The notes under the pieces: model-generated
What the model was told of the DNA's origin: nothing
What the model saw: only the letters and a program-made list of their open reading frames with translations
Databases searched by the model: none
Source of the DNA: Azolla caroliniana
Taxonomy: Eukaryota; Plantae; Polypodiophyta
Direction of reading: 5' to 3'
Assembly (NCBI GenBank): GCA_043228905.1
Contig: JBHGNT010000017.1
Span: 10,602,001-10,666,000 of the forward strand
Length of the DNA: 64,000 bases
Translations under genes and position numbers: made by a program
Shown here: piece after piece, positions 1-64,000 of the stretch
Layout: every line of letters starts with the position of its first letter
How positions within the stretch are numbered: position 1 is the first letter of the stretch

Positions 1-750
1 CTAAGTCCAAATCCGTGGCAACCCCACTCGATCATAATCTCAAACTAGATGCGAACTCCGGCACCAAAGCATATGAGCCGACTTAGTATCGGCAACTCAT
101 CGGGAGTCTCATCTACCTCACGATCACTCGACCCGATCTCAGTTATCCGGTCGGTCTCCTTAGTCAATTCATGCAAACACCGCGTGATACTCACTTTCGA
201 TTGTGGCATCCTCTACAAGACCGCGCTGCCAATACGACTCGAGGGGTACACCGACGCCGATTGGGCCGGCTACAAAGCCGATAGAAGATCAACCTCCGGA
301 TTTGTTTTCTCCCTCGGCAACGAAGCAATATCCTGGAGTAGCAAGAAGCAGCCTATCGTCGCTCTTTCGAGTACGGAGGCGGAATACAGGGGTGCAACCG
401 TAGCTGCATGTGAAGCCGTATGGCTCAAGAGGATTTTGAAGGATCTAGGCGTACCCATCAAGGATCCTACTCCCCTTTATTGTGACAACATGAGCAGTAT
501 CTATCTGGCTCGGAACCCGGTGTTCCACGCGCGGACAAAGCACATCGAAGTGCACTATCACTTCATCTGAGAGCGCGTTCTAGTTGGCGATGTCGACCTA
601 CAACACATTAGCACAAATCTTCAAACGGACGACATCTTCACTAAGGCTTTAGGAGCCTACAAGCTATGGCAATTCATGACCAATCTCGAATTAACGATCC
701 CTGACATGCCAAGCTTGAGGGGGAGTACGCAAGACACTACACAATAACGT
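1..750 (+). pseudogene. Copia pol RT/RNase H C-terminal remnant
   Basis: RNase H motifs as above, with an in-frame stop at 568-570 and disrupted frame upstream. Confidence 0.88.
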
Positions 751-798
751 GTGGATTCCGAAACCACGCAACGAAGCTGCGAAGAGCCAATCTACCGC

Positions 799-2276
799 TG
801 TCGCGAAAATACGACGAGGATACGTGAACGTTGAGGCAAGACCCCGGGGCCTTTCTCTAGAGGATATCAAATTCGTGTATTTATGTACTAAGAATTAACC
901 GAAATGAGAAAGATTAACAAATTTCATTAATAAAAGGGAAAGAAAGATTACAATCAATCCCAAGATTGGGATTACAAAAGTTTTATCTTATGGAGATGAT
1001 TAGAATAATAGATTAGAGGAAATAAGAGATTATGATTCTTGAGTGATATGGCTTTGACAATGAATTTTGGATTTTTAGAGATTGCTTCCGTATAGAAATT
1101 ATGGTTTACTTGAGAGATAGCTTCCGTAGGGAAGATTAGGGTTCTTGGCTTCGATAAGATAAGAGAGCTCCCAAAGAAAAGAAAAAAAAAAAATTATAAT
1201 ATGGAGAGTCTTCGTGTAGAAAAAAAAATGGAATAAATATGGAGTTGTCTCTTGATCATAGCCTTTTCACTTTTTGTTGCATGGCCTCTACTTTTAGTTG
1301 CCTAGCTTTTTCTTTTGGTTGCATGTGACTGTCCACATGACCTTTACTTTTTCCATGCACTCCCTTCTTTAGTTGCTTGCGTCCACATGGCCTTTACTTT
1401 AGTTCTCTTCACTTTACTTTAGTTTGTTGCATGATCCAATCTTTCGTCCGTCCGCGTCCAACATCGTCCGGTAGCCGGTTCCATTTTACTTGCCGGTCGG
1501 TTCCGGTTCCGATTTTGCTTGCCGTCCAGTTCCGGTTTGCTTGCCGGTTCCGGTTCCATTTTGCTTGCCGGTCGGTTCCGGTTCCAATTTTGCTTGCCGT
1601 CCAATTCCGATTTGCTTGCCGGTTCCGGTTCCGGTTTTGCTTGCCGGCAGGTTCCGGTTTGCTTGCCGGTTCCGGTTCCAGTTTGCTTGCCGGTTCCGGT
1701 TCCGGTTTTGCTTGCCGGCAAGTTCCGGTTTGCTTGCCGGTTCTGGTTCCGGTTTTGCTTACCGGCCGATTTTCGGTTTGCATACCCGTTCCGGTTCCGG
1801 TTTTGCTTACCGGCCGGTTTCCGGTTTTGCTTGCCAGCCGGTTTGCATACCCGTTCCGGTTCCGGTTTTGCATACCGGCCCATTTCCGGATTGCATACCG
1901 GCCCGTTTCCGGATTTGCTTACCGGCCCGTTTCCGAATTTGCTTGTAGGCCGGTTTCCGGTTTTAGGGAATTTGGCCACCATCATCCATCAAGACAAAGT
2001 GGCCAAAGTGCTCTTAGCACAAATGAAAAATGAGGGAGCTCAAGGTGTTTATATAGCCAGGGCCTTAAATTTCCTATCTATGTGGGATAGTTCTAATTTC
2101 TCTATCTAATCAAACTTCATTTTCTCATAACTTGATATGTATTTCTCCATTTTGTATATAGTAAAATACATTTTGAAGCTCTTGAGTATATCCATCTTTC
2201 TATAGTAAGCTACTAATCTAATCTATAATAATTATTTCATTATTTTTTTACATAGTGTGTGAAGATTCACACGACA
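799..2276 (-). repeat. 3' LTR of Gypsy element (1478 bp)
   Basis: Direct repeat of 8029-9059; contains the expanded CCGG-rich array. Confidence 0.93.
1470..1965. repeat. CCGGTT/TTGCTTGCCGG minisatellite inside LTR
   Basis: Many degenerate copies of TTCCGGTTCCGGTTTTGCTTGCCG; only about 110 bp of it in the partner LTR (8640-8750). Confidence 0.9.
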
Positions 2277-2343
2277 TTCGCCCCCACCAAACCTGCACAT
2301 CGACCGGTATGTGCCAATTTTGGTGAGGATTCATTTTTGTTTA

Positions 2344-5300
2344 CTATACTTTTTTATCGATGCTTAAGACTAAATCGTCAAAAGCTTCGAATCCAATTTC
2401 TATTCTATCTCTTCTCTTGAAGATCTTGATTCTTTTACCGGCAATTAGCAAGGCAAGTGGTGTACCATCCAATTCTACTAAATGATATGTTGCATTATCT
2501 TCCACTTTCTTCACCACATATGGCCCAAACCATCGTTGTGAGAATTTTCGAGCCGTACTATGTTGGTTATCTAGGCTACTGTCATAGACTAGCACCCAAT
2601 CTCCTTCAACGATTTTCCTCGGCCGAAGTCGATGTCGTTTATCGAAGTCTTTCTTGTTCTTTAGCCTTGCATTCTTTAGCCGCGCTTTAGCCACCTCTAC
2701 ATCTTCCAAATTCCGCTCTAATTGTCGAATCCTCAATGCTAGAAGATCTTCTCTACTTATCTCATCTTGCCATGGCAATGCAAACCATGAAATAATACTT
2801 TGTTCTACCGGCATTATTGGCTTTTGTCCGAATATGAGCTCTGTCGGCATGTATCCCATCACTGTGCTATGAGTAGTCCTGTCAGCCCATAATGCAAATG
2901 GCAATAGACGTGGCCATTCTCCTATTTTCCCATGGCAAGCTTTCACTAGAGCCTTCACAATCGGTCCATGTCCACGTTCCACCTTCCCATTTGCTTCCGG
3001 ATTATACGCCATGGTAAGAGATAATTTGATTCCCATCCTCGAGAAGAATTCTCTAGCTTCATTGGCGTCCAACTCGCCTCTATCAGCCACTATCTTGCTA
3101 ACCCATCCATATCTGCAAATAACATCTTCAAGAAGGAATCGGCATACCGATGATGTCTCCTTAGTTCTTAATGCTCGCCCTTCAACTTGATTGGTAAGTT
3201 CCTCTCTCGCGAGCACAAGATACTTCATCTGCCATCATCCCATTGGCATCATCACTATGTCAACCATCCACTTGTAATGCATAGCCAACGGGTAAGTCGG
3301 ATGAAGTCCATCTCGATGGCGAATATTCGAAAACATTTGACATTCCTTACATGTTTCCACATAAGCTAATACATCTTTGTAGATGCCCGGCCACCAATAT
3401 TTCTCCTTAAGCTTCGCAAACGTAGCCCATATTCCTCGATGGCCTGCAAAAACGCTATCATGAAATTCGGACATTAGTTTTTGTTGGTCTTCTAGCTTGC
3501 AGACAACTCTCATCGGAGTCCCATTCTTCTTTTTTGCATGCTTCCAAAGAGCTCCATCCTTAAGGAAATACTTGTATGCTTTCTTCCGAATTCGATGGAA
3601 GTCTTCCGTCGACCATGATTCATCTTTTTGGAGAGAACTCAAGTATTTCCCGATCTCCACGAATTCGCCTTCGTAGTCCTCTTCTATGAAAGTAATCAAC
3701 ACCCGAGCATAGGAACTTGCAAAGAAATCCAGGCCAACATCATCTTCATCAGAATGTCGATCTTCTTCTCCGTCGTATTTCGCTCGTGATAGCATGTCTG
3801 CAACGACATTACGCTTCCCAGCTACATGACGGATCTCCGGGTTGAGTGATTTGATATATGCAATCCAACGCAACATGGCAATAATCGGTGTATTACAACC
3901 AGATATCATACCTAAAATTGGTAGGCAATCTGTCTCAATTATGACTTCTGCTTCTGCTCCAATAAGGTAATCACGATCAGATTTGATTGCCGAGACGATC
4001 CCCCATAGCTCCCTCTTCACTTGGGCATACCTTCTTTGCCTGTCACTTAACAGTTTCGCGCCAAACCGAATTGCATATCGGTTGCAATCTTCATCTTCTT
4101 GGTTGATAACCCATCCAATTCCAATTGGACTAGTATCCACAGTCACGAAAATGGGCTTGCCGTATGAATAGTCCGCTTTCCGTAATGCAGGTGCCTCCAT
4201 CAAAAATTTCTTCAGCCTTCGGATGGCGATTGTATGCTCGCTCGTCCATTCGAACATCCGCTTCTTCTTTAGTAGACCATATAATGGCTCAGCAATGTGG
4301 GCGTAGTGTAGAATCCAAATATGATAAAATGTGCATGCTCCAAGGAACCTTCGAACCTCCGTTTGGGTTACACATTCTTCTTTCATGTCTTGAATTGCAT
4401 TCACCTTGGATGGCGAAGGCTTCCGACCGTATGCTCCACACAAGTGACCTACCACCAAGATCTCCGGTTGCCCGAATGCGGATTTTTCTCCCGAAAATGT
4501 CAAATTCGCATCTTCGAGCCTTTGGAGCACCTTCTCGCAATCTTTCATATGATCCATGACGAACTTTCTACATCCATCCTTATCTTTTGATTCATCCTTC
4601 TCTTCATCCGAACATCCTTTTATTGGAATATCATCTAAGAATGGCATCGTGATATCCGGGATGCAATCCTTCAAGACCTTGTTCATGGCATTCACCATAT
4701 GAGCCACCGAGTTCGTTGCGCCTTGAGGTAAGGTACACATCCGCACCAACCCGATTGGAGTTTTCATGGTTGTAATGTCACGACTGTCGACCGCCAACTG
4801 GAATTGATCGTAGCTAGAGTAAAGATCGCCGATGGAGTAGATGGACCGGCCCGCAAACGCCTCGGCAAATTCATCCACACTCGGACCTATTCCAGCATTC
4901 CAAATTGTCACCTTGTTGACGGGTTGAAGATCTTGAATGAATCGCAACGATCCATTCTTCTTTGGCACCGTGAACCACCTATTAGAATAAGGAGCGTTCG
5001 ACGGTTCTAGAATTCCCATCCTCACCTTCTCCTTTAAGAGCTCGATCAGCTTCGGTAAGTGTGCTCTCGGAACCGGTATCGGTTTCAAATTCCAAGGCAC
5101 ATGCGGCACCATGAAGATCACCATTGGTTCTACCGTCCTTGGATTAGCACACCCGATTTCTTGTGGGAAAAACGCGAAAGCCTTCCCATGTCTTTCAAGC
5201 ATTCCACGAAACATCCGCTCCTTTTCAGGGAGGAGGAAATCCTCCCTTCCAACTCGTAGCTTTCCCTTCGTCTCTTCAGTGAAGATGTGACCAATTTATT

Positions 5301-5804
5301 TGGGTTCCTTAAGCTTGGATCTTTTGCAACTTCCTTCATCTTTTGCCAGCTATCTTCCGGTAGCGGAATTGCAACTGGCTTGATCTTCCTATCCACAGTT
5401 TTATATTTTGTGTTGACTTCGACTTCCTCTATCAAGATGCCTCGATGATATTCATGGATGATAGTATACATGTTGACGGAGTTAACCGAAATCACATGTC
5501 GATGGTGAGGATAGCTCAAATCCACGAGTTCCTCTATTTCACCGATGGTGTCATTAAATGAGGCTTCCTCCAGAATATATGACACGAATTCTTCTTCTTC
5601 GATTATGCTTTCTTCTTTCAGCACCTCCTCGAAGTCTTGTATCTGACACTTTTCCTTCTTGTTGAGTAGTCTAAGTTTGCATGCGCTGCCAGGTGTGACG
5701 CATGTTGCTTCTCCTTGCAATCCACGCACTTTGCTTCCTTGTGGGGACTTATGATTGCTCGGACTATTTGTGCCCCATGCTTCAATAGTCCGCTTCAAAA
5801 ATCC
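2344..5804 (-). pseudogene. Gypsy pol (RT-RNase H-integrase), lightly disabled
   Basis: RT LPQGATNS...FLDD; RNase H VDTS...KRELWG...ETDCLP...VADMLSR; integrase H-H-C-C (H..GHRG..CKEC) and ADRGE..NGKVER. One frameshift near 5295 and an in-frame TGA at 3235-3237. Confidence 0.92.
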
Positions 5805-8011
5805 GAGGATTCGCCTCCAAGGCTATCTCGGTTCCTTTCATGATTAGCTCGAACCGTCAGGAATTGAACGGATCTTTTACTATCAAGACTCTTGACGCGC
5901 GCGAAGGCTGCTCCATTATCGAACACCTTGGTCTCCATCCGGGACGATGTTATATATGGTTGTCCTAGGATGACGGAATGTGAAGCCGAGTCTTGCACGA
6001 AGAAGTGTTGATCAATCTCTACATCCCCGATCGTGACTTTAACGTTGGGGCAAGCTCCATACAAGTCCTCTGTAGCCTTCGTCGCCGCTCGAATCTTCCA
6101 TCCGTGGTTTGTATTAATCGGCCATCTTCCTTTCTTATAGAACTCGGTCGACATGAGGTTGATCTCAGAGCCATGGTCAATCAAAGTGACCATGGTCTCT
6201 TTCTTCTCCCCGATCTTCATCGGTGTCTCCGTTGTCGCTCTTGCCCAATGAGGCCGCGAGTAATGGCTATCCACCACCACTTCTTCTTCCTCCTCCTCTT
6301 CCGATCTTGCCATGGTTATGGCACTTTTTTTGACCTCCTCTTCATCAGATTGTTGTCGCTTCCTCTTAATAAGGTCCACGATAGTATCATGGAACTCCTT
6401 CTTCGCGATCCCAAGTAGCTCTCTCAAGGTAAGGTCGACATGACTATCTAAAACCTTCTCCTCAAGGACCTTCCGCAAGTTAGTTGTTTGTTCTATGTCC
6501 GACCTTAGCTTGTAAGTCGGCGCTGCTCGTTCTTTTCCTTTCTTCGTTGATTCTTCGACTTCCATCCGAGCAGGTTGGCTCGATCCACCGGGATTCATGT
6601 TTGTTTCACCAATCTCTTTTCTTGGGATAGGTTGGGGTGGCCCTTCTTTCCCTCCGTTCCTCGTGTTAGGTCGCTTTGATGTACCATCTTCTTCACCGGT
6701 TCTCTTCCTCTTCTCTTCGACAAGGGCTTCATAGGTGTCACACACAACCTCCACAAAGCTTGTGTTTTCGTCGATTGGATCTGACCATCCGGTTGCTCGT
6801 CGCACGTTTCGGTCAGCAAGTTTTAGATCCTCCGAATTGATTTTGCCTTTTTCTTCGCACTCGAAGACCGTTGGCCAAAACCCAACTCCTGGCTTTATCA
6901 TTTTAAGATTCTCTTTTCCAACTCGTATCCCAGCCGAAGCGGCATAGTGCATAGCCTCCACATGCCTTGCATCTTCTTCTTCTACAATCTTTTTCAGCCC
7001 ACCTCTTCCGAAGTTCACTCGTAGTGGCTTCCGGGTCTCGCTCGAGTGAATCATGTTGCCGTCCAAATAGACAACATTCTTCCGGATCGCATCTTGCAAG
7101 TCAGCACATTCCCTTCGTGAGTGTTCAAAGCTATCGCACCACACACATCTATACGCTTCTTTTCCCTTGGGCCCGCGTCGACCTAAGTTGGCTAGCGATA
7201 CCGCTTCAAACTTCTTGGAGAGCTCTTCGATTATAGACTCCTCCATTGCTTTCTTGTCGAAATTGTTGATTGGCTTACTAGGCTCAATCGTCGTAGGTGC
7301 CTTCTTCCACAATTGTGGATTCTCGACCTCAGCTTCCTCTTGCCATTGTCGCCGCTTATCAAAACGGCTGCAAGCCTTCTTCACCGCCGCCCAGTCTGCT
7401 ACCAAACCATTTGGTTGTGTTTCGTCCTCCATGAAACTACCCAATTCTCGCCGATCTTTCGCATCCATTGCCTTTAGGAATAGTAAGACTTTATCTCCGT
7501 CGAGAACTCGTTGCTCGACACTCGGAAGTTGGTTGTACTTCTGGTCGAATTCGGCATAAATTCCCGATGCACACAGATTCTTCCCTTTCTTCTCGATCCA
7601 ATTCATTAATGTATGCCGAGTCATCCGCGATGCGTCTTCAAGCATGTATTCAGTGAGAAGAGCCCTTTCGAACTCCGCCCAAGTTGCATGCTCGTTTTGG
7701 ATCTCCATCACGCGCTCACGGATCCCGGGTTCTACCACACGCTTAAAGCTTGAAATTTGTTTTGGATCATGGACATCTCTTTGTTGCATCTCATTCCGGT
7801 AGGTAGCAAGGAAATTTGTGATGTTCTTCCCACCGAATCTTCCAACTGTCTCCACAGTTCGGTCAACAGCTTTGTCGACTAAAGCCTCCTGATCTCTCTC
7901 TTTCAGCATGAATTCGACGACGGACACCATGCCTTTCGTCAATTCTTCTCCTTGAGTTCCACTTGTCGAAGCCATCTTCGTACTTGATATCCTCCTACTG
8001 CCTCGTTTCAT
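5795..8011 (-). CDS. Gypsy Gag-protease ORF
   Basis: Open ORF with zinc knuckle CVWCDSFEHSRREC and aspartic protease LIDHGSEINLM...VILGQPY. Start is either the ATG in the PBS (8011) or MASTSG at about 7975. Confidence 0.88.
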   Translation of the reverse strand: MKRGSRRISSTKMASTSGTQGEELTKGMVSVVEFMLKERDQEALVDKAVDRTVETVGRFGGKNITNFLATYRNEMQQRDVHDPKQISSFKRVVEPGIRERVMEIQNEHATWAEFERALLTEYMLEDASRMTRHTLMNWIEKKGKNLCASGIYAEFDQKYNQLPSVEQRVLDGDKVLLFLKAMDAKDRRELGSFMEDETQPNGLVADWAAVKKACSRFDKRRQWQEEAEVENPQLWKKAPTTIEPSKPINNFDKKAMEESIIEELSKKFEAVSLANLGRRGPKGKEAYRCVWCDSFEHSRRECADLQDAIRKNVVYLDGNMIHSSETRKPLRVNFGRGGLKKIVEEEDARHVEAMHYAASAGIRVGKENLKMIKPGVGFWPTVFECEEKGKINSEDLKLADRNVRRATGWSDPIDENTSFVEVVCDTYEALVEEKRKRTGEEDGTSKRPNTRNGGKEGPPQPIPRKEIGETNMNPGGSSQPARMEVEESTKKGKERAAPTYKLRSDIEQTTNLRKVLEEKVLDSHVDLTLRELLGIAKKEFHDTIVDLIKRKRQQSDEEEVKKSAITMARSEEEEEEEVVVDSHYSRPHWARATTETPMKIGEKKETMVTLIDHGSEINLMSTEFYKKGRWPINTNHGWKIRAATKATEDLYGACPNVKVTIGDVEIDQHFFVQDSASHSVILGQPYITSSRMETKVFDNGAAFARVKSLDSKRSVQFLTVRANHERNRDSLGGESSDF

Positions 8012-8024
8012 GTCGGGTTCACCA
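8008..8024 (-). promoter_or_regulatory. Primer binding site complementary to tRNA-Trp
   Basis: TGGTGAACCCGACATGA, 4 nt from the LTR end. Plant tRNA-Trp(CCA) 3' end recalled as ...TTCACGTCGGGTTCACCA (1 mismatch). Confidence 0.8.
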
Positions 8025-8028
8025 AAGA

Positions 8029-9059
8029 TGTCGCGAAAATACGACGAGGATACGTGAACGTTGAGGCGGGACCCCGGGGTCTCCGACCAGAGGATAATCA
8101 CATTTGTGCGTTTATATTTTTAACAATTAATAGAAAGAAGAAATTTAATAATTTTCATTAACAAAGGAAAAAGAAATTACAATATGTCCCAAGATTGGGA
8201 TTTAGAAGTTTTAGGTTTACTAAGATTAATAGAAAAGAAAAATTAGGGGTTTTGAGAGATATGGCTTCCGTAGGGAAGATTAGGGTTTTTGAATGTTATG
8301 GCTTCCGTAGGGAATTTTAGGGTTTATGAGAGTTATGGCTTCCCTAAGATAAGAGAGTTGAGAAGGACAAGAAAATTAAGATAATATGGAAAGTGAGTCC
8401 TAGTGTAGGAAAAAAAATGGAATAAATATGGAGTTCTCCCTTGATCATAGCCTTTCCACTTTTTGTTGCATGGCCTCTACTTTTAGTTGCCTAGCTTTTT
8501 CTTTTGGTTGCATGTGACTGTCCACATGACCTTTACTTTTTCCATGCACTCCAACTTTAGTTGCTTGCGTCCACATGGCCTTTACTTTAGTTTGTTGCAT
8601 GATCCAATCTTTCGTCCGTCCGCGTCCAACCTCGTCCAGTAGCCGGTTCCATTTTGCTTGTCGGCCGGATTCGGTTCCATTTTGCTTGTCGGCCGGATTT
8701 GCTTACCGGCCCGTTTCCGGATTTGCTTACAGGCCCGTTTCCGGTTTTAGGGAATTTGGCCACCATCATCCATCAAGACAAAGTGGCCAAAGTGCTCTTA
8801 GCACAAATGAAAAATGAGGGAGCTCAAGGTGTTTATATAGCCAGGGCCTTAAATTTCCTATCTATGTGGGATAGTTCTAATTTCTCTATCTAATCAAACT
8901 TCATTTTCTTATAACTTGATATGTATTTCTCCATTTTGTATATAGTAAAATACATTTTGAAGCTCTTGAGTATATCCATCTTTCTATAGTAAGCTACTAA
9001 TCTAATCTATAATAATTATTTCATTATTTTTTTACATAGTGTGTGAAGATTCACAGACA
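8029..9059 (-). repeat. 5' LTR of Gypsy element (1031 bp)
   Basis: Direct repeat of 799-2276; adjacent to the PBS. Confidence 0.93.
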
Positions 9060-9250
9060 CCGCTCAAAGCCGCGAAGAAAGACGCAAGCCGAAGCACAGA
9101 CCCCGCAACTACGCACAACGCAAGCTGGAGCATGGATTCCGCAACTCCGCATAAAACAAGTCAACGCGAGTCAACGCGGACACCGGAACGCGAGTCGAAG
9201 TGGATTTCGGATACCGTCTGAAACCAACCCGACTTGAGCTTGAGGGGGCG

Positions 9251-9637
9251 TGTTGAGAATCAAGCTCAACTTGGTCTAGTGTGTGAACTCACCTTGAGAG
9301 TGAATAGACACTCCAACGGTCAAGAGTCACCATGAAGTCACCACTTTGTATTCTAGCATTTAGTATGAGTCATAGAATCATATTCTATGACACATAACTT
9401 ATGAGCTTTCACATTCCCCATGCTCCATGAGTCTTGTAGTTAATGAAGAGAGAGGGTGACTACATAAAGCACCCTCCTCCCACCTTGTATAATGTTGAGT
9501 CTTTCTCCTTTGTCAATATACTTTTACCTTGCGTATTCTCTGTGTTTCACTCACTCACTCTCTCTCTCTCTCTCTTACACACATACATAACTCACATCTC
9601 TTCCGCTTCACAAGAATCCATCTCTTGATTCTTTACA
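9251..9637 (+). repeat. Copia 3' LTR
   Basis: TG directly after the PPT, CA end. Start TGTTGAGnnnCAAGCTCAAC is shared with LTR ends at 45766(-) and 56128(-). Confidence 0.8.
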
Positions 9638-9930
9638 CTATCGTTTATCCTTATCCTTTGCTTACATTAGTACATATCTCTAATAGTTGGTATCCGAGCT
9701 CATGTTCTAATGTTTCTTTTGTTGTCTTTGGTGTTCTTGATTGATGGTGATCGATCGATGTGCAGTCTGCCTTGATTCAGACAACGATCAACAAAGAACT
9801 TCGGTAACTCTTTCCTGTTTTTTTTCTATTTTTTCTTCTCCCATCTAATCATGTATCTGTTCTATATGTAATTTTTTCCATTAATTCAATGATGTTGTAG
9901 TGGTAATTAATTGGTTGTATAAAACGTTTA

Positions 9931-10200
9931 CATCTGTGTATGAGGTCAATACCTCATTTGACATATGTTGAATATGTGATTAATGTCGTATGCACACGAG
10001 GTTAATACCTCAATTGCGTATTACGCTCACATACATATGTTACGTATGCGTATGAGGTCAATATCTCGATTTTGTTGTAAATGATATACGTTTGGTCTCG
10101 TATGTGTAAGAGGTCAATACCTCAATTGCGTATCACGATGAACCCTTATTTTTGGATGTTTTGTGTGTGTAGAGGGTATATGCCTCGATTACGTATCTCG
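9931..10200 (+). repeat. 56-nt-period array of palindromic GAGGTYAATACCTC units in chromovirus 5' leader
   Basis: Core at 9942, 9998, 10054 and 10110, with a degenerate fifth at 10172. Confidence 0.8.
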
Positions 10201-11356
10201 ATTACATCATTTCTGGCTATTTGATGTAAAAATTTGTTTAATGTACACATATGTGGTCACGTGTATACGTATTTGATCGTATATATGTGATAAGTAAACA
10301 TATGTGTATATTTGATATTACGTGATTTCTATCGAATGTTGTCCTTATTGGGAAAAGGATCTTGGTGGCCGTCCTCACATTTCTATGAGAATGGTGTTTT
10401 CACCATCCCTTTTTCAACAATTTTTTGTTGACATCCCCATTGGTCACTTCGATATTTGGTTACGTAATGAAACAATCATAGCGACAATGGTGTTCAGTAC
10501 TTCGGGCTTAACCCATTTCATTTGAGGTCGCTCCTATGACACACATATCCAACATCCCTCCCTCGTTACATGGATACGATGCCACCATGAGATCATTCTT
10601 ACGAAAGGCATTCGTAATGACATAACCATGTGATGGGCCACGTGGGCCTACTATGAAAACAGGGCTCATTTGGCTTGACCATTAGGTTGCATTGGTGTAT
10701 GCCATCGTAATTACGAGACTTGAGGTTAGGTAACGTACCAACAAAGTTTGTGGTAAATGAGGGGGAAATAAGGACTCTTGACATATATGTTTCTTTTAAA
10801 AAAACATATATGGGCAAATGCCTTGCATATCTCTTATACGCATAAAACATTAAACATTCAAAAAGAGCAACCTAATTGGTTAGCTCAAGTGTTTAATGCA
10901 TTTGTTCTCGAGGTCTCGAGTTCAAATATAACCAAGACCATACAACATGGTTGATACATATGACTATAACACATGTTTAGAATTGAGGTCTAAGTGCACT
11001 TCGGGGTCCTCGTAATAGGACTTAAAGAGCCGAAACCACATATGTGGGCACCGAAATTTTTTGTGTATAAACTATTCATGACGCGAACATACATGGTTGA
11101 CCCTCTGGGAGCCACCATGAAAAAAATCGATATAGAGATCAAGGAAAGACATTTATTTGTCACCCCCATGGTTTTTAAAACACCTTTGTGTTACCATAGT
11201 AACCTAATCTTGAACCTCATCTCATACGTCTAGACGGGTATTGACGTGAGATCATGATATCGATTAATGTTTGTCCATGATATGTTTACATCACGACATG
11301 ATGTTATGACTATTTGTCTAACCTTATCCTATTTCTTTGCCAAAAATAATCATTCA

Positions 11357-14300
11357 ATGGCTCAAAATAACAACCCGATGTCATCCGCTCAAGCGGAAGG
11401 AACTCAAGGAAATCCTCCTAGACAAATGTCCATTGAGATGTATTTTTCACAACTAACCCAATACCTTAGTTTCACCACTCAACAGATGACCGAACTTCGG
11501 CAATCTCAAAGTGCTCTCAAGGCATGTGTCATTAGTTCACAACGTGAGACTAATAGACCTGATGAGCGACAGGGTGAACCATCGTTTGTCGTTAAGCCAT
11601 TTACGGGAGAAAAAAAGGAAAGAACCGAAGAAGCAATCTGCACGTGGCTGGGTCGATGGGAGTCTCATTTTGAGCTCTATCCCACACCAGATAGTACGAA
11701 GATTGCATATGTCAGCCGAGAACTAGAGGGTAAGGCCGCCGTTTGATGGCATGGGCTCCGAACATTGGGGAAATTGCCCGATACCTAGACAGATTTTGTC
11801 ACACTTTTTAAGGGCCAATTTCTGCAACCTCCCTCTCGAACTGAGGCAGCACAAGCTTTAATGAACCTCTCTAGCACGAAGTTTTCCTCGCTAGAAGACT
11901 ATGTTCACCATGCTAGAACCCAAATCCAAAAATCGGGTCTAGAAGGGGACAACTAGTTAATAGTTTATTTTGTCAATGGCATCCAATCACTGGATAGTGC
12001 ACGATAAGGATCCAAAATCCTTCGAAGAGGCCAGTGAAATAGTTCTTCGCTATCAATGCACTTCGAAGGACCACAACAAACCGAACGAAGCGCCCGGGAC
12101 TAAGCAGTCGCAATTCGCTGGGAAACGCCAAACACCCAACGAATTCATGGATCGTGATTGTAAGCGACAACATCCTTTTTGTGTATTCTGCAAAAAGAAG
12201 GGTCATACAAAAGAGCAATGTTGAAAGCTCCAACGAAAAGAGCACGACAACAAAGCTAAAGCTACAGACCATAAAGGTCAGATTCCTAATGTCCTTCATG
12301 TCTATACACATCATTTAAGTAATTGTCAATGTTCTTTCCCTCACTATGTATTGGGTCCCAATGATTTACTACGTGCAAACGGGTATATCAAGGGATCTCC
12401 CATACAATTTTTGTTTGATTCGAGAAGCTCACACAACTTTGTGAATGATCGTTTGGTTCAGATATGGGGAATCCAACCCACCGTAAGTGATCACACCTAT
12501 ACGGTGCACTTGGCTGATGGAAGAGTACAATACATCAACAGGGCGATTCATTCATTAGGAATTTCTATTGATACTTATATAGAGGAAGTAGACTTCCATG
12601 TAATGAATCTTTGTACCACTCATGTAATATTGGGTTATCCCTGGTTCTATAATAAAAACTCTTCTTTATCTATTGATTGGGTTCATCATTCAATAACTTT
12701 TGTATTGAACGATTGTACTCATTTTATTAAATGCGTAAAAAAACAATCCCTCTCGATTGTTTCCTCTCCATCAATATCTGAGTTGTTTTGTTTTACTCTA
12801 TTTTATTGTGTACTTGATCCGGACATTCACGTTTACAATATTGATAATGTCTCGGTTCAATTAACATATTTTGAACAACAACAACTTGATGAAATCTTAA
12901 ATGATTTTCATGATATTTTTCAGAGTGAACTACCAGATGGGTTACCTCCTAAATGTAATATAGATCATCATATAGATATTGTACCTTGCGTTGCACCAAT
13001 AAGTATACCTCCTTATTGCTTAAGTCGATCCAAAGAGGATGAGGTATCTAAGCAACTCAAGGACTATTTATGAATGCGTTATATATGTTATAGTGAATCT
13101 CCATGGGGTGCACCAGTTCTCTTGGTTAAAAAGAAAGAGCGCACATGGCGTATGTGTATTAATTACCGACGCTTGAATAAAGTGACGATCAAGAATTCGT
13201 ATCCATTGCCCCGAGTTGATGATCTAATTGACCCTCTCCAAGGAGCTCGGTATTTTACGAAACTTGATCTCCGTACTAGCTACCATCAAATTCGTATAAG
13301 TGAGGACGATGTTCCTAAAACGACATTTCGTACACGATTTCGTGAAGATTTTCAGCAATGGTGTGAAAATTGCATAAAACATACGAAATCGAGTATGAAT
13401 CACATAAAACAATAATAGTGAAGATACTAATTTGAAATAAGTTTAATATGTTGGTACAAAAAGATGGGGGTCTTCAAGAGCTTTCGAATGCACTTTACTA
13501 CATAAGAAACAAACATCTAAGTCTCAAGTTATGTGGGTACGAAGTTTGCAAAAAAAAAGAGAAAAATAAAACTGTGAGATATCCCACAAAAACAGGATAA
13601 ATAATGATCTCACCATATATAAGGTAGAGCAAAAGCTATTATCTTTGTGTCTATGTGTGGAGCATAGAGAGTTCAAGGTGACTTGAACTAAGCTAATTGG
13701 ATGAGTGGGTGTGGCCTAGCTACTTGTAAAGGTCTTGGCCAACCAAAACCGGCAGCAACCGGTGGGGGAACCGGCGACAACAACTAGCAGCGGAGCCGGT
13801 GAACCAGCGGCGGTGACAGACGATATCCGGCGACCGGTGACCGGCATCCGGTGAGGTTTTGGCCAACCAAAACCGGCGGCAACTAGTGGCGAAACCGGTG
13901 ACCAGCATCCGGCAACAGATCCGGTGACGGACAGTGACCAGCATGTGACAACCTCGGGATGCGAACCGAACCGGGCCAAACCAAACAGATGCAAATCAGT
14001 CAGGTCGGTTGATCACGGTGTTTAAAAGATATTTGGTCCAAAAGTCTAATAGTATTTTGTGCTTTAAAAAAGATGTAAGCAAGACTCGAACTTTGCACCT
14101 CCAAGATAGGAAGCAATAGGCTTACCATTAAGCCAAATCATTTCATTAGGGAATATATTTTTATCATTATAGATTTACATGTAAATTCTCATATTAGGGC
14201 TTGATTGAGTGACATATGATGCATGAGCGCGAAATGGCAAACTTGCATCACATGCATTTCATGCATTGTATGCATGTCTTGTACCCTCACATGCATCATA

Positions 14301-16992
14301 TGCATGGGAGCATCTATAAAAGGGTGGATGAAAAAGATAAAAAGGAGCTTTGTACTTTATATCAAAATTAATATTAAGAAGAAAATTCGTTATCCAATTG
14401 ATGTATTAATCTTGTTCGTCAAATCTAAAGTCAAGAGTATCAATCTTAATCTCTCACAATCTAAAGTCAAGCGTTCTCTCTCTCTCTCAATCTATCTTAA
14501 ATCCTTTCTCGCTAAAGCTAGTGCAACTTCGAGTCCTTCCGGTCCAGAACCCTGGCGGTTCCGCCTCACGATCCGTGCGTAGTGACGGATCTTCACGACA
14601 ACGTTGTGGCCATTATGAGTTTTGGGGTATGCCTTTTGGTTTGACCAATTCTCCGACTACATTTCAACAAGAAATGAATGACACTTTTCGAGAACAACTT
14701 GGAAAAATTGACGTTATTTTCTTGGATGATATTGTAGTTTATAGCCGTACATTACAAGAACATGCTAAACATGTCCACTTTGTTTTACAAACATTGCGTA
14801 ACAAACAGTTTTATGCGAAGATCTCAAAATGTGAGTTTTTCAAGAAATCAATTACTTATCTTGGACATCTCATAACCGAACGAGGAGTTGAAATTGATCC
14901 TTCTCGCATCTCATTCCTTGGTTTTGTCGGGTTTTTGTAAAAATCCCTTCGTAATTACTCCCAATTGACGACACCATTTACTAATTTTCTAAAAGGTCAA
15001 ACGCGTAAGTCTACAAAACCTATTGTCTGGAATGCTACACAAGACCTCGCCTTTAAGGAACTCAAGGACCTGGTGTGCAAGGCTCCTTCACTTCTTTTAC
15101 CTGATCCTTCAAAACCTTTTGAGGTTGAAACCGATGCAAGCGATTATGCTATAGGTGTTGTCTTATATCAAGATGGTAAACCAATAGCATTCGAGAGTAA
15201 GAAACTTGATTCTGCTCAATGTCGGTATACCGTTCAAGAAAAGGAGTTATTTGCAGTTATACATGCGCTCAAAACATTGCGCCATGAAATTTATCGAAAT
15301 CGCTTTGTGGTAACTACGGACCACGAGTCCTTGAAATATTTTTGTGACCAACAACACTTGAAAGTTCGTAAGGCACGATGGGTTGATCTCATCCAGGACT
15401 TCGATTTTTCCATACGATATCATAAAGGTTCCATGAACACTGTCGTTGATGCACTAAGTCGCATCCGTGAAGTTAACATGCTTAGCTTCACTAAAATAAC
15501 ATCAGATCTTTATTATCACCTTTGAGGAAAGTATCCTAATGACAGTTATTTTGCAAAATATTGGGCAAGAGTTGAGTCTAGAACAGACACCACTACATCG
15601 TCGAAGGAATACTTCCACATTGCTAATGGTCTACTCTACCATAATGGGAAGGTTTGTGTTCCAGATTTGCCTGAGGTCAAAAAGAGAATTCTCTTTTAAT
15701 GCCATGATGCACCCTCAATAGGGCACCCTGGATTACATCGTACACTCGTTCTAATCTCCACTCAATTCTATTGGCCTAGGATGCGCCTTGACATACATAG
15801 CTATGTGACTAAATGTCACCAATGTTAGGTTAACAAAGTCGAGCGACTTAAAGCCGCAGGAATTTTACATCCCTTGGACATTCCCAATAATAAGTGGGAA
15901 AGTATATCCATGGATTTTATTGTTAGCCTTCCTCGCACCCAAAAAGGCCATGATGCCATCTGGGTTGTGGTTGACAGACTAACTAAAATGGCCTGATTTA
16001 TTGCTACTAAAACCACAGTAACAGCTCCAGAATTGGCTTACCAATTCGTTGACGAGTTATTTCGTTTTTATGGGTTACCGATGGATATCGTGAGTGATCA
16101 AGATCCAAAGTTTACTGGTGACTTTTGGACGCAAGTCTTTAAGAAGTTAGAAACTACATTGACCATGAGCTCCACGGATCATCCTCAATCCGATGGACAA
16201 ACAGAACGAGTAAATCAAATTATTGAGGACATGCTTCGAGCATACATTGGTGCAAAACCAACAAAATGGGAACGTTATCTCCCAATTTTGGAGTTTGCTT
16301 ATAATAGCTCTAAGCATACGTCGATGGGATATAGTCCTTTTATGTTGATGTATGGTTTTCAGCCACGAGCCCTGATTGATGTTAATATACATCATGATGA
16401 GTTGCGAAGTACGCAAAACTTTTTTCAGGATATGCAAGATATGTTGCATATTGCACGAGATAATATAAAAATAGCTCAAGATAGAGCGCGTTTTTATGCC
16501 GATCATCATAGGCAACCTCGTGTATTCAACCTTGGACAAAAGGTATTTTTACGTGTACCTCACAATTCTAAGACATTGTCTAAGGGTAAGTGCGCTAAGT
16601 TAGCCCCACAGTTTTCTGGACCTTTTACAGTCCTCAAATGCATTGGGTCATTAGCCTATCGTCTCGCTCTTCCCGATGGTGTTGAAATTCATCTAGTTTT
16701 TCATGTGAGTTATCTAAAAGAACTTCTAGGTTCTGGTGACAATACAGTTACAACTGAAACTCTGGTTACTTCTGAAGAATTATCTTCTAAACCACATGTA
16801 CCAGAAAGAATTCTCGATGTTGAAAAAAAAAAATTATGTACTAAAGAAATCCAAGAATTTAAAATAAAATGGATGGATAAATTAATAAAAGATGCCACAT
16901 GGGAACGCAAAAATACTCTGAGAACAAACTTCCCTAACTTTCCATTGCAAGAGTTCAATGTTTTAAAGAGGGGGAGTATGTTACAGGCATGA
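11357..16992 (+). pseudogene. Chromovirus gag-pol, fragmented
   Basis: ORF fragments 11267, 11970, 12351, 13074, 14521, 14965 and 16033 in gag-PR-RT-RH-INT-chromo order, with stops and frameshifts. Confidence 0.9.
13338..14600 (+). mobile_element. Gypsy solo LTR inserted in chromovirus RT
   Basis: T(T)TCGTGAAG...TTCACGACA termini; TSD ACGA/ACGT. Removing it plus one 4-bp copy restores RT motif FRTR-(C/Y)GHYEF. Homologous to 21301-22952. Confidence 0.88.
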
Positions 16993-17432
16993 CCATATAA
17001 TGTTCCGTGGTGAGAATTTACCGTAGTATTCTATACACGTGGATAAGTGTGAGGGTTAAACGAGAGTGTAAAGAAGGGGAGGATTACTTTTAATCCTCAG
17101 GATTGAGACAACCCATTAGGCCAAGTGTGAACTTGCCTGGGGGCCTTGGGTATCGCTATAATCAAGAGGCCTCGCTACCCTCATTTTATGATCTTTTGAC
17201 TACGTCGAGACTTTGTTTCTCGGTGGTTCAACTCTTGTAGTGAGCGCGCCAGCACTAGGTACGACTCGATGCCACGGCGGTGGTATGGGACGCCAATCGA
17301 GGGTCGAGTCTGTCTCGATCCCTTCGCTCGGGGGTGGTTGGGTGGATCGGTACCCTTCTTTCTCTCTTTCCTCTCTATCTAGATCTATCGTTTATCCCTA
17401 TCCTTTGCTTACATTAGTACATATCTCTAATA
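16979..17432 (+). repeat. Chromovirus 3' LTR
   Basis: Follows PPT AAGAGGGGGAGTA; homologous to 48008-48464(-). Confidence 0.9.
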
Positions 17433-18556
17433 CTACATGTGTTCAACACTTGGTTACCTCATGGCAAGAAGCACTCTTGGTATGTGTATGGAAACCATCC
17501 TCTAGTAGAGAGCATTGTAATTCTTTGCAGAAAGAGTGACTTGTGTCTTCTCGGTTATTATGTTGGCCAAGAAAGGAGAGATTGCGCTCTCAATTTAACC
17601 ATTTGTTTCGTTTGGGGGTCAAAGAGGTGGGAGATATAGTTGAGGCTCCATCTCAAAGAATTTTGGAGTTTGTTGAAGCGCAACAATTATTACGCATTCC
17701 GCCTAATTATGGGTTTATTTGGCAACAACTACAAAATATTCCATTGATGCAAGGTTCCTTACCTCTACAAACAGGAGAACAATCGTGGATTGATTGGTGT
17801 TTAAAGGGACAAACATCATTGTTACAAGTGACCACTAATCTTTTGTATCATTGCTCTATTGAGTCTCTTGGATGGTTATCATTAAAGGCTGAAGAAGAAT
17901 GGAGATTACACAAATCTGATCATGGGTGGTGGCAAATCTTACAACGTAGTTGGCATTCTAAATTGCCACTTGTAGCAAAGGTCTTCATTTGGAGAGTTTT
18001 GATTGGAGGATTGCCTTTGCGATTAGCTCTAAAGTGTCGTGGACTAGCAACGAGTAATTGCTTTTTTGCACTGTTCAAATGGAAGATAGTACTCATCGAT
18101 TTATACAATGTCCGATTGCTTCTCAAATTTGGAGTTACATTTCTCAAATTTGGCAAGTTTTATCACGGTGTTATTTGACACCTAGATAGTGGGTGTTTGC
18201 ACAATTTACATAAGTGGACCCAAAGTCAGAGATGGAGATCATTTTTTTATTTCTGAGATATTGGGTATTGCGTCATAATTGGAATATGCGCAATGCTTTT
18301 GTATTCGATGGTAGACATGGAGTGAAAGCATATCTACGAAAGTTGAAGGGAGTACTAATGTGGCAATTTTCTTTATTAGAGCAAGTGGAAATCCTTTCCT
18401 CAGTGTTCGTCTTGCCTATTGGCAATTCAACATGTTCCACTACCCATGTAGTGTAGTGTAGTTAGTGGGTGACCATACTTCATGGTCACGCCCATTGTAA
18501 GTAGTGTTTTTTACACACATTTATTAATATAATTGTGTGTTTTCACCCAAAAAAAA
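17433..18556 (+). mobile_element. LINE (L1-like) 3' remnant
   Basis: ORF 17543-18178 has a zf-RVT-like motif W..KLP...KVFIWRV....LP....L..RG....C. Downstream RHNWNMRNAFVF motif and a short A-tract at 18549-18556. Confidence 0.75.
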
Positions 18557-18711
18557 GAGACATAATTAAAACATTTAATTATCATTAGAAAAAATTACAT
18601 GGGGTTTGGGGGGTGGGGGATGGGGGGCATGGTCTAATGCTACTCGCAAACTAGTTTCTCCCCTAAGGGCTCATCAGTGCCATAAGACCATGAGTGAACT
18701 TGAGGGGTTTT

Positions 18712-19410
18712 TGTTGGGATTTCGGTCCCTCCGGATGGGATGTCCGGAGATGAATGACGGCAAGCCCGGTTGCGGTTACGGAGCCGGATGATGAAGACCC
18801 CGGTTACGGAGCCGGATGATGAAGACCCCGGCTACGGAGCCGGATGATGAAGACCCCGGTTACGGAGCCGGATGATGAAGACCCCGGCTACGGAGCCGGA
18901 TGATGAAGACCCCGGTTACGGAGCCGGATGACGAATGTACCCGGAGAGAGATCCGGATGCGGAGACATATTTGTGAATATGTTTGCCAAGAGCCCTTGAG
19001 GCTATATTTGTAAATAGCCCGAAAGTCATATGTGTATAAATATGACTTAGGGCAAACAGTTAAGTCTGTTGTTGCTCATTTTCTGTTTTCCACTAAGAGG
19101 GAGCGAAGTGAGAGCAGCCGAGAGAGAGTGAGAGAGAAGGAGGAAGGAAGAGGTCGACGCCTCTGTGTAATACCGCCGCCTGTGGCGAGGACAGCGAGCT
19201 CAAGGTCGTCGCCTTGCAGCTCGCCATTGTACATTCCCGCGTATAGTGATAGTTGGAGTCTTGCACTCCCGTGGTTTTTCCCATTTAGGGTTTTCCACGT
19301 AAAACATCCAGTGTGCCCTTCTCTCTATTGTTTTTCGTGCATTGTTGTATTTCCCGTTTTCTGTGAATCGATCCTGTTCCTCGGTTGTGGCCGAACACGG
19401 AAGTCCGACA
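18712..19410 (+). mobile_element. Copia (Tork/Tnt1-like) solo LTR
   Basis: TGTTGG...CCGACA termini, perfect TSD GTTTT; strongly similar to LTR 49766-50361. Confidence 0.93.
18781..18930 (+). repeat. 28-bp tandem repeat (5 copies plus a partial) in U3
   Basis: GAGCCGGATGATGAAGACCCCGG(T/C)TACG units at 18781, 18809, 18837, 18865 and 18893. Confidence 0.93.
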
Positions 19411-19539
19411 GTTTTATATAGGGTTTAGGAGGGAGGGGTAAGATGGATGGTGGGGAAGGTTCAAATTAGGGAGTGGGGGATGAGGGTGTGCTATGTGCAC
19501 ATGTGCACTTAAGAAAGGAAAGGGTAGTGGGTTTATGTT

Positions 19540-21201
19540 GTTCTGCTCTCTCTATGTCTCCCGTGTATTCAAGCTCTCCATTAAACCTTCATTCTGAGTT
19601 CTGTTGTTATCTTGAGTAGCCGGTTTTGTCCAAACTTATTCACAACTTTTACATGGTATCAAAACACGTGGGTTGAGAACCTCTATCGTCGACAAGCATT
19701 TTCTGAAGACAAACCCTAACACCCCGTAAAGAACAGACAAAAGAAGAATATGGACCAAGGAATGGCGGGCTCACTTCCAACAGAAAAGCTTGACCGAAGC
19801 AACTGTGTCCTAGTCGTATAAAATGCATTAGTACCTGCTGGGCACACATATTGGAGCTACGTGGAAGGAGCGAATGTAGCAGCCTCAGATTGGCACACAA
19901 GGACTTCCCGATATGGGAGCAATGAGTGAGTAGAGTGTTGTACTGCCTCACATCTTGTGTGCACGACCAAATGCTCAGCTACATCAGGGATGCAAAAACG
20001 CCGAAAGAGGCCTGGGAAAATCTCCAAAACCTTTTCGCTGCAAGTACCATGGCTCAGAAGAAGCGCGCCAATTCGGATAGAGCCAGATTCGGCAAGAACG
20101 GACAAGAGAACTCGCAAAGCTCGCACTACACTGAAGGATCAGAAGGATCCAGAACCGGTAAGACCGGAAAAAGGTCAGCCTTTGTGATGAATCACAAGGC
20201 GAACTCAATTAAAAAGACCAATTCTGAATTAGAGGAAGTGTGGTGCGTTGATTCCAGAGCATCAAACCACATGATGAGCCACGAAGAAAGGTTCTCATAC
20301 TTGGAGAAACCGGAGCAACCGGGAGTTGTCAAAACCGGAGACAACACTCCTCACCCGATAGTGCATGTCGGAGAAGTTCCCATGAGTCATGTTGGACAAA
20401 AAGGGAAGCTTATGAAAGTGCTTCATGTCCCAACAATCACGAAGAACCTGGTGTCGGTCAGGCAGATCGTCGACTAGCGGATGCATGTGCGGTTTACGCA
20501 CCTTGGGTGCTTCATTGAGGAAGAGGGTCGGATAATCGTGCAAGGGCGACGGGACGAGAGGATGTTCATCCTCGACACCAACGACGTAGGCACCGTCTTG
20601 TTCGCAAAAGGACAGAAAGTCGAGCAGATATCGACTTGTGGCACAAGCGGCGGATCAGCCACGTCAACTATCAGAGGCTTCAAGACCTACAATCGAAACA
20701 GGTTGTTTTCGGATTGCCGAAATTCAGTGGCCTAAAGCCCAAAATTTTTGAAGCCTACCAACTTGGGAAGCAACACCGGCTTCCATTCCCCACCGAAAGA
20801 AATCGGAGCCATAACAACCTCGACTTAATCCATTCGGATGTATGGGGACCGACACAAAACATTCGCCTTCGCGAGAGCTGATACTTCAGCTCCTTTATCG
20901 ACAACTACAACCGGCACACATGGATCTATCTCATAGAGAAGAAAAGCGAAGTCTTCGAATGTTTCCGGAACCTGCAAAGTCTTGTCGAATGGGAAATGGA
21001 GAGGAAGATCAAGTGCTTGCGGTCAAATGACGGAAAAGAATACTTTTCCGGCCAATTCAACAATTATTTGCAACAAATGGGAATTCAGAGAGATTTCAGT
21101 TGTAGATACACACCGGAACAAAATGGTGTGGCCTAAAGGAAGAACCGTCGATTGTGGAGGCGGCACGGGCAATGCTTAAGGAGAAGAGCATGCCCAAGTT
21201 C
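19540..21201 (+). mobile_element. Truncated Copia (LTR end, PBS, deleted gag, protease, integrase start)
   Basis: CA at 19652-19653, then TGGTATCA. gag MAGSLPTEKL like 45212(-); protease WCVDSRASNHM; integrase WHKR..H, IHSDVWGP. Left boundary approximate. Confidence 0.8.
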
Positions 21202-21300
21202 TAATGGAAGATTAAAACAGAAGTGGAGGTTCATGCACTTACACCGAAGAGACAACACAGGATGTTTACATGGAAAACCCTAATAGGAAAAACACCACGG

Positions 21301-22952
21301 TGTCGTGAAGATTTTCGGCAACGGTGTGAAAATTGCATGGAATGTACAAAATCAAGTGTGGTTCTTCACACACAATATGAAACAATAATAGTGAAGATAC
21401 TATTTTATATTAGTTTAATATCTTGTTACGAAAAGATGGATATCTTCAAGAGCTTCTGAATGCACTTTACTACATTTGAAATAGACAACTAAATGTCAAG
21501 TTATGTGAGTGTAAAGTTTGAGAAGAAGAAGAGAAAAACAAAACTATGACATATCCCACATAGATAGGACAAATCAGGATCCCACAGTATATAAGCAGAG
21601 CTAGAACTCATTACTTTTTGTCTTTGTGTGGAGCATAGAATGTTCAAGGTGACTTGTGCTAAACTATTCCGTTGGATTGATGTGGCTTAACTACTCATAA
21701 TGGTTTTGGGGAACCGCGACCGGACAGACGGCGACGGAACCGGATTCGGATCGGGCCGGGTGCATCCGAACGGCGACGGAACCGAATCGGATGCACATTG
21801 AACCGGTCGAGCCCGGACAGACGGATCGGTCTGGTCAGGTCGGTCAGATAGGTTGATCGCAACGCACGGTCGGTGTCTTGAAGATTTCGGTGTGAAACGA
21901 ACAAAAAAAAAAATTGTCTATAAATTCCATCGGCTCATTGGAGATCGATTGAAGGTGTAATATGTAGTTAAACATTTAACAATCGGCAACGGTTCGGTTC
22001 GGTTTGAGAGGGTCCAAACCGAACCGTTTTAAAATTTTGAAACCTGAACCAAACTGAGAAACCGTTAAACCGAATCGTTAAATTTTTTTCAAACCATTAA
22101 ATCGTAAAAACCGCGGTTTCGTGGTTCGGTTTCGGTTTTGAACATAGGTCTAATTTTTAATTTTTTAAAATTTATAATATTTCATGATTTAAAATTTTTA
22201 AAATTTTTAAGATGTTCCTAAAATGTGAGAATAAGGTCTAAAAATGAAAATATTGTTTAAAAACAATTTTTACATTTTTTTAGAATTTTTTTTTAAAAAA
22301 AAAAACCGTTTAGCCATTTAAACCCCGGCTTTTGATTGTTGAAACCGAACCGAACCGTTGAAACCGTTAACATTTGTAAACTACAAGACTAAAGCCTAGT
22401 AATATTTTGTGCATTGAAAGGGATGCAAGCAAGGCTTGAACCTTGCACCTCCAAAACAGGAGGCAATAAACTTACCACTAAGCCAAATCGTTTCTTTAAG
22501 TTATATTTTTATCATTACAATTCTCATACATGAGAGCTTGAATGAGTGACATGGTTATCATGCAATACATGCAATGCATGAGCGCCAAATGGCAAACATG
22601 CATCACATGCATGTCTTGCACCCTCACATGCATCATATGCATGGGGGCATCTATAAAAGAGTGGATGAAAAAGAAAAACGGAGCTAGGTATTAATCAAGA
22701 AATTAATAAAAAAATAGAAAATTCATTATCCAATTGGTGATGTATTAATCTTGTTTCTCAAATCTAAAGTCAAGGGTTCAATCTTAATCTCTCTCTCTCT
22801 CTCCATCTCAATCTTTCTCTCGCCATATCAATCTCTCTCAATCTATCTTAAATACTTTCTCACTGAAGCTAGTACAAACTTCAAATCCTTCCAGTCCAGG
22901 ACCCCCGCGGTTCCGCCTCACGATCCGCACATAGTGATGGATTTTCACGACA
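21301..22952 (+). mobile_element. Gypsy solo LTR containing a MITE
   Basis: TGTCGTGAAG...TTCACGACA termini; TSD ACGG/ACAG; homologous to 13338-14600. Confidence 0.9.
21977..22369. mobile_element. MITE / non-autonomous DNA transposon
   Basis: Imperfect TIR TAAC...CAACGGTTCGGTTCGGTTT; flanking direct repeat ACATT; AACCG subterminal repeats; absent from the homologous LTR at 13338. Confidence 0.8.
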
Positions 22953-23379
22953 ACAGAAGCGCACAGACTCCAACTATCACTATGAGGGGACGAATACAAT
23001 CTGAGACTCAAAGGCAACGAGCTTGAGCTCTATGTCTTCGCCAACAAGCAGTTACAAACAGAAACTAGTTTTGTATCTCTCCCTCTCTCTCTCTCACGCT
23101 CTGTGTACAACGATGATACAACAACAACTCTCACTAATGTGATTTCCCTAAGTCATATTTATACTTATATGACATTTGGGCTATTTACAAATATAGCCTC
23201 GATGGGCTCACTCTGAAACATATTTACACATATGTCCTTGGATCTGGTTTGCACCAGATCCATCTGGATTCACTCGATCCGGTTTCCAGGTCTCATCTAG
23301 AAACCTTCCGAATATGGTTCCTTCATCCGGCTCATCCAGATCCCATCTAGAGGGACTGAATTCCCAACAAACTCCCCCT

Positions 23380-26300
23380 TCACTCCGGCATGGGATTTCT
23401 TGTTAATCTAATCCGTCTTCGGCACGCGTCCAGCTTGTCGATTGGAAGCACCTTGGTTAGCATATCTGATCCGTTCTCCTTCATGTGGATCTTCGTCAAC
23501 CCAAAGCCTTGATCTTCTAATCTCTCCTGGATCCAGTGATACCTCCGCTGGATGTGCTTCATCCAGGAATGGTATGCCACGTTCTTTGCAAGGTGGATGT
23601 CACTTTGACTGTCGTAGTAGAGCCGGTATTCCTCCTATCGGACCCCTAGCTCTCCGATGAAGTCCTTCATCCAGATTACTTCCTTGTCGCTTCCACGGCT
23701 GCCATATACTCTGCTTCCGTTGTTGACAGTGAAACGAACTTTTGCAGCCTCGACTGCCATGATACGGCTCCCCCTCCATATGTCATGACGTATCCAGATG
23801 TGGACCGGCTGGTATCCGAATCAGACGACATATCTGAATCCGTAAAACCTACCAATTGGGGTTTACCTAAGCCGAATCGGAGGCACATACTCAAGGTACC
23901 TTTCAAATACCGAAGTATCCACTTGACTGTGTTCCACTGCTCTCCTTCCGGATTGCTCATGAACCGGCTGACAACTCTGACAACATATGCAATATCCGGC
24001 CAGGTGTACACCATTGCATACATTAGGCTTCCAACGGCAGAGGCATATGGTATCTTCGTCATATCCGACTTCTTTGCCTTTGTCTTCGGGCTTTGCTTTC
24101 TAGACAGCTTGCAGTTTGCCGGAAGTGTAGATCCGACCGGTTTTGCCTCCGACATGTTGAACCGTTGAAGCACCTTTGTCATGTACTTTTCTTGTGACAA
24201 CCACAATAGCTTCTTCTTTCAGTCCCGGATGATGTGCATCCCCAAAATATGTCTTGTCAGACCCAAGTCTTTCATTCAGAAGGTCTAGTTTAGGGCCTTC
24301 TTCAGTATTTGTATCTTGACTTGGTCTCGTCCGACGATCAACATTTCGTCCACGCACAGGAGCAATATAAGGAAATCTCCTCCGTCAAATTTTTTCACAA
24401 ACACGCAGTGGTCAGCTTGCGTCTTTTGGTACCCTTGGTCGGTCATGAAGGAGTCGAACTTCCGGTACCATTGGGGGGGGGGGATTGCTTCAATCCGTGT
24501 AAGCTCTTCTTTAGCCGGCACACCAGGTGTTGCTTCCCTTTCTTCTCAAATCCTTCCGGTTGATGCATGTAGATCTCTTCTTCGAGGTCGCCATGTAGGA
24601 ATGTTGCCTTGACATCCAGTTGCTCTACCTCGAGGTCCATGCTTGCCGCTATGCTCAATACCGTCCGGATGGATGTCATCTTTACTACCAGGGCGAAGAT
24701 CTCGTCGAAATCCACTCCTTTCTTCTACTGGAAGCTCTTCACCATGATTCGGGCCTTATACCTTGGTGGATTTCCGGCGTCTCCCGGTTTCAGCTTGTAC
24801 ACCCACTTGTTCCGGAGTGCCCTCTTTCCTTTCGGCAACTCCGTCAGTTCGTATGTGTGGTTCTCATGTAGGGAATCCATCTCGTCCTGCATGGCACTCA
24901 ACCACTTGCGGTTGTGGGTGTCTTTATTTTCTTCTTCTAAGCTTTTCGGCTGCCCCTCATCGGTCAGCAATACGTGCTTTGTATCTGGGAATCTCCAGGG
25001 GGCTCTTCTCTCTTAGAGCGGATATCTCTGAACTTGGTTTTCGGCAACCAGTTCCTTCGTTTGTTCTTCATCTGAATCTGATTCGGGGTCTTGTCCAGTT
25101 TCGGTGTCTCCTTCTTCTTCTTCTTTGGTTGGTTTGGTTTCTGCTCCGAATCCGGCCAATTCATCGAGTGTCATCCGGCTTCCAGCCGGATGGGTCCTCA
25201 ACTCCTTCAACTGATCTTTGCATGTTGACCCGGAATTCATTATCTTCTTCTTCGACTCCCAGTCAGCAATGGTCTTATACTCCATGAAGATAATGTCCCG
25301 ACTCCGGAAGACCTTCTTGTCGACCAGGTCCCACACTCGGTAGCCAAACTCGTTGTCGCCATATCCGAGGAATATGCATGCCCGAGACTTCGAATCCAAC
25401 TTTGCTCTCTTGTCCTTTGCAACATGCACATATGCAAGACACCCGAACACCTTCAAATGTCAGTAAGACACATCTTTACCGGTCCATACTCTCTATGGTG
25501 TGTCTCCATCCAAGGGTACTGAGGGTGATCTGTTAATCACGTATGTCGTCGTCATCAGCGCCTCAGCCCAAAACGTCTTGGGTAACTTTGCATTTGCTAG
25601 CATGCTCTGAACTCTCTCCATTATGGTTCAGTTCATCCATTCAGCCAACCCATTCAATTCTGGTATCTTTGGCACAGTGAATTCGAGCCAGATTCCCTTC
25701 GATCGGCAATACTCCTCGAACTGCCCCCCGATATTCTCCTACATTATTTGCTCGAACCGCCTTCAACTTCCGGCCGGTTTCTCTCTCCACTCTCGTGTGG
25801 AGCTCCTTGAAGAAGAATAACACCTGATCCTTCATCTTCAATAGTGAGACCCACAACTTTCGACTGTGGTCATCTATGAACACCACGAAGTACTGCGATC
25901 CGGCATGTGACTTCGTGTCCACTTGACACACATCGATATGCACCAGCTCTAGTGGTGCGTTCCATCTCATCGGTGGTCTTGACCAGAAGGAGGTTCGATT
26001 TTGCTTGCCGGCCAAGCAACCAGTGCACTTCTCAAGATGCACGTCTTTCACCTCCGGAATGAGGTTATCTTCAGCAAGTCTTCTCATCCCTTTCTGACTC
26101 ATGTGACACAACCTCTTGTGCCATAGCTCACCGGCAGTGTCAGATGCTATGTTCACTTCTTCCTGGCCTATCCAGGCATGCATCAGATACAACATGGTGA
26201 TCTTCCCGGCTAGAGCCACGATCAGGCTTCCCTCGTTGAACTTCATGACTCCATTCCGGATGCTACCCATGTAGCCTTGAACCCTAGGCCTCCCCCTTGA

Positions 26301-26990
26301 CTTTGACCTTGTCCCCGACTTTTCCCGATTCTGGGGACTCCGATACCGGTTTCTCCCCCGGTTATGGTCATCTTCCGTGACCAAGGCCTTCGGATCGGTT
26401 CCGGACTCCCGGTTCTTCCGGCGAGCTTCTTCATCTAGCAAGCTTGATTTTACCTTTGTTAGGGACAACTTCTTTCCTTCCGGCCCGGTGTTGCCCAAAG
26501 TGACAACTAGCGTCTCCCAACTATCCGGGAGGGAGCCCAACAAGAGCAATGCAAGTACCTCGTCGGCTAGAGGTACTTTCAGCGAAGTTGTTTGGTTTAT
26601 GAGCCCCTGAAATGCGTTCATATGCTCCGCCATGCTGGATCCGTCCTGGTACCAGAGTCTCACTAGCTTCCAGAATACCGAAACCCGATTTTCGACGTTT
26701 TTACTCTCCAACATGGTGCCGATTTTCTCCTAGAGCACATGAGCCTTACTTTCTTCATTGAAGTTGTTGTACAGGCTCATGTCGATGAAGCACCGGATGT
26801 ACGTCGTTGTCTTCATGTGCATCACCTCCCATGTCACGACATCGATCTTGTCCGGTTTCTTGTCCCCAAACTGTACCGGCAGCCAAAGATCTTTGACCAC
26901 GAGCATGTTCCTCATCTTCGACTTCCACACTAGGTAGTTGGAGCAGTGAGCTTGAACATGCCGCTGAATGGTTCTTCCATTTCCTTTGTT
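23380..26990 (-). pseudogene. Copia gag-pol, fragmented, protease region deleted
   Basis: ORF fragments with WHKRLCHMS, FIDDHSRK, AMQDEMDSL, DVKATFLHG and STTEAEY motifs. Confidence 0.9.
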
Positions 26991-27074
26991 CGTTCTGATA
27001 CCAATTTGAGAGGAATAGAGCTCGGCCACAACCGAGACTCAAGCACTTAATGGAAGATTAAAACAGAAGTGGAG

Positions 27075-27345
27075 TACCCAGTGAGAATCAGAAGGAGGAA
27101 CCGGTAAGGACTGGACCCGATAAGGAGAACCGATAAGAACCAGATCAAGCAGAACCGGCAAGAGCCGGACGAAAAGGACCGGTAAGGAGGACTCGGTAAG
27201 AACCGGATAAAGAAAACCGGTGAGAACTGGATGAAGCAGACCCGGTGAGAACCGGATAAAGAAAACCGGTGAGAACCGGATGAAGCAAACCTGGCAAGAG
27301 CCGGATGAAGAAGGCCGGTGAGAGTTTCTCACTGGATGAAGAGAC
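27075..27345 (+). repeat. AGAACCGG-rich minisatellite in LTR (partner copy 30172-30445)
   Basis: Repeated AAGAACCGG(T/A) units in both LTRs. Confidence 0.85.
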
Positions 27346-28009
27346 AAATTTGTAAATAAAAGAAAAGATTGTTACATGCATAGGGCAGGATTCAAACCCT
27401 ATACCTCCATGTTAATAATGTAAAGCCTTACCATTACACTAACATATCATTAGTGTTAAAAAAGTAAACGTCCCACATAGAAAGGTAAATTCACGCTAGG
27501 ATAAACTTTAGTTAGAAGAAAACGCATGATAAAAGAAAAAGCTGCGCATGCACATGTAGCGTGCATGAACACCATAATCGATAAAAAGACATCAAATTAG
27601 AAAAAGTAGGATGACTTTAGAAAAAGCATAGAGTCTATCTATAGAAAAAGCATGGATTGTTAAGACTCTCTCATCACTATATAAGGATGGGGAGCTCAAT
27701 GTAATAGGGGTGGGATGTGTGGAATATTTGGAAATTAGATATATTTCCTAAAACACCAATTAATATAATATATTCGTGGGATTCACGAATTTGTGATCAA
27801 AATTATCTCTTACTATTTAAATATTGATTAAATACATTAAACTCGTGGGATTCACGAGATTCATAACTTACCTATCTTTCTACCTATTCATTACTAGCCT
27901 TATCTCAGATTCTTCCTCCTCCTAGTCCAAAACCTCAGTGGTTCCCACCCGACTCACGCAACGATCCGGAGCCGAAAGGCATGACACAAAGTGGTGAACC
28001 CGACGTGAA

Positions 28010-29395
28010 ATGGGTGGCAAGGAGATGGAGAATCAACAAGAGGCGATGAACACGATGATGATGATTATTGAGCGGATGCAACAAGAACAACGCGCGATGT
28101 CGGAGATGAAGGCAACAGTAGAGTGGGTTGTGCGACGAAATGGGGATTTCAATGGAAAGGATGTGTCACGTTACCTATGTGACTATAAGGCGGAGATGAT
28201 GCAATGTCGAATACCGAAAGGATTGCAAGTGATATCCTTTAGTCGGGTGGCCTCAGACGAGCTGCAAGAGAGCATATACGAGATACGACAACAAAACACA
28301 ACGTGGGTGTCCTTTGAGAAAGCACTATTGGAGAAGTATGACTACGAGAGATCGATGGGACGAGATCGACGCGAGTTTGACTAGTGGGTGGCATCGACAA
28401 AGACTCATTGAACTGCGACACTAGCATTCTTAGAGTTTGAGTAGTTTTGCTCAACTCTCGGAGTGGGAACAAAGATCGGTGGGGGTGGATAAAGTCCTAA
28501 TGTTCGTAAGATCAATCAATCGAAAAGAAAGGATGGACATTGGGATCGAACTCAAGACGATGACAGTGCGAATGGTCTTACCGAGGATTGGGCTGAAGTC
28601 GAAAGAGTATGCCGAAGACATGATAAGAGGAAGATGAGAATATCATTGGCAACAACATGGCCTATAAGGGATGATCGATTAAGGATAAACGATGTGACTG
28701 ATACGAAGGCTGAAGTACGAGTCGATGGTACCACGGGAGAGGGTGTGGAACAAGGCATCCTCTCATCTTGCGAAAGAACGATGGCCAAGGATAAGGTCGA
28801 TGACTTGAGAGTGGCGAACACCACTTCAAGAACGGAAGAAGGTTTCAGAATACAAGTATCCGAAACATCAGGTGAAAAATGGGTAAGCATAATCGATTCT
28901 TGCATGATCGAGGGAGATAAAGAGTGCGAGGACGACATGATTGAGGAGATAGCCACGAAAAACGACATCGAGTCAGAGGTGTCTATGGACGAGCCAATGG
29001 CGGATGACCGTATCGAAACTTTCTCACCACTGATTCCAAAGACTCTAGCGGTTGCGTTCGAAAGGCAACGTGAGACCGAAGAGACGGAAGGTGGTGGAGA
29101 GAAAACGAAGGTCGAAGCCGATGCATACAACGGAGAGATAACCGAGAAGGTGGCTATAAGTGAAACGATGGAGGACGATAATACTGAGGATTCCTGCCCA
29201 TTAATTCTAGAGACTTCGGCGGTTGTGTCCGAGTACCAACGTGAGACCGGAGAGACAGGAGGTGGCGGCAAGAAAGGTAAAGTCAGAAGTTGGTTCGGAT
29301 GGAAGATGATCCAGACAAAATTCCGATCTAAACAAAAACCGACCCGAAAGGGGGCCGACTCGGTCAAAACCGATCAACCGAGTCCACGAATCTGA
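28010..29395 (+). pseudogene. Gag-like capsid region plus acidic low-complexity extension
   Basis: FNGKDVSRYL..Y..EM...SFSRV....WVSFEKALL and VDKVLMFVRSI..KER align with FGGKNITNFL..Y..EM...SFKRV...WAEFERALL and GDKVLLFLKAM..KDR of ORF 5795-8101. Contains stops and frameshifts. Confidence 0.78.
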
Positions 29396-32286
29396 TCGGA
29401 AGCCGATCCAACCGAAAGTTGATCGGACAAGACCGAATCAGAAAGAAGCTAATACGACTCAACCGAAAGCCGATCGGACAAGACCGATCCGGAAAAAAGT
29501 CAAGGTTGCTGAAGACAAGAAAGAGGCCAAGAAAAGACACTACCACGGGCAACAAGGACCAAGCGGGCCAAGTGGATTTGACGAGTGTTACCAAGGATGA
29601 GATCTTAGCAAATACGGTGAGCTCTATCATGAAGATTATCAACTCTAACACGAGATTATACAACAAAGATGAACAAAGTGGGAAGCATGGCACATGCACA
29701 AGACAAGAAGGGTTATGCTCAAGAGGATCACAAGGAGCCATGACAACCGGCCATGGCAATGTAAAGATAGAACAAAGAATATGGTGGATCGGGGATGGCG
29801 ACAATGGTTCGGGTGGAAAGAATGGACGTGCTCAAAATGGAGAGACAAAGTCGGCATAGCAAGAGAAACGGAGGGGATTGCGAGTAAAGGAGAAATACAA
29901 GAGCCGACAACTGATAACTAGGCGGAGCAAGCAATTGAAAATCGAAAATCGGACAGAGCTGTCAACCGAACAAAACCGGAAACCGGGCGGAGCCGGCAAC
30001 CAAGCACGACCAGCGACGAAACCAACCGAGCGGAGACTCGACGGACAAGACTAACAATCACCGACAACTTCAGCACATACCGAAGGACATGCGGGTTTGG
30101 AGGGGGCAAGTGTCGTAGTGTAATTCGCACACTACGTGAAAAATTATTTTTTGGTCTTTCCAGATAGGACATGGAGTACCCGGTGAGAACCGGAAGGAGG
30201 AACCGGTAAAGACCGGACCCAATAAGGAGAACCGGTAAGAACCAAATCAAGTAGAACCAGCAAGAGCCGGACGAAGAGGACCGGTAAGGAGGATCCGGTA
30301 AGAACCGGATAAAGAAAACCAGTGAGAACCGGATGAAGCAGACCCGGTGAGAATCGGATAAAGAAAACCGGTGAGAACCGGATGAAGCAGACCCGGCAAG
30401 AGCCGGATAAAGAAGGCCGATGAGAGTCTCTCAACGGATGAAGAGACAAATTTAGAAATAAAAAAAAAGATTGTTACATGAATAGGGCAAGATTCAAACC
30501 TTGTACCTCCATGTTAATAATGTAAAGCCTTACCATTACACTAACATATCATTAATGTTAAAAAAGTAAACGTCCCACATAGAAATGTAAGTTCACGCTA
30601 GGATTAACTTTAGTTAGAAGAAAACGCATGAGAAAAGAAAAAGCTACGCATGCACATGTAGCGTGCATGAACACCATAATCGATAAAAACGCATTAAATT
30701 AGAAAAAGTAGGATGACTTTAGAAAAAGCATAGAGTCTATCTATAGAAAAAGCATGGATTGTTAAGACTCTCTCATCACTATATAAGGATGGGGAGCTCA
30801 ATGTAATAGGGGTGGGATGTGTGGAATATTTGGAAATTAGATATATTTCCTAAAACACCAATTAATATAATATATTCGTGGGATTCACGAATTTGTGATC
30901 AAAATTGTCTCTTACTATCTAAATATTGATTAAATACATTAAACTCATGGGATTCACGAGATTCATAACTTACCTATCTTTCTACCTATTCATTACTAGC
31001 CTTATCTCAGATTCTTCCTCCTCCTAGTCCAAAACCTCAGTGATTCCCACCCGACTCACGCAACGATCTAGAGCCGAAAGGGATGACAACGGGAGCCCAC
31101 AGACTCCAACTATCACTATGAGGGGAGGAATACAATGTGAAACTCAGAGGCAACGACCTTGATCTTTATGTCTTCGCCAATCGACGGTTACAAATAGAAA
31201 CTAGTTCTGTATCGCTCTCTCTCTCTCTCACGCTCTGTGTACAACGATGATACAACAACAACTCTCACTAATGTGATTGCCCTAAGTCATATTTATACTT
31301 ATATGACATTTGGGCTATTTACATATATAGCTTGGATGGGCTCACTCAGTAAAACATATTTACACATATGTCCTTGGATCCAGTTTGCACCGGATCCATC
31401 CGGATTCACTCGATCCAGTTTCCGAGTCTCATCCGGAACCCTTCCGGATCCAGTTCCTTCATCCGGTTCGTCTGGTTCTCATCCGGAGGAACCGAATTCC
31501 CAACAAGTTCGAAGTCTCCACCATAAAAAAATCCTTAAAGACAATAAAAGAATACACACTCTTATTCTGAAATCCACATGACAACATTAGCTTAGTGCTA
31601 CTGCCCCTTTATGGAAAACCACCATATTCAACAAGGGCACACATAATCAAATGGACCATTTGGTTGCCCATATCCTTTAACTTGCAAAACATCATCTTCT
31701 CATGTTAATGGACTCATCAATAGGCACTAAACAAGGTTATCATTCGTCAATGTATAAATACAAAGATAGGGAATGAGTAAAAAATTAATTTGGATATAGG
31801 AATGAGAATCTAACTTGGCAAAACTTGATTATCTCATGAATGAACAAATCAGTTATGACAACAAATCTATGTAGCAAGAATTCCAACTTTTGAAGCATAT
31901 ATATATTAATGAGTAATACTCGTGCACTATTTATGGTTGTGAACCATCGTTCTCCCGCACCATCTTTTGCACTATTTATTTTGTGTCAATATACATGTGT
32001 GGGAATGCCTTTCAAAAGTCCTATGTGAGATCCATGTGAAGAAGATACTTAATGTTAGTGTTGCTTACGGTTAGTCCAAAATAATCAGGTTTGATATGCT
32101 TCAATCTTATTTTAAACATTATTAAACACAAGAGAGCCCTACTGGGGGGCTCGGGGAAACAAGAGAACAAAAACATAAACACAAAGAGAGAGAGAGAGAA
32201 ACAAAAAGAACAAAGTTACCCAGAAAAAAAAGAAAAAAAAAGTGAGAAACAAAAACAGTTCACCCGAAACACAGAACCGCACACAC

Positions 32287-32289
<3 letters not shown>

Positions 32290-32321
<32 letters not shown>
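32290..32321. repeat. (GA)n microsatellite upstream of the ENT gene
   Basis: Pure AG run. Confidence 0.9.
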
Positions 32322-32324
<3 letters not shown>

Positions 32325-32728
32325 CAAACAAATAACCTTTTTTGTTTGTTGCTTTTTTATTCTTTTTCTTTTTCGTTTTTATATTGTGAAATGCTATTTT
32401 TCTACTTTTACATTTCGGCTGATAATAATACATATGTATCTAATCTATATATATAATACATATATATATGTATGTGTATAATAAATAAAGTGTGGACGGC
32501 TCCGATCGTCTGGAAATGAGCCCTCCCTCTCAAAAGCCTAAAAATCTCCCTTTTTCTCTTTTCTCTCTATTCTTGACTAATGGCCAAAAGAGGGAGACGA
32601 GAAAGAGAAAGAGAAAGAGAAAAGAAGGATGAAGATGACCCCAAAAACAAAGAGAAAGAAAGAAGAAGAAGAATAATAATAATAATAATAAGAAGAAGAC
32701 GGGTTGTGTGTACATATAGCAAAGAACC

Positions 32729-35700
32729 ATGTCTGAGCCTCCTCCTCCTCCTCAGGTTCTATGACCTTTCCTGTAACGTCCGTCAAAACCCTAAATTTGA
32801 AAACCTAAACTATTTATTTCACTTGCTTATTTTCTTGCAGGGTCTCTACCTGGCATATTTCTTCTGTTGGCTCTTTGGCAATGGCTGCCTCTTCTCTTGG
32901 AATAGCATGCTTACTATCGAGGATTACTACTCTGTCATCTTTCCGGTAACATTCTGCTCATGTCTCTCATCAATTGGTGAAAGGGAGTCATGAAGAATTA
33001 GGCTTTGGATTTAACAGGATTATATTCATGAAAGTTAGAGCTCAGAAGGGAGCTTAACTGATCGGAATAAGTGTATCATAATCATTAATGATAGGGGCCA
33101 GAAGAATCATTAATAAAATACAAATAAGAGTATGATAGTAATACACAATCAGGGCAGACGGGTTGCCCAGTTTCAATATCAGTATATTCACAGCAATGAA
33201 AACTAGTCCACAGAGTTACCCCCCAATCTAGAATTTTAGAAAGTTAAGGCAAAATTGTCATGATGATGAGAAACTTAGGCCATAAGGTTACCCGTTGAGG
33301 CAACTGTATAAGACTCACGAAAATGATATGAAATTTAAATATAACCATTTGTTTTTATTATAATTTTTTAGAGATGGTGATGGCATAATTGCAAGAAAAG
33401 GTTATCTGCTTTTTATGTGGAAAGTTGTTCAAGGCTATGATATAGAGTGAGAACTCACAAATTTCTATAACCAAGAATAAAAAATTTATTATCCTCCTTT
33501 TTGTAGCATTACCATCCAACAAGGATTTTGATACTCGTGTATCAACCATTTGCATTGCTGACATTGTCGATATTGGCATATTATGAGGCCCGAGTGAACA
33601 CACGATCACGTATCTTACTTGGATACTGCCTCTTTTTCCTAAGTTCACTTTTTATTCCTATTGTGAGTATTCTATACTTCTATAAAATTGGCATATTCTG
33701 GTTGTCAAATATTGATAGGTTATCAGTGAATGTCTTATTTGGAATGTGCAGTTGGACCTAAGTACGAATGGGCATGGTGGTATTGGACCTTTTGTTGGAA
33801 TTTGTTTGGCGAGTGGGTTGTTTGGGATTGCTGATGCACATGTTCAAGGAGGCATGGCCGGAGAACTTGCATATATGCGTCCAGAATTTCTGCAGGTCTA
33901 TTATTATTATTATTATTATTATTACTATTATATGATATAAACAGTTCCCTTAATTGCTGTATTTGATGAAATAATGCTAATAATTGCAACAATTTTTTTT
34001 AGGTCTTTAGACCATTATTTTCTTCTAGACATGTTAGTGTAATTGTTTATTCTGATTCTACTGCTTGATTCTTTTCTCACGAGCATTTTATTCTTCTTGG
34101 TTTTAGTCCTTCTTTGCAGGTCTGGCTGCCTCTGGAACTGTCATATCTGTTCTACGCATGGTTACAAAAGCCTCTTTTGAGAATTCACAGGATGGGCTTC
34201 AGAAGGGAGCATGTGAGTAAATTAATGAAGATTTCAAAGAGGAACTCATATATGGATGGATGTGGAATATAGGCGTTAGAAGTACTGACATATTTCTTTT
34301 GCATTGTCGATTTCTATGATCTAGAGTACAAAAAAATTCTAAATTTTGGTGTGGTCCATTTCTTGAGCAGTGACCTTTTTCTTTATTTCTGCATTCTTCG
34401 TCTTCATTTGCATATTACTGTATGCTTTTGTCTTTCCGCACTTGGAGGTTGTAAAATACTATCGGATGAAGGCTGCACATGAAGGATCCAAAACTGTAAC
34501 GGCAGATTTGGCAGCTGGAGGATTGGCAGAACTCGAGAAAGTAAGCAGTATAAAAGCCTCCCTTTCAGAAATGTTGTAATATGTTCTTCCTTTTACTTTT
34601 TGATGGGAACTTGTTGTTAGAAATATTGAGAATCGATTAGATAGGTATATAGAGTTACAATCACAGAGACGGATATATGAAAACAAAACTTCTATTACAT
34701 ATGAGAGTAGCTCACAATGGTAGTTCACCCATGTGCTCACACCTTAGAGCTTAGATGGGATCTGGACCAGCTCACTACAAAATTAGTGGGGACTAATGAT
34801 CAACCCAGTCACTGTGTAAGAGAGTGGATTATATTTTTTTGTTTGGTTTGAGTGTAACATTAAATGTGCAAGTCAGTTGATAGTAGTGGAGATATTCCTT
34901 TTCTGTCAACTGATTTGTCATTTAATATGACCCAACTCCCTAGATACAAGCTAGTTCTAGATAGTACTTATCTTAAAGTCAATGGCACATACTTCAAGAC
35001 TAAGTACATTGTAACTTGCCCACAAAATATTCTTCTAGTTGACTTGATTAGCCAATCCTATTAGCCTACTTCGCTCTTTCCTAAATACATTGTGTCCTAC
35101 TCATATATGGTTTCCTAGATTGACACCTTATCGACCCATATGGTCGAGTTGCTCCTCATTTGGGGTGCCATCACAAAATGTGCACTGTATATGGGGATAA
35201 ATTGACAACTTGGGGTTGATCATTGATTATATCTAACAGTTGTTACGAAAATGAACCTATAATTTTACTGTTTGGTAGGAATTAGCTATGAATTTGAGCC
35301 ATGAATTCCCAACATTTTCCCTAGAAGAGAGGGAAAAGTGATTATGATGACCGTATTGCTAATTTGAGATGAAATTTTTGCATGGAACTTATTTTCCTTG
35401 TATCATTGCTTTATCGCTCTCTGTTAACTGATTCAGAAACCTCACTGAGTCATAAATCTGGAGGAGCAATATAGGGATTAAGAGGAGGCTTTTTGTGTTT
35501 TAATGTGTTGCTCAACAGTGAACTTTCCCCTTGATCATTACTTCATCTCTCATTGTGAAATCATTCACAAACCTTACCAACTCATTAACACTAAGATTGC
35601 TAATTCAAGGTTAATAAAAAAAATTAGGAATTTACAAACCTTACCAATTCAGTAACATGAAGATTGCTAATCCCAGGTTGCTTAACTCTAGTCCAAACTC

Positions 35701-36537
35701 TGTTTAAATGTGATTATCTCATGTCATATGCCCACAAATTAAAGCTTCCACAATTTCTCATACATCACACTTACCACATGCACATAATGAATGCACTAAT
35801 AATAGTGGAATACAGATTTGTCAACATATATTAATTGATAATATCGTGTTCTGGTTTCTGGTCTAGTGAAAATTGATGGTGATCCTAATGAAGTTGTTTC
35901 TTTGAAGGACTATGAAGCTGGTAAATGTTGGGATAGGCTGTCTACCTGGCAATTACTTGTACAAAACATTGACTTCGCAGTAGATTTGTTCCTCATTTAT
36001 ACACTTACATTGTCCATCTTCCCAGGCTTTTTAGCAGAAGACACAGGGAAACACAACTTAGGTTCTTGGTATGTTGCATTCTCTTATAATTTTCCCAATC
36101 ATCTGAAGCTATGTTGTGTATATAATGTTTATTATCTTCTTTACAGGTATCCCCTCACCCTCATAGCAATGTACAATGTGGGTGACTTTGTAGCACGTTA
36201 TGTGCCTGTAGTAGATATGCTCAGGTTGGAATCTAGGCTGGGAATCATGGTTGCCACACTTCTTCGCTATTTATTCATACCGGCCTTCTATTTTACTGCA
36301 AATTATGGTACACAAGGGTGGATGCTGTTCCTTTGTATCATATTGGGTATGACAAATGGTTATCTGACTGTGTGCATACTTATGATGGCACCGAAAGGAT
36401 ATAAGGTATGTGAGACAGTGCTTTTCTTTCTATACATATCCATATCCATATACATATGCATATACATACATACATACATACATACATACATACGTACGTA
36501 CGTATACACACACACATGCATATAGATATGCATATAC

Positions 36538-36574
<37 letters not shown>

Positions 36575-38699
36575 TGCTGGTGTACAAACCATAACATTGT
36601 TGTCTGCAAGTAGGTAAAATATTAGTCTTCTCCCTTCAGAAATCATTCTAAGCATTTCTCAGAAGTAAAAATGAAAAAGGGAAAAACCATTCATGCATAT
36701 GTTATGCATGTAAAGATTCTTTTGAATTGTTTACAACCTTTGTATATGTATTGAGCATACATTTTTATAATTTTACATGCATTCACATAAGTTTATAGAA
36801 AGAATTTCATGCACAATTGTCTAAGAAATCTTTCACCATCTTATTATTCAACTATAAGCAAGTTCAACACTAAGATGTGTACTTTTTATGTAGGTATTTA
36901 GCATACTATTTTATAATTTAGAAACATCCGTATAAGTTTGTACAAAGAATTGTGTGAACAATTCTCTCAGAAATCTTGCACCTTCTTGGTGTTCAACTTG
37001 TACATGGCGAAGTGTGTTTATCACCTAACCTCTATGAAACCATTGCAATTCCTTCTTTGTTGATGATGTGCATAAGGAACATTTCCTTTGATACCACAAA
37101 GGCATAATTCACTGGATTCATACTCAACAGTTACGCATCTCTGCATTTCTTGAGACTAAGGGCCAACTATTTGAGATGTTCTTCCACCACTTAAGCTTAG
37201 ATAAATTGTTGACGAAGGCTTGCATGAATTTACATGCATCAAAGATTTCATGGTTTCCCAGAGCATTGAAGGAGCTCAAATCAGCCCCGAACTTTCAATT
37301 GTCTTTGTATATACATTCTTGCGTTTCTTATTTGGCATATCACTATTAGGCTCAGGCAAGTCACTTGGTTTAACCCTTCATAATAATTAGTTAAATCGGA
37401 CCATGAACTTTAGGCCAGCTTTCCTAGCTGGTGTTTTGAATTATAGAATTTCATAACTAGTTCTGGTGAATGGTATTCCTTACAGAACCATTCCAAAACA
37501 TCTGAAATGTTGCAAAGTGGTTTAGGCTGAATTGATTGTACCAATTCACTAAAGATTCTGGTATTTTGAATTATAGAATTTCATCACCAGTTCTTGTGGA
37601 TGGGATTCCTTGCAGAACCATTCCAAGATTCTGCTTGCAACACTTCAAATGTTGCAAAGTAGTTTAGGCTGAATTGATTGTACCAACTCAATAAAGATTC
37701 TGGTGTTTTGAGTTATAGAATTTTATCACCAGTTCTTGTGGATGGGATTCCATACAGAAACATTCCAAAAATTCTGCTTTCAACATCTAAAATGTTGCAA
37801 AGTGGTTTAGGCTGAATTGATTGAATCAACTCACTAAAGATTCTGATGTTTTGAATTATAGAATCTCATCATCAGTCCTTGTGGATGGAATTCTTTGCAA
37901 AACCATTCCAAGAATTCTGCTTGCAACATCTGAAATGTTGCAAAGTTGTTTAGACTGAACTAGTTATACCAACTTGCTAGTTTTCCACCTAAGGATAGTT
38001 GGAACTCTGTCACTTTCAGAGCTTCCGATGTGTCGGTATTTAGACTCTGTGACAAATGATTCACATTCCATGTACTCAGGCGTAGATGATTACCAACATG
38101 GTAGTAAATGGAGGAAACAGAAACAGAAGAGTTTCCGTAACTAAGAAATGGAATTGGAAAATGTCAAGCTTAACCCTTAGATTATATACATATAAAATTG
38201 AGTCAACTAGGATGCACATTAAGATTTATATACTTCAAAATAGCACTTAAATATATAAGGTAGAACAGTATGTTTTAGCATCAATACGTGAGGAAAAGGT
38301 CCTTTTTAGAGGGTTGTTTAAGAAGGTTCAGTACGATTATAGAAGGAGAGTGGTAACTGGTATTTAGAATAACTTCATAAAAAGCCAAAAACGTTTGTAG
38401 GTATACATCGAAACCTCTTGTAATTGAGAATCATGTAAAACTTGGGCTTCGCCATATATTTACCTCATATTTGAAGGAAACCCTCACCAAATGCCTGAAA
38501 TTCATATGGTCTACTTGATTTGTCTCTTTTGACCAAATCATTGTGAATTTTGGATTTCAAAACCGGTTATGATTTGATTTGATTTTGGCAGGGTCCAGAA
38601 CAAAACGCTTTAGGTAATCTTTTAGTCCTTTTCTTGCTTCTTGGAATTTTCTCAGGGGTAACACTTGATTGGCTTTGGCTCATTGGCAAAGGTTGGTAG
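32729..38699 (+). CDS. ENT3: Equilibrative nucleoside transporter (ENT3-like), 9 exons, about 411 aa
   Basis: Exons 32729-32755, 32841-32945, 33507-33662, 33752-33895, 34107-34212, 34371-34540, 35908-36068, 36147-36405, 38592-38699. All introns GT-AG, phases consistent (1236 nt). Motifs WNSMLTIEDYY, YHPTRILILVYQPF, GIADAHVQGG, LTLSIFPGF, TNGYLTV, APKGYKGPEQNALGN, WLWLIGKGW* match the plant ENT3 clade. Exon 1 and the exon 7 acceptor are less certain. Confidence 0.93.
36430..36572. repeat. Compound (TACA)n/(CA)n/(TA)n microsatellite in ENT intron 8
   Basis: Directly visible. Confidence 0.9.
37428..37975. repeat. Tandem repeat of about 142 bp, 4 copies, in ENT intron 8
   Basis: CTGGTGTTTTGAATTATAGAATTTCAT... 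units start near 37428, 37558, 37700 and 37843. Confidence 0.9.
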
Positions 38700-39587
38700 A
38701 TAATGCTCACTTACATCATTGTGGAGATTGGTTGATTGTACCATGAATTTATTTAATTGGGTTTTGATTCTAAAACCTTAGCTTTAAACTAACCACGACA
38801 GATTGTACAGATTGTTCTAATTGTAAGATTGAACAAGTGATATCATAGGCAATAATAAAACAAGTGGTATCAAGCAATAAGTTCATTGATTTAGTAATAT
38901 TTTGTAGCTTTTTGCACATGATGATTGTGCAAACATTTGGAGGGATAATATCATTGAGTTGAATCAGTCAATAAAAATCTTAAATGGGAGGCTCACACAT
39001 GCTTTGTCTAATTACATTTCAATGAATCTACTAGTTATTGAACACAACACATACATACACATGCATAAATGAACATGCTCACACACACTCTCTCAGGTCA
39101 GGTAGTCGTGCATGACAATTGGTGCACCCAACTCTCAAGCGAATTGAGATCTTTTGAGCATTTCTTCGCATCTCTAGTTTCTTATGCAAGGCAAGGTGCA
39201 TGTACATTATACTTTTCCTAAAATATTTTAATAAATTTGTGAAATTGAGATGGATTTATTGAGAACATGGAAGCACAACCTTGAGAATGTTGCAAAGCAT
39301 GAGCTTTTTTATTTGATGGAATATTATGTTTACAATATGTGAATAAATTGTCAAAAGTACCATATAATGTAGAAATGGAATAATGAATTTATATTGAGGT
39401 TTGGAACTTCTTTGTAATTGTAGTTTCTTGGAAATACGTAAAGGACAATGCCTTTGCATTGTGTTCTAACGTGTCATGTTTTTTGTTGAAATATACCAAA
39501 TGTCGTATAGAGAGGTGAGTATCCGTTTGAAATGACATACTTGGTTGTAGGTGATAAAAATCAAAATTATGTTATGCATGAAACAAT

Positions 39588-40426
39588 CAAGGTTGTTAGG
39601 TACGTTAGGTATGGTACGGATACCATACGTATATAACGTATTAATACATGTATAGTACCTCCCAATTTAAAAATACGTTATATATGTTTTCTTAATATGT
39701 TAAATACTTATAAAATACGTACTATACGTAAAATATGTATTTTACGTATAATACGTTAAATACTTCTATAATTTGAAAATTATTTAACTTTCTAAAAAAT
39801 ATCTATAATATTGTAAAAAACATCTATGTTTACCCAATTTTGTGACATACAATATAGTTCTACATCTTAAAATGCACATAAGACATTTTAACATTTTGCA
39901 TCCTAAAATTCTTGTAGTAATATGGATGTCGACATTCCCTTATTCTATAAATTAGTGTAAGCGTTTATCACGATGTTCTCCTTCAAATTGTAATTATTTA
40001 CAATTATGCTTTCATAGATTGAGGAATCGTCTACGTTATCATACTCATGATAGGTTTCTCTTTTCTTCATTTTCTTCATTTTCTTCTTCTATCTTTTGTG
40101 ATTATCACACTCAGAGTCAGGACAGGTTTATGTCTTCTTTTCTCTCTTCTTCTTCTTCATCTTCTTCATCTTCTTCATCTTCTTCATCGTCGTCTCTTTT
40201 ATTCTTCTTTCTTCCTTCCTTTGACTTCTTTTTCACTAAAATCTTTTTTTTCTTTTGCTTTTTGTTGGGGTCTTACTTACATTTTCTTTATAAATACGTA
40301 TTATACCTATTTTTTTATAAATACGTTAAATACGTTAAATGTACATGATATTTGACTGAACAACATTGAGGTATGGTACGTACTATATGTATTTAAACGT
40401 TAAATACGGGTACGTAAACAACCATG
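39588..40426. mobile_element. hAT-like non-autonomous DNA transposon
   Basis: 8-bp TSD GAAACAAT (39580-39587, 40427-40434); TIR CA(A/T)GGTTGTT; TACGT subterminal repeats; internal (TCT)n. Confidence 0.8.
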
Positions 40427-41194
40427 GAAACAATCAAGGAGTGACTTATAATTTAGTCAGTTTGATAATGATATTGTGAGAACTCCCACAATTAGAATCT
40501 ATGTTGAATCTAATTTTTCACTTCTTATTTTAGCTCTAGCTTAGTGAGCATGATTGTCTGAAAAATAAGTAATTCTAACTCTTGTTGCATATATTAGTTT
40601 CATATGACATTTTGGCATCCTACAATAAGCTATATATCTTTCCTTCTAAGGTTTGTCCCCAAGAAACTTGTTGAATCCTTAAATGTCCTATGAGTATAGT
40701 CATATATTAAATAAGTATTGGATTGGTTGTGCATCGATGAAAGAATATTGGCTAAGCAAGAATGATGGAACTTTTGAAATAATCCCTCAATTAAGAATTC
40801 TCTTCCTCCAAAGGTTGATCAATCAAGTTAATAAGATAAAATGTTTAACTAATTGATGCCCAACTCTCCATATCACTACATTTTTCTAGGTGATCATGTA
40901 GCATTATTTAAATATCACATGTGGCACATCCAATATTTTTTTAAGAAGAAAATATAGAACCAACATTTAGTAAAATTTGACCAAGGTTTAATCATGTGGC
41001 AAGTTTAGAAACATGACTAGCTTCAATGCATCTATTGGTTGGTTAAATGTGTACAACAGTGTGAGAATTGTCTTCTTAGGATAAATTTAACTCTGAATTT
41101 GGAAAGCTTCGTGGTGAAGGCTTTGTTATGCACTATATTATTGATACTACAATTTGTTGACCACTGAGAAACCTCTCACATTCCATTGATGAAG

Positions 41195-41597
41195 TCATTA
41201 TATGATGCAAAAGCACATGCTATGCTTACAGGTTCACCCTAACAATCGGCAATGGTTCAATTTTGTTCGAGAGTGTCCAAACCGAAGCATTTAAAATTTT
41301 TGAAACCGAAACTGAGCCGAACCACGAAACCGTTTAAACCGAATTGTTAGGTAAAAATCGAACTGTAAACCATTAAACCGTCGTTTTGTGGTTCGGTTTT
41401 GGTTTTCAACTTAGGTCAAAATTCAAAATTTTCATTTTTCAAAAATTTAAAGATTTTTGCTAAAAGCACATGCAAAAGCATGATATGATGCGAAAGCACA
41501 TGCTATGCTTACAAGTTCACCATAACAATAAAAAATAGTTCTGTTCTGTTCGAGAATGTCCAAACCGAACCGTTTAAATTTTTTGAAACCTGAACTG
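41195..41597. repeat. Tandem duplication (283-bp period) containing left ends of the 21977 MITE family
   Basis: ATGATGC.AAAGCACATGCTATGCTTACA.GTTCACC occurs twice, each followed by TAACAAT... (41240, 41523). Confidence 0.75.
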
Positions 41598-43394
41598 TGT
41601 TAGGAATATGTCCCTCCTATGGGAGTAATCGATTGGTTGGGCCGAGTACTGACAGTCGAAGACATGGAGAGTCAACTGGGGGAGTCGACAGTAGGAGAGT
41701 TCAAGTCGAAGACACAACCAACGAGTCAGGACGACCAAATGGTCGAAGATAAGGCCAATTAGTTGGGCCGATTGGACAATCAACACTGGAGTCGAATAAT
41801 TGATTAAATAACTATTATTATTATAATAGGAATGATAGTAGTAGTGGCTACATTTGTAATTAGCACATCAACTAACCCTGTGTGGAGAGTGTTGTATTCC
41901 GATCTCATCTTGCATTCTCTTGTGTATAGTGGAATCTTTGTTCTTGTTTACGGTTTCCCCGTAAAACGTTGTGAAGTGTGTATTTTTACTATATTGTTTT
42001 CTATTTCCACAAGACTTGTGTATTTCAACATATCTTTTCATGGATCGACGATTCGATACTCAACAAACTGGTATCGGAGCTTGGCTGAACATCGAAGGAA
42101 TTGCAAGTGGCTTCCCAGGCATGATAGTTCTAAACTCTCAAAACTATGCAGACTAGAAGATAAAGATGGAGGACCTTCTCATAGTCAAAGACCTGTACGA
42201 GCCAATCAACAAAGCAGAAATACCCACGGGGGTATTAGAGTCGGAATGGAAACTTCTTAAAAGAAAGGCGGTGGTCACCATCCAACAGTGCATCGATGTA
42301 AGTGTCCTTCAACATGTGGCGAAAGACACAAATGCCTACGAGATGTGGTAGAAGTTGCCAAGCTTATATGACGGGAAGAACGCCCTCTACAAACATCCCT
42401 GATGAGGAAGATCGTGAGGCTGAAATACAGGGACAAGGAAAGCATAGTCGAGCACGTCAACACTTTCATGGGGTATGTGAATCAACTTGTTGCAACCAAG
42501 TTTCCCCTTGAAGATCCAATGCAGGACATCCTGCTATTGTGCACCGTGCCTGACAACTAGGAGAATCTAGTGGTGACTCTCAACACTTCATGTCAAGAAG
42601 AGAACTTGTCTCTACAAGCGGTAAAGACAAGCATCTTGAATGAAGAGACGAGAAGGAAGGACAAGGGTATCCAGTCCCAGTCAGAGTCAAACCTGACTCA
42701 ACACACTAGTAGAGGAAGGAATGGTCAAAGGAGTCCACCAAAGAGAGAAAAGTCCCATGCTAGATCCACGTCCAGAGGTAAGCTAACATACTTCTAAAGT
42801 GGAAAACCTAGACACTTTTAGAAGGACTATCGACACCTCAAGAAGGAGAAGAGATTCAACAATAATGTCGAACCTTGGAAGATTCCTGATGAAAAGGGCA
42901 CATTGACTGTAGCCACAAGTGCAGAAGAGATCCTATTCATTTGTGAGCAGCAAAGTAGAAATTTGGCAAGCGAAGAGTGCACCTAGGTAATCGACTTGAG
43001 TGCATCATTCCACATAACTCCGTCGAGAGAGTGTTTCTTGACTTACATAGCCGGGGATCATGGCTATGTAAAGATGGGAGATCATGGAGAGTGCAAGATA
43101 GCCGGCATCGGAAGCGTGTGCCTGACGACATCGACTAATGCTTACTGATGCTGAGGGAAGTTCGACATGTGCCCGATATCAGATTGAATTTGATATCGAC
43201 TAGAAGGCTGGATGACGAAGGTTATAGTGGTAGTTTCCGAAATGCCAAGTGAAAGTTCTGCCGTGGAAACCTCATAGTGGCTTGAGCACAGAAAGAGGGC
43301 ACACTGTATATGATGCATGCCCGACTGTGCAAGTCGGAAGTGAATGTGACTGCCGACTCGAGTGGAGAGTTATGGCATAAGAGGCTAGGCCACA

Positions 43395-45766
43395 TGAAAA
43401 GAATTGCGTGCAGAAGCAATATAGAAAACTGAACAACAGAAAATGCAGGTTTAATGGAAAGCTTAGGTTTGCACAGTATGCACGGGAGAGACAGAGAGAG
43501 AGAGTAAACACAGAACTTAATTCAAAAAGATAATACTCAATTTGTACATAGGATGTGCTTAGTGAGCACGTTTATACAAGCCCTGACAATCGGGCTGACA
43601 CAAGTACTGACAGTACTTGACTGCTCATAAATGAGCCTTGACTCTTACTCCCAAAACTATTCCTTACGAGGAATATCTTTCTAACGGCCTTTCGGTTTAC
43701 GCACCGATACGGCCTTCCTATGCACCGGTTTGCGTACCGGTTTACGCATCCGTTTTACGCACCGGTCCGGCCTTACCGATTGGTCCCAACCGATCCGGTC
43801 CTCGGCTTGCTCAGCCGATCCGGCCGAGGTGTGTAAACCAAACCTGCATCCCCTGGTCGACGATCTACCCGATCGACACCAGATTCTTCATGATGGTCGG
43901 GATGTGTAAGACGTTCATAAGTTTCCCTTTCTGCCCGACATGGCTCAAGGGAACTTCACCGACATTTGCGATCGGATGCGGAGTGTTGTCTCCGGTTGCG
44001 ACTACTCCTGGTTGCGTCGGTTTCTCAAGATATGAGAACCACTCCTCGTGGCACGTCATGTGGTTTGACGTGCCAGAGTCGACGTACCACACCTCGTTCG
44101 ATTTCAGGGCGAACTGCTTCATTGAGTTTGCTTCGTTTCTCGTCACGAAGACTGACCCTTTTCCGGCTTCTCCGGATCCTTCTGCGTAGTGCGATCGCTG
44201 CCGGTTTCCTTTGTCGGTATGTCTGGAACCAGATTCGGAACCGGTCCTCTCCGACTCGGCGCGCTTTTTCCAGCACTCGCTCTCCCTGTGGCCTTTCTTG
44301 CCATAGTACTAGCATTCCGCAGCGGATTTCCCTTGCCGGTTCTTGTCGTCTTGACTGCCCCTGTTTCCGGAGGGTCCGGAGTTGCTGTCGGCATCACTTC
44401 GGTGCCTTCTTCCTTGATCCCATCGGCCGCCTCCATTGTGTACTGACTCGCCTCGTCTGCCACGACCACGGGGCCTCTCTCCCTCCGTGTACAACATCTT
44501 GCTGTCGGCATGCGTGCTTGTTGACGCACCCGCGTGGTTCTCCTCTATAAGGAGCATCGACTGTAAGTCGAAAAACGACGACGTATTCTCTCGGGTACAC
44601 ACAACAGTTCGGAACGCCAAACCCCCGAGATAGACCTGGACCATCTCGCTTTCCTCGATGTTCACATCGATGGAAGCTAGGGAGTCGCATATGTCCTTAA
44701 TCCTTGAGGTATAGTCAGCCACCGACAAATCGCGTTGCCGTAGGTTGCTCAACTCCTGTTGGAGTTGAAGCTTCCTGGCTATGGTGCTCGCAGCGAAAAT
44801 CTTCTTCAGATTTTCCCACGCACCCTTCGGCGTTTTTGCATCCCGAACATAGCTTAACAACAGTTTGCCCACACAAGACGCGAAACAATACAACACTCTA
44901 CTCGCCGATTGTTCCCATGCCGAACGTAGCTTAACAATAGTTTGCCCACACAAGACGCGAAACAATACAACACTCTACTCGCCGATTGTTCCCATGCCGA
45001 ACGTAGCTTAACAATAGTTTGCCCACACAAGACGCGAAACAATACAACACTCTACTCGCCGGGAAGTCTTTGTGTGTCGAATTGGGTGCTGTGTCATTTG
45101 CTCCATCGACATAGCTCCAGTAACCGTGTTTGAGTAGGTACTGGTGCATCTTGTAAGACCAAGACGCGTAGTTGTTTCTGTCGAGCTTCTTCGTCGGAAG
45201 CGAGCTAGCCATTCCTCTGTCGATCGGTTTTCTTGTTCTTTTTCGTTGGTTTTCCCTTCAAGCAAAGTCGACTGCAGAGGTTCTCAACCCTCGCACTCTG
45301 ATACCATGAAAAGAATTGCATGCGGAAGCAATATAGAAAACTGAACAACAGAAAACGCAGGTTTAATGGAAAGCTTAGGTTTGCACAGTACGCACGGGAG
45401 AGATAGAGAGAGAGAGAGAGAGTAAACACAGAGCTTAATTCAAAAAGATAATACTCAATCTGTACATAGGATGTGCTTAGTGAGCACGTTTATACAAGCC
45501 CTGACAATCGGGCTGACACAAGTACTAACAATACTTGATTGCTCATAAATGAGCCTCGACTCTTACTCCCAAAACTATTCCTTACGAGGAATATCTTTCT
45601 AATGGCCTTTCGGTTTACGCACCGATACGGCCTTCCTACGCACCGGTTTGCGTACCGGTTTACGCATCCGTTTTACGCACCGGTTCGGCCTTACCGATTG
45701 GTCCCAACCGATCCGGTCCTCGGCTTGCTCAGCCGATCTGGCCGATGTTGAGCTTGTCTCTCAACA
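43395..45766 (-). mobile_element. Internally deleted Copia (gag and protease only)
   Basis: LTRs 45307-45766 and 43395 to about 43827; perfect TSD CCACA; PBS 45296-45306. gag with zinc knuckle, protease WYVDSGTSNHM. INT, RT and PPT absent. Confidence 0.92.
44845..45061. repeat. 77-bp tandem triplication within gag
   Basis: GCCCACACAAGACG at 44867, 44944 and 45021. Confidence 0.92.
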
Positions 45767-48700
45767 CCACATGAGTGAAAAAGGAATGCACATCTTGCCT
45801 GGCCGACTAGGAACTTCTTCCAGAAATGAAGGAACGCAGAACTGGGCGACATTGCACACAAGACCACCAAGAAGAAGAGAAGCTGTACTGGAACTAGTGC
45901 ACATGGATGTGTGCTATGTAGATGCTCCATTGCATCGAGGTGGACAATACTTTGTAACATTTATCGATGACTACTTAGTCAGAAAGAAAAACTGAGCGAC
46001 ATTCCACACAAGACCACCAAGAAGAAGAGAAGCTGCATTGGAACTAGTGCACATAGATGTGTGCTATGTAGATGCTCCATTGCATCGAGGTGGACAATAC
46101 TTTGTAACGTTTATCGATGGCTATAGTCGGAAGACATGAGCCTTCATACTAAAGTCAAAGGATCAAGTACAATGAATGTTCAAGGAGTTCTAGGCAAGAA
46201 CTGAACGAGAGTCAGGTCGGAAGTTGAAGGCTATCCAAACCAACAATGGTGGCGAATATAAAGGGTAGTTTGAGGAATACTGCAAGGCCTAGGGTATTCA
46301 AATCGAATACATTGTACCAAAGACCCCTAAGTTGAACGGGCTTGCAGAGAGGATGAATTGAACAATCATGGAGAGAATAAGGAGCATGCTCTCTCATGCT
46401 AAACTGCCGAAATCGTATTGGGTTAAGGCGATGTACACAATTGTTTACCTGATCAACAGGTTCCCCTTAATACCATTGAAAGGTGATGTCCCACAAAGTA
46501 CCACTGAAAGGTGGACAGGAAAGGATGTTTCCTACTGACACCTAAGGGTGTTCGGATGCTTAGTGTATATGCATATGGCTAAGGGTCAGAGGTTGACGCT
46601 CGACAACAAGTTGAAACCATGCATATTTATGGTATACTCGGAGGATGACTTCTGCTATAAGCTGTGGGACTTAGTTGATAAGAAAGTAGCGAGGAGTCGG
46701 GATGTAGTCTTCTTGGAAGACAAGACAATAGAGGACTGCAAGCAACAAAAGTCGGAATCGACTTCCCAGTCATCTCCCACTAATACCGATTTAAGACCAA
46801 GTGAACTGACACAGTTGGCTGTTCGGAGACAGCCAGTTGGCACAGCCGAATCCGAATCGGTCGACTCGAAGCAACTGATTAACACAGATGAGTCGGAGTT
46901 GGCAGACCTATTTTAGAAGTCGATCAAGGAATACGGGTAAGAATCAGCTAACCCTCAACGATTGATCAACACATATTAATCCAATCCGAGAGAAGAGTCG
47001 GAAGAGACATCCAAATTGGAGCCGACAACAAGTGGAAGGATACCCACTCAGAGAAAAGAGAGCATTGACTACATATGTCAGTCAATACATCCTCTTGACT
47101 GATGAAGGTGAACCTGAGTGCTATCAAGAAGCCATGGCCAATGAGCACAAGGAGAAATGGCTAAGTGCAATGCAAGATGAGATGGACTCCTTGCATGAGA
47201 ACTACACCTATGACATGGTAGACCTATTGAAAGGTAAGAGAAAACTTAGAAACAAATGGGTCTACAAGGTGCACACCTAGGTACAAAGCCCACATTATGG
47301 TGAAGGGGTTCCAACAGAAAAAGGATGTCAACTTTGACAAAATATTCGCATTAGTCGTGAAGGTAACATCCATCCGAACTATTCTGAACATTGCTGCGAG
47401 CATGAATTTGGAGATAAAATAGTTGGATGTCAAGACAACATTCTTGCATGGGAGCTGGATGAAGAGATCTATATGCAACAGCTTGAAGGCTTTGTAGAGA
47501 AAGGGAAAGAGAACCTGGTGTGTCGACTGAAGAACAACTTGTACGGGTTGAAACAAGCTCCACGCCAATGGTACAAGAATTTCGAGTTCTTCATGGTGGA
47601 ACATAGGTTCCCAAAAACACAGGATGATCATTATGTGTTCGTCAAAAGGTACAATGAAGGTGACTTAATTGTTTTGTTATATGTGGATGACATGTTGATA
47701 GTTGGACAAGACACGAAGAAGATTGTGAGCTTGAAGAAGCATTAGGAAAATCGTTTTCCATGAAAGATCTTGAACCGGTAAAATAGATCTTAGGGATGCA
47801 CATAGTTCAGGACAGAACTATGAAAGTGTTGTGGCCGTCAGAAAAGAAGTACGTGACAAAGATCTTGGAGAGGTTCAGCATGTTAGAAGCAAAGACAGTT
47901 GGCTCCGTGTTGCCGATAAATTGTAAGCTGAAGGCAAAACAATGCTCAAGGAGTGAGAAAGATAGGGTTGAGACGATGAAAGTACCATATGCCTCGGCCA
48001 TCGACAATGTTAGAGCTTAGATCTGATGTAAGCATAAGATAATGATGTATTTGATAGCTAGATAAGAAAGGAGAGAGAGAAGGAAGGGTGTTGATCCACC
48101 CAACCACCCTCGAGTGAAGGGATAGAGACGGACTCGAGCCTCAATCGGTGTCCCATACCACCGTTGTGGCGTCTAGTCGTACCTGGTGCTGGCATGCTCG
48201 CTACAAGAGTTGACCCACCACAATGTCAAAGTCTCGACGTAGTCGATCATGTGTCAAATGAGGGTAGCTAGGCCTCATATTTATAGCCAGACCTAAGGCC
48301 CCCAGGCAAGTTCAAACTTGGCCTAATGGGTTGTCTCAATCCCGAGCATTAAAAGTAATCCTCTTCTTCTTTACACTCTCGTTTAACCCTCACACTTTAT
48401 CCACGTGTATAGAATACTACGGTAAATTCTCACCACGGGATATTCTATGGTCATGCCCATAACATACTCTTGCAATGAAAGTTAGGGAAGTTAGTTTTAA
48501 GAATATTTTCACATTCTCATGTGACATCTTTTATTGACTTATCCATCCATTTAATTTTAAATTCTTGGATTATTTTAGAACACAATTTTTTTGTTTTAAC
48601 ATTGAGAATTCTTTCTGGTACATGTGGTTTAGAAGATAATTCTTCAGAAGTAACCAGAGTTTCAGTTGTCACTGTATTGTCACCAGAACCAAGAAGTTCT

Positions 48701-49765
48701 TTTAGACGACTTACATGAAAAACTTGATGGATTTCAACGCCATCAAGAAGAGCGAGACGATAGGCTGATGAACCAATGCATTTGAGGACTGTAAAAGGTC
48801 CACAAAACCGTGGCGCTAACTTAGCGCACTTACCCATAGAAAATGTCTTAGAATTGTGAGGTACACGTAAAAATACTTGCTGTCCAGGGTTGAATACATG
48901 AGGTTGCCTATTATGATCGGCATAAAAATGCGCTCTATCTTGAGTTGCTTAGATACCTCATCCTCTTCGGATAGACTTAAGAGATAAGGAGGTATACTTA
49001 TTGGTGCCAGACCAGGTACAATATCTATACGATGGTTTGTATTACGTTTAGGAGGTAACCCATATGGTAGTTCACTCGGGAAAAACATCACGAAAATCAT
49101 TTAAGATTTCATTGAGTTGTTGTTGTTCAAAATATGATAATTGACCCGAGACATTATCAATATTATAAACCCGAATGTTCGGATCAAGTACGTGCAATAA
49201 AATAAAGAAGAACAAGACAACTCGGATATTGATGGAGAGGAAATAATGGAAAGAGATTTACACATTGAATAAAATGAGTACAATCGTTCAGTACAAAGGA
49301 AATGGAATGGTGAACCCAATCAATTGATAAAGAAGAGTTTTTATTAAAAAACCAGGGATAGCCCAATATTACATCAGTGGTACAAAGATTCAATACATGG
49401 AAGTCTACTTCCTGTCTATAAGTATCAATAGAAATTCCTAATGAATGAATTGCCCCGTTGATGTATTGTACTCTTCCATCAGCCAAGTGCACCTTATAGG
49501 TGTGATCACTTATGGTGGGTTTGATTCCCCATATCTGAACCAAACGATCATTCACAAAGTTGTGTGAGCTTCCCGAATCAAATAAAAATTGTACGGGTTT
49601 GCACGAAGTAAATCAGTGTCCCAATACATAGTAAGGGAAGGAACTTTTACAATTACTTAAATGATGTGTATAGACCTCAAGGACATCAAGAATCTGACCT
49701 TTATGGTATGCAGCTTTTGTTTTGCTGTCGTGCTCTTTGGAGCTTTCGACATTGCTCTTTTGTTT

Positions 49766-52700
49766 TGTTGGGATTACGGTCCCTTCGGATGGGATGGTCG
49801 GATATCAGAGATGAATGCCGACAAGCCCGGTTTCGGTTTCGGATCCGGATGACGAAGACCCCGGTTTCGGTACCGGATGACGAATGTACCCGGAGAGCGA
49901 TCCGGATGCAGGGACATATCCGTGAATATGTTCGCTATGGGCACCTGAGGCTACAGTTGTAAATAGCCCAAAGTCATATAAGTATAAATATGACTTAGGG
50001 CAAACGGTTTTATGGTCGCTTATCATTTTTCTGTTTTTCCACTCAAGAGGAGTGAAGAGAGAGCAGCCGTGAGAGAGAGAGCGTGAGAGAGGAAGAGGAC
50101 GACGCCTCTGTGTAATACCGCCGCCTGTGGCGAAGAAAGCGAGCTCAAGGTCGTTGCCTTGCAGCTCGCCATTGTATATTTCTCTGTGCATAGTTTGGTT
50201 TGGAGCCTCGCACTCCCGTGGTTTTTTCCCGTATAGGGTTTTCCACGTTAATCCCTGTGTATCGTGTCTTTCTCTGCATTTCCTATTTTCTGCTCCATTG
50301 ATTCGCGATTACTCGGTTGTGGCCGAGAGGTGAAGGTGAATAGAAGCGTCTATTCCCGACAAACTGGTATCAGAGCGACTGTTGCAGAAAATGGAAGGCG
50401 GCGGCAGCGGGCAGCCGATGATGATGGTGCTGAATGCACAGAATTACGCCGACTGGAAGATCAAGATGGAGGATCTTCTGATTGTTCGGGACCTGTACGA
50501 ACCGATTGACAGGTCGGAAATACCGAAAGGGGTACTTGAGTCGGAGTGGAAGCTCCTGAACCGGAAAGCCGTAGCGACGATCCGACAATATGTCGATGTA
50601 AGCGTCCTACAACATGTGGCGAACGACACCAACGCATACGAGATGTGGAAGAAGCTGTCGGGCCTCTATGAGAGGAAGAATGCGTTGAACCGGACCTCCC
50701 TGATGAGGAAGATAGTGAATCTCAAGTACCGGGACGGCGAGAGTATGGTGGAACACGTAAGCACGTTCATGGGATTCGTGAATCAGCTTGCGGCGATCAA
50801 GTTCCCGTTGGAGGATGCAATGCAAGCCATCATCCTGATGTGTACATTGCCGGAAAGCTGGGAGAACTTGGTGGTGACTCTCAGCACCTCGTGCACCGAA
50901 GATAACTTGTCCTTACAAACGGTAAAGACAAGTATTCTGAATGAAGAAGCGCGTCGGAGAGATAAGGAACCGGCCTCCGACTCGAAGGCGCTGCTTACCG
51001 AATCGGATCGGGGAAGACAATGGAACCGGAGTCCGCAAAGACGGGAGAAGTCGGGGACCCGGTCGCAGTCAAGAGGAAGACCCACATGCTTCCACTGTGG
51101 GAAGCCGGGGCACTTCCGAAAGAACTGTCGGCATTACCGAAAAGACAACGGAGCCGACGACACCGACTCGAAGAAGTCACCGGAGAGAAACGGTGCATAC
51201 CGGGGAGCCACGGACCGGAGAGGTTCGGATCGGCGAGGGCAGGACCGGAAAGGAACAACGGCACTCGCGGCAAGTGAGGAAGAAATCATGCTCATCACCG
51301 AAGAAGGTGAGCTAAACGTTGCCGGCGATGAGACAACCTGGGTGGTCGATTCCGGAGCATCGTTCCACCTGACCCCGGAGAGAAGATACTTCTCATCCTA
51401 CAGAGCCGGTGAGCATGGCTGTGTTCGGATGGGAAATGAAGGTACGTGCCGGATTGCCGGCATAGGAGACGTGTGGTTGACAACCCCGACCGGATGCAAA
51501 ATGCTGCTGAAGGATGTCCGACACGTTCCGGAGGTTCGATTGAACCTGATTTCGGCCGGGAGGCTAGACGATGAAGGCTACACAGGTAGCATCCGGAACG
51601 GCGTAATGAAGTTCAGCAAGGGGAGCCTGATAGTGGCTCGGGCCCGGAAAGTCAACACACTGTACCTGATGAATGCCCGGTTATGTCCGGAAGAGCTGAA
51701 TGTGGCAGCCGACACTGCCGGTGAGCTGTGGCACAAGAGACTGTGCCACATGAGTGAGAAGGGGATGAAGAGGCTTGCAGAAGACAACCTTATTCCAGTG
51801 AAGCATGTGCACCTGGAGAAGTGCACCGATTGCCTGGCCGGTAAGCAGAACCGAACCTCCTTCCACTCAAGGCCACCGACGAGACGTAGCGCACCATTGG
51901 AGTTGGTGCACACCGACGTGTGTCAGGTAGAAACGAAGTCACATGGCGGAGCCCAGTACTTCGTAACTTTCATAGATGATCACAGCCGAAGACTGTGGAC
52001 GGCACCGTTGAAGACAAAGGACCAAGTGTTGTGCGTCTTCAAAGAACTCCACGCGAGAGTGGAAAGGGAATCCGGCAAGAAGCTGAAAGCGATACGAGCG
52101 GATAACGGAGGGGAATACCGGGGGCAGTTCCAGGAGTACTGTCGCTCGAAGGGAATCCGACTCGAGTTTACTGTGCCGAAGACGCCGGAACTGAACGGGC
52201 TGGCCGAGAGGATGAACCGGACCATAATGGAGAGGGTCCGGAGTATGCTGGCGCATGCGAAATTACCCAAGGGGTTTTGGGCTGAGGCAATGTCGACGGC
52301 GACATACGTGATAAACAGATCACCCTCAGTACCTTTGGACGGAGACACGCCGCAGAGAGTGTGGACCGGTAGGGAAGTATCCTACCGGCATCTGAAGGTG
52401 TTCGGGTGTCTCGCATACGTGCATGTGGCAAAGGACCGGAGAGGAAAGCTAGATCCAAAGACCCGGCCATGCATATTCCTCGGTTACGGCGATGACGAGT
52501 TCGGCTACCGAGTATGGAACCCGGTCGACAAGAAGATATTCAGGAGTCGAGATATCATCTTCATGGAGGACAAGACACTCGCCGACTGGGAGTCGGAGAA
52601 GAAGATGAAGAGCTCCAAGTCGACCGGTGAGGATCAACTCTACGAGGAGCAGTCCCGACCGGCAAGGGACCGGTTAGCACTCGAGGATCCGGCCGAAGAC

Positions 52701-55070
52701 GGTGAAGTAACAGAACCGGCCGAAGAAGATGAAAACGATACCGGAACCGGCCCCGATCCCGAAATGGATTCGGATGAAGAAGAATCGGAAGAACCGGTTA
52801 CCGAAGCTCCGGAACGGAGATATCCTCTAAGAGAGAGAAGGGCCCCCCGGAGATTTCCGGAACCAGAGCACGTGCTGCTAACCGACGAGGGGGAGCCGGA
52901 GAGCTTTGAAGAAGCAAAGCATGACACCCAGAGCCGCAGGTGGTTGAGTGCCATGCAGGACGAGATGGATTCCCTGCATGAGAACCACACATATGAACTT
53001 GTGGAGTTACCGAAAGGAAAGCGGGCGCTTCGAAACAAGTGGGTGTTCAAGCTGAAACCGGGAGATGCCGGAAAACCCCCGAGATACAAAGCCAGGATCG
53101 TGGTGAAGGGGTTTCAGCAAAAGAAGGGCGTCGACTTCGACGAGATATTTGCCCCGGTAGTGAAGATGACCTCCATCCGGACGGTGCTGAGCATAGCGGC
53201 AAGCACGGACCTCGAGGTAGAACAGATGGACGTGAAGACGGCATTCCTTCACGGTGACCTCGATGAAGAGATCTACATGCAGCAACCGGAAGGATTCGAG
53301 AAGAAAGGGAAGGAGCACCTGGTATGCCGGTTGAAGAAGAGTCTTTACGGACTGAAGCAGGCTCCCCGGCAATGGTACCGGAAGTTCGACTCCTTCATGA
53401 CCGACGAAGGGTACCTCAAAACGCAGTCCGACCACTGCGTGTTTGTGAAGAAGTTTGAAGGAGGAGACTCTCTAATACTCCTCCTGTACGTGGATGACAT
53501 GTTGATCGTCGGACGGGACCAGGTCAAGATACGGATGCTGAAGAAGGCCCTTCACCGAACCTTCTCAATGAAGGACCTGGGTCCGGCGAGGCAAATACTA
53601 GGGATGCACATCATCCGGGACCGGAAGAAGAAGCAGTTGTGGCTGTCACAGGAGAAATACGTGACGAAGGTGCTTCACCGGTTCAACATGTCGGAAGCAA
53701 GACCGGTCGGATCGACCCTCCCGGCAAACTGCAAGCTATCCAGCAAGCAAAGCCCCAAGACAAAGGCTGAAAAGGAGGATATGATGAAAGTGCCGTATGC
53801 CTCAGCCGTCGGGAGCTTGATGTACGCCATGGTGTGTACGAGACCGGACATCGGATATGCAGTCGGAGTGGTGAGCCGGTACATGAGCAATCCCGGCAAA
53901 GAGCATTGGAACGCGGTCAAGTGGATACTCCGATACCTGAAGGGCACAACGAATGTGTGCCTCCGATTCGGCTCCGGTAAACCCGAACTCGACGGTTTCA
54001 CCGATTCGGATATGTCGGCTGATGCAGATACCAGCCGGTCCACATCAGGGTATGTGATGACGTATGCAGGGGGAGCTGTTTCGTGGCAGTCGAGGCTGCA
54101 GAAGACGGTTGCGTTGTCAACCACGGAGGCGGAGTACATGGCAGCTGTTGAAGCCGGCAAGGAAGTAATATGGATGAAGGACTTCATTAGAGAGCTCGGT
54201 ATCCGGCAGGAGGAGTACCGACTCTACTGCGACAGTCAAAGTGCAATCCACCTTGCGAAGAACGCGGCCTATCACCCCCGGACGAAGCACATCCATCGAA
54301 GATATCACTGGATCCGGGAAAGGATAGAAGACAAGGAGTTCGTGCTGACAAAGATCCACACGGACGAGAACGGGTCGGATATGCTGACCAAGGTGCTCAC
54401 ACCCGACAAGCTGGAAGCATGCCGGAAGAGGATCGGATTGGAGAGACATCCCATGCCGAAGTGAAGGGGGAGTTTGTTGGGATTACGGTCCCTTCGGATG
54501 GGATGGTCGGATATCAGAGATGAATGCCGACAAGCCCGGTTTCGGTTTCGGATCCGGATGACGAAGACCCCGGTTTCGGTACCGGATGACGAATGTACCC
54601 GGAGAGCGATCCGGATGCAGGGACATATCCGTGAATATGTTCGCTATGGGCACCTGAGGCTACAGTTGTAAATAGCCCAAAGTCATATAAGTATAAATAT
54701 GACTTAGGGCAAACGGTTTTATGGTCGCTTATCATTTTTCTGTTTTTCCACTCAAGAGGAGTGAAGAGAGAGCAGCCGTGAGAGAGAGAGCGTGAGAGAG
54801 GAAGAGGACGACGCCTCTGTGTAATACCGCCGCCTGTGGCGAAGAAAGCGAGCTCAAGGTCGTTGCCTTGCAGCTCGCCATTGTATATTTCTCTGTGCAT
54901 AGTTTGGTTTGGAGCCTCGCACTCCCGTGGTTTTTTCCCGTATAGGGTTTTCCACGTTAATCCCTGTGTATCGTGTCTTTCTCTGCATTTCCTATTTTCT
55001 GCTCCATTGATTCGCGATTACTCGGTTGTGGCCGAGAGGTGAAGGTGAATAGAAGCGTCTATTCCCGACA
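49766..55070 (+). mobile_element. Intact Ty1/Copia (Tork/Tnt1-like) retrotransposon
   Basis: Two 596-bp LTRs (49766-50361, 54475-55070) with no difference seen; TSD TGTTT. PBS TGGTATCAGAGC 50365-50376, PPT GAAGGGGGAG. Single long ORF. Confidence 0.97.
50391..54464 (+). CDS. Copia Gag-Pol polyprotein (1357 aa from the first ATG)
   Basis: CFHCGKPGHFRKNC knuckle, VDSGASFH protease, WHKRLCH/CTDC and D..D(35)E integrase, LYVDDM RT, DSD..EAEY..DS RNase H. No stops. Confidence 0.96.
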   Translation: MEGGGSGQPMMMVLNAQNYADWKIKMEDLLIVRDLYEPIDRSEIPKGVLESEWKLLNRKAVATIRQYVDVSVLQHVANDTNAYEMWKKLSGLYERKNALNRTSLMRKIVNLKYRDGESMVEHVSTFMGFVNQLAAIKFPLEDAMQAIILMCTLPESWENLVVTLSTSCTEDNLSLQTVKTSILNEEARRRDKEPASDSKALLTESDRGRQWNRSPQRREKSGTRSQSRGRPTCFHCGKPGHFRKNCRHYRKDNGADDTDSKKSPERNGAYRGATDRRGSDRRGQDRKGTTALAASEEEIMLITEEGELNVAGDETTWVVDSGASFHLTPERRYFSSYRAGEHGCVRMGNEGTCRIAGIGDVWLTTPTGCKMLLKDVRHVPEVRLNLISAGRLDDEGYTGSIRNGVMKFSKGSLIVARARKVNTLYLMNARLCPEELNVAADTAGELWHKRLCHMSEKGMKRLAEDNLIPVKHVHLEKCTDCLAGKQNRTSFHSRPPTRRSAPLELVHTDVCQVETKSHGGAQYFVTFIDDHSRRLWTAPLKTKDQVLCVFKELHARVERESGKKLKAIRADNGGEYRGQFQEYCRSKGIRLEFTVPKTPELNGLAERMNRTIMERVRSMLAHAKLPKGFWAEAMSTATYVINRSPSVPLDGDTPQRVWTGREVSYRHLKVFGCLAYVHVAKDRRGKLDPKTRPCIFLGYGDDEFGYRVWNPVDKKIFRSRDIIFMEDKTLADWESEKKMKSSKSTGEDQLYEEQSRPARDRLALEDPAEDGEVTEPAEEDENDTGTGPDPEMDSDEEESEEPVTEAPERRYPLRERRAPRRFPEPEHVLLTDEGEPESFEEAKHDTQSRRWLSAMQDEMDSLHENHTYELVELPKGKRALRNKWVFKLKPGDAGKPPRYKARIVVKGFQQKKGVDFDEIFAPVVKMTSIRTVLSIAASTDLEVEQMDVKTAFLHGDLDEEIYMQQPEGFEKKGKEHLVCRLKKSLYGLKQAPRQWYRKFDSFMTDEGYLKTQSDHCVFVKKFEGGDSLILLLYVDDMLIVGRDQVKIRMLKKALHRTFSMKDLGPARQILGMHIIRDRKKKQLWLSQEKYVTKVLHRFNMSEARPVGSTLPANCKLSSKQSPKTKAEKEDMMKVPYASAVGSLMYAMVCTRPDIGYAVGVVSRYMSNPGKEHWNAVKWILRYLKGTTNVCLRFGSGKPELDGFTDSDMSADADTSRSTSGYVMTYAGGAVSWQSRLQKTVALSTTEAEYMAAVEAGKEVIWMKDFIRELGIRQEEYRLYCDSQSAIHLAKNAAYHPRTKHIHRRYHWIRERIEDKEFVLTKIHTDENGSDMLTKVLTPDKLEACRKRIGLERHPMPK

Positions 55071-55703
55071 TGTTTGACCTTTCTTTTTGAAGAATACGCA
55101 AAAAGGATGTTGTCGCTTACAATCACAATCCATAAATTCGTTGGGTGTTTATGCAAAGCCTAGCGAATTGTAACTGCTTAGTCTTGGGAGCTTCGTTGGG
55201 TTTGTTATGGTCCTTCTTGGAAGTACATTGATAGCGAAGAACTATTTCAATGGCCTCTTCGAAGGATTTGGGATCCATATCGTATACTATTCAGTGATAG
55301 TCCGAATTGGGGATGCCATTGATAAAACAAGATATCAACCAATTGTCCCCTTCTAGACCCGATTTTTGGATTTGGGTTCTAGCATGGTGAACATAGTCTT
55401 CGAGCGAGGAAACCTTCCTGCTAGAGAGGTTGATTAAAGATTGTGCTGCCTCGGTTCGAAATGGAGGTTGTAGAAATTGGCCCTTGAAAACTGTGACAAA
55501 TTCTGTCCAGGTATCGGGCATATTCCCCAAAGTGCGAAGCCCACACCACTAGGCGGCGGCCTTACCCCCTAGTTCTTGGGCGACATATGGAATCCTCATA
55601 CTATCTAGGTTGGGATAGAGCTCAAAATGAGACTCTCATCGGCCCAACCACGTGTAGATTGCTTCTTCGGTTCTTTCATTTTTTTCTCCCGTAAATGTCT
55701 TTA

Positions 55704-55753
55704 TGTAAAAACGAAGGTGCGGAAGCGTTAGACAACCGGCTTAGCCAAATAGC

Positions 55754-55796
<43 letters not shown>

Positions 55797-57277
55797 ACAC
55801 ATAGAAGGTATGCAGGAGAGAAAGAGAAAGAGGAGAACAACTTAAATCTATTATCAACAACTCTGTAAAATTCTCTATACATACAACGTGCTCAACAACA
55901 CTATTATTTATACAAGTCCTAAGAGGACTGATAGAAGTAAAGTGTACTTCAATGCTCACACGAGCGTCTGACACTAACTACGAGACATTAACTACCTAGT
56001 AGTCTAGACTGCTATTAGGCTTCCGGTTATTGCTTGATCCGGTTAACCGGCTCCCCAGCTCACCGGCTCACCGATCCGGCTCAGGCTTATTCAGCCGATC
56101 CGGATCCGGTTGAGCTTGCCGCTCAACACTCCCCCTCAAGCTCAACTTGAGGTCGGATCGTAGTGTCAGTCTCCATGGCAGCCGGTCCTTCCACCTAGCT
56201 CCTTCTGGCATCACTCCGCCTCGCTCGCGCTCCTCGTCCGGTCCGTTCTCGTTTGCCGTAACCCTTCTGATTCTGCGCACCTCGACCTCCTCGGTTGCCT
56301 TGTCTACTCAATAGGCCCAATTCAGCTCCCTCGCTGTTGTGACTTTGGCGCTTGCTGATTCGCCGATTCCTTCGTGTTGGCATCGACTTTCGCTGCCTTC
56401 TCGTCCTCTTGGCCTTGAACTGAGCCGGTTCTCCCGAATCCGTCTATTGAACCAAATCGGCTGTCTCCGATTCGTTCCAGTGCTTCCGATTCGCCTTCCG
56501 GTTCCAGGACATTCACCACATCGGACCATGTCTAGGTCTTGGCCTTCTTCTTTCGGTCGGCTCTGTCCTTCTTGACTCTACCGCTGCTACGCTTGTGCTG
56601 ACTTGTTCGGATGTGTCAACTTCCTTTGTCGACTCGGCTCCTTTCTTCTTCTTGTCTCTCCCTTTGTCGGTTCTTACCTCACTGGCGCAATCGGCAGTTT
56701 CTTTGCCTTTGCCCGTTCCGGTGTCTTTGCTCGTTATCCCCCTCAAGTGTGGCACGTCGAGATGCTGAACACCAAGCATTTCGGTGACGTGTTGCAACTT
56801 GTCCGACTTGCCGATCCGTATGAACATACCGAAGTTCGACTTCACCACTCAAGACACGCTCACGCATGAAGTGGTAGTGCACTTCTATGTGCTTTGTGCG
56901 AGCATGGAATACGGGGTTCTTGGTGAGCTACATGTTGCTTATGTTGTCACAGTAGATCAGGATCGGGGTCGGCACCTCGATCCGCAGGTCTTGCAACAAT
57001 CACCGAAGCCAAATGGCTTCATAGATGGCAATGATAGCGACCCGATATTCACCCTCAATGCTTGAAAGGGCCACTATTGGTTGCTTTTTGCTGCTCCACG
57101 CAACAACTGCGCTACCAAGGGAAAACATATAGCTGGAGGTGGATCGGCGATCCGATGCATCGCCGGCCCAGTTGGCATTGGTGTAGCCCACAAGCTCTTC
57201 GGTTATACCATGCCGGTCAGTCCCCGGTCCTTCGTGCTGCTCAAATATCGCAAAATTCGATGCGCCCATAGAAGGTG
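55704..57277 (-). mobile_element. Copia 3' part (RNase H, 3' spacer, 3' LTR), related to the 1-9637 element
   Basis: LTR 55704-56128; PPT 56129-56138; WAGDASDRRSTS...WSSKKQ and HYHFMRERV fragments. Confidence 0.85.
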
Positions 57278-60200
57278 TGACGAGAAATACGCGGATTAAT
57301 CTCCGACCACAACCGAAGCATAGATCACTTGATGACAATCAAAACGCAGACGAAATGGGAATGGAGGTAAGTACACAAAACATAAAGAGAATACATAGGA
57401 TATTAATGTGGAAAACCCTGAGAGGGAGAAACCACGGGAGTCCACAGACTCCAAACTATCACTTTGTAAGAAGAATACAACAGGGAGCCTCTTGCTCACA
57501 ATCTTCGCCTGACGGCGGTTACAACAGAGACACAATCTCTGTATATCGCTCTCTGTCTCTCTTACGCATTGTACAGAAGTTCCACCAATAACTCTATCAT
57601 TGTTATTTTCTATTAAGTTTGCCCTAGGTCATATTTATACTAACATGACTTTCGGGCTATTTACAAATATAGCCCCAGTGGGCTCTCTGGAACATATTTA
57701 CATATATGTCCCTTCCATCCGATGAGAGGTTCTCACCGGGCTTGCAAAATCCGGTTCTCACCGGGTCTTCCGTTGCTGGGTACTCCACATCCGGTTCTTC
57801 TCACTTCCCATCCGGAGGGACCTGTTTCCTAACAAACTCTCCCTTCACTCTGGCATGGGAAGTCTTACTAGTCTGATCCGCTTCGGACATGCATCCAGCT
57901 TGTCGGGTATCAGTACTTTGGTCAGCATATCTGACCTGTTCTCGGCCGTGTGGATCTTTGTCAGCACGAACTCTCGATCCTCTACTCGCTCCCGGATCCA
58001 ATGATACCTACGCTGGATGTGCTTCGTCCTGGAATGGTACGCTACGTTCTTAGCAAGGTGGATGGCACTTTGACTGTCACAATAGAGCCGGTATTCATCT
58101 TGCCGGATACCGAGCTCTCCGATGAAGTCCTTCATCCATAATATTTCCTTGCTGGCTTCAACAACCGCCATGTACTCCGCCTCCGTGGTTGACAACGCAA
58201 CCGTCTTCTGCAGCCGCGATTGCCACGAAACAGCTCCCCCTGCATATGTCATTACATACCCGGATGTGGACCGGCTGGTATCCACATCAGCCGACATATC
58301 GGAATCGGTAAAACCGTCAAGTTGAGGTTTATCGGAGCCGAATCAGAGACACATATTCGAAGTGCCCTTCAAGTACCGGAGTATCCATTTGACCGCGTTC
58401 CAGTGCTCCTTGCCGGGATTGCTCATAAACCGGCTCACCACTCCGACTGCGTATCCAATATCCGGCCGAGTACACACCATTGCGTACATCAAGCTCCCGA
58501 CGGCAGAGGCATATGGAAACTTCACCATATCCGCCTTCTCTGCTTTCTTCTTCGGGCTTTGCTTACCGGATAGTTTGCAGTTTGCCGGGAGTGTCGATCC
58601 GACAGGTTTTGCTTCTAATATGTTGAACCGCTGAAGCACCTTTGTCACGTATTTCTCCTGTGACAACCACAATTACTTCTTTGACCGGTCCCGGATGATG
58701 TGCATCCCCAGTATCTGTCTTGTTGGGCCCAAGTCTTTCATTGAGAAAGTTCGGTTGAGAGTCTTCTTCAGCATTCGTATTTTGGCTTGTTCCCGTTCGA
58801 CGATCAACATGTCATCCACATATATGTTAGCAAACAGGTCCTTCCGGATGGGAAGTGAGAAGAACAGTCAGCCTCGGCCAAATTCGGATGTGGAGTACCC
58901 GACAACAGAAGACCCGGTGAGAACCGGATGACGAGTACCCGGCAAGGAAGGCCCGGTGAGAACCGGATGACGAGTGCTCGGCAAGAGCCGGATGATGGAG
59001 GTCTGGTGAGGAGTGCTCACCAGATGAAGGGACATATTCGTAAATATGTTTCTAAGAGTCCATTGGGGCTATATTTGTAAATAGCCGAAAAGTCATATTA
59101 GTGCAACCGTGTACAGAGAGACAGAGAGAGAGACAGAGAGAGTGAGAGACGAAGAGGACGTTGTCTCTGTTGTAACTGCCACCTGTGGCGAAGACAATGA
59201 GCAAGAGGTCGTTGCCTCTGTGTTCATCTATTGTACATTGTAACATAGTGATAGTTTGCAGTTTGTGGACTGCCGTGGTTTTTTTTGTGTTTGGGTTTTC
59301 CACGTAAACATCTTGTGTACTCTTCTCTTTACTGTGTTGTGCATACATTATCCGTTTTTTTTCTGTGTTTGATCCTAGACTCGGTTGTGGCCGAGCGTTG
59401 TTTTAGGAGCACATAGTTCTTACAATACAGGAGTATCAGGAAGTCTCCACCTTAGCACTTCTTCACAAATACGCAATGATCGGCCTGCGTCTTGTGGTAC
59501 CCTTGATCGGTCATGAAGGAGTTGAACTTCCGGTGCCATTGACGGGGAGCCTGCTTCAACATGTAGAGGCTCCTTTTTAACCAGCAAACCAGGTGCTCCT
59601 TCCCTTTCTTCACAAATCCCTCTGGTTGCTGCATGTAGATCTCCTCTTCGAGGTCGCCGTGGAGGAACACCATCTTCACGTCTAACTACTCTACCTCAAG
59701 GTCCATGCTTGTAGCTATGCTCAACACCGTCCGGATGGAAGTCATCTTTACTACTGGGGCAAATATCTCGTCGAAGTTCACGCCCTTCTTCTGCTGGAAC
59801 CCCTTCACCACGATCCTGTCTTTGTACCTTGGAGGGTTGCCGGTATCTCCCGGTTTCAACTTGTACACCCACTTGTTTCGGAGTGCCCTCTTTCCTTTCG
59901 GCAACTCCACGAATTCATACATGTGGTTCTCATGTAGGGAATCCATCTCGTCCTGCATGGCACTCAACCACTTTCAGCTATTGGTGTCATCCTTCGCTTC
60001 TTCGAAGCTTTCCGGCTCCCCCTCATCAGTCAGCAGCACATGCTCTGCATCTAGAAATCTCTGGGGAGCCCTTCTCTCTCTGAGAGGATATCTCCGTCTT
60101 TGGCTTTCGGCAACCGGCTCCTCTATTTGTTCTTCATCCGAATCCGATTCGGGGTGTTGGCTGGTTCCGGTTTCAGCTTCCTCTACTTCTTCTTCTGCCG

Positions 60201-60890
60201 GTTCAGTATCCACACCGTAATCGGCTAGTTCCTCGAGTGTCAACCGGCTCTTAGTTGGGTGGGTCCGAATCTCATCGGAGTTCGTTATCTTCTTCTCCGA
60301 CTCCTAGTCGGCAAGAGTCTTGTCCTCCATGAAGATAATATCTCGGCTCCCGAAAACCTTCTTGTCAACCGGATCCCACACTCGGTAGCCGAACTCATCA
60401 TCGTCGTATCTGAGGAATATGCATGGCCGGGTCTTTGGATCCAACTTTCCTCTCCGGTCCTTAGCAACATGCATGTACGCGAGACACCCGAACACCTTCA
60501 AATGCCGGTAGGACACTTCCTTACCGGTCCACACCTTTTGTGGCATGTCTCCATCCAAGGGCACTGAGGGTGATCTATTTATCACATATGTCGCTGTCGA
60601 CAGTGCCTCAGCCCAAAACGACTTGGGTAGTTTAGCATGTGCTAGGATACTTCAGACTCTCTCCATTATGGTCTGGTTCATCCTCTCGGCTAGCCCGTTT
60701 AGTTCTGGCGTCTTCGGCACGGTAAATTCGAGCCGGATTCCCTTCGAGCGGTAGTACTCCTCGAACTGCCCCCAGTATTCTCCTTCGTTATCTGCTCCAA
60801 CTGCCTTCAGCTTCCGTCCGGTTTCTCTTTCCACTTTTGCGTGGAGCTCCTTGAAGACGGATAAAACCTGATCCTTCGTCTTCAACGGTG
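57278..60890 (-). mobile_element. Degenerate Tork-like Copia, 3' part
   Basis: LTR 57278-57834, PPT, then RH/RT/INT fragments closely similar to ORF 50391-54464. Confidence 0.9.
58825..59424 (+). mobile_element. Copia solo LTR inserted at the RT YVDD motif
   Basis: TGTTAG...TTACA termini; TSD ATATA/ATACA. Flanks rejoin to LLYVDDM on the minus strand. Confidence 0.88.
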
Positions 60891-63800
60891 TGTTAGGAAA
60901 CAGGTCCCTCCGGATGGGATGACCCGATGAGAACCGGATGATGAATACTCGGCTATGGAAGACCCGATGAGAACTGGATGACGAGTACCAGGCTACGGAA
61001 GACCCGGTGAGAACCGGATGACGAGAACCCGGCAAGAGCTGGATGATGATGACCCGGTGAGAACCGGATGACGAGTACCTGGCAAGAGCTGGATGATGAA
61101 GATCCGGTGAGAACCGGATGACGAGTACCCGTCTACGGAAGACCCAGTGAGAACCGGATGAGGAGTACCTGGCAAGCGCTGGATGATGCAGGGCCGGTGA
61201 GGAGTGCTCACCGGATGGAGGGACATATTCGTAAATATGTTTTCTGAGAGTCCATCGGGGCTCTATTTGTAAATAGCCGAAAAGTCATATTAGTATAAAT
61301 ATGACTTAGGGCAAACTTAGAAGGTTGTAGTTGTCATTCTTGTTGGCGTTAGATCAGTGAGCGCGTAACAATGTACAAAGAGAGAGAGAGAGGAAGAGGT
61401 CGTTGCCTCTGTTGTAACCGCTGCCTGTGGCGAATATCGTGAGCACGAGGTCGTTGCCTCCGTGAGCTCACTGATTGTAATCATTGTGATATAGTGATAG
61501 TTTGGAGTCTGTGAACTCTCGTGGTTTTTCCCTCTCAGGGTTTTCCACGTTAAACATCCTGTGTACTCTTCTCTCCTTTGTGTTGTGTGTGCACTATCCG
61601 TTTTTTTGTGTTTGATTTTAGACTCGGTTGTGGCCGAGCGTTGTTCATCGGAGCGTGTAGTTCTTGTCAAAGTGGTATCAGGGCGAAACGACACAGAAGA
61701 TGGATGAATCGTTGGGTGGCATGTTCAAGATCACCGGCTCCAACTATTCAATGTGGAAGTCGAAGATGAGGGACATGCTCGTGGTTAAAGATCTTTGGTT
61801 GCCGGTTCAGTTTGGGGACAAGAGACCGGACAAAATCGACGCCACGATATGGGAGATGATGCACATGAAGACAACGGCGTACATACGGTGCTTCATCGAC
61901 ATGAGCCTATACAACAACTTCAATGAAGAGAGAAAGGCTCATGAGCTCTGGGAGAAGATCGACATTATGTTTCAGAACAAAAATGTTGTGAACCAGGTTT
62001 CGGTATTCCGGAAGCTAGTAAGACTCCGGTACCAAGATGGCTCCAGCATGGCGGAGCACATGAATGCCTTCCAGGGGCTGATACACCAGGCAACATAATT
62101 GGAAGTACCTCTCGCCGATGAGGTACTAGCGCTACTCCTGCTTGGTTCCCTCCCGGATAGCTAGGAGACGTTGGTTGTCACTTTGGGCAACGCCGGGCCG
62201 GAAGGGAAACGGTTATCCCTAGCAAGAGTAAAGTCGAGCTTGCTAGATGAAGAGGCGCGTTGGAAAGATAAGGATACGAGCTCCGACTCCAAAGCACTCC
62301 TTACCGAATCGGAACACGGAAGACAAAGGAACCGTAGCCCCTAGAACCGAGAAAAGTCGGGGACACGGTCAAAGTCAAGGGGGAGGCCTACTTGCTTCTA
62401 TTGTGGCAAGCTGGGACACTTCTAGAAGAACTGTCAGCATTTCCGAAAAGACAAGGAAACCGACGTTACCAATTCGAAGCGGACACCGGACCGGAATGGT
62501 AAAGACCAGAGGGGGCCAAATTGGAAGGGAACGATGGCAATCACGGCAAGTGAAGAAGAGTTGATGCTCATCACCGAGGAGAGTGAGCTAAACCTTGCCG
62601 GCGACGAGACAACCTGGGTGGTCGACTCCGGAGCGTCGTTCCACCTTACCTCGGACCGGAAATGCTTCTCATCCTTCTCAGCCGGTGATCATGGCTGTTT
62701 CTGGATGGGGAATGAAGGTACATGCCGAATTGTCAGCATAGGAGACGTGTGGTTGACAACGCCAACCGGATGCAAGCTGCTGCTGAAGGATGTTCGACAC
62801 GTTCCGGAGGTTCGTCTGAACCTGATATCAGCCGGTCGGCTAGATGATGAAGGCTACACGGGTAGCATCCGGAACGGTGTTATGAAGTTTAGCAAAGGGA
62901 GCCTGATTGTGGCTCAGGCCCGGAAGGTCAACACCCTGTACCTGATGAATGCCCGGTTATGTCCGGAGGAAGTGAGCGTGGCATTCGACACTACCGGTGA
63001 GTTGTGGCACAAGAGGCTGTGTCACATGAGCGAGAAGGGGATGAAGAGGCTTGCAAACGACAACCTCATTCCAGTGAAGAACGTGCACTTGGAGAAGTGC
63101 ACTGATTGTTTGGCCGCTAAACAAAACCAGACCTCCTTCTGATCGAGGCCACCGATGAGATGTAATGCGCCACTGGAGTTGGTGCACACGGATGTGTGTC
63201 AAGTGGACACGAAGTCACATGCCAGATCGCAGTACTTCGTGACGTTCATAGAGGACCACAGTCGGAAGTTGTGGGCCACACCGTTGAAGACGAAGGATCA
63301 GGTGTTATCCGTCTTCAAAGAGCTCCACGCGAGAGTGGAAAGAGAAATCGGCCGGAAGCTGAAGGCGGTTCGAGTAGATAACGGAGGGGAATACCGGGGG
63401 CAGTTCGAGGAGTACTGTCACTTGAAGGGAATCCAGCTCGAATTTACCGTGCCGAAGACGCCGGAACTAAACGGGCTGGCAGAGAGGATGAACCGGACCA
63501 TAATGGAGAGGGTCCGGAGTATGCTGGCGCATGCAAAACTACCCAAGAAGTTTTGGGCTGAGGCACTGTAGATGGCGACATATGTGATAAACAGATCAAC
63601 CTCAGTACCCTTGGATGGAGACACACCACTGAGAGTCTGGACTGGTAAGGAAGTGTCCTACCGGCATCTGAAGGTGTTTGGGTGTTTTGCGTATGTGCAT
63701 GTAGCTAAGGACCGGAGAGGAAAACTAGATCCGAAGACCGGCCATGCATATTCCTCGGTTACGGCGACGATGAGTTTGGCTACCAAGTGTGGGACCAGGT

Positions 63801-64000
63801 CGACAAGAAGGTATTCCGGAGTTGAGATATTATCTTCATGGACGACAAGACGCTCACCGACTGGGAGTCGGAGAAGAAGATAATGAACTCCGAGTCGACC
63901 GGTAAGGATCGATTCTACGATGAGTAGACCCAACCGGCAAGAGACCGGTTAGCACTCAAGGAACCAGCCGGTTACGGTGAGGATACCGAACCGGCAGAAG
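60891..64000 (+). mobile_element. Tork-like Copia, 5' part (runs off the window), degenerate
   Basis: LTR 60891-61669 with GAACCGGATGA repeats; PBS TGGTATCAGGGC at 61673. gag-PR-INT with several in-frame stops. Confidence 0.92.

What the first reader, a model, noticed from the sequence alone, without database searches (positions are those of the whole stretch)
795..31092. Gypsy clade with 4-bp target-site duplications, all centred on CpG
Seen: target sites of the TGTC...GACA elements are CCGC/CCGC (799-9059), ACGA/ACGT (13338-14600), ACGG/ACAG (21301-22952) and ACGG (31089, one side only). The 4-bp length is confirmed by frame restoration of the interrupted RT. Copia elements in this window show 5-bp TSDs, the usual plant LTR pattern. 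All four sites are N-CG-N, and all lie inside other TEs. Inference: an integrase with no recognisable chromodomain that prefers (possibly methylated) CpG as a route into heterochromatin.
Basis: partly seen in the sequence, partly recalled or inferred. Interest (0 to 1): 0.78.

Follow-up and report, generated by a model that had tools for sequence, protein, structure and literature searches.

The report
Phygy retrotransposons insert only at CG
These plant jumping genes duplicate four bases centred on a CG pair when they insert; they most likely belong to the Phygy group, for which this habit was published in 2019, and whether they sense DNA methylation is still untested.

Summary
The four sites belong to a non-chromovirus Ty3/Gypsy clade with a tRNA-Trp primer site, an 8.3-kb full-length size, no chromodomain and a 4-bp NCGN duplication. 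That is the published profile of Phygy (Neumann 2019: 186 elements, 4 bp in 100%, NCGN). No tree against Phygy references could be built. Of about 4,173 non-internal LTR ends, 3,073 carry CG and 732 carry CA/TG. Only 32 carry TA, against about 44 expected from double decay, so the rule is CG-specific rather than a general flexible-step preference. Insertions lie in repeats more often than random CpGs do (38 of 47 against 745 of 1,500). Selection could produce this as well as targeting, so the methyl-CpG idea is neither shown nor excluded. The likely mechanism is direct CG readout by the intasome. Corrections: one 5' end reads TTTC, two sites are solo LTRs, and two of the four sites are the same base in the two LTRs of one copia. 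The scan noted NCGN duplications before, in another, probably fungal, genome (unchecked note).

The parts
799..9059 (-). E1: full-length Phygy-type Ty3/Gypsy element, 8,261 bp; pol broken by a frameshift and one in-frame stop
8029..9059 (-). E1 5' LTR (1,031 bp)
   Evidence: self-BLAST
799..2276 (-). E1 3' LTR (1,478 bp, longer through an expanded internal tandem repeat)
8007..8024 (-). E1 primer-binding site complementary to host tRNA-Trp, 4 nt after the LTR
   Evidence: 5 of 5 genomic loci with the complementary sequence are tRNA-Trp(CCA)
2277..2293 (-). E1 G-rich plus-strand priming tract (PPT-like, with T's)
   Evidence: the same tract precedes 23 of 70 LTR starts
5795..8119 (-). E1 gag-protease ORF with DUF4100
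2344..5295 (-). E1 RT-RNaseH-integrase frame; integrase ends in an SH3-like GPY/F module and a short acidic tail, no chromodomain
795..798 (+). E1 left duplication CCGC
   Evidence: empty site in L075
9060..9063 (+). E1 right duplication CCGC
13338..14600 (+). S2: solo LTR (5' end mutated to TTTC) inside the RT of a chromodomain-bearing Gypsy; duplication ACGA (13334-13337) / ACGT (14601-14604)
21301..22952 (+). S3: solo LTR of the same subfamily as S2, inside one LTR of a copia; duplication ACGG (21297-21300) / ACAG (22953-22956)
27070..31088 (+). E4: non-autonomous element of another subfamily (5' LTR 27070-27986 missing its first 60 bp, tRNA-Trp site 27992-28008, gag remnant about 28037-28633, 3' LTR 30111-31088), in the other LTR of the same copia; right duplication ACGG 31089-31092
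49766..55070 (+). Control: young copia with identical LTRs and a 5-bp duplication TGTTT

Best explanation
These are chromodomain-less Ty3/Gypsy elements, most likely of the Phygy clade, that leave a 4-bp duplication centred on CG, and their integrase likely reads that CG directly in the bent target DNA. Shown: 4-bp N-CG-N duplications across at least two LTR subfamilies, a tRNA-Trp primer site, no chromodomain, and later decay of the CG to TG/CA. Inferred: as in the foamy-virus intasome, a 4-bp stagger bends the target at its central pyrimidine-purine step, and clade-specific residues narrow this to CG. Predicted candidates are the invariant Glu of the shortened DRGEL loop (aligned to foamy-virus Ala188) and the conserved LxxQHSTxRKF loop of the C-terminal domain. 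Because repeats here are about twice as CpG-dense as other DNA, CG readout by itself steers insertions into repeats; the further excess is likely due mainly to loss of genic insertions.
For: Neumann 2019 supplement: Phygy n=186, 4 bp 100% NCGN, 7,656-9,968 bp, tRNA-Trp 81%, no extra domain; E1 matches each. CG 39, CA 6, TG 2 of 47; E1 subfamily CG 11, CA 3, TG 1 of 15. TA 32 observed against about 44 expected from two independent decays, although TA is 2.3 times commoner than CG in random regions. L089 carries ACAT on one side and ATGT on the other, i.e. independent decay of one ACGT. T is avoided at the joining position (2 of 47), as in retroviral intasomes (PMC4422553, passages). The integrase model's best structural matches are foamy-virus and Ty3 integrases; E54 and L55 are invariant in 65 of 65 rows and the loop is one residue shorter than in both. 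Strict CG cores are known for other Gypsy-type integrases: Ginger1 CCGG/ACGG, Drosophila CGCG.
Against: No direct phylogenetic anchor: the Phygy reference FASTA could not be read and no homologue was named from Physcomitrium. The residue assignments rest on alignment and a model of mean pLDDT 73 without DNA. Nesting in repeats exceeds the CpG-only expectation (81% against 50%; bootstrap difference 15-49 points), which sequence readout alone does not explain. One paired site is CCAT on both sides (L087), so occasional non-CG insertion is possible.
Confidence: 0.72

Rival explanations
1. The intasome prefers methylated CpG, which gives a chromodomain-free route into silenced repeats.
For: 38 of 47 insertion flanks are repeats against 745 of 1,500 random CpG flanks. 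764 of 3,837 YR ends show decay. An empty target CpG in a copia LTR has decayed in 10 of 30 copies. A review states that C methylation created strong target preferences for retroviral integration in vitro (PMC11054761, passage; the primary paper was not held). Phygy domains were reported enriched in predicted centromeres of a liverwort (PMC12885004, passages).
Against: Decay may all post-date insertion. Within repeats, insertion flanks have the same CpG observed/expected ratio as random CpG flanks (0.95 against 0.92). No methyl-binding domain was found in Pfam scans or the fold search. Selection against genic insertions predicts the same nesting.
Confidence: 0.25
2. A host chromatin factor tethers the integration complex to repeat-rich chromatin, and CG is only the local cut rule.
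For: Excess nesting beyond CpG density; dense local clustering of these elements in fetched loci; abutting elements that share one duplication (24 matches) against roughly 1-3 expected (rough).
Against: The C-terminal tail after the SH3-like module is short, acidic and not conserved; no tether motif was identified. This rival adds to, and does not replace, CG readout.
Confidence: 0.2
3. The preference is only for a flexible pyrimidine-purine step, as in retroviruses with 4-bp duplications, or the window's pattern is chance.
For: All observed centres are YR; YR enrichment is general for 4-bp integrases.
Against: CG makes up 80% of YR ends but is the rarest YR step in the genome (2.9% against about 7% each for CA, TG, TA); TA is 0.8%.
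Confidence: 0.02

Closest known systems
Phygy clade, non-chromovirus Ty3/Gypsy (Neumann et al. 2019, PMC6317226; passages, section 9 and supplementary file 5 read)
   Same: 4-bp NCGN duplication, tRNA-Trp primer site, 8.3 kb within the 7.7-10.0 kb range, no chromodomain or archaeal RNase H, coding region fills most of the interior.
   Different: Described there as specific to Physcomitrella patens; this 523-Mb genome has about 41% GC in 40 sampled regions, and named relatives come from a liverwort and a fern. The paper gives no mechanism and no methylation test in the parts read.
Phygy nesting in Tcn1 (Jedlicka et al. 2019, PMC6911290; sections 7-8 and passages read)
   Same: Phygy has mostly 4-bp duplications with a GC-rich centre and often sits inside Tcn1 chromoviruses, as S2 sits in a chromodomain Gypsy here.
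   Different: They found similar but never identical positions (at least 50 bp apart); here two elements share the same homologous base, and duplications are sometimes re-used.
Ginger1 DNA transposons (Bao et al. 2010, PMC2836005; passages read)
   Same: Gypsy-type integrase with GPY/F motif; 4-bp duplications CCGG (75%) or CCGT/ACGG (24%).
   Different: DNA transposons of animals with terminal inverted repeats and no RT; narrower outer bases.
Prototype foamy virus intasome (Serrao et al. 2015, PMC4422553; passages read)
   Same: 4-bp stagger, central YR step, T avoided at the joining site; best sequence and fold match to the integrase.
   Different: Only a weak YR bias, not a near-absolute CG rule; its loop after the catalytic Asp is one residue longer.
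Drosophila errantivirus-group elements (review PMC5408687; passages read)
   Same: Sequence-specific palindromic targets, among them CGCG.
   Different: Insect lineage; all four bases specified.

Membership tests
Phygy (REXdb) | 4-bp target-site duplication with NCGN motif | tested here: met
Phygy (REXdb) | Primer-binding site for tRNA-Trp | tested here: met
   E1 and E4 sites complement host tRNA-Trp(CCA), 5 of 5 loci
Phygy (REXdb) | Length 7,656-9,968 bp, interior nearly all coding, no extra ORF | tested here: met
   E1 is 8,261 bp; gag-pol spans 2344-8119
Phygy (REXdb) | No chromodomain and no archaeal RNase H | tested here: met
   0 of 14 proteins with Chromo at E<=1; tails short and acidic; one RNase H region
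Phygy (REXdb) | RT-RH-INT phylogeny groups with REXdb Phygy references | not testable with these tools
   Reference FASTA too large to read; no Physcomitrium-named homologue returned
Chromoviruses (Tcn1, Galadriel and others) | Chromodomain at the integrase C-terminus | tested here: not met
   only 22% identity to the window's chromodomain Gypsy Pol
Selgy | 4-bp duplication, tRNA-Ala primer, 4.4-6.7 kb | tested here: not met
   Primer is Trp and size is 8.3 kb
Tat I | 4-bp duplication, tRNA-Trp primer, archaeal RNase H in 100% | tested here: not met
   No second RNase H domain at the curated cut-off in E1 or 13 homologues; NCGN is not reported for Tat I
Methyl-CpG-guided integration | Integration favoured by 5-methylcytosine at the target | not testable with these tools
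   Only indirect signs; no methylome or assay

The most novel reading that the evidence does not exclude
The Phygy integrase is a natural methyl-CpG reader built into the intasome: it finds silenced DNA through the target base itself, without a chromodomain or tether, and so even re-uses the methylated duplications left by earlier copies.
Probability: 0.25. Interest if true: 0.75.

Novelty: new member of a known kind. Interest (0 to 1): 0.27.

Why it matters
The rule itself is known, so the finding mainly extends Phygy to another non-seed plant genome and puts numbers on it: about 91% of non-internal ends are CG or its one-step decay product. What remains open is how a retroviral-type integrase reaches near-absolute two-base specificity, and whether methylation matters. 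The thousands of natural sites and two candidate residue groups make both questions directly testable. A methyl-sensing intasome would be a new route to heterochromatin targeting.

Tried and rejected
Chance in a small sample: rejected by genome-wide counts. General YR preference: rejected by TA scarcity. 5-bp duplication: rejected by RT codon offset, empty site and paired ends. A genome-wide hotspot at the copia LTR site: rejected, only 2 of 408 copies are filled and both are in this window. A hidden chromodomain or methyl-binding domain: none in Pfam, tails or fold search. An apparent 5-bp AGTTC duplication of the second copia: dropped, because its left LTR is truncated. Anchoring to Physcomitrium sequences through homologue names: nothing named; the atlas gave Streptophyta and Basidiomycota clusters only. 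Estimating element density from 40 random regions was too noisy (excess 3 sites), so the expectation for duplication re-use comes from 60 element-rich loci and is rough. Paper searches for a test of methylation dependence in Phygy found none; of 18 papers naming Phygy passages of 4 were read.
Full report
Setting. The window lies in a 523-Mb eukaryote genome and is a stack of nested LTR retrotransposons. Named relatives of the main element come from a liverwort and a fern, which points to a non-seed land plant (inference).

Observation. All four sites are as described. E1 (799-9059, minus strand, 8,261 bp) is full-length with CCGC on both sides. S2 (13338-14600) and S3 (21301-22952) are solo LTRs of one subfamily, 77% alike; S2's 5' end reads TTTC. 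E4 (27070-31088) is a non-autonomous element of another subfamily whose 5' junction was removed by a deletion. The 4-bp length holds: the host RT Arg codon recurs at an offset of 1263+4, and an empty homologous site holds one CCGC. Of 17 paired ends in other loci, 11 are identical 4-mers and 6 differ by transitions. One copia control has a 5-bp TGTTT duplication; a second could not be read.

Genome-wide test. I fetched 60 of 83 planned stretches around the first 100 of 2,693 matches to the S3 5' end, not selected on flank. They hold 70 distinct ends: 23 follow the internal G-rich tract and 47 face the host. Of the 47, 39 have CG at the centre, 6 CA, 2 TG, none another step; flanks have 5.7% CG. 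For the E1 subfamily, 18 of 30 loci were examined (12 further copies of one tandem array were left out): 3 are internal and the other 15 give CG 11, CA 3, TG 1. A 12-letter end motif occurs 5,849 times, 1,676 of them at internal junctions. Of the remaining about 4,173, 3,073 are CG, 732 CA or TG and 32 TA. Two independent decays predict about 44 TA. CG is the rarest YR step in 40 random regions (2.9%). The target is therefore CG, later eroded by methylation-type decay; L089, with ACAT left and ATGT right, shows this directly.

What it is. E1 has a DUF4100 gag-protease and an RT-RNaseH-integrase frame. Its primer site complements host tRNA-Trp (5 of 5 loci). No chromodomain was found in 14 of 14 proteins, whereas the host Gypsy of S2 has one. 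Elements carrying the S2/S3-type LTR encode close relatives of E1 gag and pol (up to about 62% over gag and 60-90% over pol stretches), so the solo LTRs belong to the same clade. Neumann et al. 2019 state that Phygy alone among plant lineages prefers NCGN (passage). Their supplementary file 5 lists 186 elements, 4 bp in 100%, 7,656-9,968 bp, tRNA-Trp 81%, no extra domain. Every testable feature matches. Their element list and FASTA were too large to read, so the tree test is missing and those files may bear on host range and target statistics. Jedlicka et al. 2019 also report 4-bp duplications and Phygy nested in Tcn1.

How it likely works. Shown: 4-bp stagger, CG centre, T avoided at the joining base (2 of 47). 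Known: foamy-virus intasomes unstack a central YR step and contact target bases through Ala188 and Arg329 (passages). The modelled integrase (mean pLDDT 73) matches foamy-virus and Ty3 integrases best. Its loop after the catalytic Asp is one residue shorter than in both, with an invariant Glu at the Ala188 position (65 of 65 rows; numbering offset inferred). The C-terminal domain has a conserved QHSTxRKF loop just before the GPY/F motif, where I recall Arg329 lies in the foamy-virus protein. Inferred: these features tighten a YR bias into a CG rule. Ginger1 transposases and Drosophila CGCG-targeting elements show that Gypsy-type integrases can do this.

Heterochromatin and methylation. By one repeat test applied equally to all sets, 448 of 1,498 random positions, 745 of 1,500 random CpGs and 38 of 47 insertion flanks lie in repeats (library limited to 40 random regions and 12 window ORFs). 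CG targeting thus explains part of the nesting. The rest (15-49 points, region bootstrap) may be methyl preference, a tether or selection; these tools cannot separate them. For methylation: an empty target CpG has decayed in 10 of 30 copies, and methylation is reported to create retroviral hot spots in vitro (review passage). Against or neutral: within repeats, insertion flanks are no more CpG-depleted than random CpG flanks, and no methyl-binding domain was found. I found no paper that tests this for Phygy; most subscription papers are outside the library.

Two oddities. S3 and E4 occupy the same ACGG in the two LTRs of one copia; these are the only 2 filled copies of 408. One possible route is that a solo LTR was copied to both copia LTRs, E4 re-used its duplication, and the deletion at 27070 removed the earlier copy (speculation). 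Re-use does occur: 24 matches show two elements abutting on one 4-mer. Of 19 distinct junctions among the 20 loci fetched, about 15 look like true LTR ends by eye, against roughly 1-3 expected.

Verdict. Real, strong and already published for Phygy; a new member in another genome. The methyl-reading version remains possible at about one in four.

Noticed in passing
window 21297-22956 and 27070-31092: Two elements of different LTR subfamilies sit at the same homologous ACGG in the two LTRs of one copia; no other of 408 genome copies of that site is filled. Unexplained.
   Followed up: partly
L163-L182 (genome-wide): Elements of this clade abut on a single shared 4-mer in 24 matches, often forming a palindromic junction; suggests re-use of old duplications at several times the rough expectation.
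   Followed up: partly
G000:C2:7902779-7920545 (L210-L222): Tandem array with a 329-bp period that contains the E1-type LTR end: an LTR-derived satellite.
   Followed up: no
window 8025-8028, 27987-27991; loci L032, L042, L060: The primer site is set off from the LTR by a subfamily-specific spacer of 4, 5 or 8 nt (TCTT, CAAAG, TAATTAAG), longer than the usual 0-3 nt (recalled), which implies unusual end processing.
   Followed up: no
window 2277-2293 (minus strand): The plus-strand priming tract is G-rich but holds several T's, so it is an imperfect polypurine tract; it is not the tRNA-Arg copy noted for another Gypsy lineage of this genome.
   Followed up: partly
window 799-1583 versus 8029-8746: E1's two LTRs are 98% alike over 368 bp but only 75% alike over the other about 800 bp, which suggests recombination between subfamilies or conversion.
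   Followed up: no
P0001 (window 5795-8119): The DUF4100 gag's nearest atlas clusters after its own are mostly basidiomycete; a link between Phygy and a fungal Gypsy lineage is a lead only.
   Followed up: no
G000:C8:17796786-17823371 and C16:4989495-5105657: Arrays of a sequence matching the tRNA-Trp 3' arm, spaced about 1.2 kb on C8; only five other loci were confirmed as tRNA-Trp.
   Followed up: no
window 32085-32456: Weak Pfam match to a Ctr copper transporter (E 0.0018, below cut-off), possibly a host gene fragment beside the TE stack.
   Followed up: no

What the first reader, a model, noticed from the sequence alone, without database searches (positions are those of the whole stretch)
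9931..10200. Regularly spaced hairpin array with variable spacers in a chromovirus leader
Seen: the palindromic core GAGGT-YAAT-ACCTC recurs at 9942, 9998, 10054 and 10110 (exact 56-nt period), with a degenerate copy at 10172. About 34 nt (CGTATGYRYANGAGGTYAATAYCTCRATTGCGTA) are conserved and can extend the stem (TATGCA/TGCGTA), while the intervening ~22 nt differ between units. A neutrally decaying tandem repeat should diverge evenly. Inference: a selected RNA stem-loop array just downstream of the PBS (Gag-binding/packaging signal, processing sites or small-RNA source). The architecture is CRISPR-like but no cas genes are present.
Basis: partly seen in the sequence, partly recalled or inferred. 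Interest (0 to 1): 0.72.

Follow-up and report, generated by a model that had tools for sequence, protein, structure and literature searches.

The report
Selected hairpin array in retrotransposon leader
A high-copy plant jumping gene keeps a row of short palindromes almost unchanged in its RNA leader while the DNA between them drifts, and a sister family repeats a similar loop on a different stem, so the row likely works as RNA hairpins that a protein, possibly the element's own Gag, grips; it is not CRISPR-like.

Summary
The array is real: four GAGGT-YAAT-ACCTC cores at a 56-nt period plus a fifth variant, 254 nt behind the primer site of a dead chromovirus copy. The family has hundreds of copies (939 core pairs, control 0). 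It is not CRISPR-like: spacers are inherited by position and come from duplications of the leader itself (2 to 5 cores per copy). The cores are under purifying selection. In copies sampled by the primer site, private changes per site are equal in stems and spacers (0.45, 0.47), but subfamily-fixed changes are 2/40 against 28/104 (p 0.03; 0.005 against the leader). A sister chromovirus (74% integrase identity) has its own tandem array at the same place, with the same UCAAU/UUACU loop on another stem (post hoc, shuffle P 0.001-0.013). Against an RNA role: no real covariation inside the family, a loop without G, core 3 lost in one large subfamily, and almost no RNA reads. Best reading: protein-bound RNA stem-loops (0.5); rival: a double-stranded DNA site array (0.25). 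Leader repeats are known in other retrotransposons, so this is a new variant of a known kind. The scan's earlier notes held no look-alike.

The parts
9251..9637 (+). LTR of another retrotransposon (TG...CA, purine tract before it), lying where the rest of this element's 5' LTR should be
   Evidence: sequence; family copies stop matching at 9638; 9253-9635 occurs as an insertion in L012; identity as a 3' LTR is inference
9638..9685 (+). 48-nt remnant of the 5' LTR
   Evidence: 47/48 identical to 17385-17432
9688..9699 (+). primer-binding site, tRNA-Met type (type recalled from the known motif)
   Evidence: sequence; same junction in family copies
9794..9807 (+). conserved small hairpin with a C(UUCG)G loop
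   Evidence: among the least divergent 14-nt windows between subfamilies; tetraloop name recalled
9942..9955 (+). core 1
   Evidence: 0 clade-level changes on the tree
9956..9997 (+). spacer X1, paralogue of spacer X3
9998..10011 (+). core 2 (loop TAAT; TACT in the youngest subfamily; CAAT in old ones)
10012..10053 (+). spacer J: junction of the start of spacer Z and the sequence upstream of core 1, marking a 112-nt duplication
   Evidence: 15/19 and 11/14 identical here
10054..10067 (+). core 3; one stem difference in this copy; decayed or deleted in one large subfamily
10068..10109 (+). spacer X3
10110..10123 (+). core 4, inside the longest invariant stretch of the array (about 10101-10130)
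10124..10171 (+). spacer Z
10172..10186 (+). core 5: a different palindrome; its inner pair is C-G, T.G or T-A in different subfamilies and unpaired in this copy
10362..10410 (+). conserved long stem-loop further down the leader
   Evidence: about -27 to -31 kcal/mol in 6 of 7 copies folded
11092..11252 (+). pre-gag block shared with the sister family (78-82% identity)
11357..16992 (+). gag-pol in pieces: zinc-knuckle motif, protease, RT, RNase H, integrase end, chromodomain; broken by stops, frameshifts and an insertion
16965..17432 (+). purine tract and 3' LTR (16979-17432)

Best explanation
The array is a selected cis-element in the 5' leader of a high-copy chromovirus family, built by tandem duplication of the leader itself, and its cores likely fold in the genomic RNA as a row of short stem-loops with a U-Y-A-M-Y apex that would give a protein, most likely the element's own Gag, several copies of one docking site for selecting and packaging the RNA. 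Shown: position, history of duplication, vertical inheritance of spacers, selection on the cores. Predicted: the hairpins. Copy number is flexible (2 to 5) and inner cores are redundant; the first and last are held hardest.
For: Selection: in 45 copies sampled by the primer site, singletons per site are 0.45 (stems), 0.47 (spacers), 0.37-0.42 (leader), but subfamily-fixed changes are 2/40, 28/104 and 158/595 (Fisher p 0.029 and 0.005). Between the halves of the 112-nt duplication 2/20 stem sites diverged against 18/31 spacer sites (p 0.001). On a tree from the flanks alone, first and last cores show 0 clade-level changes at 28 sites against 91 at 166 other sites. Both arms are kept, not one half-site. 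RNA level: all four cores pair with p at least 0.88 in the youngest subfamily's copy and both cores at least 0.96 in two deep two-core copies; core 5 runs through C-G, T.G and T-A at one pair, and the pair outside core 3 through T-A, T.G and C-G; the sister family's 83-nt units carry GCCA-TCAAT-TGGC twice and GCCA-TTACT-TGGC once at the same distance from the primer site, the same two loop variants on another stem, shuffle P 0.0007-0.013; the rest of the leader holds conserved hairpins and one helix with two double changes between the families. Gag-binding sites of Ty1/Ty3 RNA are expected near the 5' end but not precisely defined (PMC4974528, passages).
Against: No convincing covariation inside the family: 0 of 10 and 2 of 15 predicted pairs have a double change, each in one sequence; invariant stems fit a DNA site equally well. 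The pair outside cores 2 and 4 is usually unpaired (C.A 74 of 90; A.A 85 of 104), and the changes outside cores 1 and 3 are transitions that make or lose CG. Folding is not uniform: in 9 of 14 copies at least one core has local pairing under 0.5 in the global fold, cores 3 and 4 in this copy among them. Core 3 is broken in a large young subfamily. The loop has no G, whereas retroviral nucleocapsids mostly bind exposed G (recalled). The sister-family match was found post hoc, the loop closes differently (5 against 4 or 6 nt), and homology of the units is not shown (z 2.3-4.1 for six copies, at most 1.5 for five older ones). The pre-gag block is more widely conserved and could be the main packaging signal. 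The tree test includes copies that were picked by an exact core pattern.
Confidence: 0.5

Rival explanations
1. The cores are double-stranded DNA sites for a dimeric host or element-encoded protein (an enhancer, insulator or anti-silencing array behind the 5' LTR), amplified because more sites give more transcription or less silencing.
For: Perfect dyad with invariant letters and no double changes; spacing held near 56 nt, even across the junction spacer; the letters outside the arms vary as Y and R without regard to pairing; GGTCAA is the reverse of a W-box (recalled). Precedents: palindromic repeated motifs in Sirevirus LTRs (PMC2829016, passages); leader repeats of ZAM that bind HP1a (PMC5408687, passages).
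Against: The sister family keeps the loop and changes the arms, the opposite of what a shared DNA-binding protein predicts; a W-box would not need the ACCTC arm and is lost in core 2 of all young subfamilies; spacing of 55 is fixed in three subfamilies; G.T-type variants that pair only on the + strand are fixed in core 5.
Confidence: 0.25
2. The hairpins act on the RNA but through the host: control of translation across a 1.7-kb leader, splice or polyadenylation control, export, or a source or shield for small RNAs.
For: Same folding and sister-family evidence; each core contains AG-GT like a weak splice donor (sequence; consensus recalled); palindrome regions of maize Sirevirus LTRs form hairpins and are siRNA hotspots (PMC4728375, abstract).
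Against: Stems of 5-7 bp are too short for Dicer substrates (recalled); no Rfam match lies on the array; no splice joints were seen, though reads were too few to tell.
Confidence: 0.15
3. A neutral tandem duplication whose cores look conserved because they lack CG, mutate slowly or are homogenised by template switching.
For: The array gains and loses whole units like any tandem repeat; core 3 decays without visible cost in a large subfamily; 7 of 51 family copies anchored at the primer site lack the array.
Against: Private changes per site are as frequent in stems as in spacers; homogenisation would spread new variants, yet the same 14 letters persist from leaders 72-80% identical to the youngest copies; the seven copies without array are internal deletions or truncations.
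Confidence: 0.08
4. A CRISPR-like memory array whose spacers are acquired from other DNA and guide small RNAs.
For: Only the look: short palindromes at a fixed period with unlike spacers.
Against: Spacers are the same by position in the 30 nearest copies, change by point substitution along the tree and trace to the leader itself; no new spacer type was seen among 128 arrays beyond X, J, Z and decayed forms.
Confidence: 0.01

Closest known systems
Sirevirus repeated motifs and palindrome region (Ty1/copia; PMC2829016 passages; PMC4728375 abstract and outline)
   Same: Repeated short palindromes in a non-coding part of a plant LTR retrotransposon, able to form hairpins, proposed as cis-regulatory.
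   Different: They lie inside the LTR upstream of the TATA box or before env, have a CGG-CCG core, form CpG islands and evolve fast; here the cores lie behind the primer site, lack CG, are evenly spaced and are the slowest-changing part.
5'-UTR tandem repeats of Drosophila ZAM (2.3 x 307 bp) and Tirant (2-6 x 102 bp) (Ty3/gypsy; PMC5408687 passages)
   Same: Variable number of tandem units in the leader of a gypsy element; a protein-binding role reported for ZAM.
   Different: Longer units, described as whole repeats that bind a chromatin protein; no frozen palindromic core with drifting spacers in the passages read.
Packaging signals of Ty1/Ty3 and retroviruses (PMC4974528 passages; retroviral psi recalled)
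   Same: Place (5' end, behind the primer site), stem-loop form, redundancy; the element's Gag has a zinc-knuckle motif.
   Different: Not built as a tandem array of one hairpin; retroviral loops usually expose G (recalled); binding untested here.
Plant chromoviruses (REXdb clades; PMC6317226 passages)
   Same: Domain order PR-RT-RH-INT-chromodomain and a tRNA-Met primer site.
   Different: Clade not assigned here; the primer site argues against self-priming Tcn1; best named protein relatives are only 41-43% identical.
CRISPR arrays (recalled)
   Same: Fixed period, palindromic repeat, unlike spacers.
   Different: Spacers are inherited paralogues of the leader, not acquired; no cas gene among the ten frames scanned.

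Membership tests
Chromovirus (Ty3/gypsy) | PR-RT-RH-INT order with a C-terminal chromodomain | tested here: met
   Pfam PF13975, PF00078, PF17917, PF24626, PF00385 in that order (chromodomain at the cut-off, 25.1 bits); integrase core seen in 74-75% identical relatives
Chromovirus (Ty3/gypsy) | LTRs, primer site and purine tract | tested here: met
Chromovirus clade (Galadriel, Tcn1, Reina, Tekay, CRM, Chlamyvir) | placement in an RT-RH-INT tree with reference elements | not tested
   no reference sequences fetched
CRISPR array | spacers unique and acquired from foreign DNA | tested here: not met
CRISPR array | spacer content differs among related copies at one end | tested here: not met
   same X, J, Z types by position in 74 of 128 arrays; the rest are gains, losses or decayed units
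CRISPR array | cas genes nearby | tested here: inconclusive
   10 of the window's frames scanned, all retrotransposon or no match; the others not scanned
Retroelement packaging signal | 5' position behind the primer site | tested here: met
   203-279 nt behind it in the 44 anchored copies
Retroelement packaging signal | conserved RNA stem-loops with covariation | tested here: inconclusive
   folding predicted; covariation absent within the family, suggestive across families
Retroelement packaging signal | bound by Gag and needed for encapsidation | not testable with these tools
   needs binding and packaging assays
Sirevirus-type repeated motif | in the LTR upstream of the promoter, CGG-CCG core | tested here: not met
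   outside the LTR, core GAGGT/ACCTC
Known RNA family (Rfam) | match at the gathering score | tested here: not met
   no match on the array; five weak miRNA-type matches at 10235-10319, far below their cut-offs

The most novel reading that the evidence does not exclude
Chromoviruses of this clade carry a modular, multivalent packaging signal: a hairpin whose U-Y-A-M-Y loop is the code and whose stem is free, amplified independently by tandem duplication in each family's leader. It would be a defined Gag-binding motif for a plant Ty3/gypsy element, which our searches did not find in print, and a case of a selfish RNA raising its avidity for its own capsid by copying its docking site.
Probability: 0.25. 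Interest if true: 0.65.

Novelty: new variant of a known kind. Interest (0 to 1): 0.42.

Why it matters
The sequences by which LTR retrotransposon RNA is chosen for packaging are not precisely defined even for yeast Ty1 and Ty3 (PMC4974528, passages). Here a 14-nt motif is singled out by selection across a whole family history and has a counterpart in a sister family, so it gives a short, concrete candidate that binding and probing assays can test. If it is a DNA site instead, it points to a host or element protein that hundreds of copies depend on. It also shows how a CRISPR-like look arises from tandem duplication plus selection on a small core.

Tried and rejected
Expression: no RNA holder was listed for the leader. 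Three poly(A) runs of the same species label, about 12% of each read, gave 97-136 reads on a young copy, nearly all on the LTR and mostly 90-95% alike, with depth 0-0.23 over the array; 11-15 reads on the sister family. No joints or ends can be read from this. A degenerate pattern for old subfamilies found nothing; a DNA search with an old copy worked. The viral collection held no relative of the sister polyprotein. The family of P0001 is not in this genome (best 68%), so its leader could not be read. The sister family is one young burst (99 of 100 listed matches share the stems), so it gives no covariation of its own. Homology of the sister's unit to the last module here: inconclusive. Identity with moss RLG1 was considered (PMC7466625, passages) and not tested; host and clade are left open. 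Bacterial arrays with the same 14-mer were set aside as convergent: no similarity to the element beyond the motif. A W-box reading was rejected because both arms are kept. Subfamily groups were first drawn by eye from an alignment that included the array; the flank-only tree recovered A, B and C with support 99-100 but not D, E, F as clades. Literature searches showed no description of this array; the library lacks most subscription papers, and no supplements were read.

Full report
Observation. The four cores lie at 9942, 9998, 10054 and 10110, 56 nt apart, with a fifth palindrome at 10172. Nothing else in the window matches with under 2 mismatches. The genome holds 939 exact core-N42-core pairs and 2249 exact cores; the reversed patterns give 0 and 2.

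Context. The array starts 254 nt behind a primer site at 9688. Downstream lie pieces of gag, protease, RT, RNase H, integrase end and chromodomain, a purine tract and a 454-nt 3' LTR. Only 48 nt of the 5' LTR remain next to another element's LTR. This copy is dead. The host was not identified; earlier notes on this genome suggest a fern (not tested).

Spacers. In the 30 nearest copies fetched (of 40 scored, 1362 candidates) spacers align as well as cores, and 29 of 30 keep 56/56/56. Among 128 distinct arrays from this genome and from 15 metagenome contigs of the family, three spacer types recur, X, J and Z; 74 have the order X-J-X-Z and the others have gained, lost or decayed units, with 2 to 5 cores. 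J is the start of Z joined to the sequence before core 1 (14-16 of 19 and 8-12 of 14 identical in 7 of 7 copies checked), and the two X spacers are 31-34 of 41-42 identical in five old copies but 20/42 and 24/41 in two young ones. The four-core form is therefore best read as a 112-nt duplication of a two-core array, whose spacers then drifted apart. This removes the CRISPR reading.

Selection. To avoid choosing copies by their cores I anchored on the LTR-primer junction: 884 hits, 100 listed, 70 fetched (the first 30, then 40 picked by junction letters to skip a copia family). Of the 70, 44 carry the family leader with the array, 7 are family copies with the leader deleted or cut, 19 are other families. 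In the 44 plus this copy, singletons per site are 0.45 in stems, 0.47 in spacers and 0.37-0.42 in the leader, so the cores are no mutational cold spot. Subfamily-fixed changes are 2 at 40 stem sites (both in core 3 of one subfamily), 3 at 16 loop sites, 28 at 104 spacer sites and 158 at 595 leader sites; Fisher p is 0.029 and 0.005. Between the duplicated halves, 2/20 stem sites, 4/8 loop sites and 18/31 spacer sites diverged (p 0.001 for stems). On a tree of 106 copies built from flanks alone, first and last cores show no clade-level change at 28 sites against 91 at 166 others (95 and 97 rows used); this set includes copies found by a core pattern, so it overstates the contrast. Core 3 is dispensable: it is broken or deleted in a large young subfamily. 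Other leader stretches are conserved as strongly as cores 1 and 4.

RNA or DNA. The region folds better than shuffles (z -2.9). In the youngest subfamily's copy all four cores pair with p at least 0.88, but in 9 of 14 copies at least one core falls under 0.5 in the global fold. Alignments of 34 and 32 representatives show no real covariation: the stems simply do not change. Weak hints point to the + strand: core 5 has C-G, T.G or T-A at its inner pair, and the pair outside core 3 is T-A 15, T.G 64, C-G 9 of 91; outside core 1 it is T-A 73, C-G 26, C.A 8 of 113; outside cores 2 and 4 it is mostly unpaired. These are few events and CG-related transitions. The stronger hint comes from a sister chromovirus, found through a 74% identical protein and present here as a young burst (150 of 150 scored hits at least 97% identical). 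Its leader shares only a 165-nt pre-gag block with ours, yet 226-684 nt behind its primer site it has tandem arrays of 118 nt x 2 and 83 nt x 3. Each 83-nt unit holds a hairpin GCCA-loop-TGGC with loops TCAAT, TCAAT and TTACT, the same variants as in our cores, and in each 1.7-kb leader the only such hairpins are those of the arrays. Shuffles give such a hairpin with P 0.0007-0.013, and 0 of 16 leaders of other families have one. The test is post hoc, the loop closes one base differently, and homology of the units is not shown. The leader as a whole looks like structured RNA: a conserved C(UUCG)G hairpin, a long stem at 10362-10410, and a helix in the pre-gag block with two double changes between the families.

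Expression could not be judged: reads over the array are near zero in three poly(A) runs.

Mechanism. I commit to protein-bound RNA stem-loops, most likely for Gag-driven selection of the genomic RNA (0.5). Shown: the array's history and the selection. Predicted: the hairpins. A double-stranded DNA site array (0.25), a host RNA role (0.15), neutrality (0.08) and a CRISPR-like role (0.01) follow.

Known parallels. Repeated palindromes in Sirevirus LTRs (PMC2829016, passages; PMC4728375, abstract and outline) and tandem repeats in the leaders of ZAM and Tirant (PMC5408687, passages) show that repeat arrays in retrotransposon cis-regions are a known kind. Packaging sequences of Ty1 and Ty3 are not precisely defined (PMC4974528, passages). 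Eight searches showed no account of this array; Rfam has no match; earlier notes of the scan hold no look-alike.

Verdict. Real, selected, not CRISPR-like; a new variant of a known kind with a testable motif. Interest 0.42.

Noticed in passing
window 11092-11252; L314 (sister family): A 165-nt non-coding block before gag is 78-82% identical between the two families although the rest of their leaders does not align; a helix at about 11136-11143 with 11203-11210 shows two double changes between the families. Candidate main packaging, dimerisation or translation element.
   Followed up: partly
L314:1549-2007 (G000:C1 near 30865000): The sister chromovirus, a young burst with many intact 1479-codon frames, has two hairpin-rich tandem arrays in its leader (118 nt x 2, 83 nt x 3); differences between the 118-nt units often leave G.T pairs.
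   Followed up: partly
L132, L134-L138, L171, L198, L207, L229 and others: Bacterial intergenic arrays use nearly the same 14-nt palindrome at a 52-56 nt period with hairpin-forming spacers, one type recurring in gut metagenomes between convergent genes, another between proC-like and thrC-like genes (gene names from recall of the translations). They look like REP-type repeats and seem convergent.
   Followed up: partly
L281-L283 (G000:C1:9620168 and 224 other places): Another repeat family in this genome has a palindrome CTCCA-ATGG-TGGAG in a 52/53/62-nt tandem array; no primer site was found nearby and the element was not identified.
   Followed up: partly
window 48010-55718, minus strand: A second copy of the same family (85-87% identical), without leader or array in the window, is split by a copia element with identical LTRs and an intact 1374-codon frame at 50340-54464.
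   Followed up: no
window 9683-9685 and family junctions: Most copies end the LTR in TA rather than the usual CA before the primer site.
   Followed up: no
window 10241-10311: An AT-rich conserved hairpin region behind the array gives weak miRNA-family scores far below cut-off and is among the least divergent leader stretches.
   Followed up: no
window 1268-9060, minus strand: A separate gypsy element with a DUF4100 gag region and LTRs rich in CCGGTT repeats lies just upstream.
   Followed up: no

What the first reader, a model, noticed from the sequence alone, without database searches (positions are those of the whole stretch)
21297..31092. Two different Gypsy-clade elements inserted at the same nucleotide of the two LTRs of one Copia
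Seen: the solo LTR 21301-22952 sits at AACACC-ACGG in one host LTR. The gag-only element ends at 31088 and is followed by ACGG-GAGCCCACAGACTCC, the same position in the other host LTR. An uninterrupted relative at about 57430 reads AACC-ACGG-GAGTCCACAGACTCC. The two inserts have clearly different sequences, so one insertion copied into both LTRs does not explain it. Inference: a sequence-specific integration hotspot, i.e. a Gypsy lineage that targets a conserved motif in Copia LTRs. Caveat: the left junction of the second insert is deleted.
Basis: partly seen in the sequence, partly recalled or inferred. Interest (0 to 1): 0.8.

Follow-up and report, generated by a model that had tools for sequence, protein, structure and literature searches.

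The report
CpG-seeking retrotransposons hit same site twice
Two different jumping genes do sit at the same base in the two end repeats of an older one, but their families insert at four-base CG words all over the genome, a habit already described for moss Phygy elements, so the double hit is most likely an ordinary coincidence and not targeting of the older element.

Summary
Observation confirmed, interpretation not supported. A Gypsy solo LTR (21301-22952) and a gag-only Gypsy (27070-31088) both sit at ACGG in the two LTRs of one decayed Copia, and they are independent insertions. Both belong to an abundant lineage (at least 5,084 exact primer sites) with 4-bp target duplications: 51 of 61 genomic LTR ends of insert 2's family abut NCGN, and 9 more abut its deaminated forms; the background is 3.4%. 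ACGT is the favourite word. This matches the published Phygy profile (4-bp NCGN, tRNA-Trp primer site). The ACGG site is hit in 4 of 7,086 Copia LTRs (0.06%). An ACGT 28 bp away is hit in 26 of 7,139 (0.36%). Neither exceeds my rough genome-wide rate for its word. Given one insert in each LTR, the chance of the same base is about 0.15-0.24. What is left: a high-copy Phygy-like lineage, likely in a fern, with a refined ACGT preference; conserved CpG words in Copia LTRs are hit repeatedly as a by-product. Three look-ups found no earlier scan note on this.

The parts
21202..21300 (-). Host Copia 3' LTR, piece left of insert 1 (outer end deleted against a different truncated Copia)
   Evidence: 27 of 27 identical to 27048-27074, and 42 of 53 to the uninterrupted LTR near 57430
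21297..21300 (.). Left copy of the 4-bp target site duplication, ACGG
21301..22952 (+). Insert 1: solo LTR of Phygy-like Gypsy family A
   Evidence: TGTC...GACA ends; 40 best genomic copies 95-100% identical at the start; relatives carry the same primer site and a DUF4100 gag
21978..22368 (.). AT-rich MITE-like insertion inside insert 1
   Evidence: absent from family copies L005, L009, L014; inverted ends; relative at 41240-41595
22953..22956 (.). Right copy of the duplication, ACAG (likely deaminated ACGG)
22953..23369 (-). Host Copia 3' LTR, piece right of insert 1; purine tract at 23372-23380
23370..27006 (-). Host Copia internal region (decayed gag-pol), with a tRNA-Met-type primer site next to 27007 (isotype recalled)
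   Evidence: Pfam copia gag and gag-pre-integrase; 79% identical to the intact Copia at 51558-54712
27007..27074 (-). Host Copia 5' LTR, piece left of the deletion; 5-nt microhomology with insert 2 at 27070-27074
27070..27986 (+). Insert 2, 5' LTR (first ~61 bp deleted), family B
   Evidence: 871 of 917 identical to its 3' LTR
27992..28008 (+). Primer binding site shared by families A, B and others (read as tRNA-Trp from recall)
28009..30110 (+). Insert 2 internal region: decayed gag only, purine tract at 30099-30110
   Evidence: 27% identical to the gag of the window's complete relative; 76% DNA identity to autonomous family-B copies L164 and L166
30111..31088 (+). Insert 2, 3' LTR
31089..31092 (.). 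Right target-site copy of insert 2, ACGG
31089..31505 (-). Host Copia 5' LTR, piece right of insert 2
57434..57437 (.). Empty ACGG site in a related Copia LTR (comparator)
13338..14600 (+). Second family-A solo LTR, inserted in a chromovirus RT gene, flanked by ACGA and ACGT (same lineage, non-Copia target)
1909..9059 (-). Near-complete Gypsy of the same lineage (DUF4100 gag, RT, RNase H, integrase; no chromodomain); its outer flank at 9060 reads CCGC

Best explanation
Two independent Gypsy elements of a lineage that duplicates a 4-bp CG-centred word (NCGN, most often ACGT, then ACGG/CCGT) inserted at the same ACGG in the two LTRs of an older Copia, and the shared position is most likely a coincidence among the few good CG words of a 570-bp LTR. 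Shown: the 4-bp NCGN duplications genome-wide; the independence of the inserts; insert 2 being younger than the host; and the site being hit no more often than its word predicts. Inferred: the integrase itself reads the central CpG of the target, as a symmetric complex would; and conserved CG words in Copia LTRs become recurrent landing sites only because thousands of copies keep them.
For: Family B: 51 of 61 non-primer ends abut NCGN and 9 abut NTGN/NCAN (hand count of the 100 listed rows of 2,555; script check on the 30 fetched loci: 17 + 4 of 21). Background NCGN is 3.4% in 34 arbitrary 10-kb stretches. Family A: 12 NCGN + 9 decayed of 25. Solo LTRs duplicate 4 bases, not 5. Neighbouring ACGT: 27 Phygy-like junctions, 26 after dropping one duplicate pair, over 7,139 sites, from several families and in both orientations. 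Rough expected per-site rates are 0.12-0.31% for ACGG and 0.44-1.1% for ACGT, above the observed 0.06% and 0.36%. P(same site | both LTRs hit) is 0.15-0.24, and 0.1-0.6 such double hits are expected in this Copia clan alone. Host LTR divergence K2P 0.116 against 0.052 for insert 2. Published Phygy profile (PMC6317226).
Against: The double hit fell on ACGG, not on the hotter ACGT (although the ACGT has decayed to ACAT in the left LTR). The expected rates rest on a rough total of 10,000-25,000 insertions and on family B's spectrum (60 sites) applied to all families. Only two LTR positions were counted genome-wide. Orientation is skewed at both sites (5 of 5 forward at ACGG; 17 reverse to 7 forward at ACGT; p about 0.06 each), which may hint at some flank readout beyond the 4-mer.
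Confidence: 0.85

Rival explanations
1. A Gypsy lineage specifically targets a conserved motif in Copia LTRs, with a hotspot at this ACGG.
For: Both LTRs of one element are hit at one base. Six junctions at this site are known genome-wide, from several families. Recurrent insertion at the neighbouring ACGT is real.
Against: 0 of the first 100 listed copies are interrupted; 4 of 7,086 against 26 of 7,139 at the ACGT; both rates are at or below the estimate for their word. Flanks of family A and B copies are varied, and only 1 of the 61 family-B ends is at this site.
Confidence: 0.05
2. The 4-mer preference is real, but a further layer (flank sequence, CpG methylation or local chromatin) raised the odds for this old nested element or this site.
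For: The window holds four insertions of the lineage in 64 kb. There is a weak orientation skew at both sites. The base just after the duplication leans to G/T (31 of 46).
Against: No clear extended motif in 46 downstream and 18 upstream flanks (a few upstream rows are internal mismatches). The site is not enriched.
Confidence: 0.07
3. One ancestral insertion was copied into both LTRs by retrotransposition of the Copia, and one copy was later replaced or diverged.
For: Same position and same orientation; both inserts start TGTCGT and end in A[CT]GACA.
Against: No similarity above shuffles. The inserts belong to different families with many separate copies. Insert 2's LTRs (K2P 0.052) are younger than the host's (0.116; Fisher p=3.5e-4). 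The other site junctions pair different hosts with different inserts.
Confidence: 0.03

Closest known systems
Phygy, non-chromovirus Ty3/gypsy clade of Physcomitrella (Neumann et al. 2019, PMC6317226; passages and the whole of Additional file 5 read)
   Same: 4-bp NCGN duplication; primer site read as tRNA-Trp; no chromodomain or archaeal RNase H; compact coding region
   Different: Here likely a fern-type genome with at least 5,084 primer sites; complete copy L166 is 7.28 kb (Phygy range 7.66-9.97 kb); gag-only derivatives; ACGT strongly preferred and TCGN absent (0 of 60). Phylogenetic placement not tested.
Phygy nested in Tcn1 at similar positions (Jedlicka et al. 2019, PMC6911290; passages and section 7 read)
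   Same: Recurrent nesting of Phygy in other LTR elements; 4-bp duplications with a GC-rich centre
   Different: In that paper the sites differed by at least 50 bp; here identical-nucleotide recurrences are seen (26 at one ACGT)
TatI (PMC6317226, Additional file 5)
   Same: 4-bp duplication, tRNA-Trp primer site
   Different: TatI carries archaeal RNase H (100%); none was found here
Drosophila errantiviruses, ZAM subgroup (PMC5408687, passages read)
   Same: Short palindromic CG-containing target (CGCG), sequence-biased integration
   Different: Animal, env-bearing, AGT/AnT termini; an analogy in how it works, not kin

Membership tests
Phygy | 4-bp target site duplication with NCGN | tested here: met
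   51 of 61 NCGN plus 9 decayed; 4-bp, not 5-bp, match in solo LTRs
Phygy | tRNA-Trp primer binding site | tested here: inconclusive
   A conserved primer site follows the LTR in both families; the Trp isotype is recalled, and no tRNA gene was on hand (0 in window)
Phygy | No chromodomain, no archaeal RNase H, no extra ORF | tested here: met
   Pfam on the whole pol ORF of L166 and on the window's relative shows RT, RNase H and integrase only
Phygy | Element size 7.66-9.97 kb (descriptive range) | tested here: inconclusive
   L166 spans 827-8106, i.e. 7.28 kb, slightly below the moss range
Phygy | RT/RH/INT clade membership | not testable with these tools
   No named Phygy reference sequences were on hand; named homologs are from Riccia and Adiantum at 48-70% identity
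TatI | Archaeal RNase H domain | tested here: not met
Selgy | tRNA-Ala primer site; 4.4-6.7 kb | tested here: not met
   Complete copy is 7.28 kb; primer site read as Trp from recall; profile
Chromoviruses (Tcn1, Galadriel) | Chromodomain at the integrase end | tested here: not met
   None; only 23% identical to the window's own chromovirus pol

The most novel reading that the evidence does not exclude
The integrase of this Phygy-like lineage reads methylated CpG (best in ACGT), which would steer new copies into already silenced transposon DNA without a chromodomain. Conserved CpG words in Copia LTRs would then act as renewable landing pads that knock out a competing element family, with flank-dependent orientation.
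Probability: 0.15. Interest if true: 0.6.

Novelty: new member of a known kind. Interest (0 to 1): 0.22.

Why it matters
As a targeting system it does not matter, because the Copia-specific hotspot is not there. What remains is modest. A Phygy-like, CG-word-specific Gypsy lineage is one of the large repeat groups of this genome. Thousands of sites could define its target motif precisely and test whether it reads CpG methylation. It also warns that same-nucleotide nested insertions by this lineage are not evidence of common descent.

Tried and rejected
One search carried host flank in the query, so its left flanks are biased towards CG; I did not use them for counts. One search was mis-spaced by one base and served only as an offset control (1 row, no junction). 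One search was swamped by an unrelated repeat (351 matches; 2 true junctions in the 100 rows listed) and was replaced. Rows dropped before counts: 39 of 100 rows followed by the primer site, and one further non-CG row left out of the 60-site spectrum, 9 of 12 rows that were host variants, 10 of 39 chance or host-native rows, 2 of unclear element type, and 1 duplicate (L138/L246), 1 of 5 rows host-native. A copied-insertion model and a 5-bp duplication were rejected. No extended flank motif was found. Literature: 'Phygy' as a whole word gives 18 papers (listing). I read passages of PMC12885004 (Phygy in a liverwort), PMC8282616, PMC9033089 and PMC13469084; none of those passages places Phygy in a fern. 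Searches (listings only) showed no paper on same-nucleotide Gypsy hits in Copia LTRs. Subscription papers and REXdb updates were not searchable. Earlier-findings look-ups gave nothing on target preference.

Full report
Observation. The host is a decayed minus-strand Copia with LTRs at 21202-23369 and 27007-31505. Insert 1 (21301-22952) is a solo LTR flanked by ACGG and ACAG. Insert 2 (27070-31088) has two LTRs, a primer site and a decayed gag, and is followed by ACGG; its left junction is lost in a deletion of about 60 bp on each side, with a 5-nt microhomology. The host LTR halves align from the insertion point (368 of 410 columns), so the position is identical, and they are each other's closest match among the copies compared (88% against 81% or less).

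Independence. The two inserts align no better than shuffles (26-30 against a maximum of 33 in 50 shuffles). Insert 2's LTRs differ by K2P 0.052 and the host's by 0.116 (p=3.5e-4), so insert 2 arrived after the host had integrated. A single insertion copied into both LTRs is excluded.

What the inserts are. Family A (insert 1) and family B (insert 2) share a primer site after the 5' LTR, which I read as tRNA-Trp from recall. That site occurs at least 5,084 times exactly, behind many LTR families ending in GACA; five clear copies among six motif hits in 340 kb of arbitrary sequence agree with several thousand. Family B has autonomous copies (L164, L166: DUF4100 gag, then RT, RNase H and integrase; no chromodomain, no archaeal RNase H) and shorter copies of about 2.5-3.2 kb LTR spacing like insert 2. 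The window holds a near-complete relative at 1909-9059, whose pol is 67% identical to that of L166. Its named homologs come from Riccia and Adiantum, so the host is likely a seed-free plant, probably a fern (inference).

Target preference. In an unbiased listing of family-B LTR ends (first 100 of 2,555, counted by hand), 39 were followed by the primer site and 61 by genomic DNA. Of the 61, 51 were NCGN (ACGT 22, CCGT 7, ACGG 6, GCGT 5, ACGC 4, CCGG 2, GCGC 2, three singles), 9 were deaminated forms, 1 was other, and none was TCGN. A script on the fetched loci gave 17 + 4 of 21 for family B and 12 + 9 of 25 for family A, with 4-bp rather than 5-bp duplications. NCGN is 3.4% of background 4-mers, and ACGT is enriched about 240-fold. 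The flanks are varied. The other two insertions of the lineage in the window also sit at CG words, one of them inside a chromovirus RT gene.

Hotspot test. The host motif right of the site occurs at least 1,346 times; none of the first 100 listed is interrupted. A right-junction search found 3 true junctions among 12 rows, two of them the window's own. In the wider clan, 4 of 7,086 ACGG sites carry an LTR start. An ACGT 28 bp away carries 26 independent Phygy-like ends over 7,139 sites, from several families and in both orientations; ACGT stands on both sides in the 9 cases where both junctions were found (p=6e-5 against the ACGG site). With a rough 10,000-25,000 insertions, the expected rates are 0.12-0.31% per ACGG and 0.44-1.1% per ACGT, so neither site is enriched. 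Weighting the CG words of the host LTR by these rates, two inserts in the two LTRs share a base with probability 0.15-0.24, and 0.1-0.6 such double hits are expected in this Copia clan alone. Caveats: exact-match patterns miss decayed junctions; the two sites were counted from opposite junctions; family B's spectrum was used for all families; and only two LTR positions were counted.

Mechanism. Shown: 4-bp CG-centred duplication, independence, age order, no site excess. Inferred: direct readout of a palindromic NCGN by the integrase. Untested: any role of CpG methylation or of flanks (orientation skews of p about 0.06).

Comparison with what is known. Neumann et al. (PMC6317226; passages; Additional file 5) state that Phygy elements prefer NCGN, with 4-bp duplications (100%) and tRNA-Trp primer sites (81%). 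Jedlicka et al. (PMC6911290; passages and section 7) report GC-centred 4-bp duplications and recurrent Phygy nesting at similar positions. ZAM-group errantiviruses target CGCG (PMC5408687, passages). The elements work like Phygy and fail the TatI, Selgy and chromovirus tests; clade membership by tree could not be tested.

Verdict. A real and eye-catching coincidence, produced by a known NCGN-preferring behaviour. New member of a known kind; interest 0.22.

Noticed in passing
   Followed up: yes
L234-L237 and window; L136-L162, L240-L246: Orientation skew: 5 of 5 forward at the ACGG site, 17 reverse to 7 forward at the ACGT site (p about 0.06 each).
   Followed up: partly
window 21978-22368 and 41240-41595: AT-rich MITE-like element with terminal inverted repeats inside insert 1, with a relative near 41 kb.
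   Followed up: partly
window 49764-55070: Young Copia with LTR stretches 100% identical over 598 bp and a single 1,374-aa ORF; related to the host.
   Followed up: no
window about 11500-17400: Chromovirus (chromodomain) Gypsy interrupted in its RT gene by a family-A solo LTR at an ACGT-type site.
   Followed up: partly
window 27126-27358 and 61000-61237: Short tandem repeats about 69% alike are shared between the LTR of insert 2 (Gypsy) and a Copia LTR; capture or convergence is unexplained.
   Followed up: no
G000:C1, spacing of rows; L164, L166: Family B exists as autonomous copies of about 6.5 kb LTR spacing and as shorter derivatives of about 2.5-3.2 kb.
   Followed up: partly
L204-L233: An unrelated high-copy repeat (about 350 matches) shares part of the junction pattern; not identified.
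   Followed up: no
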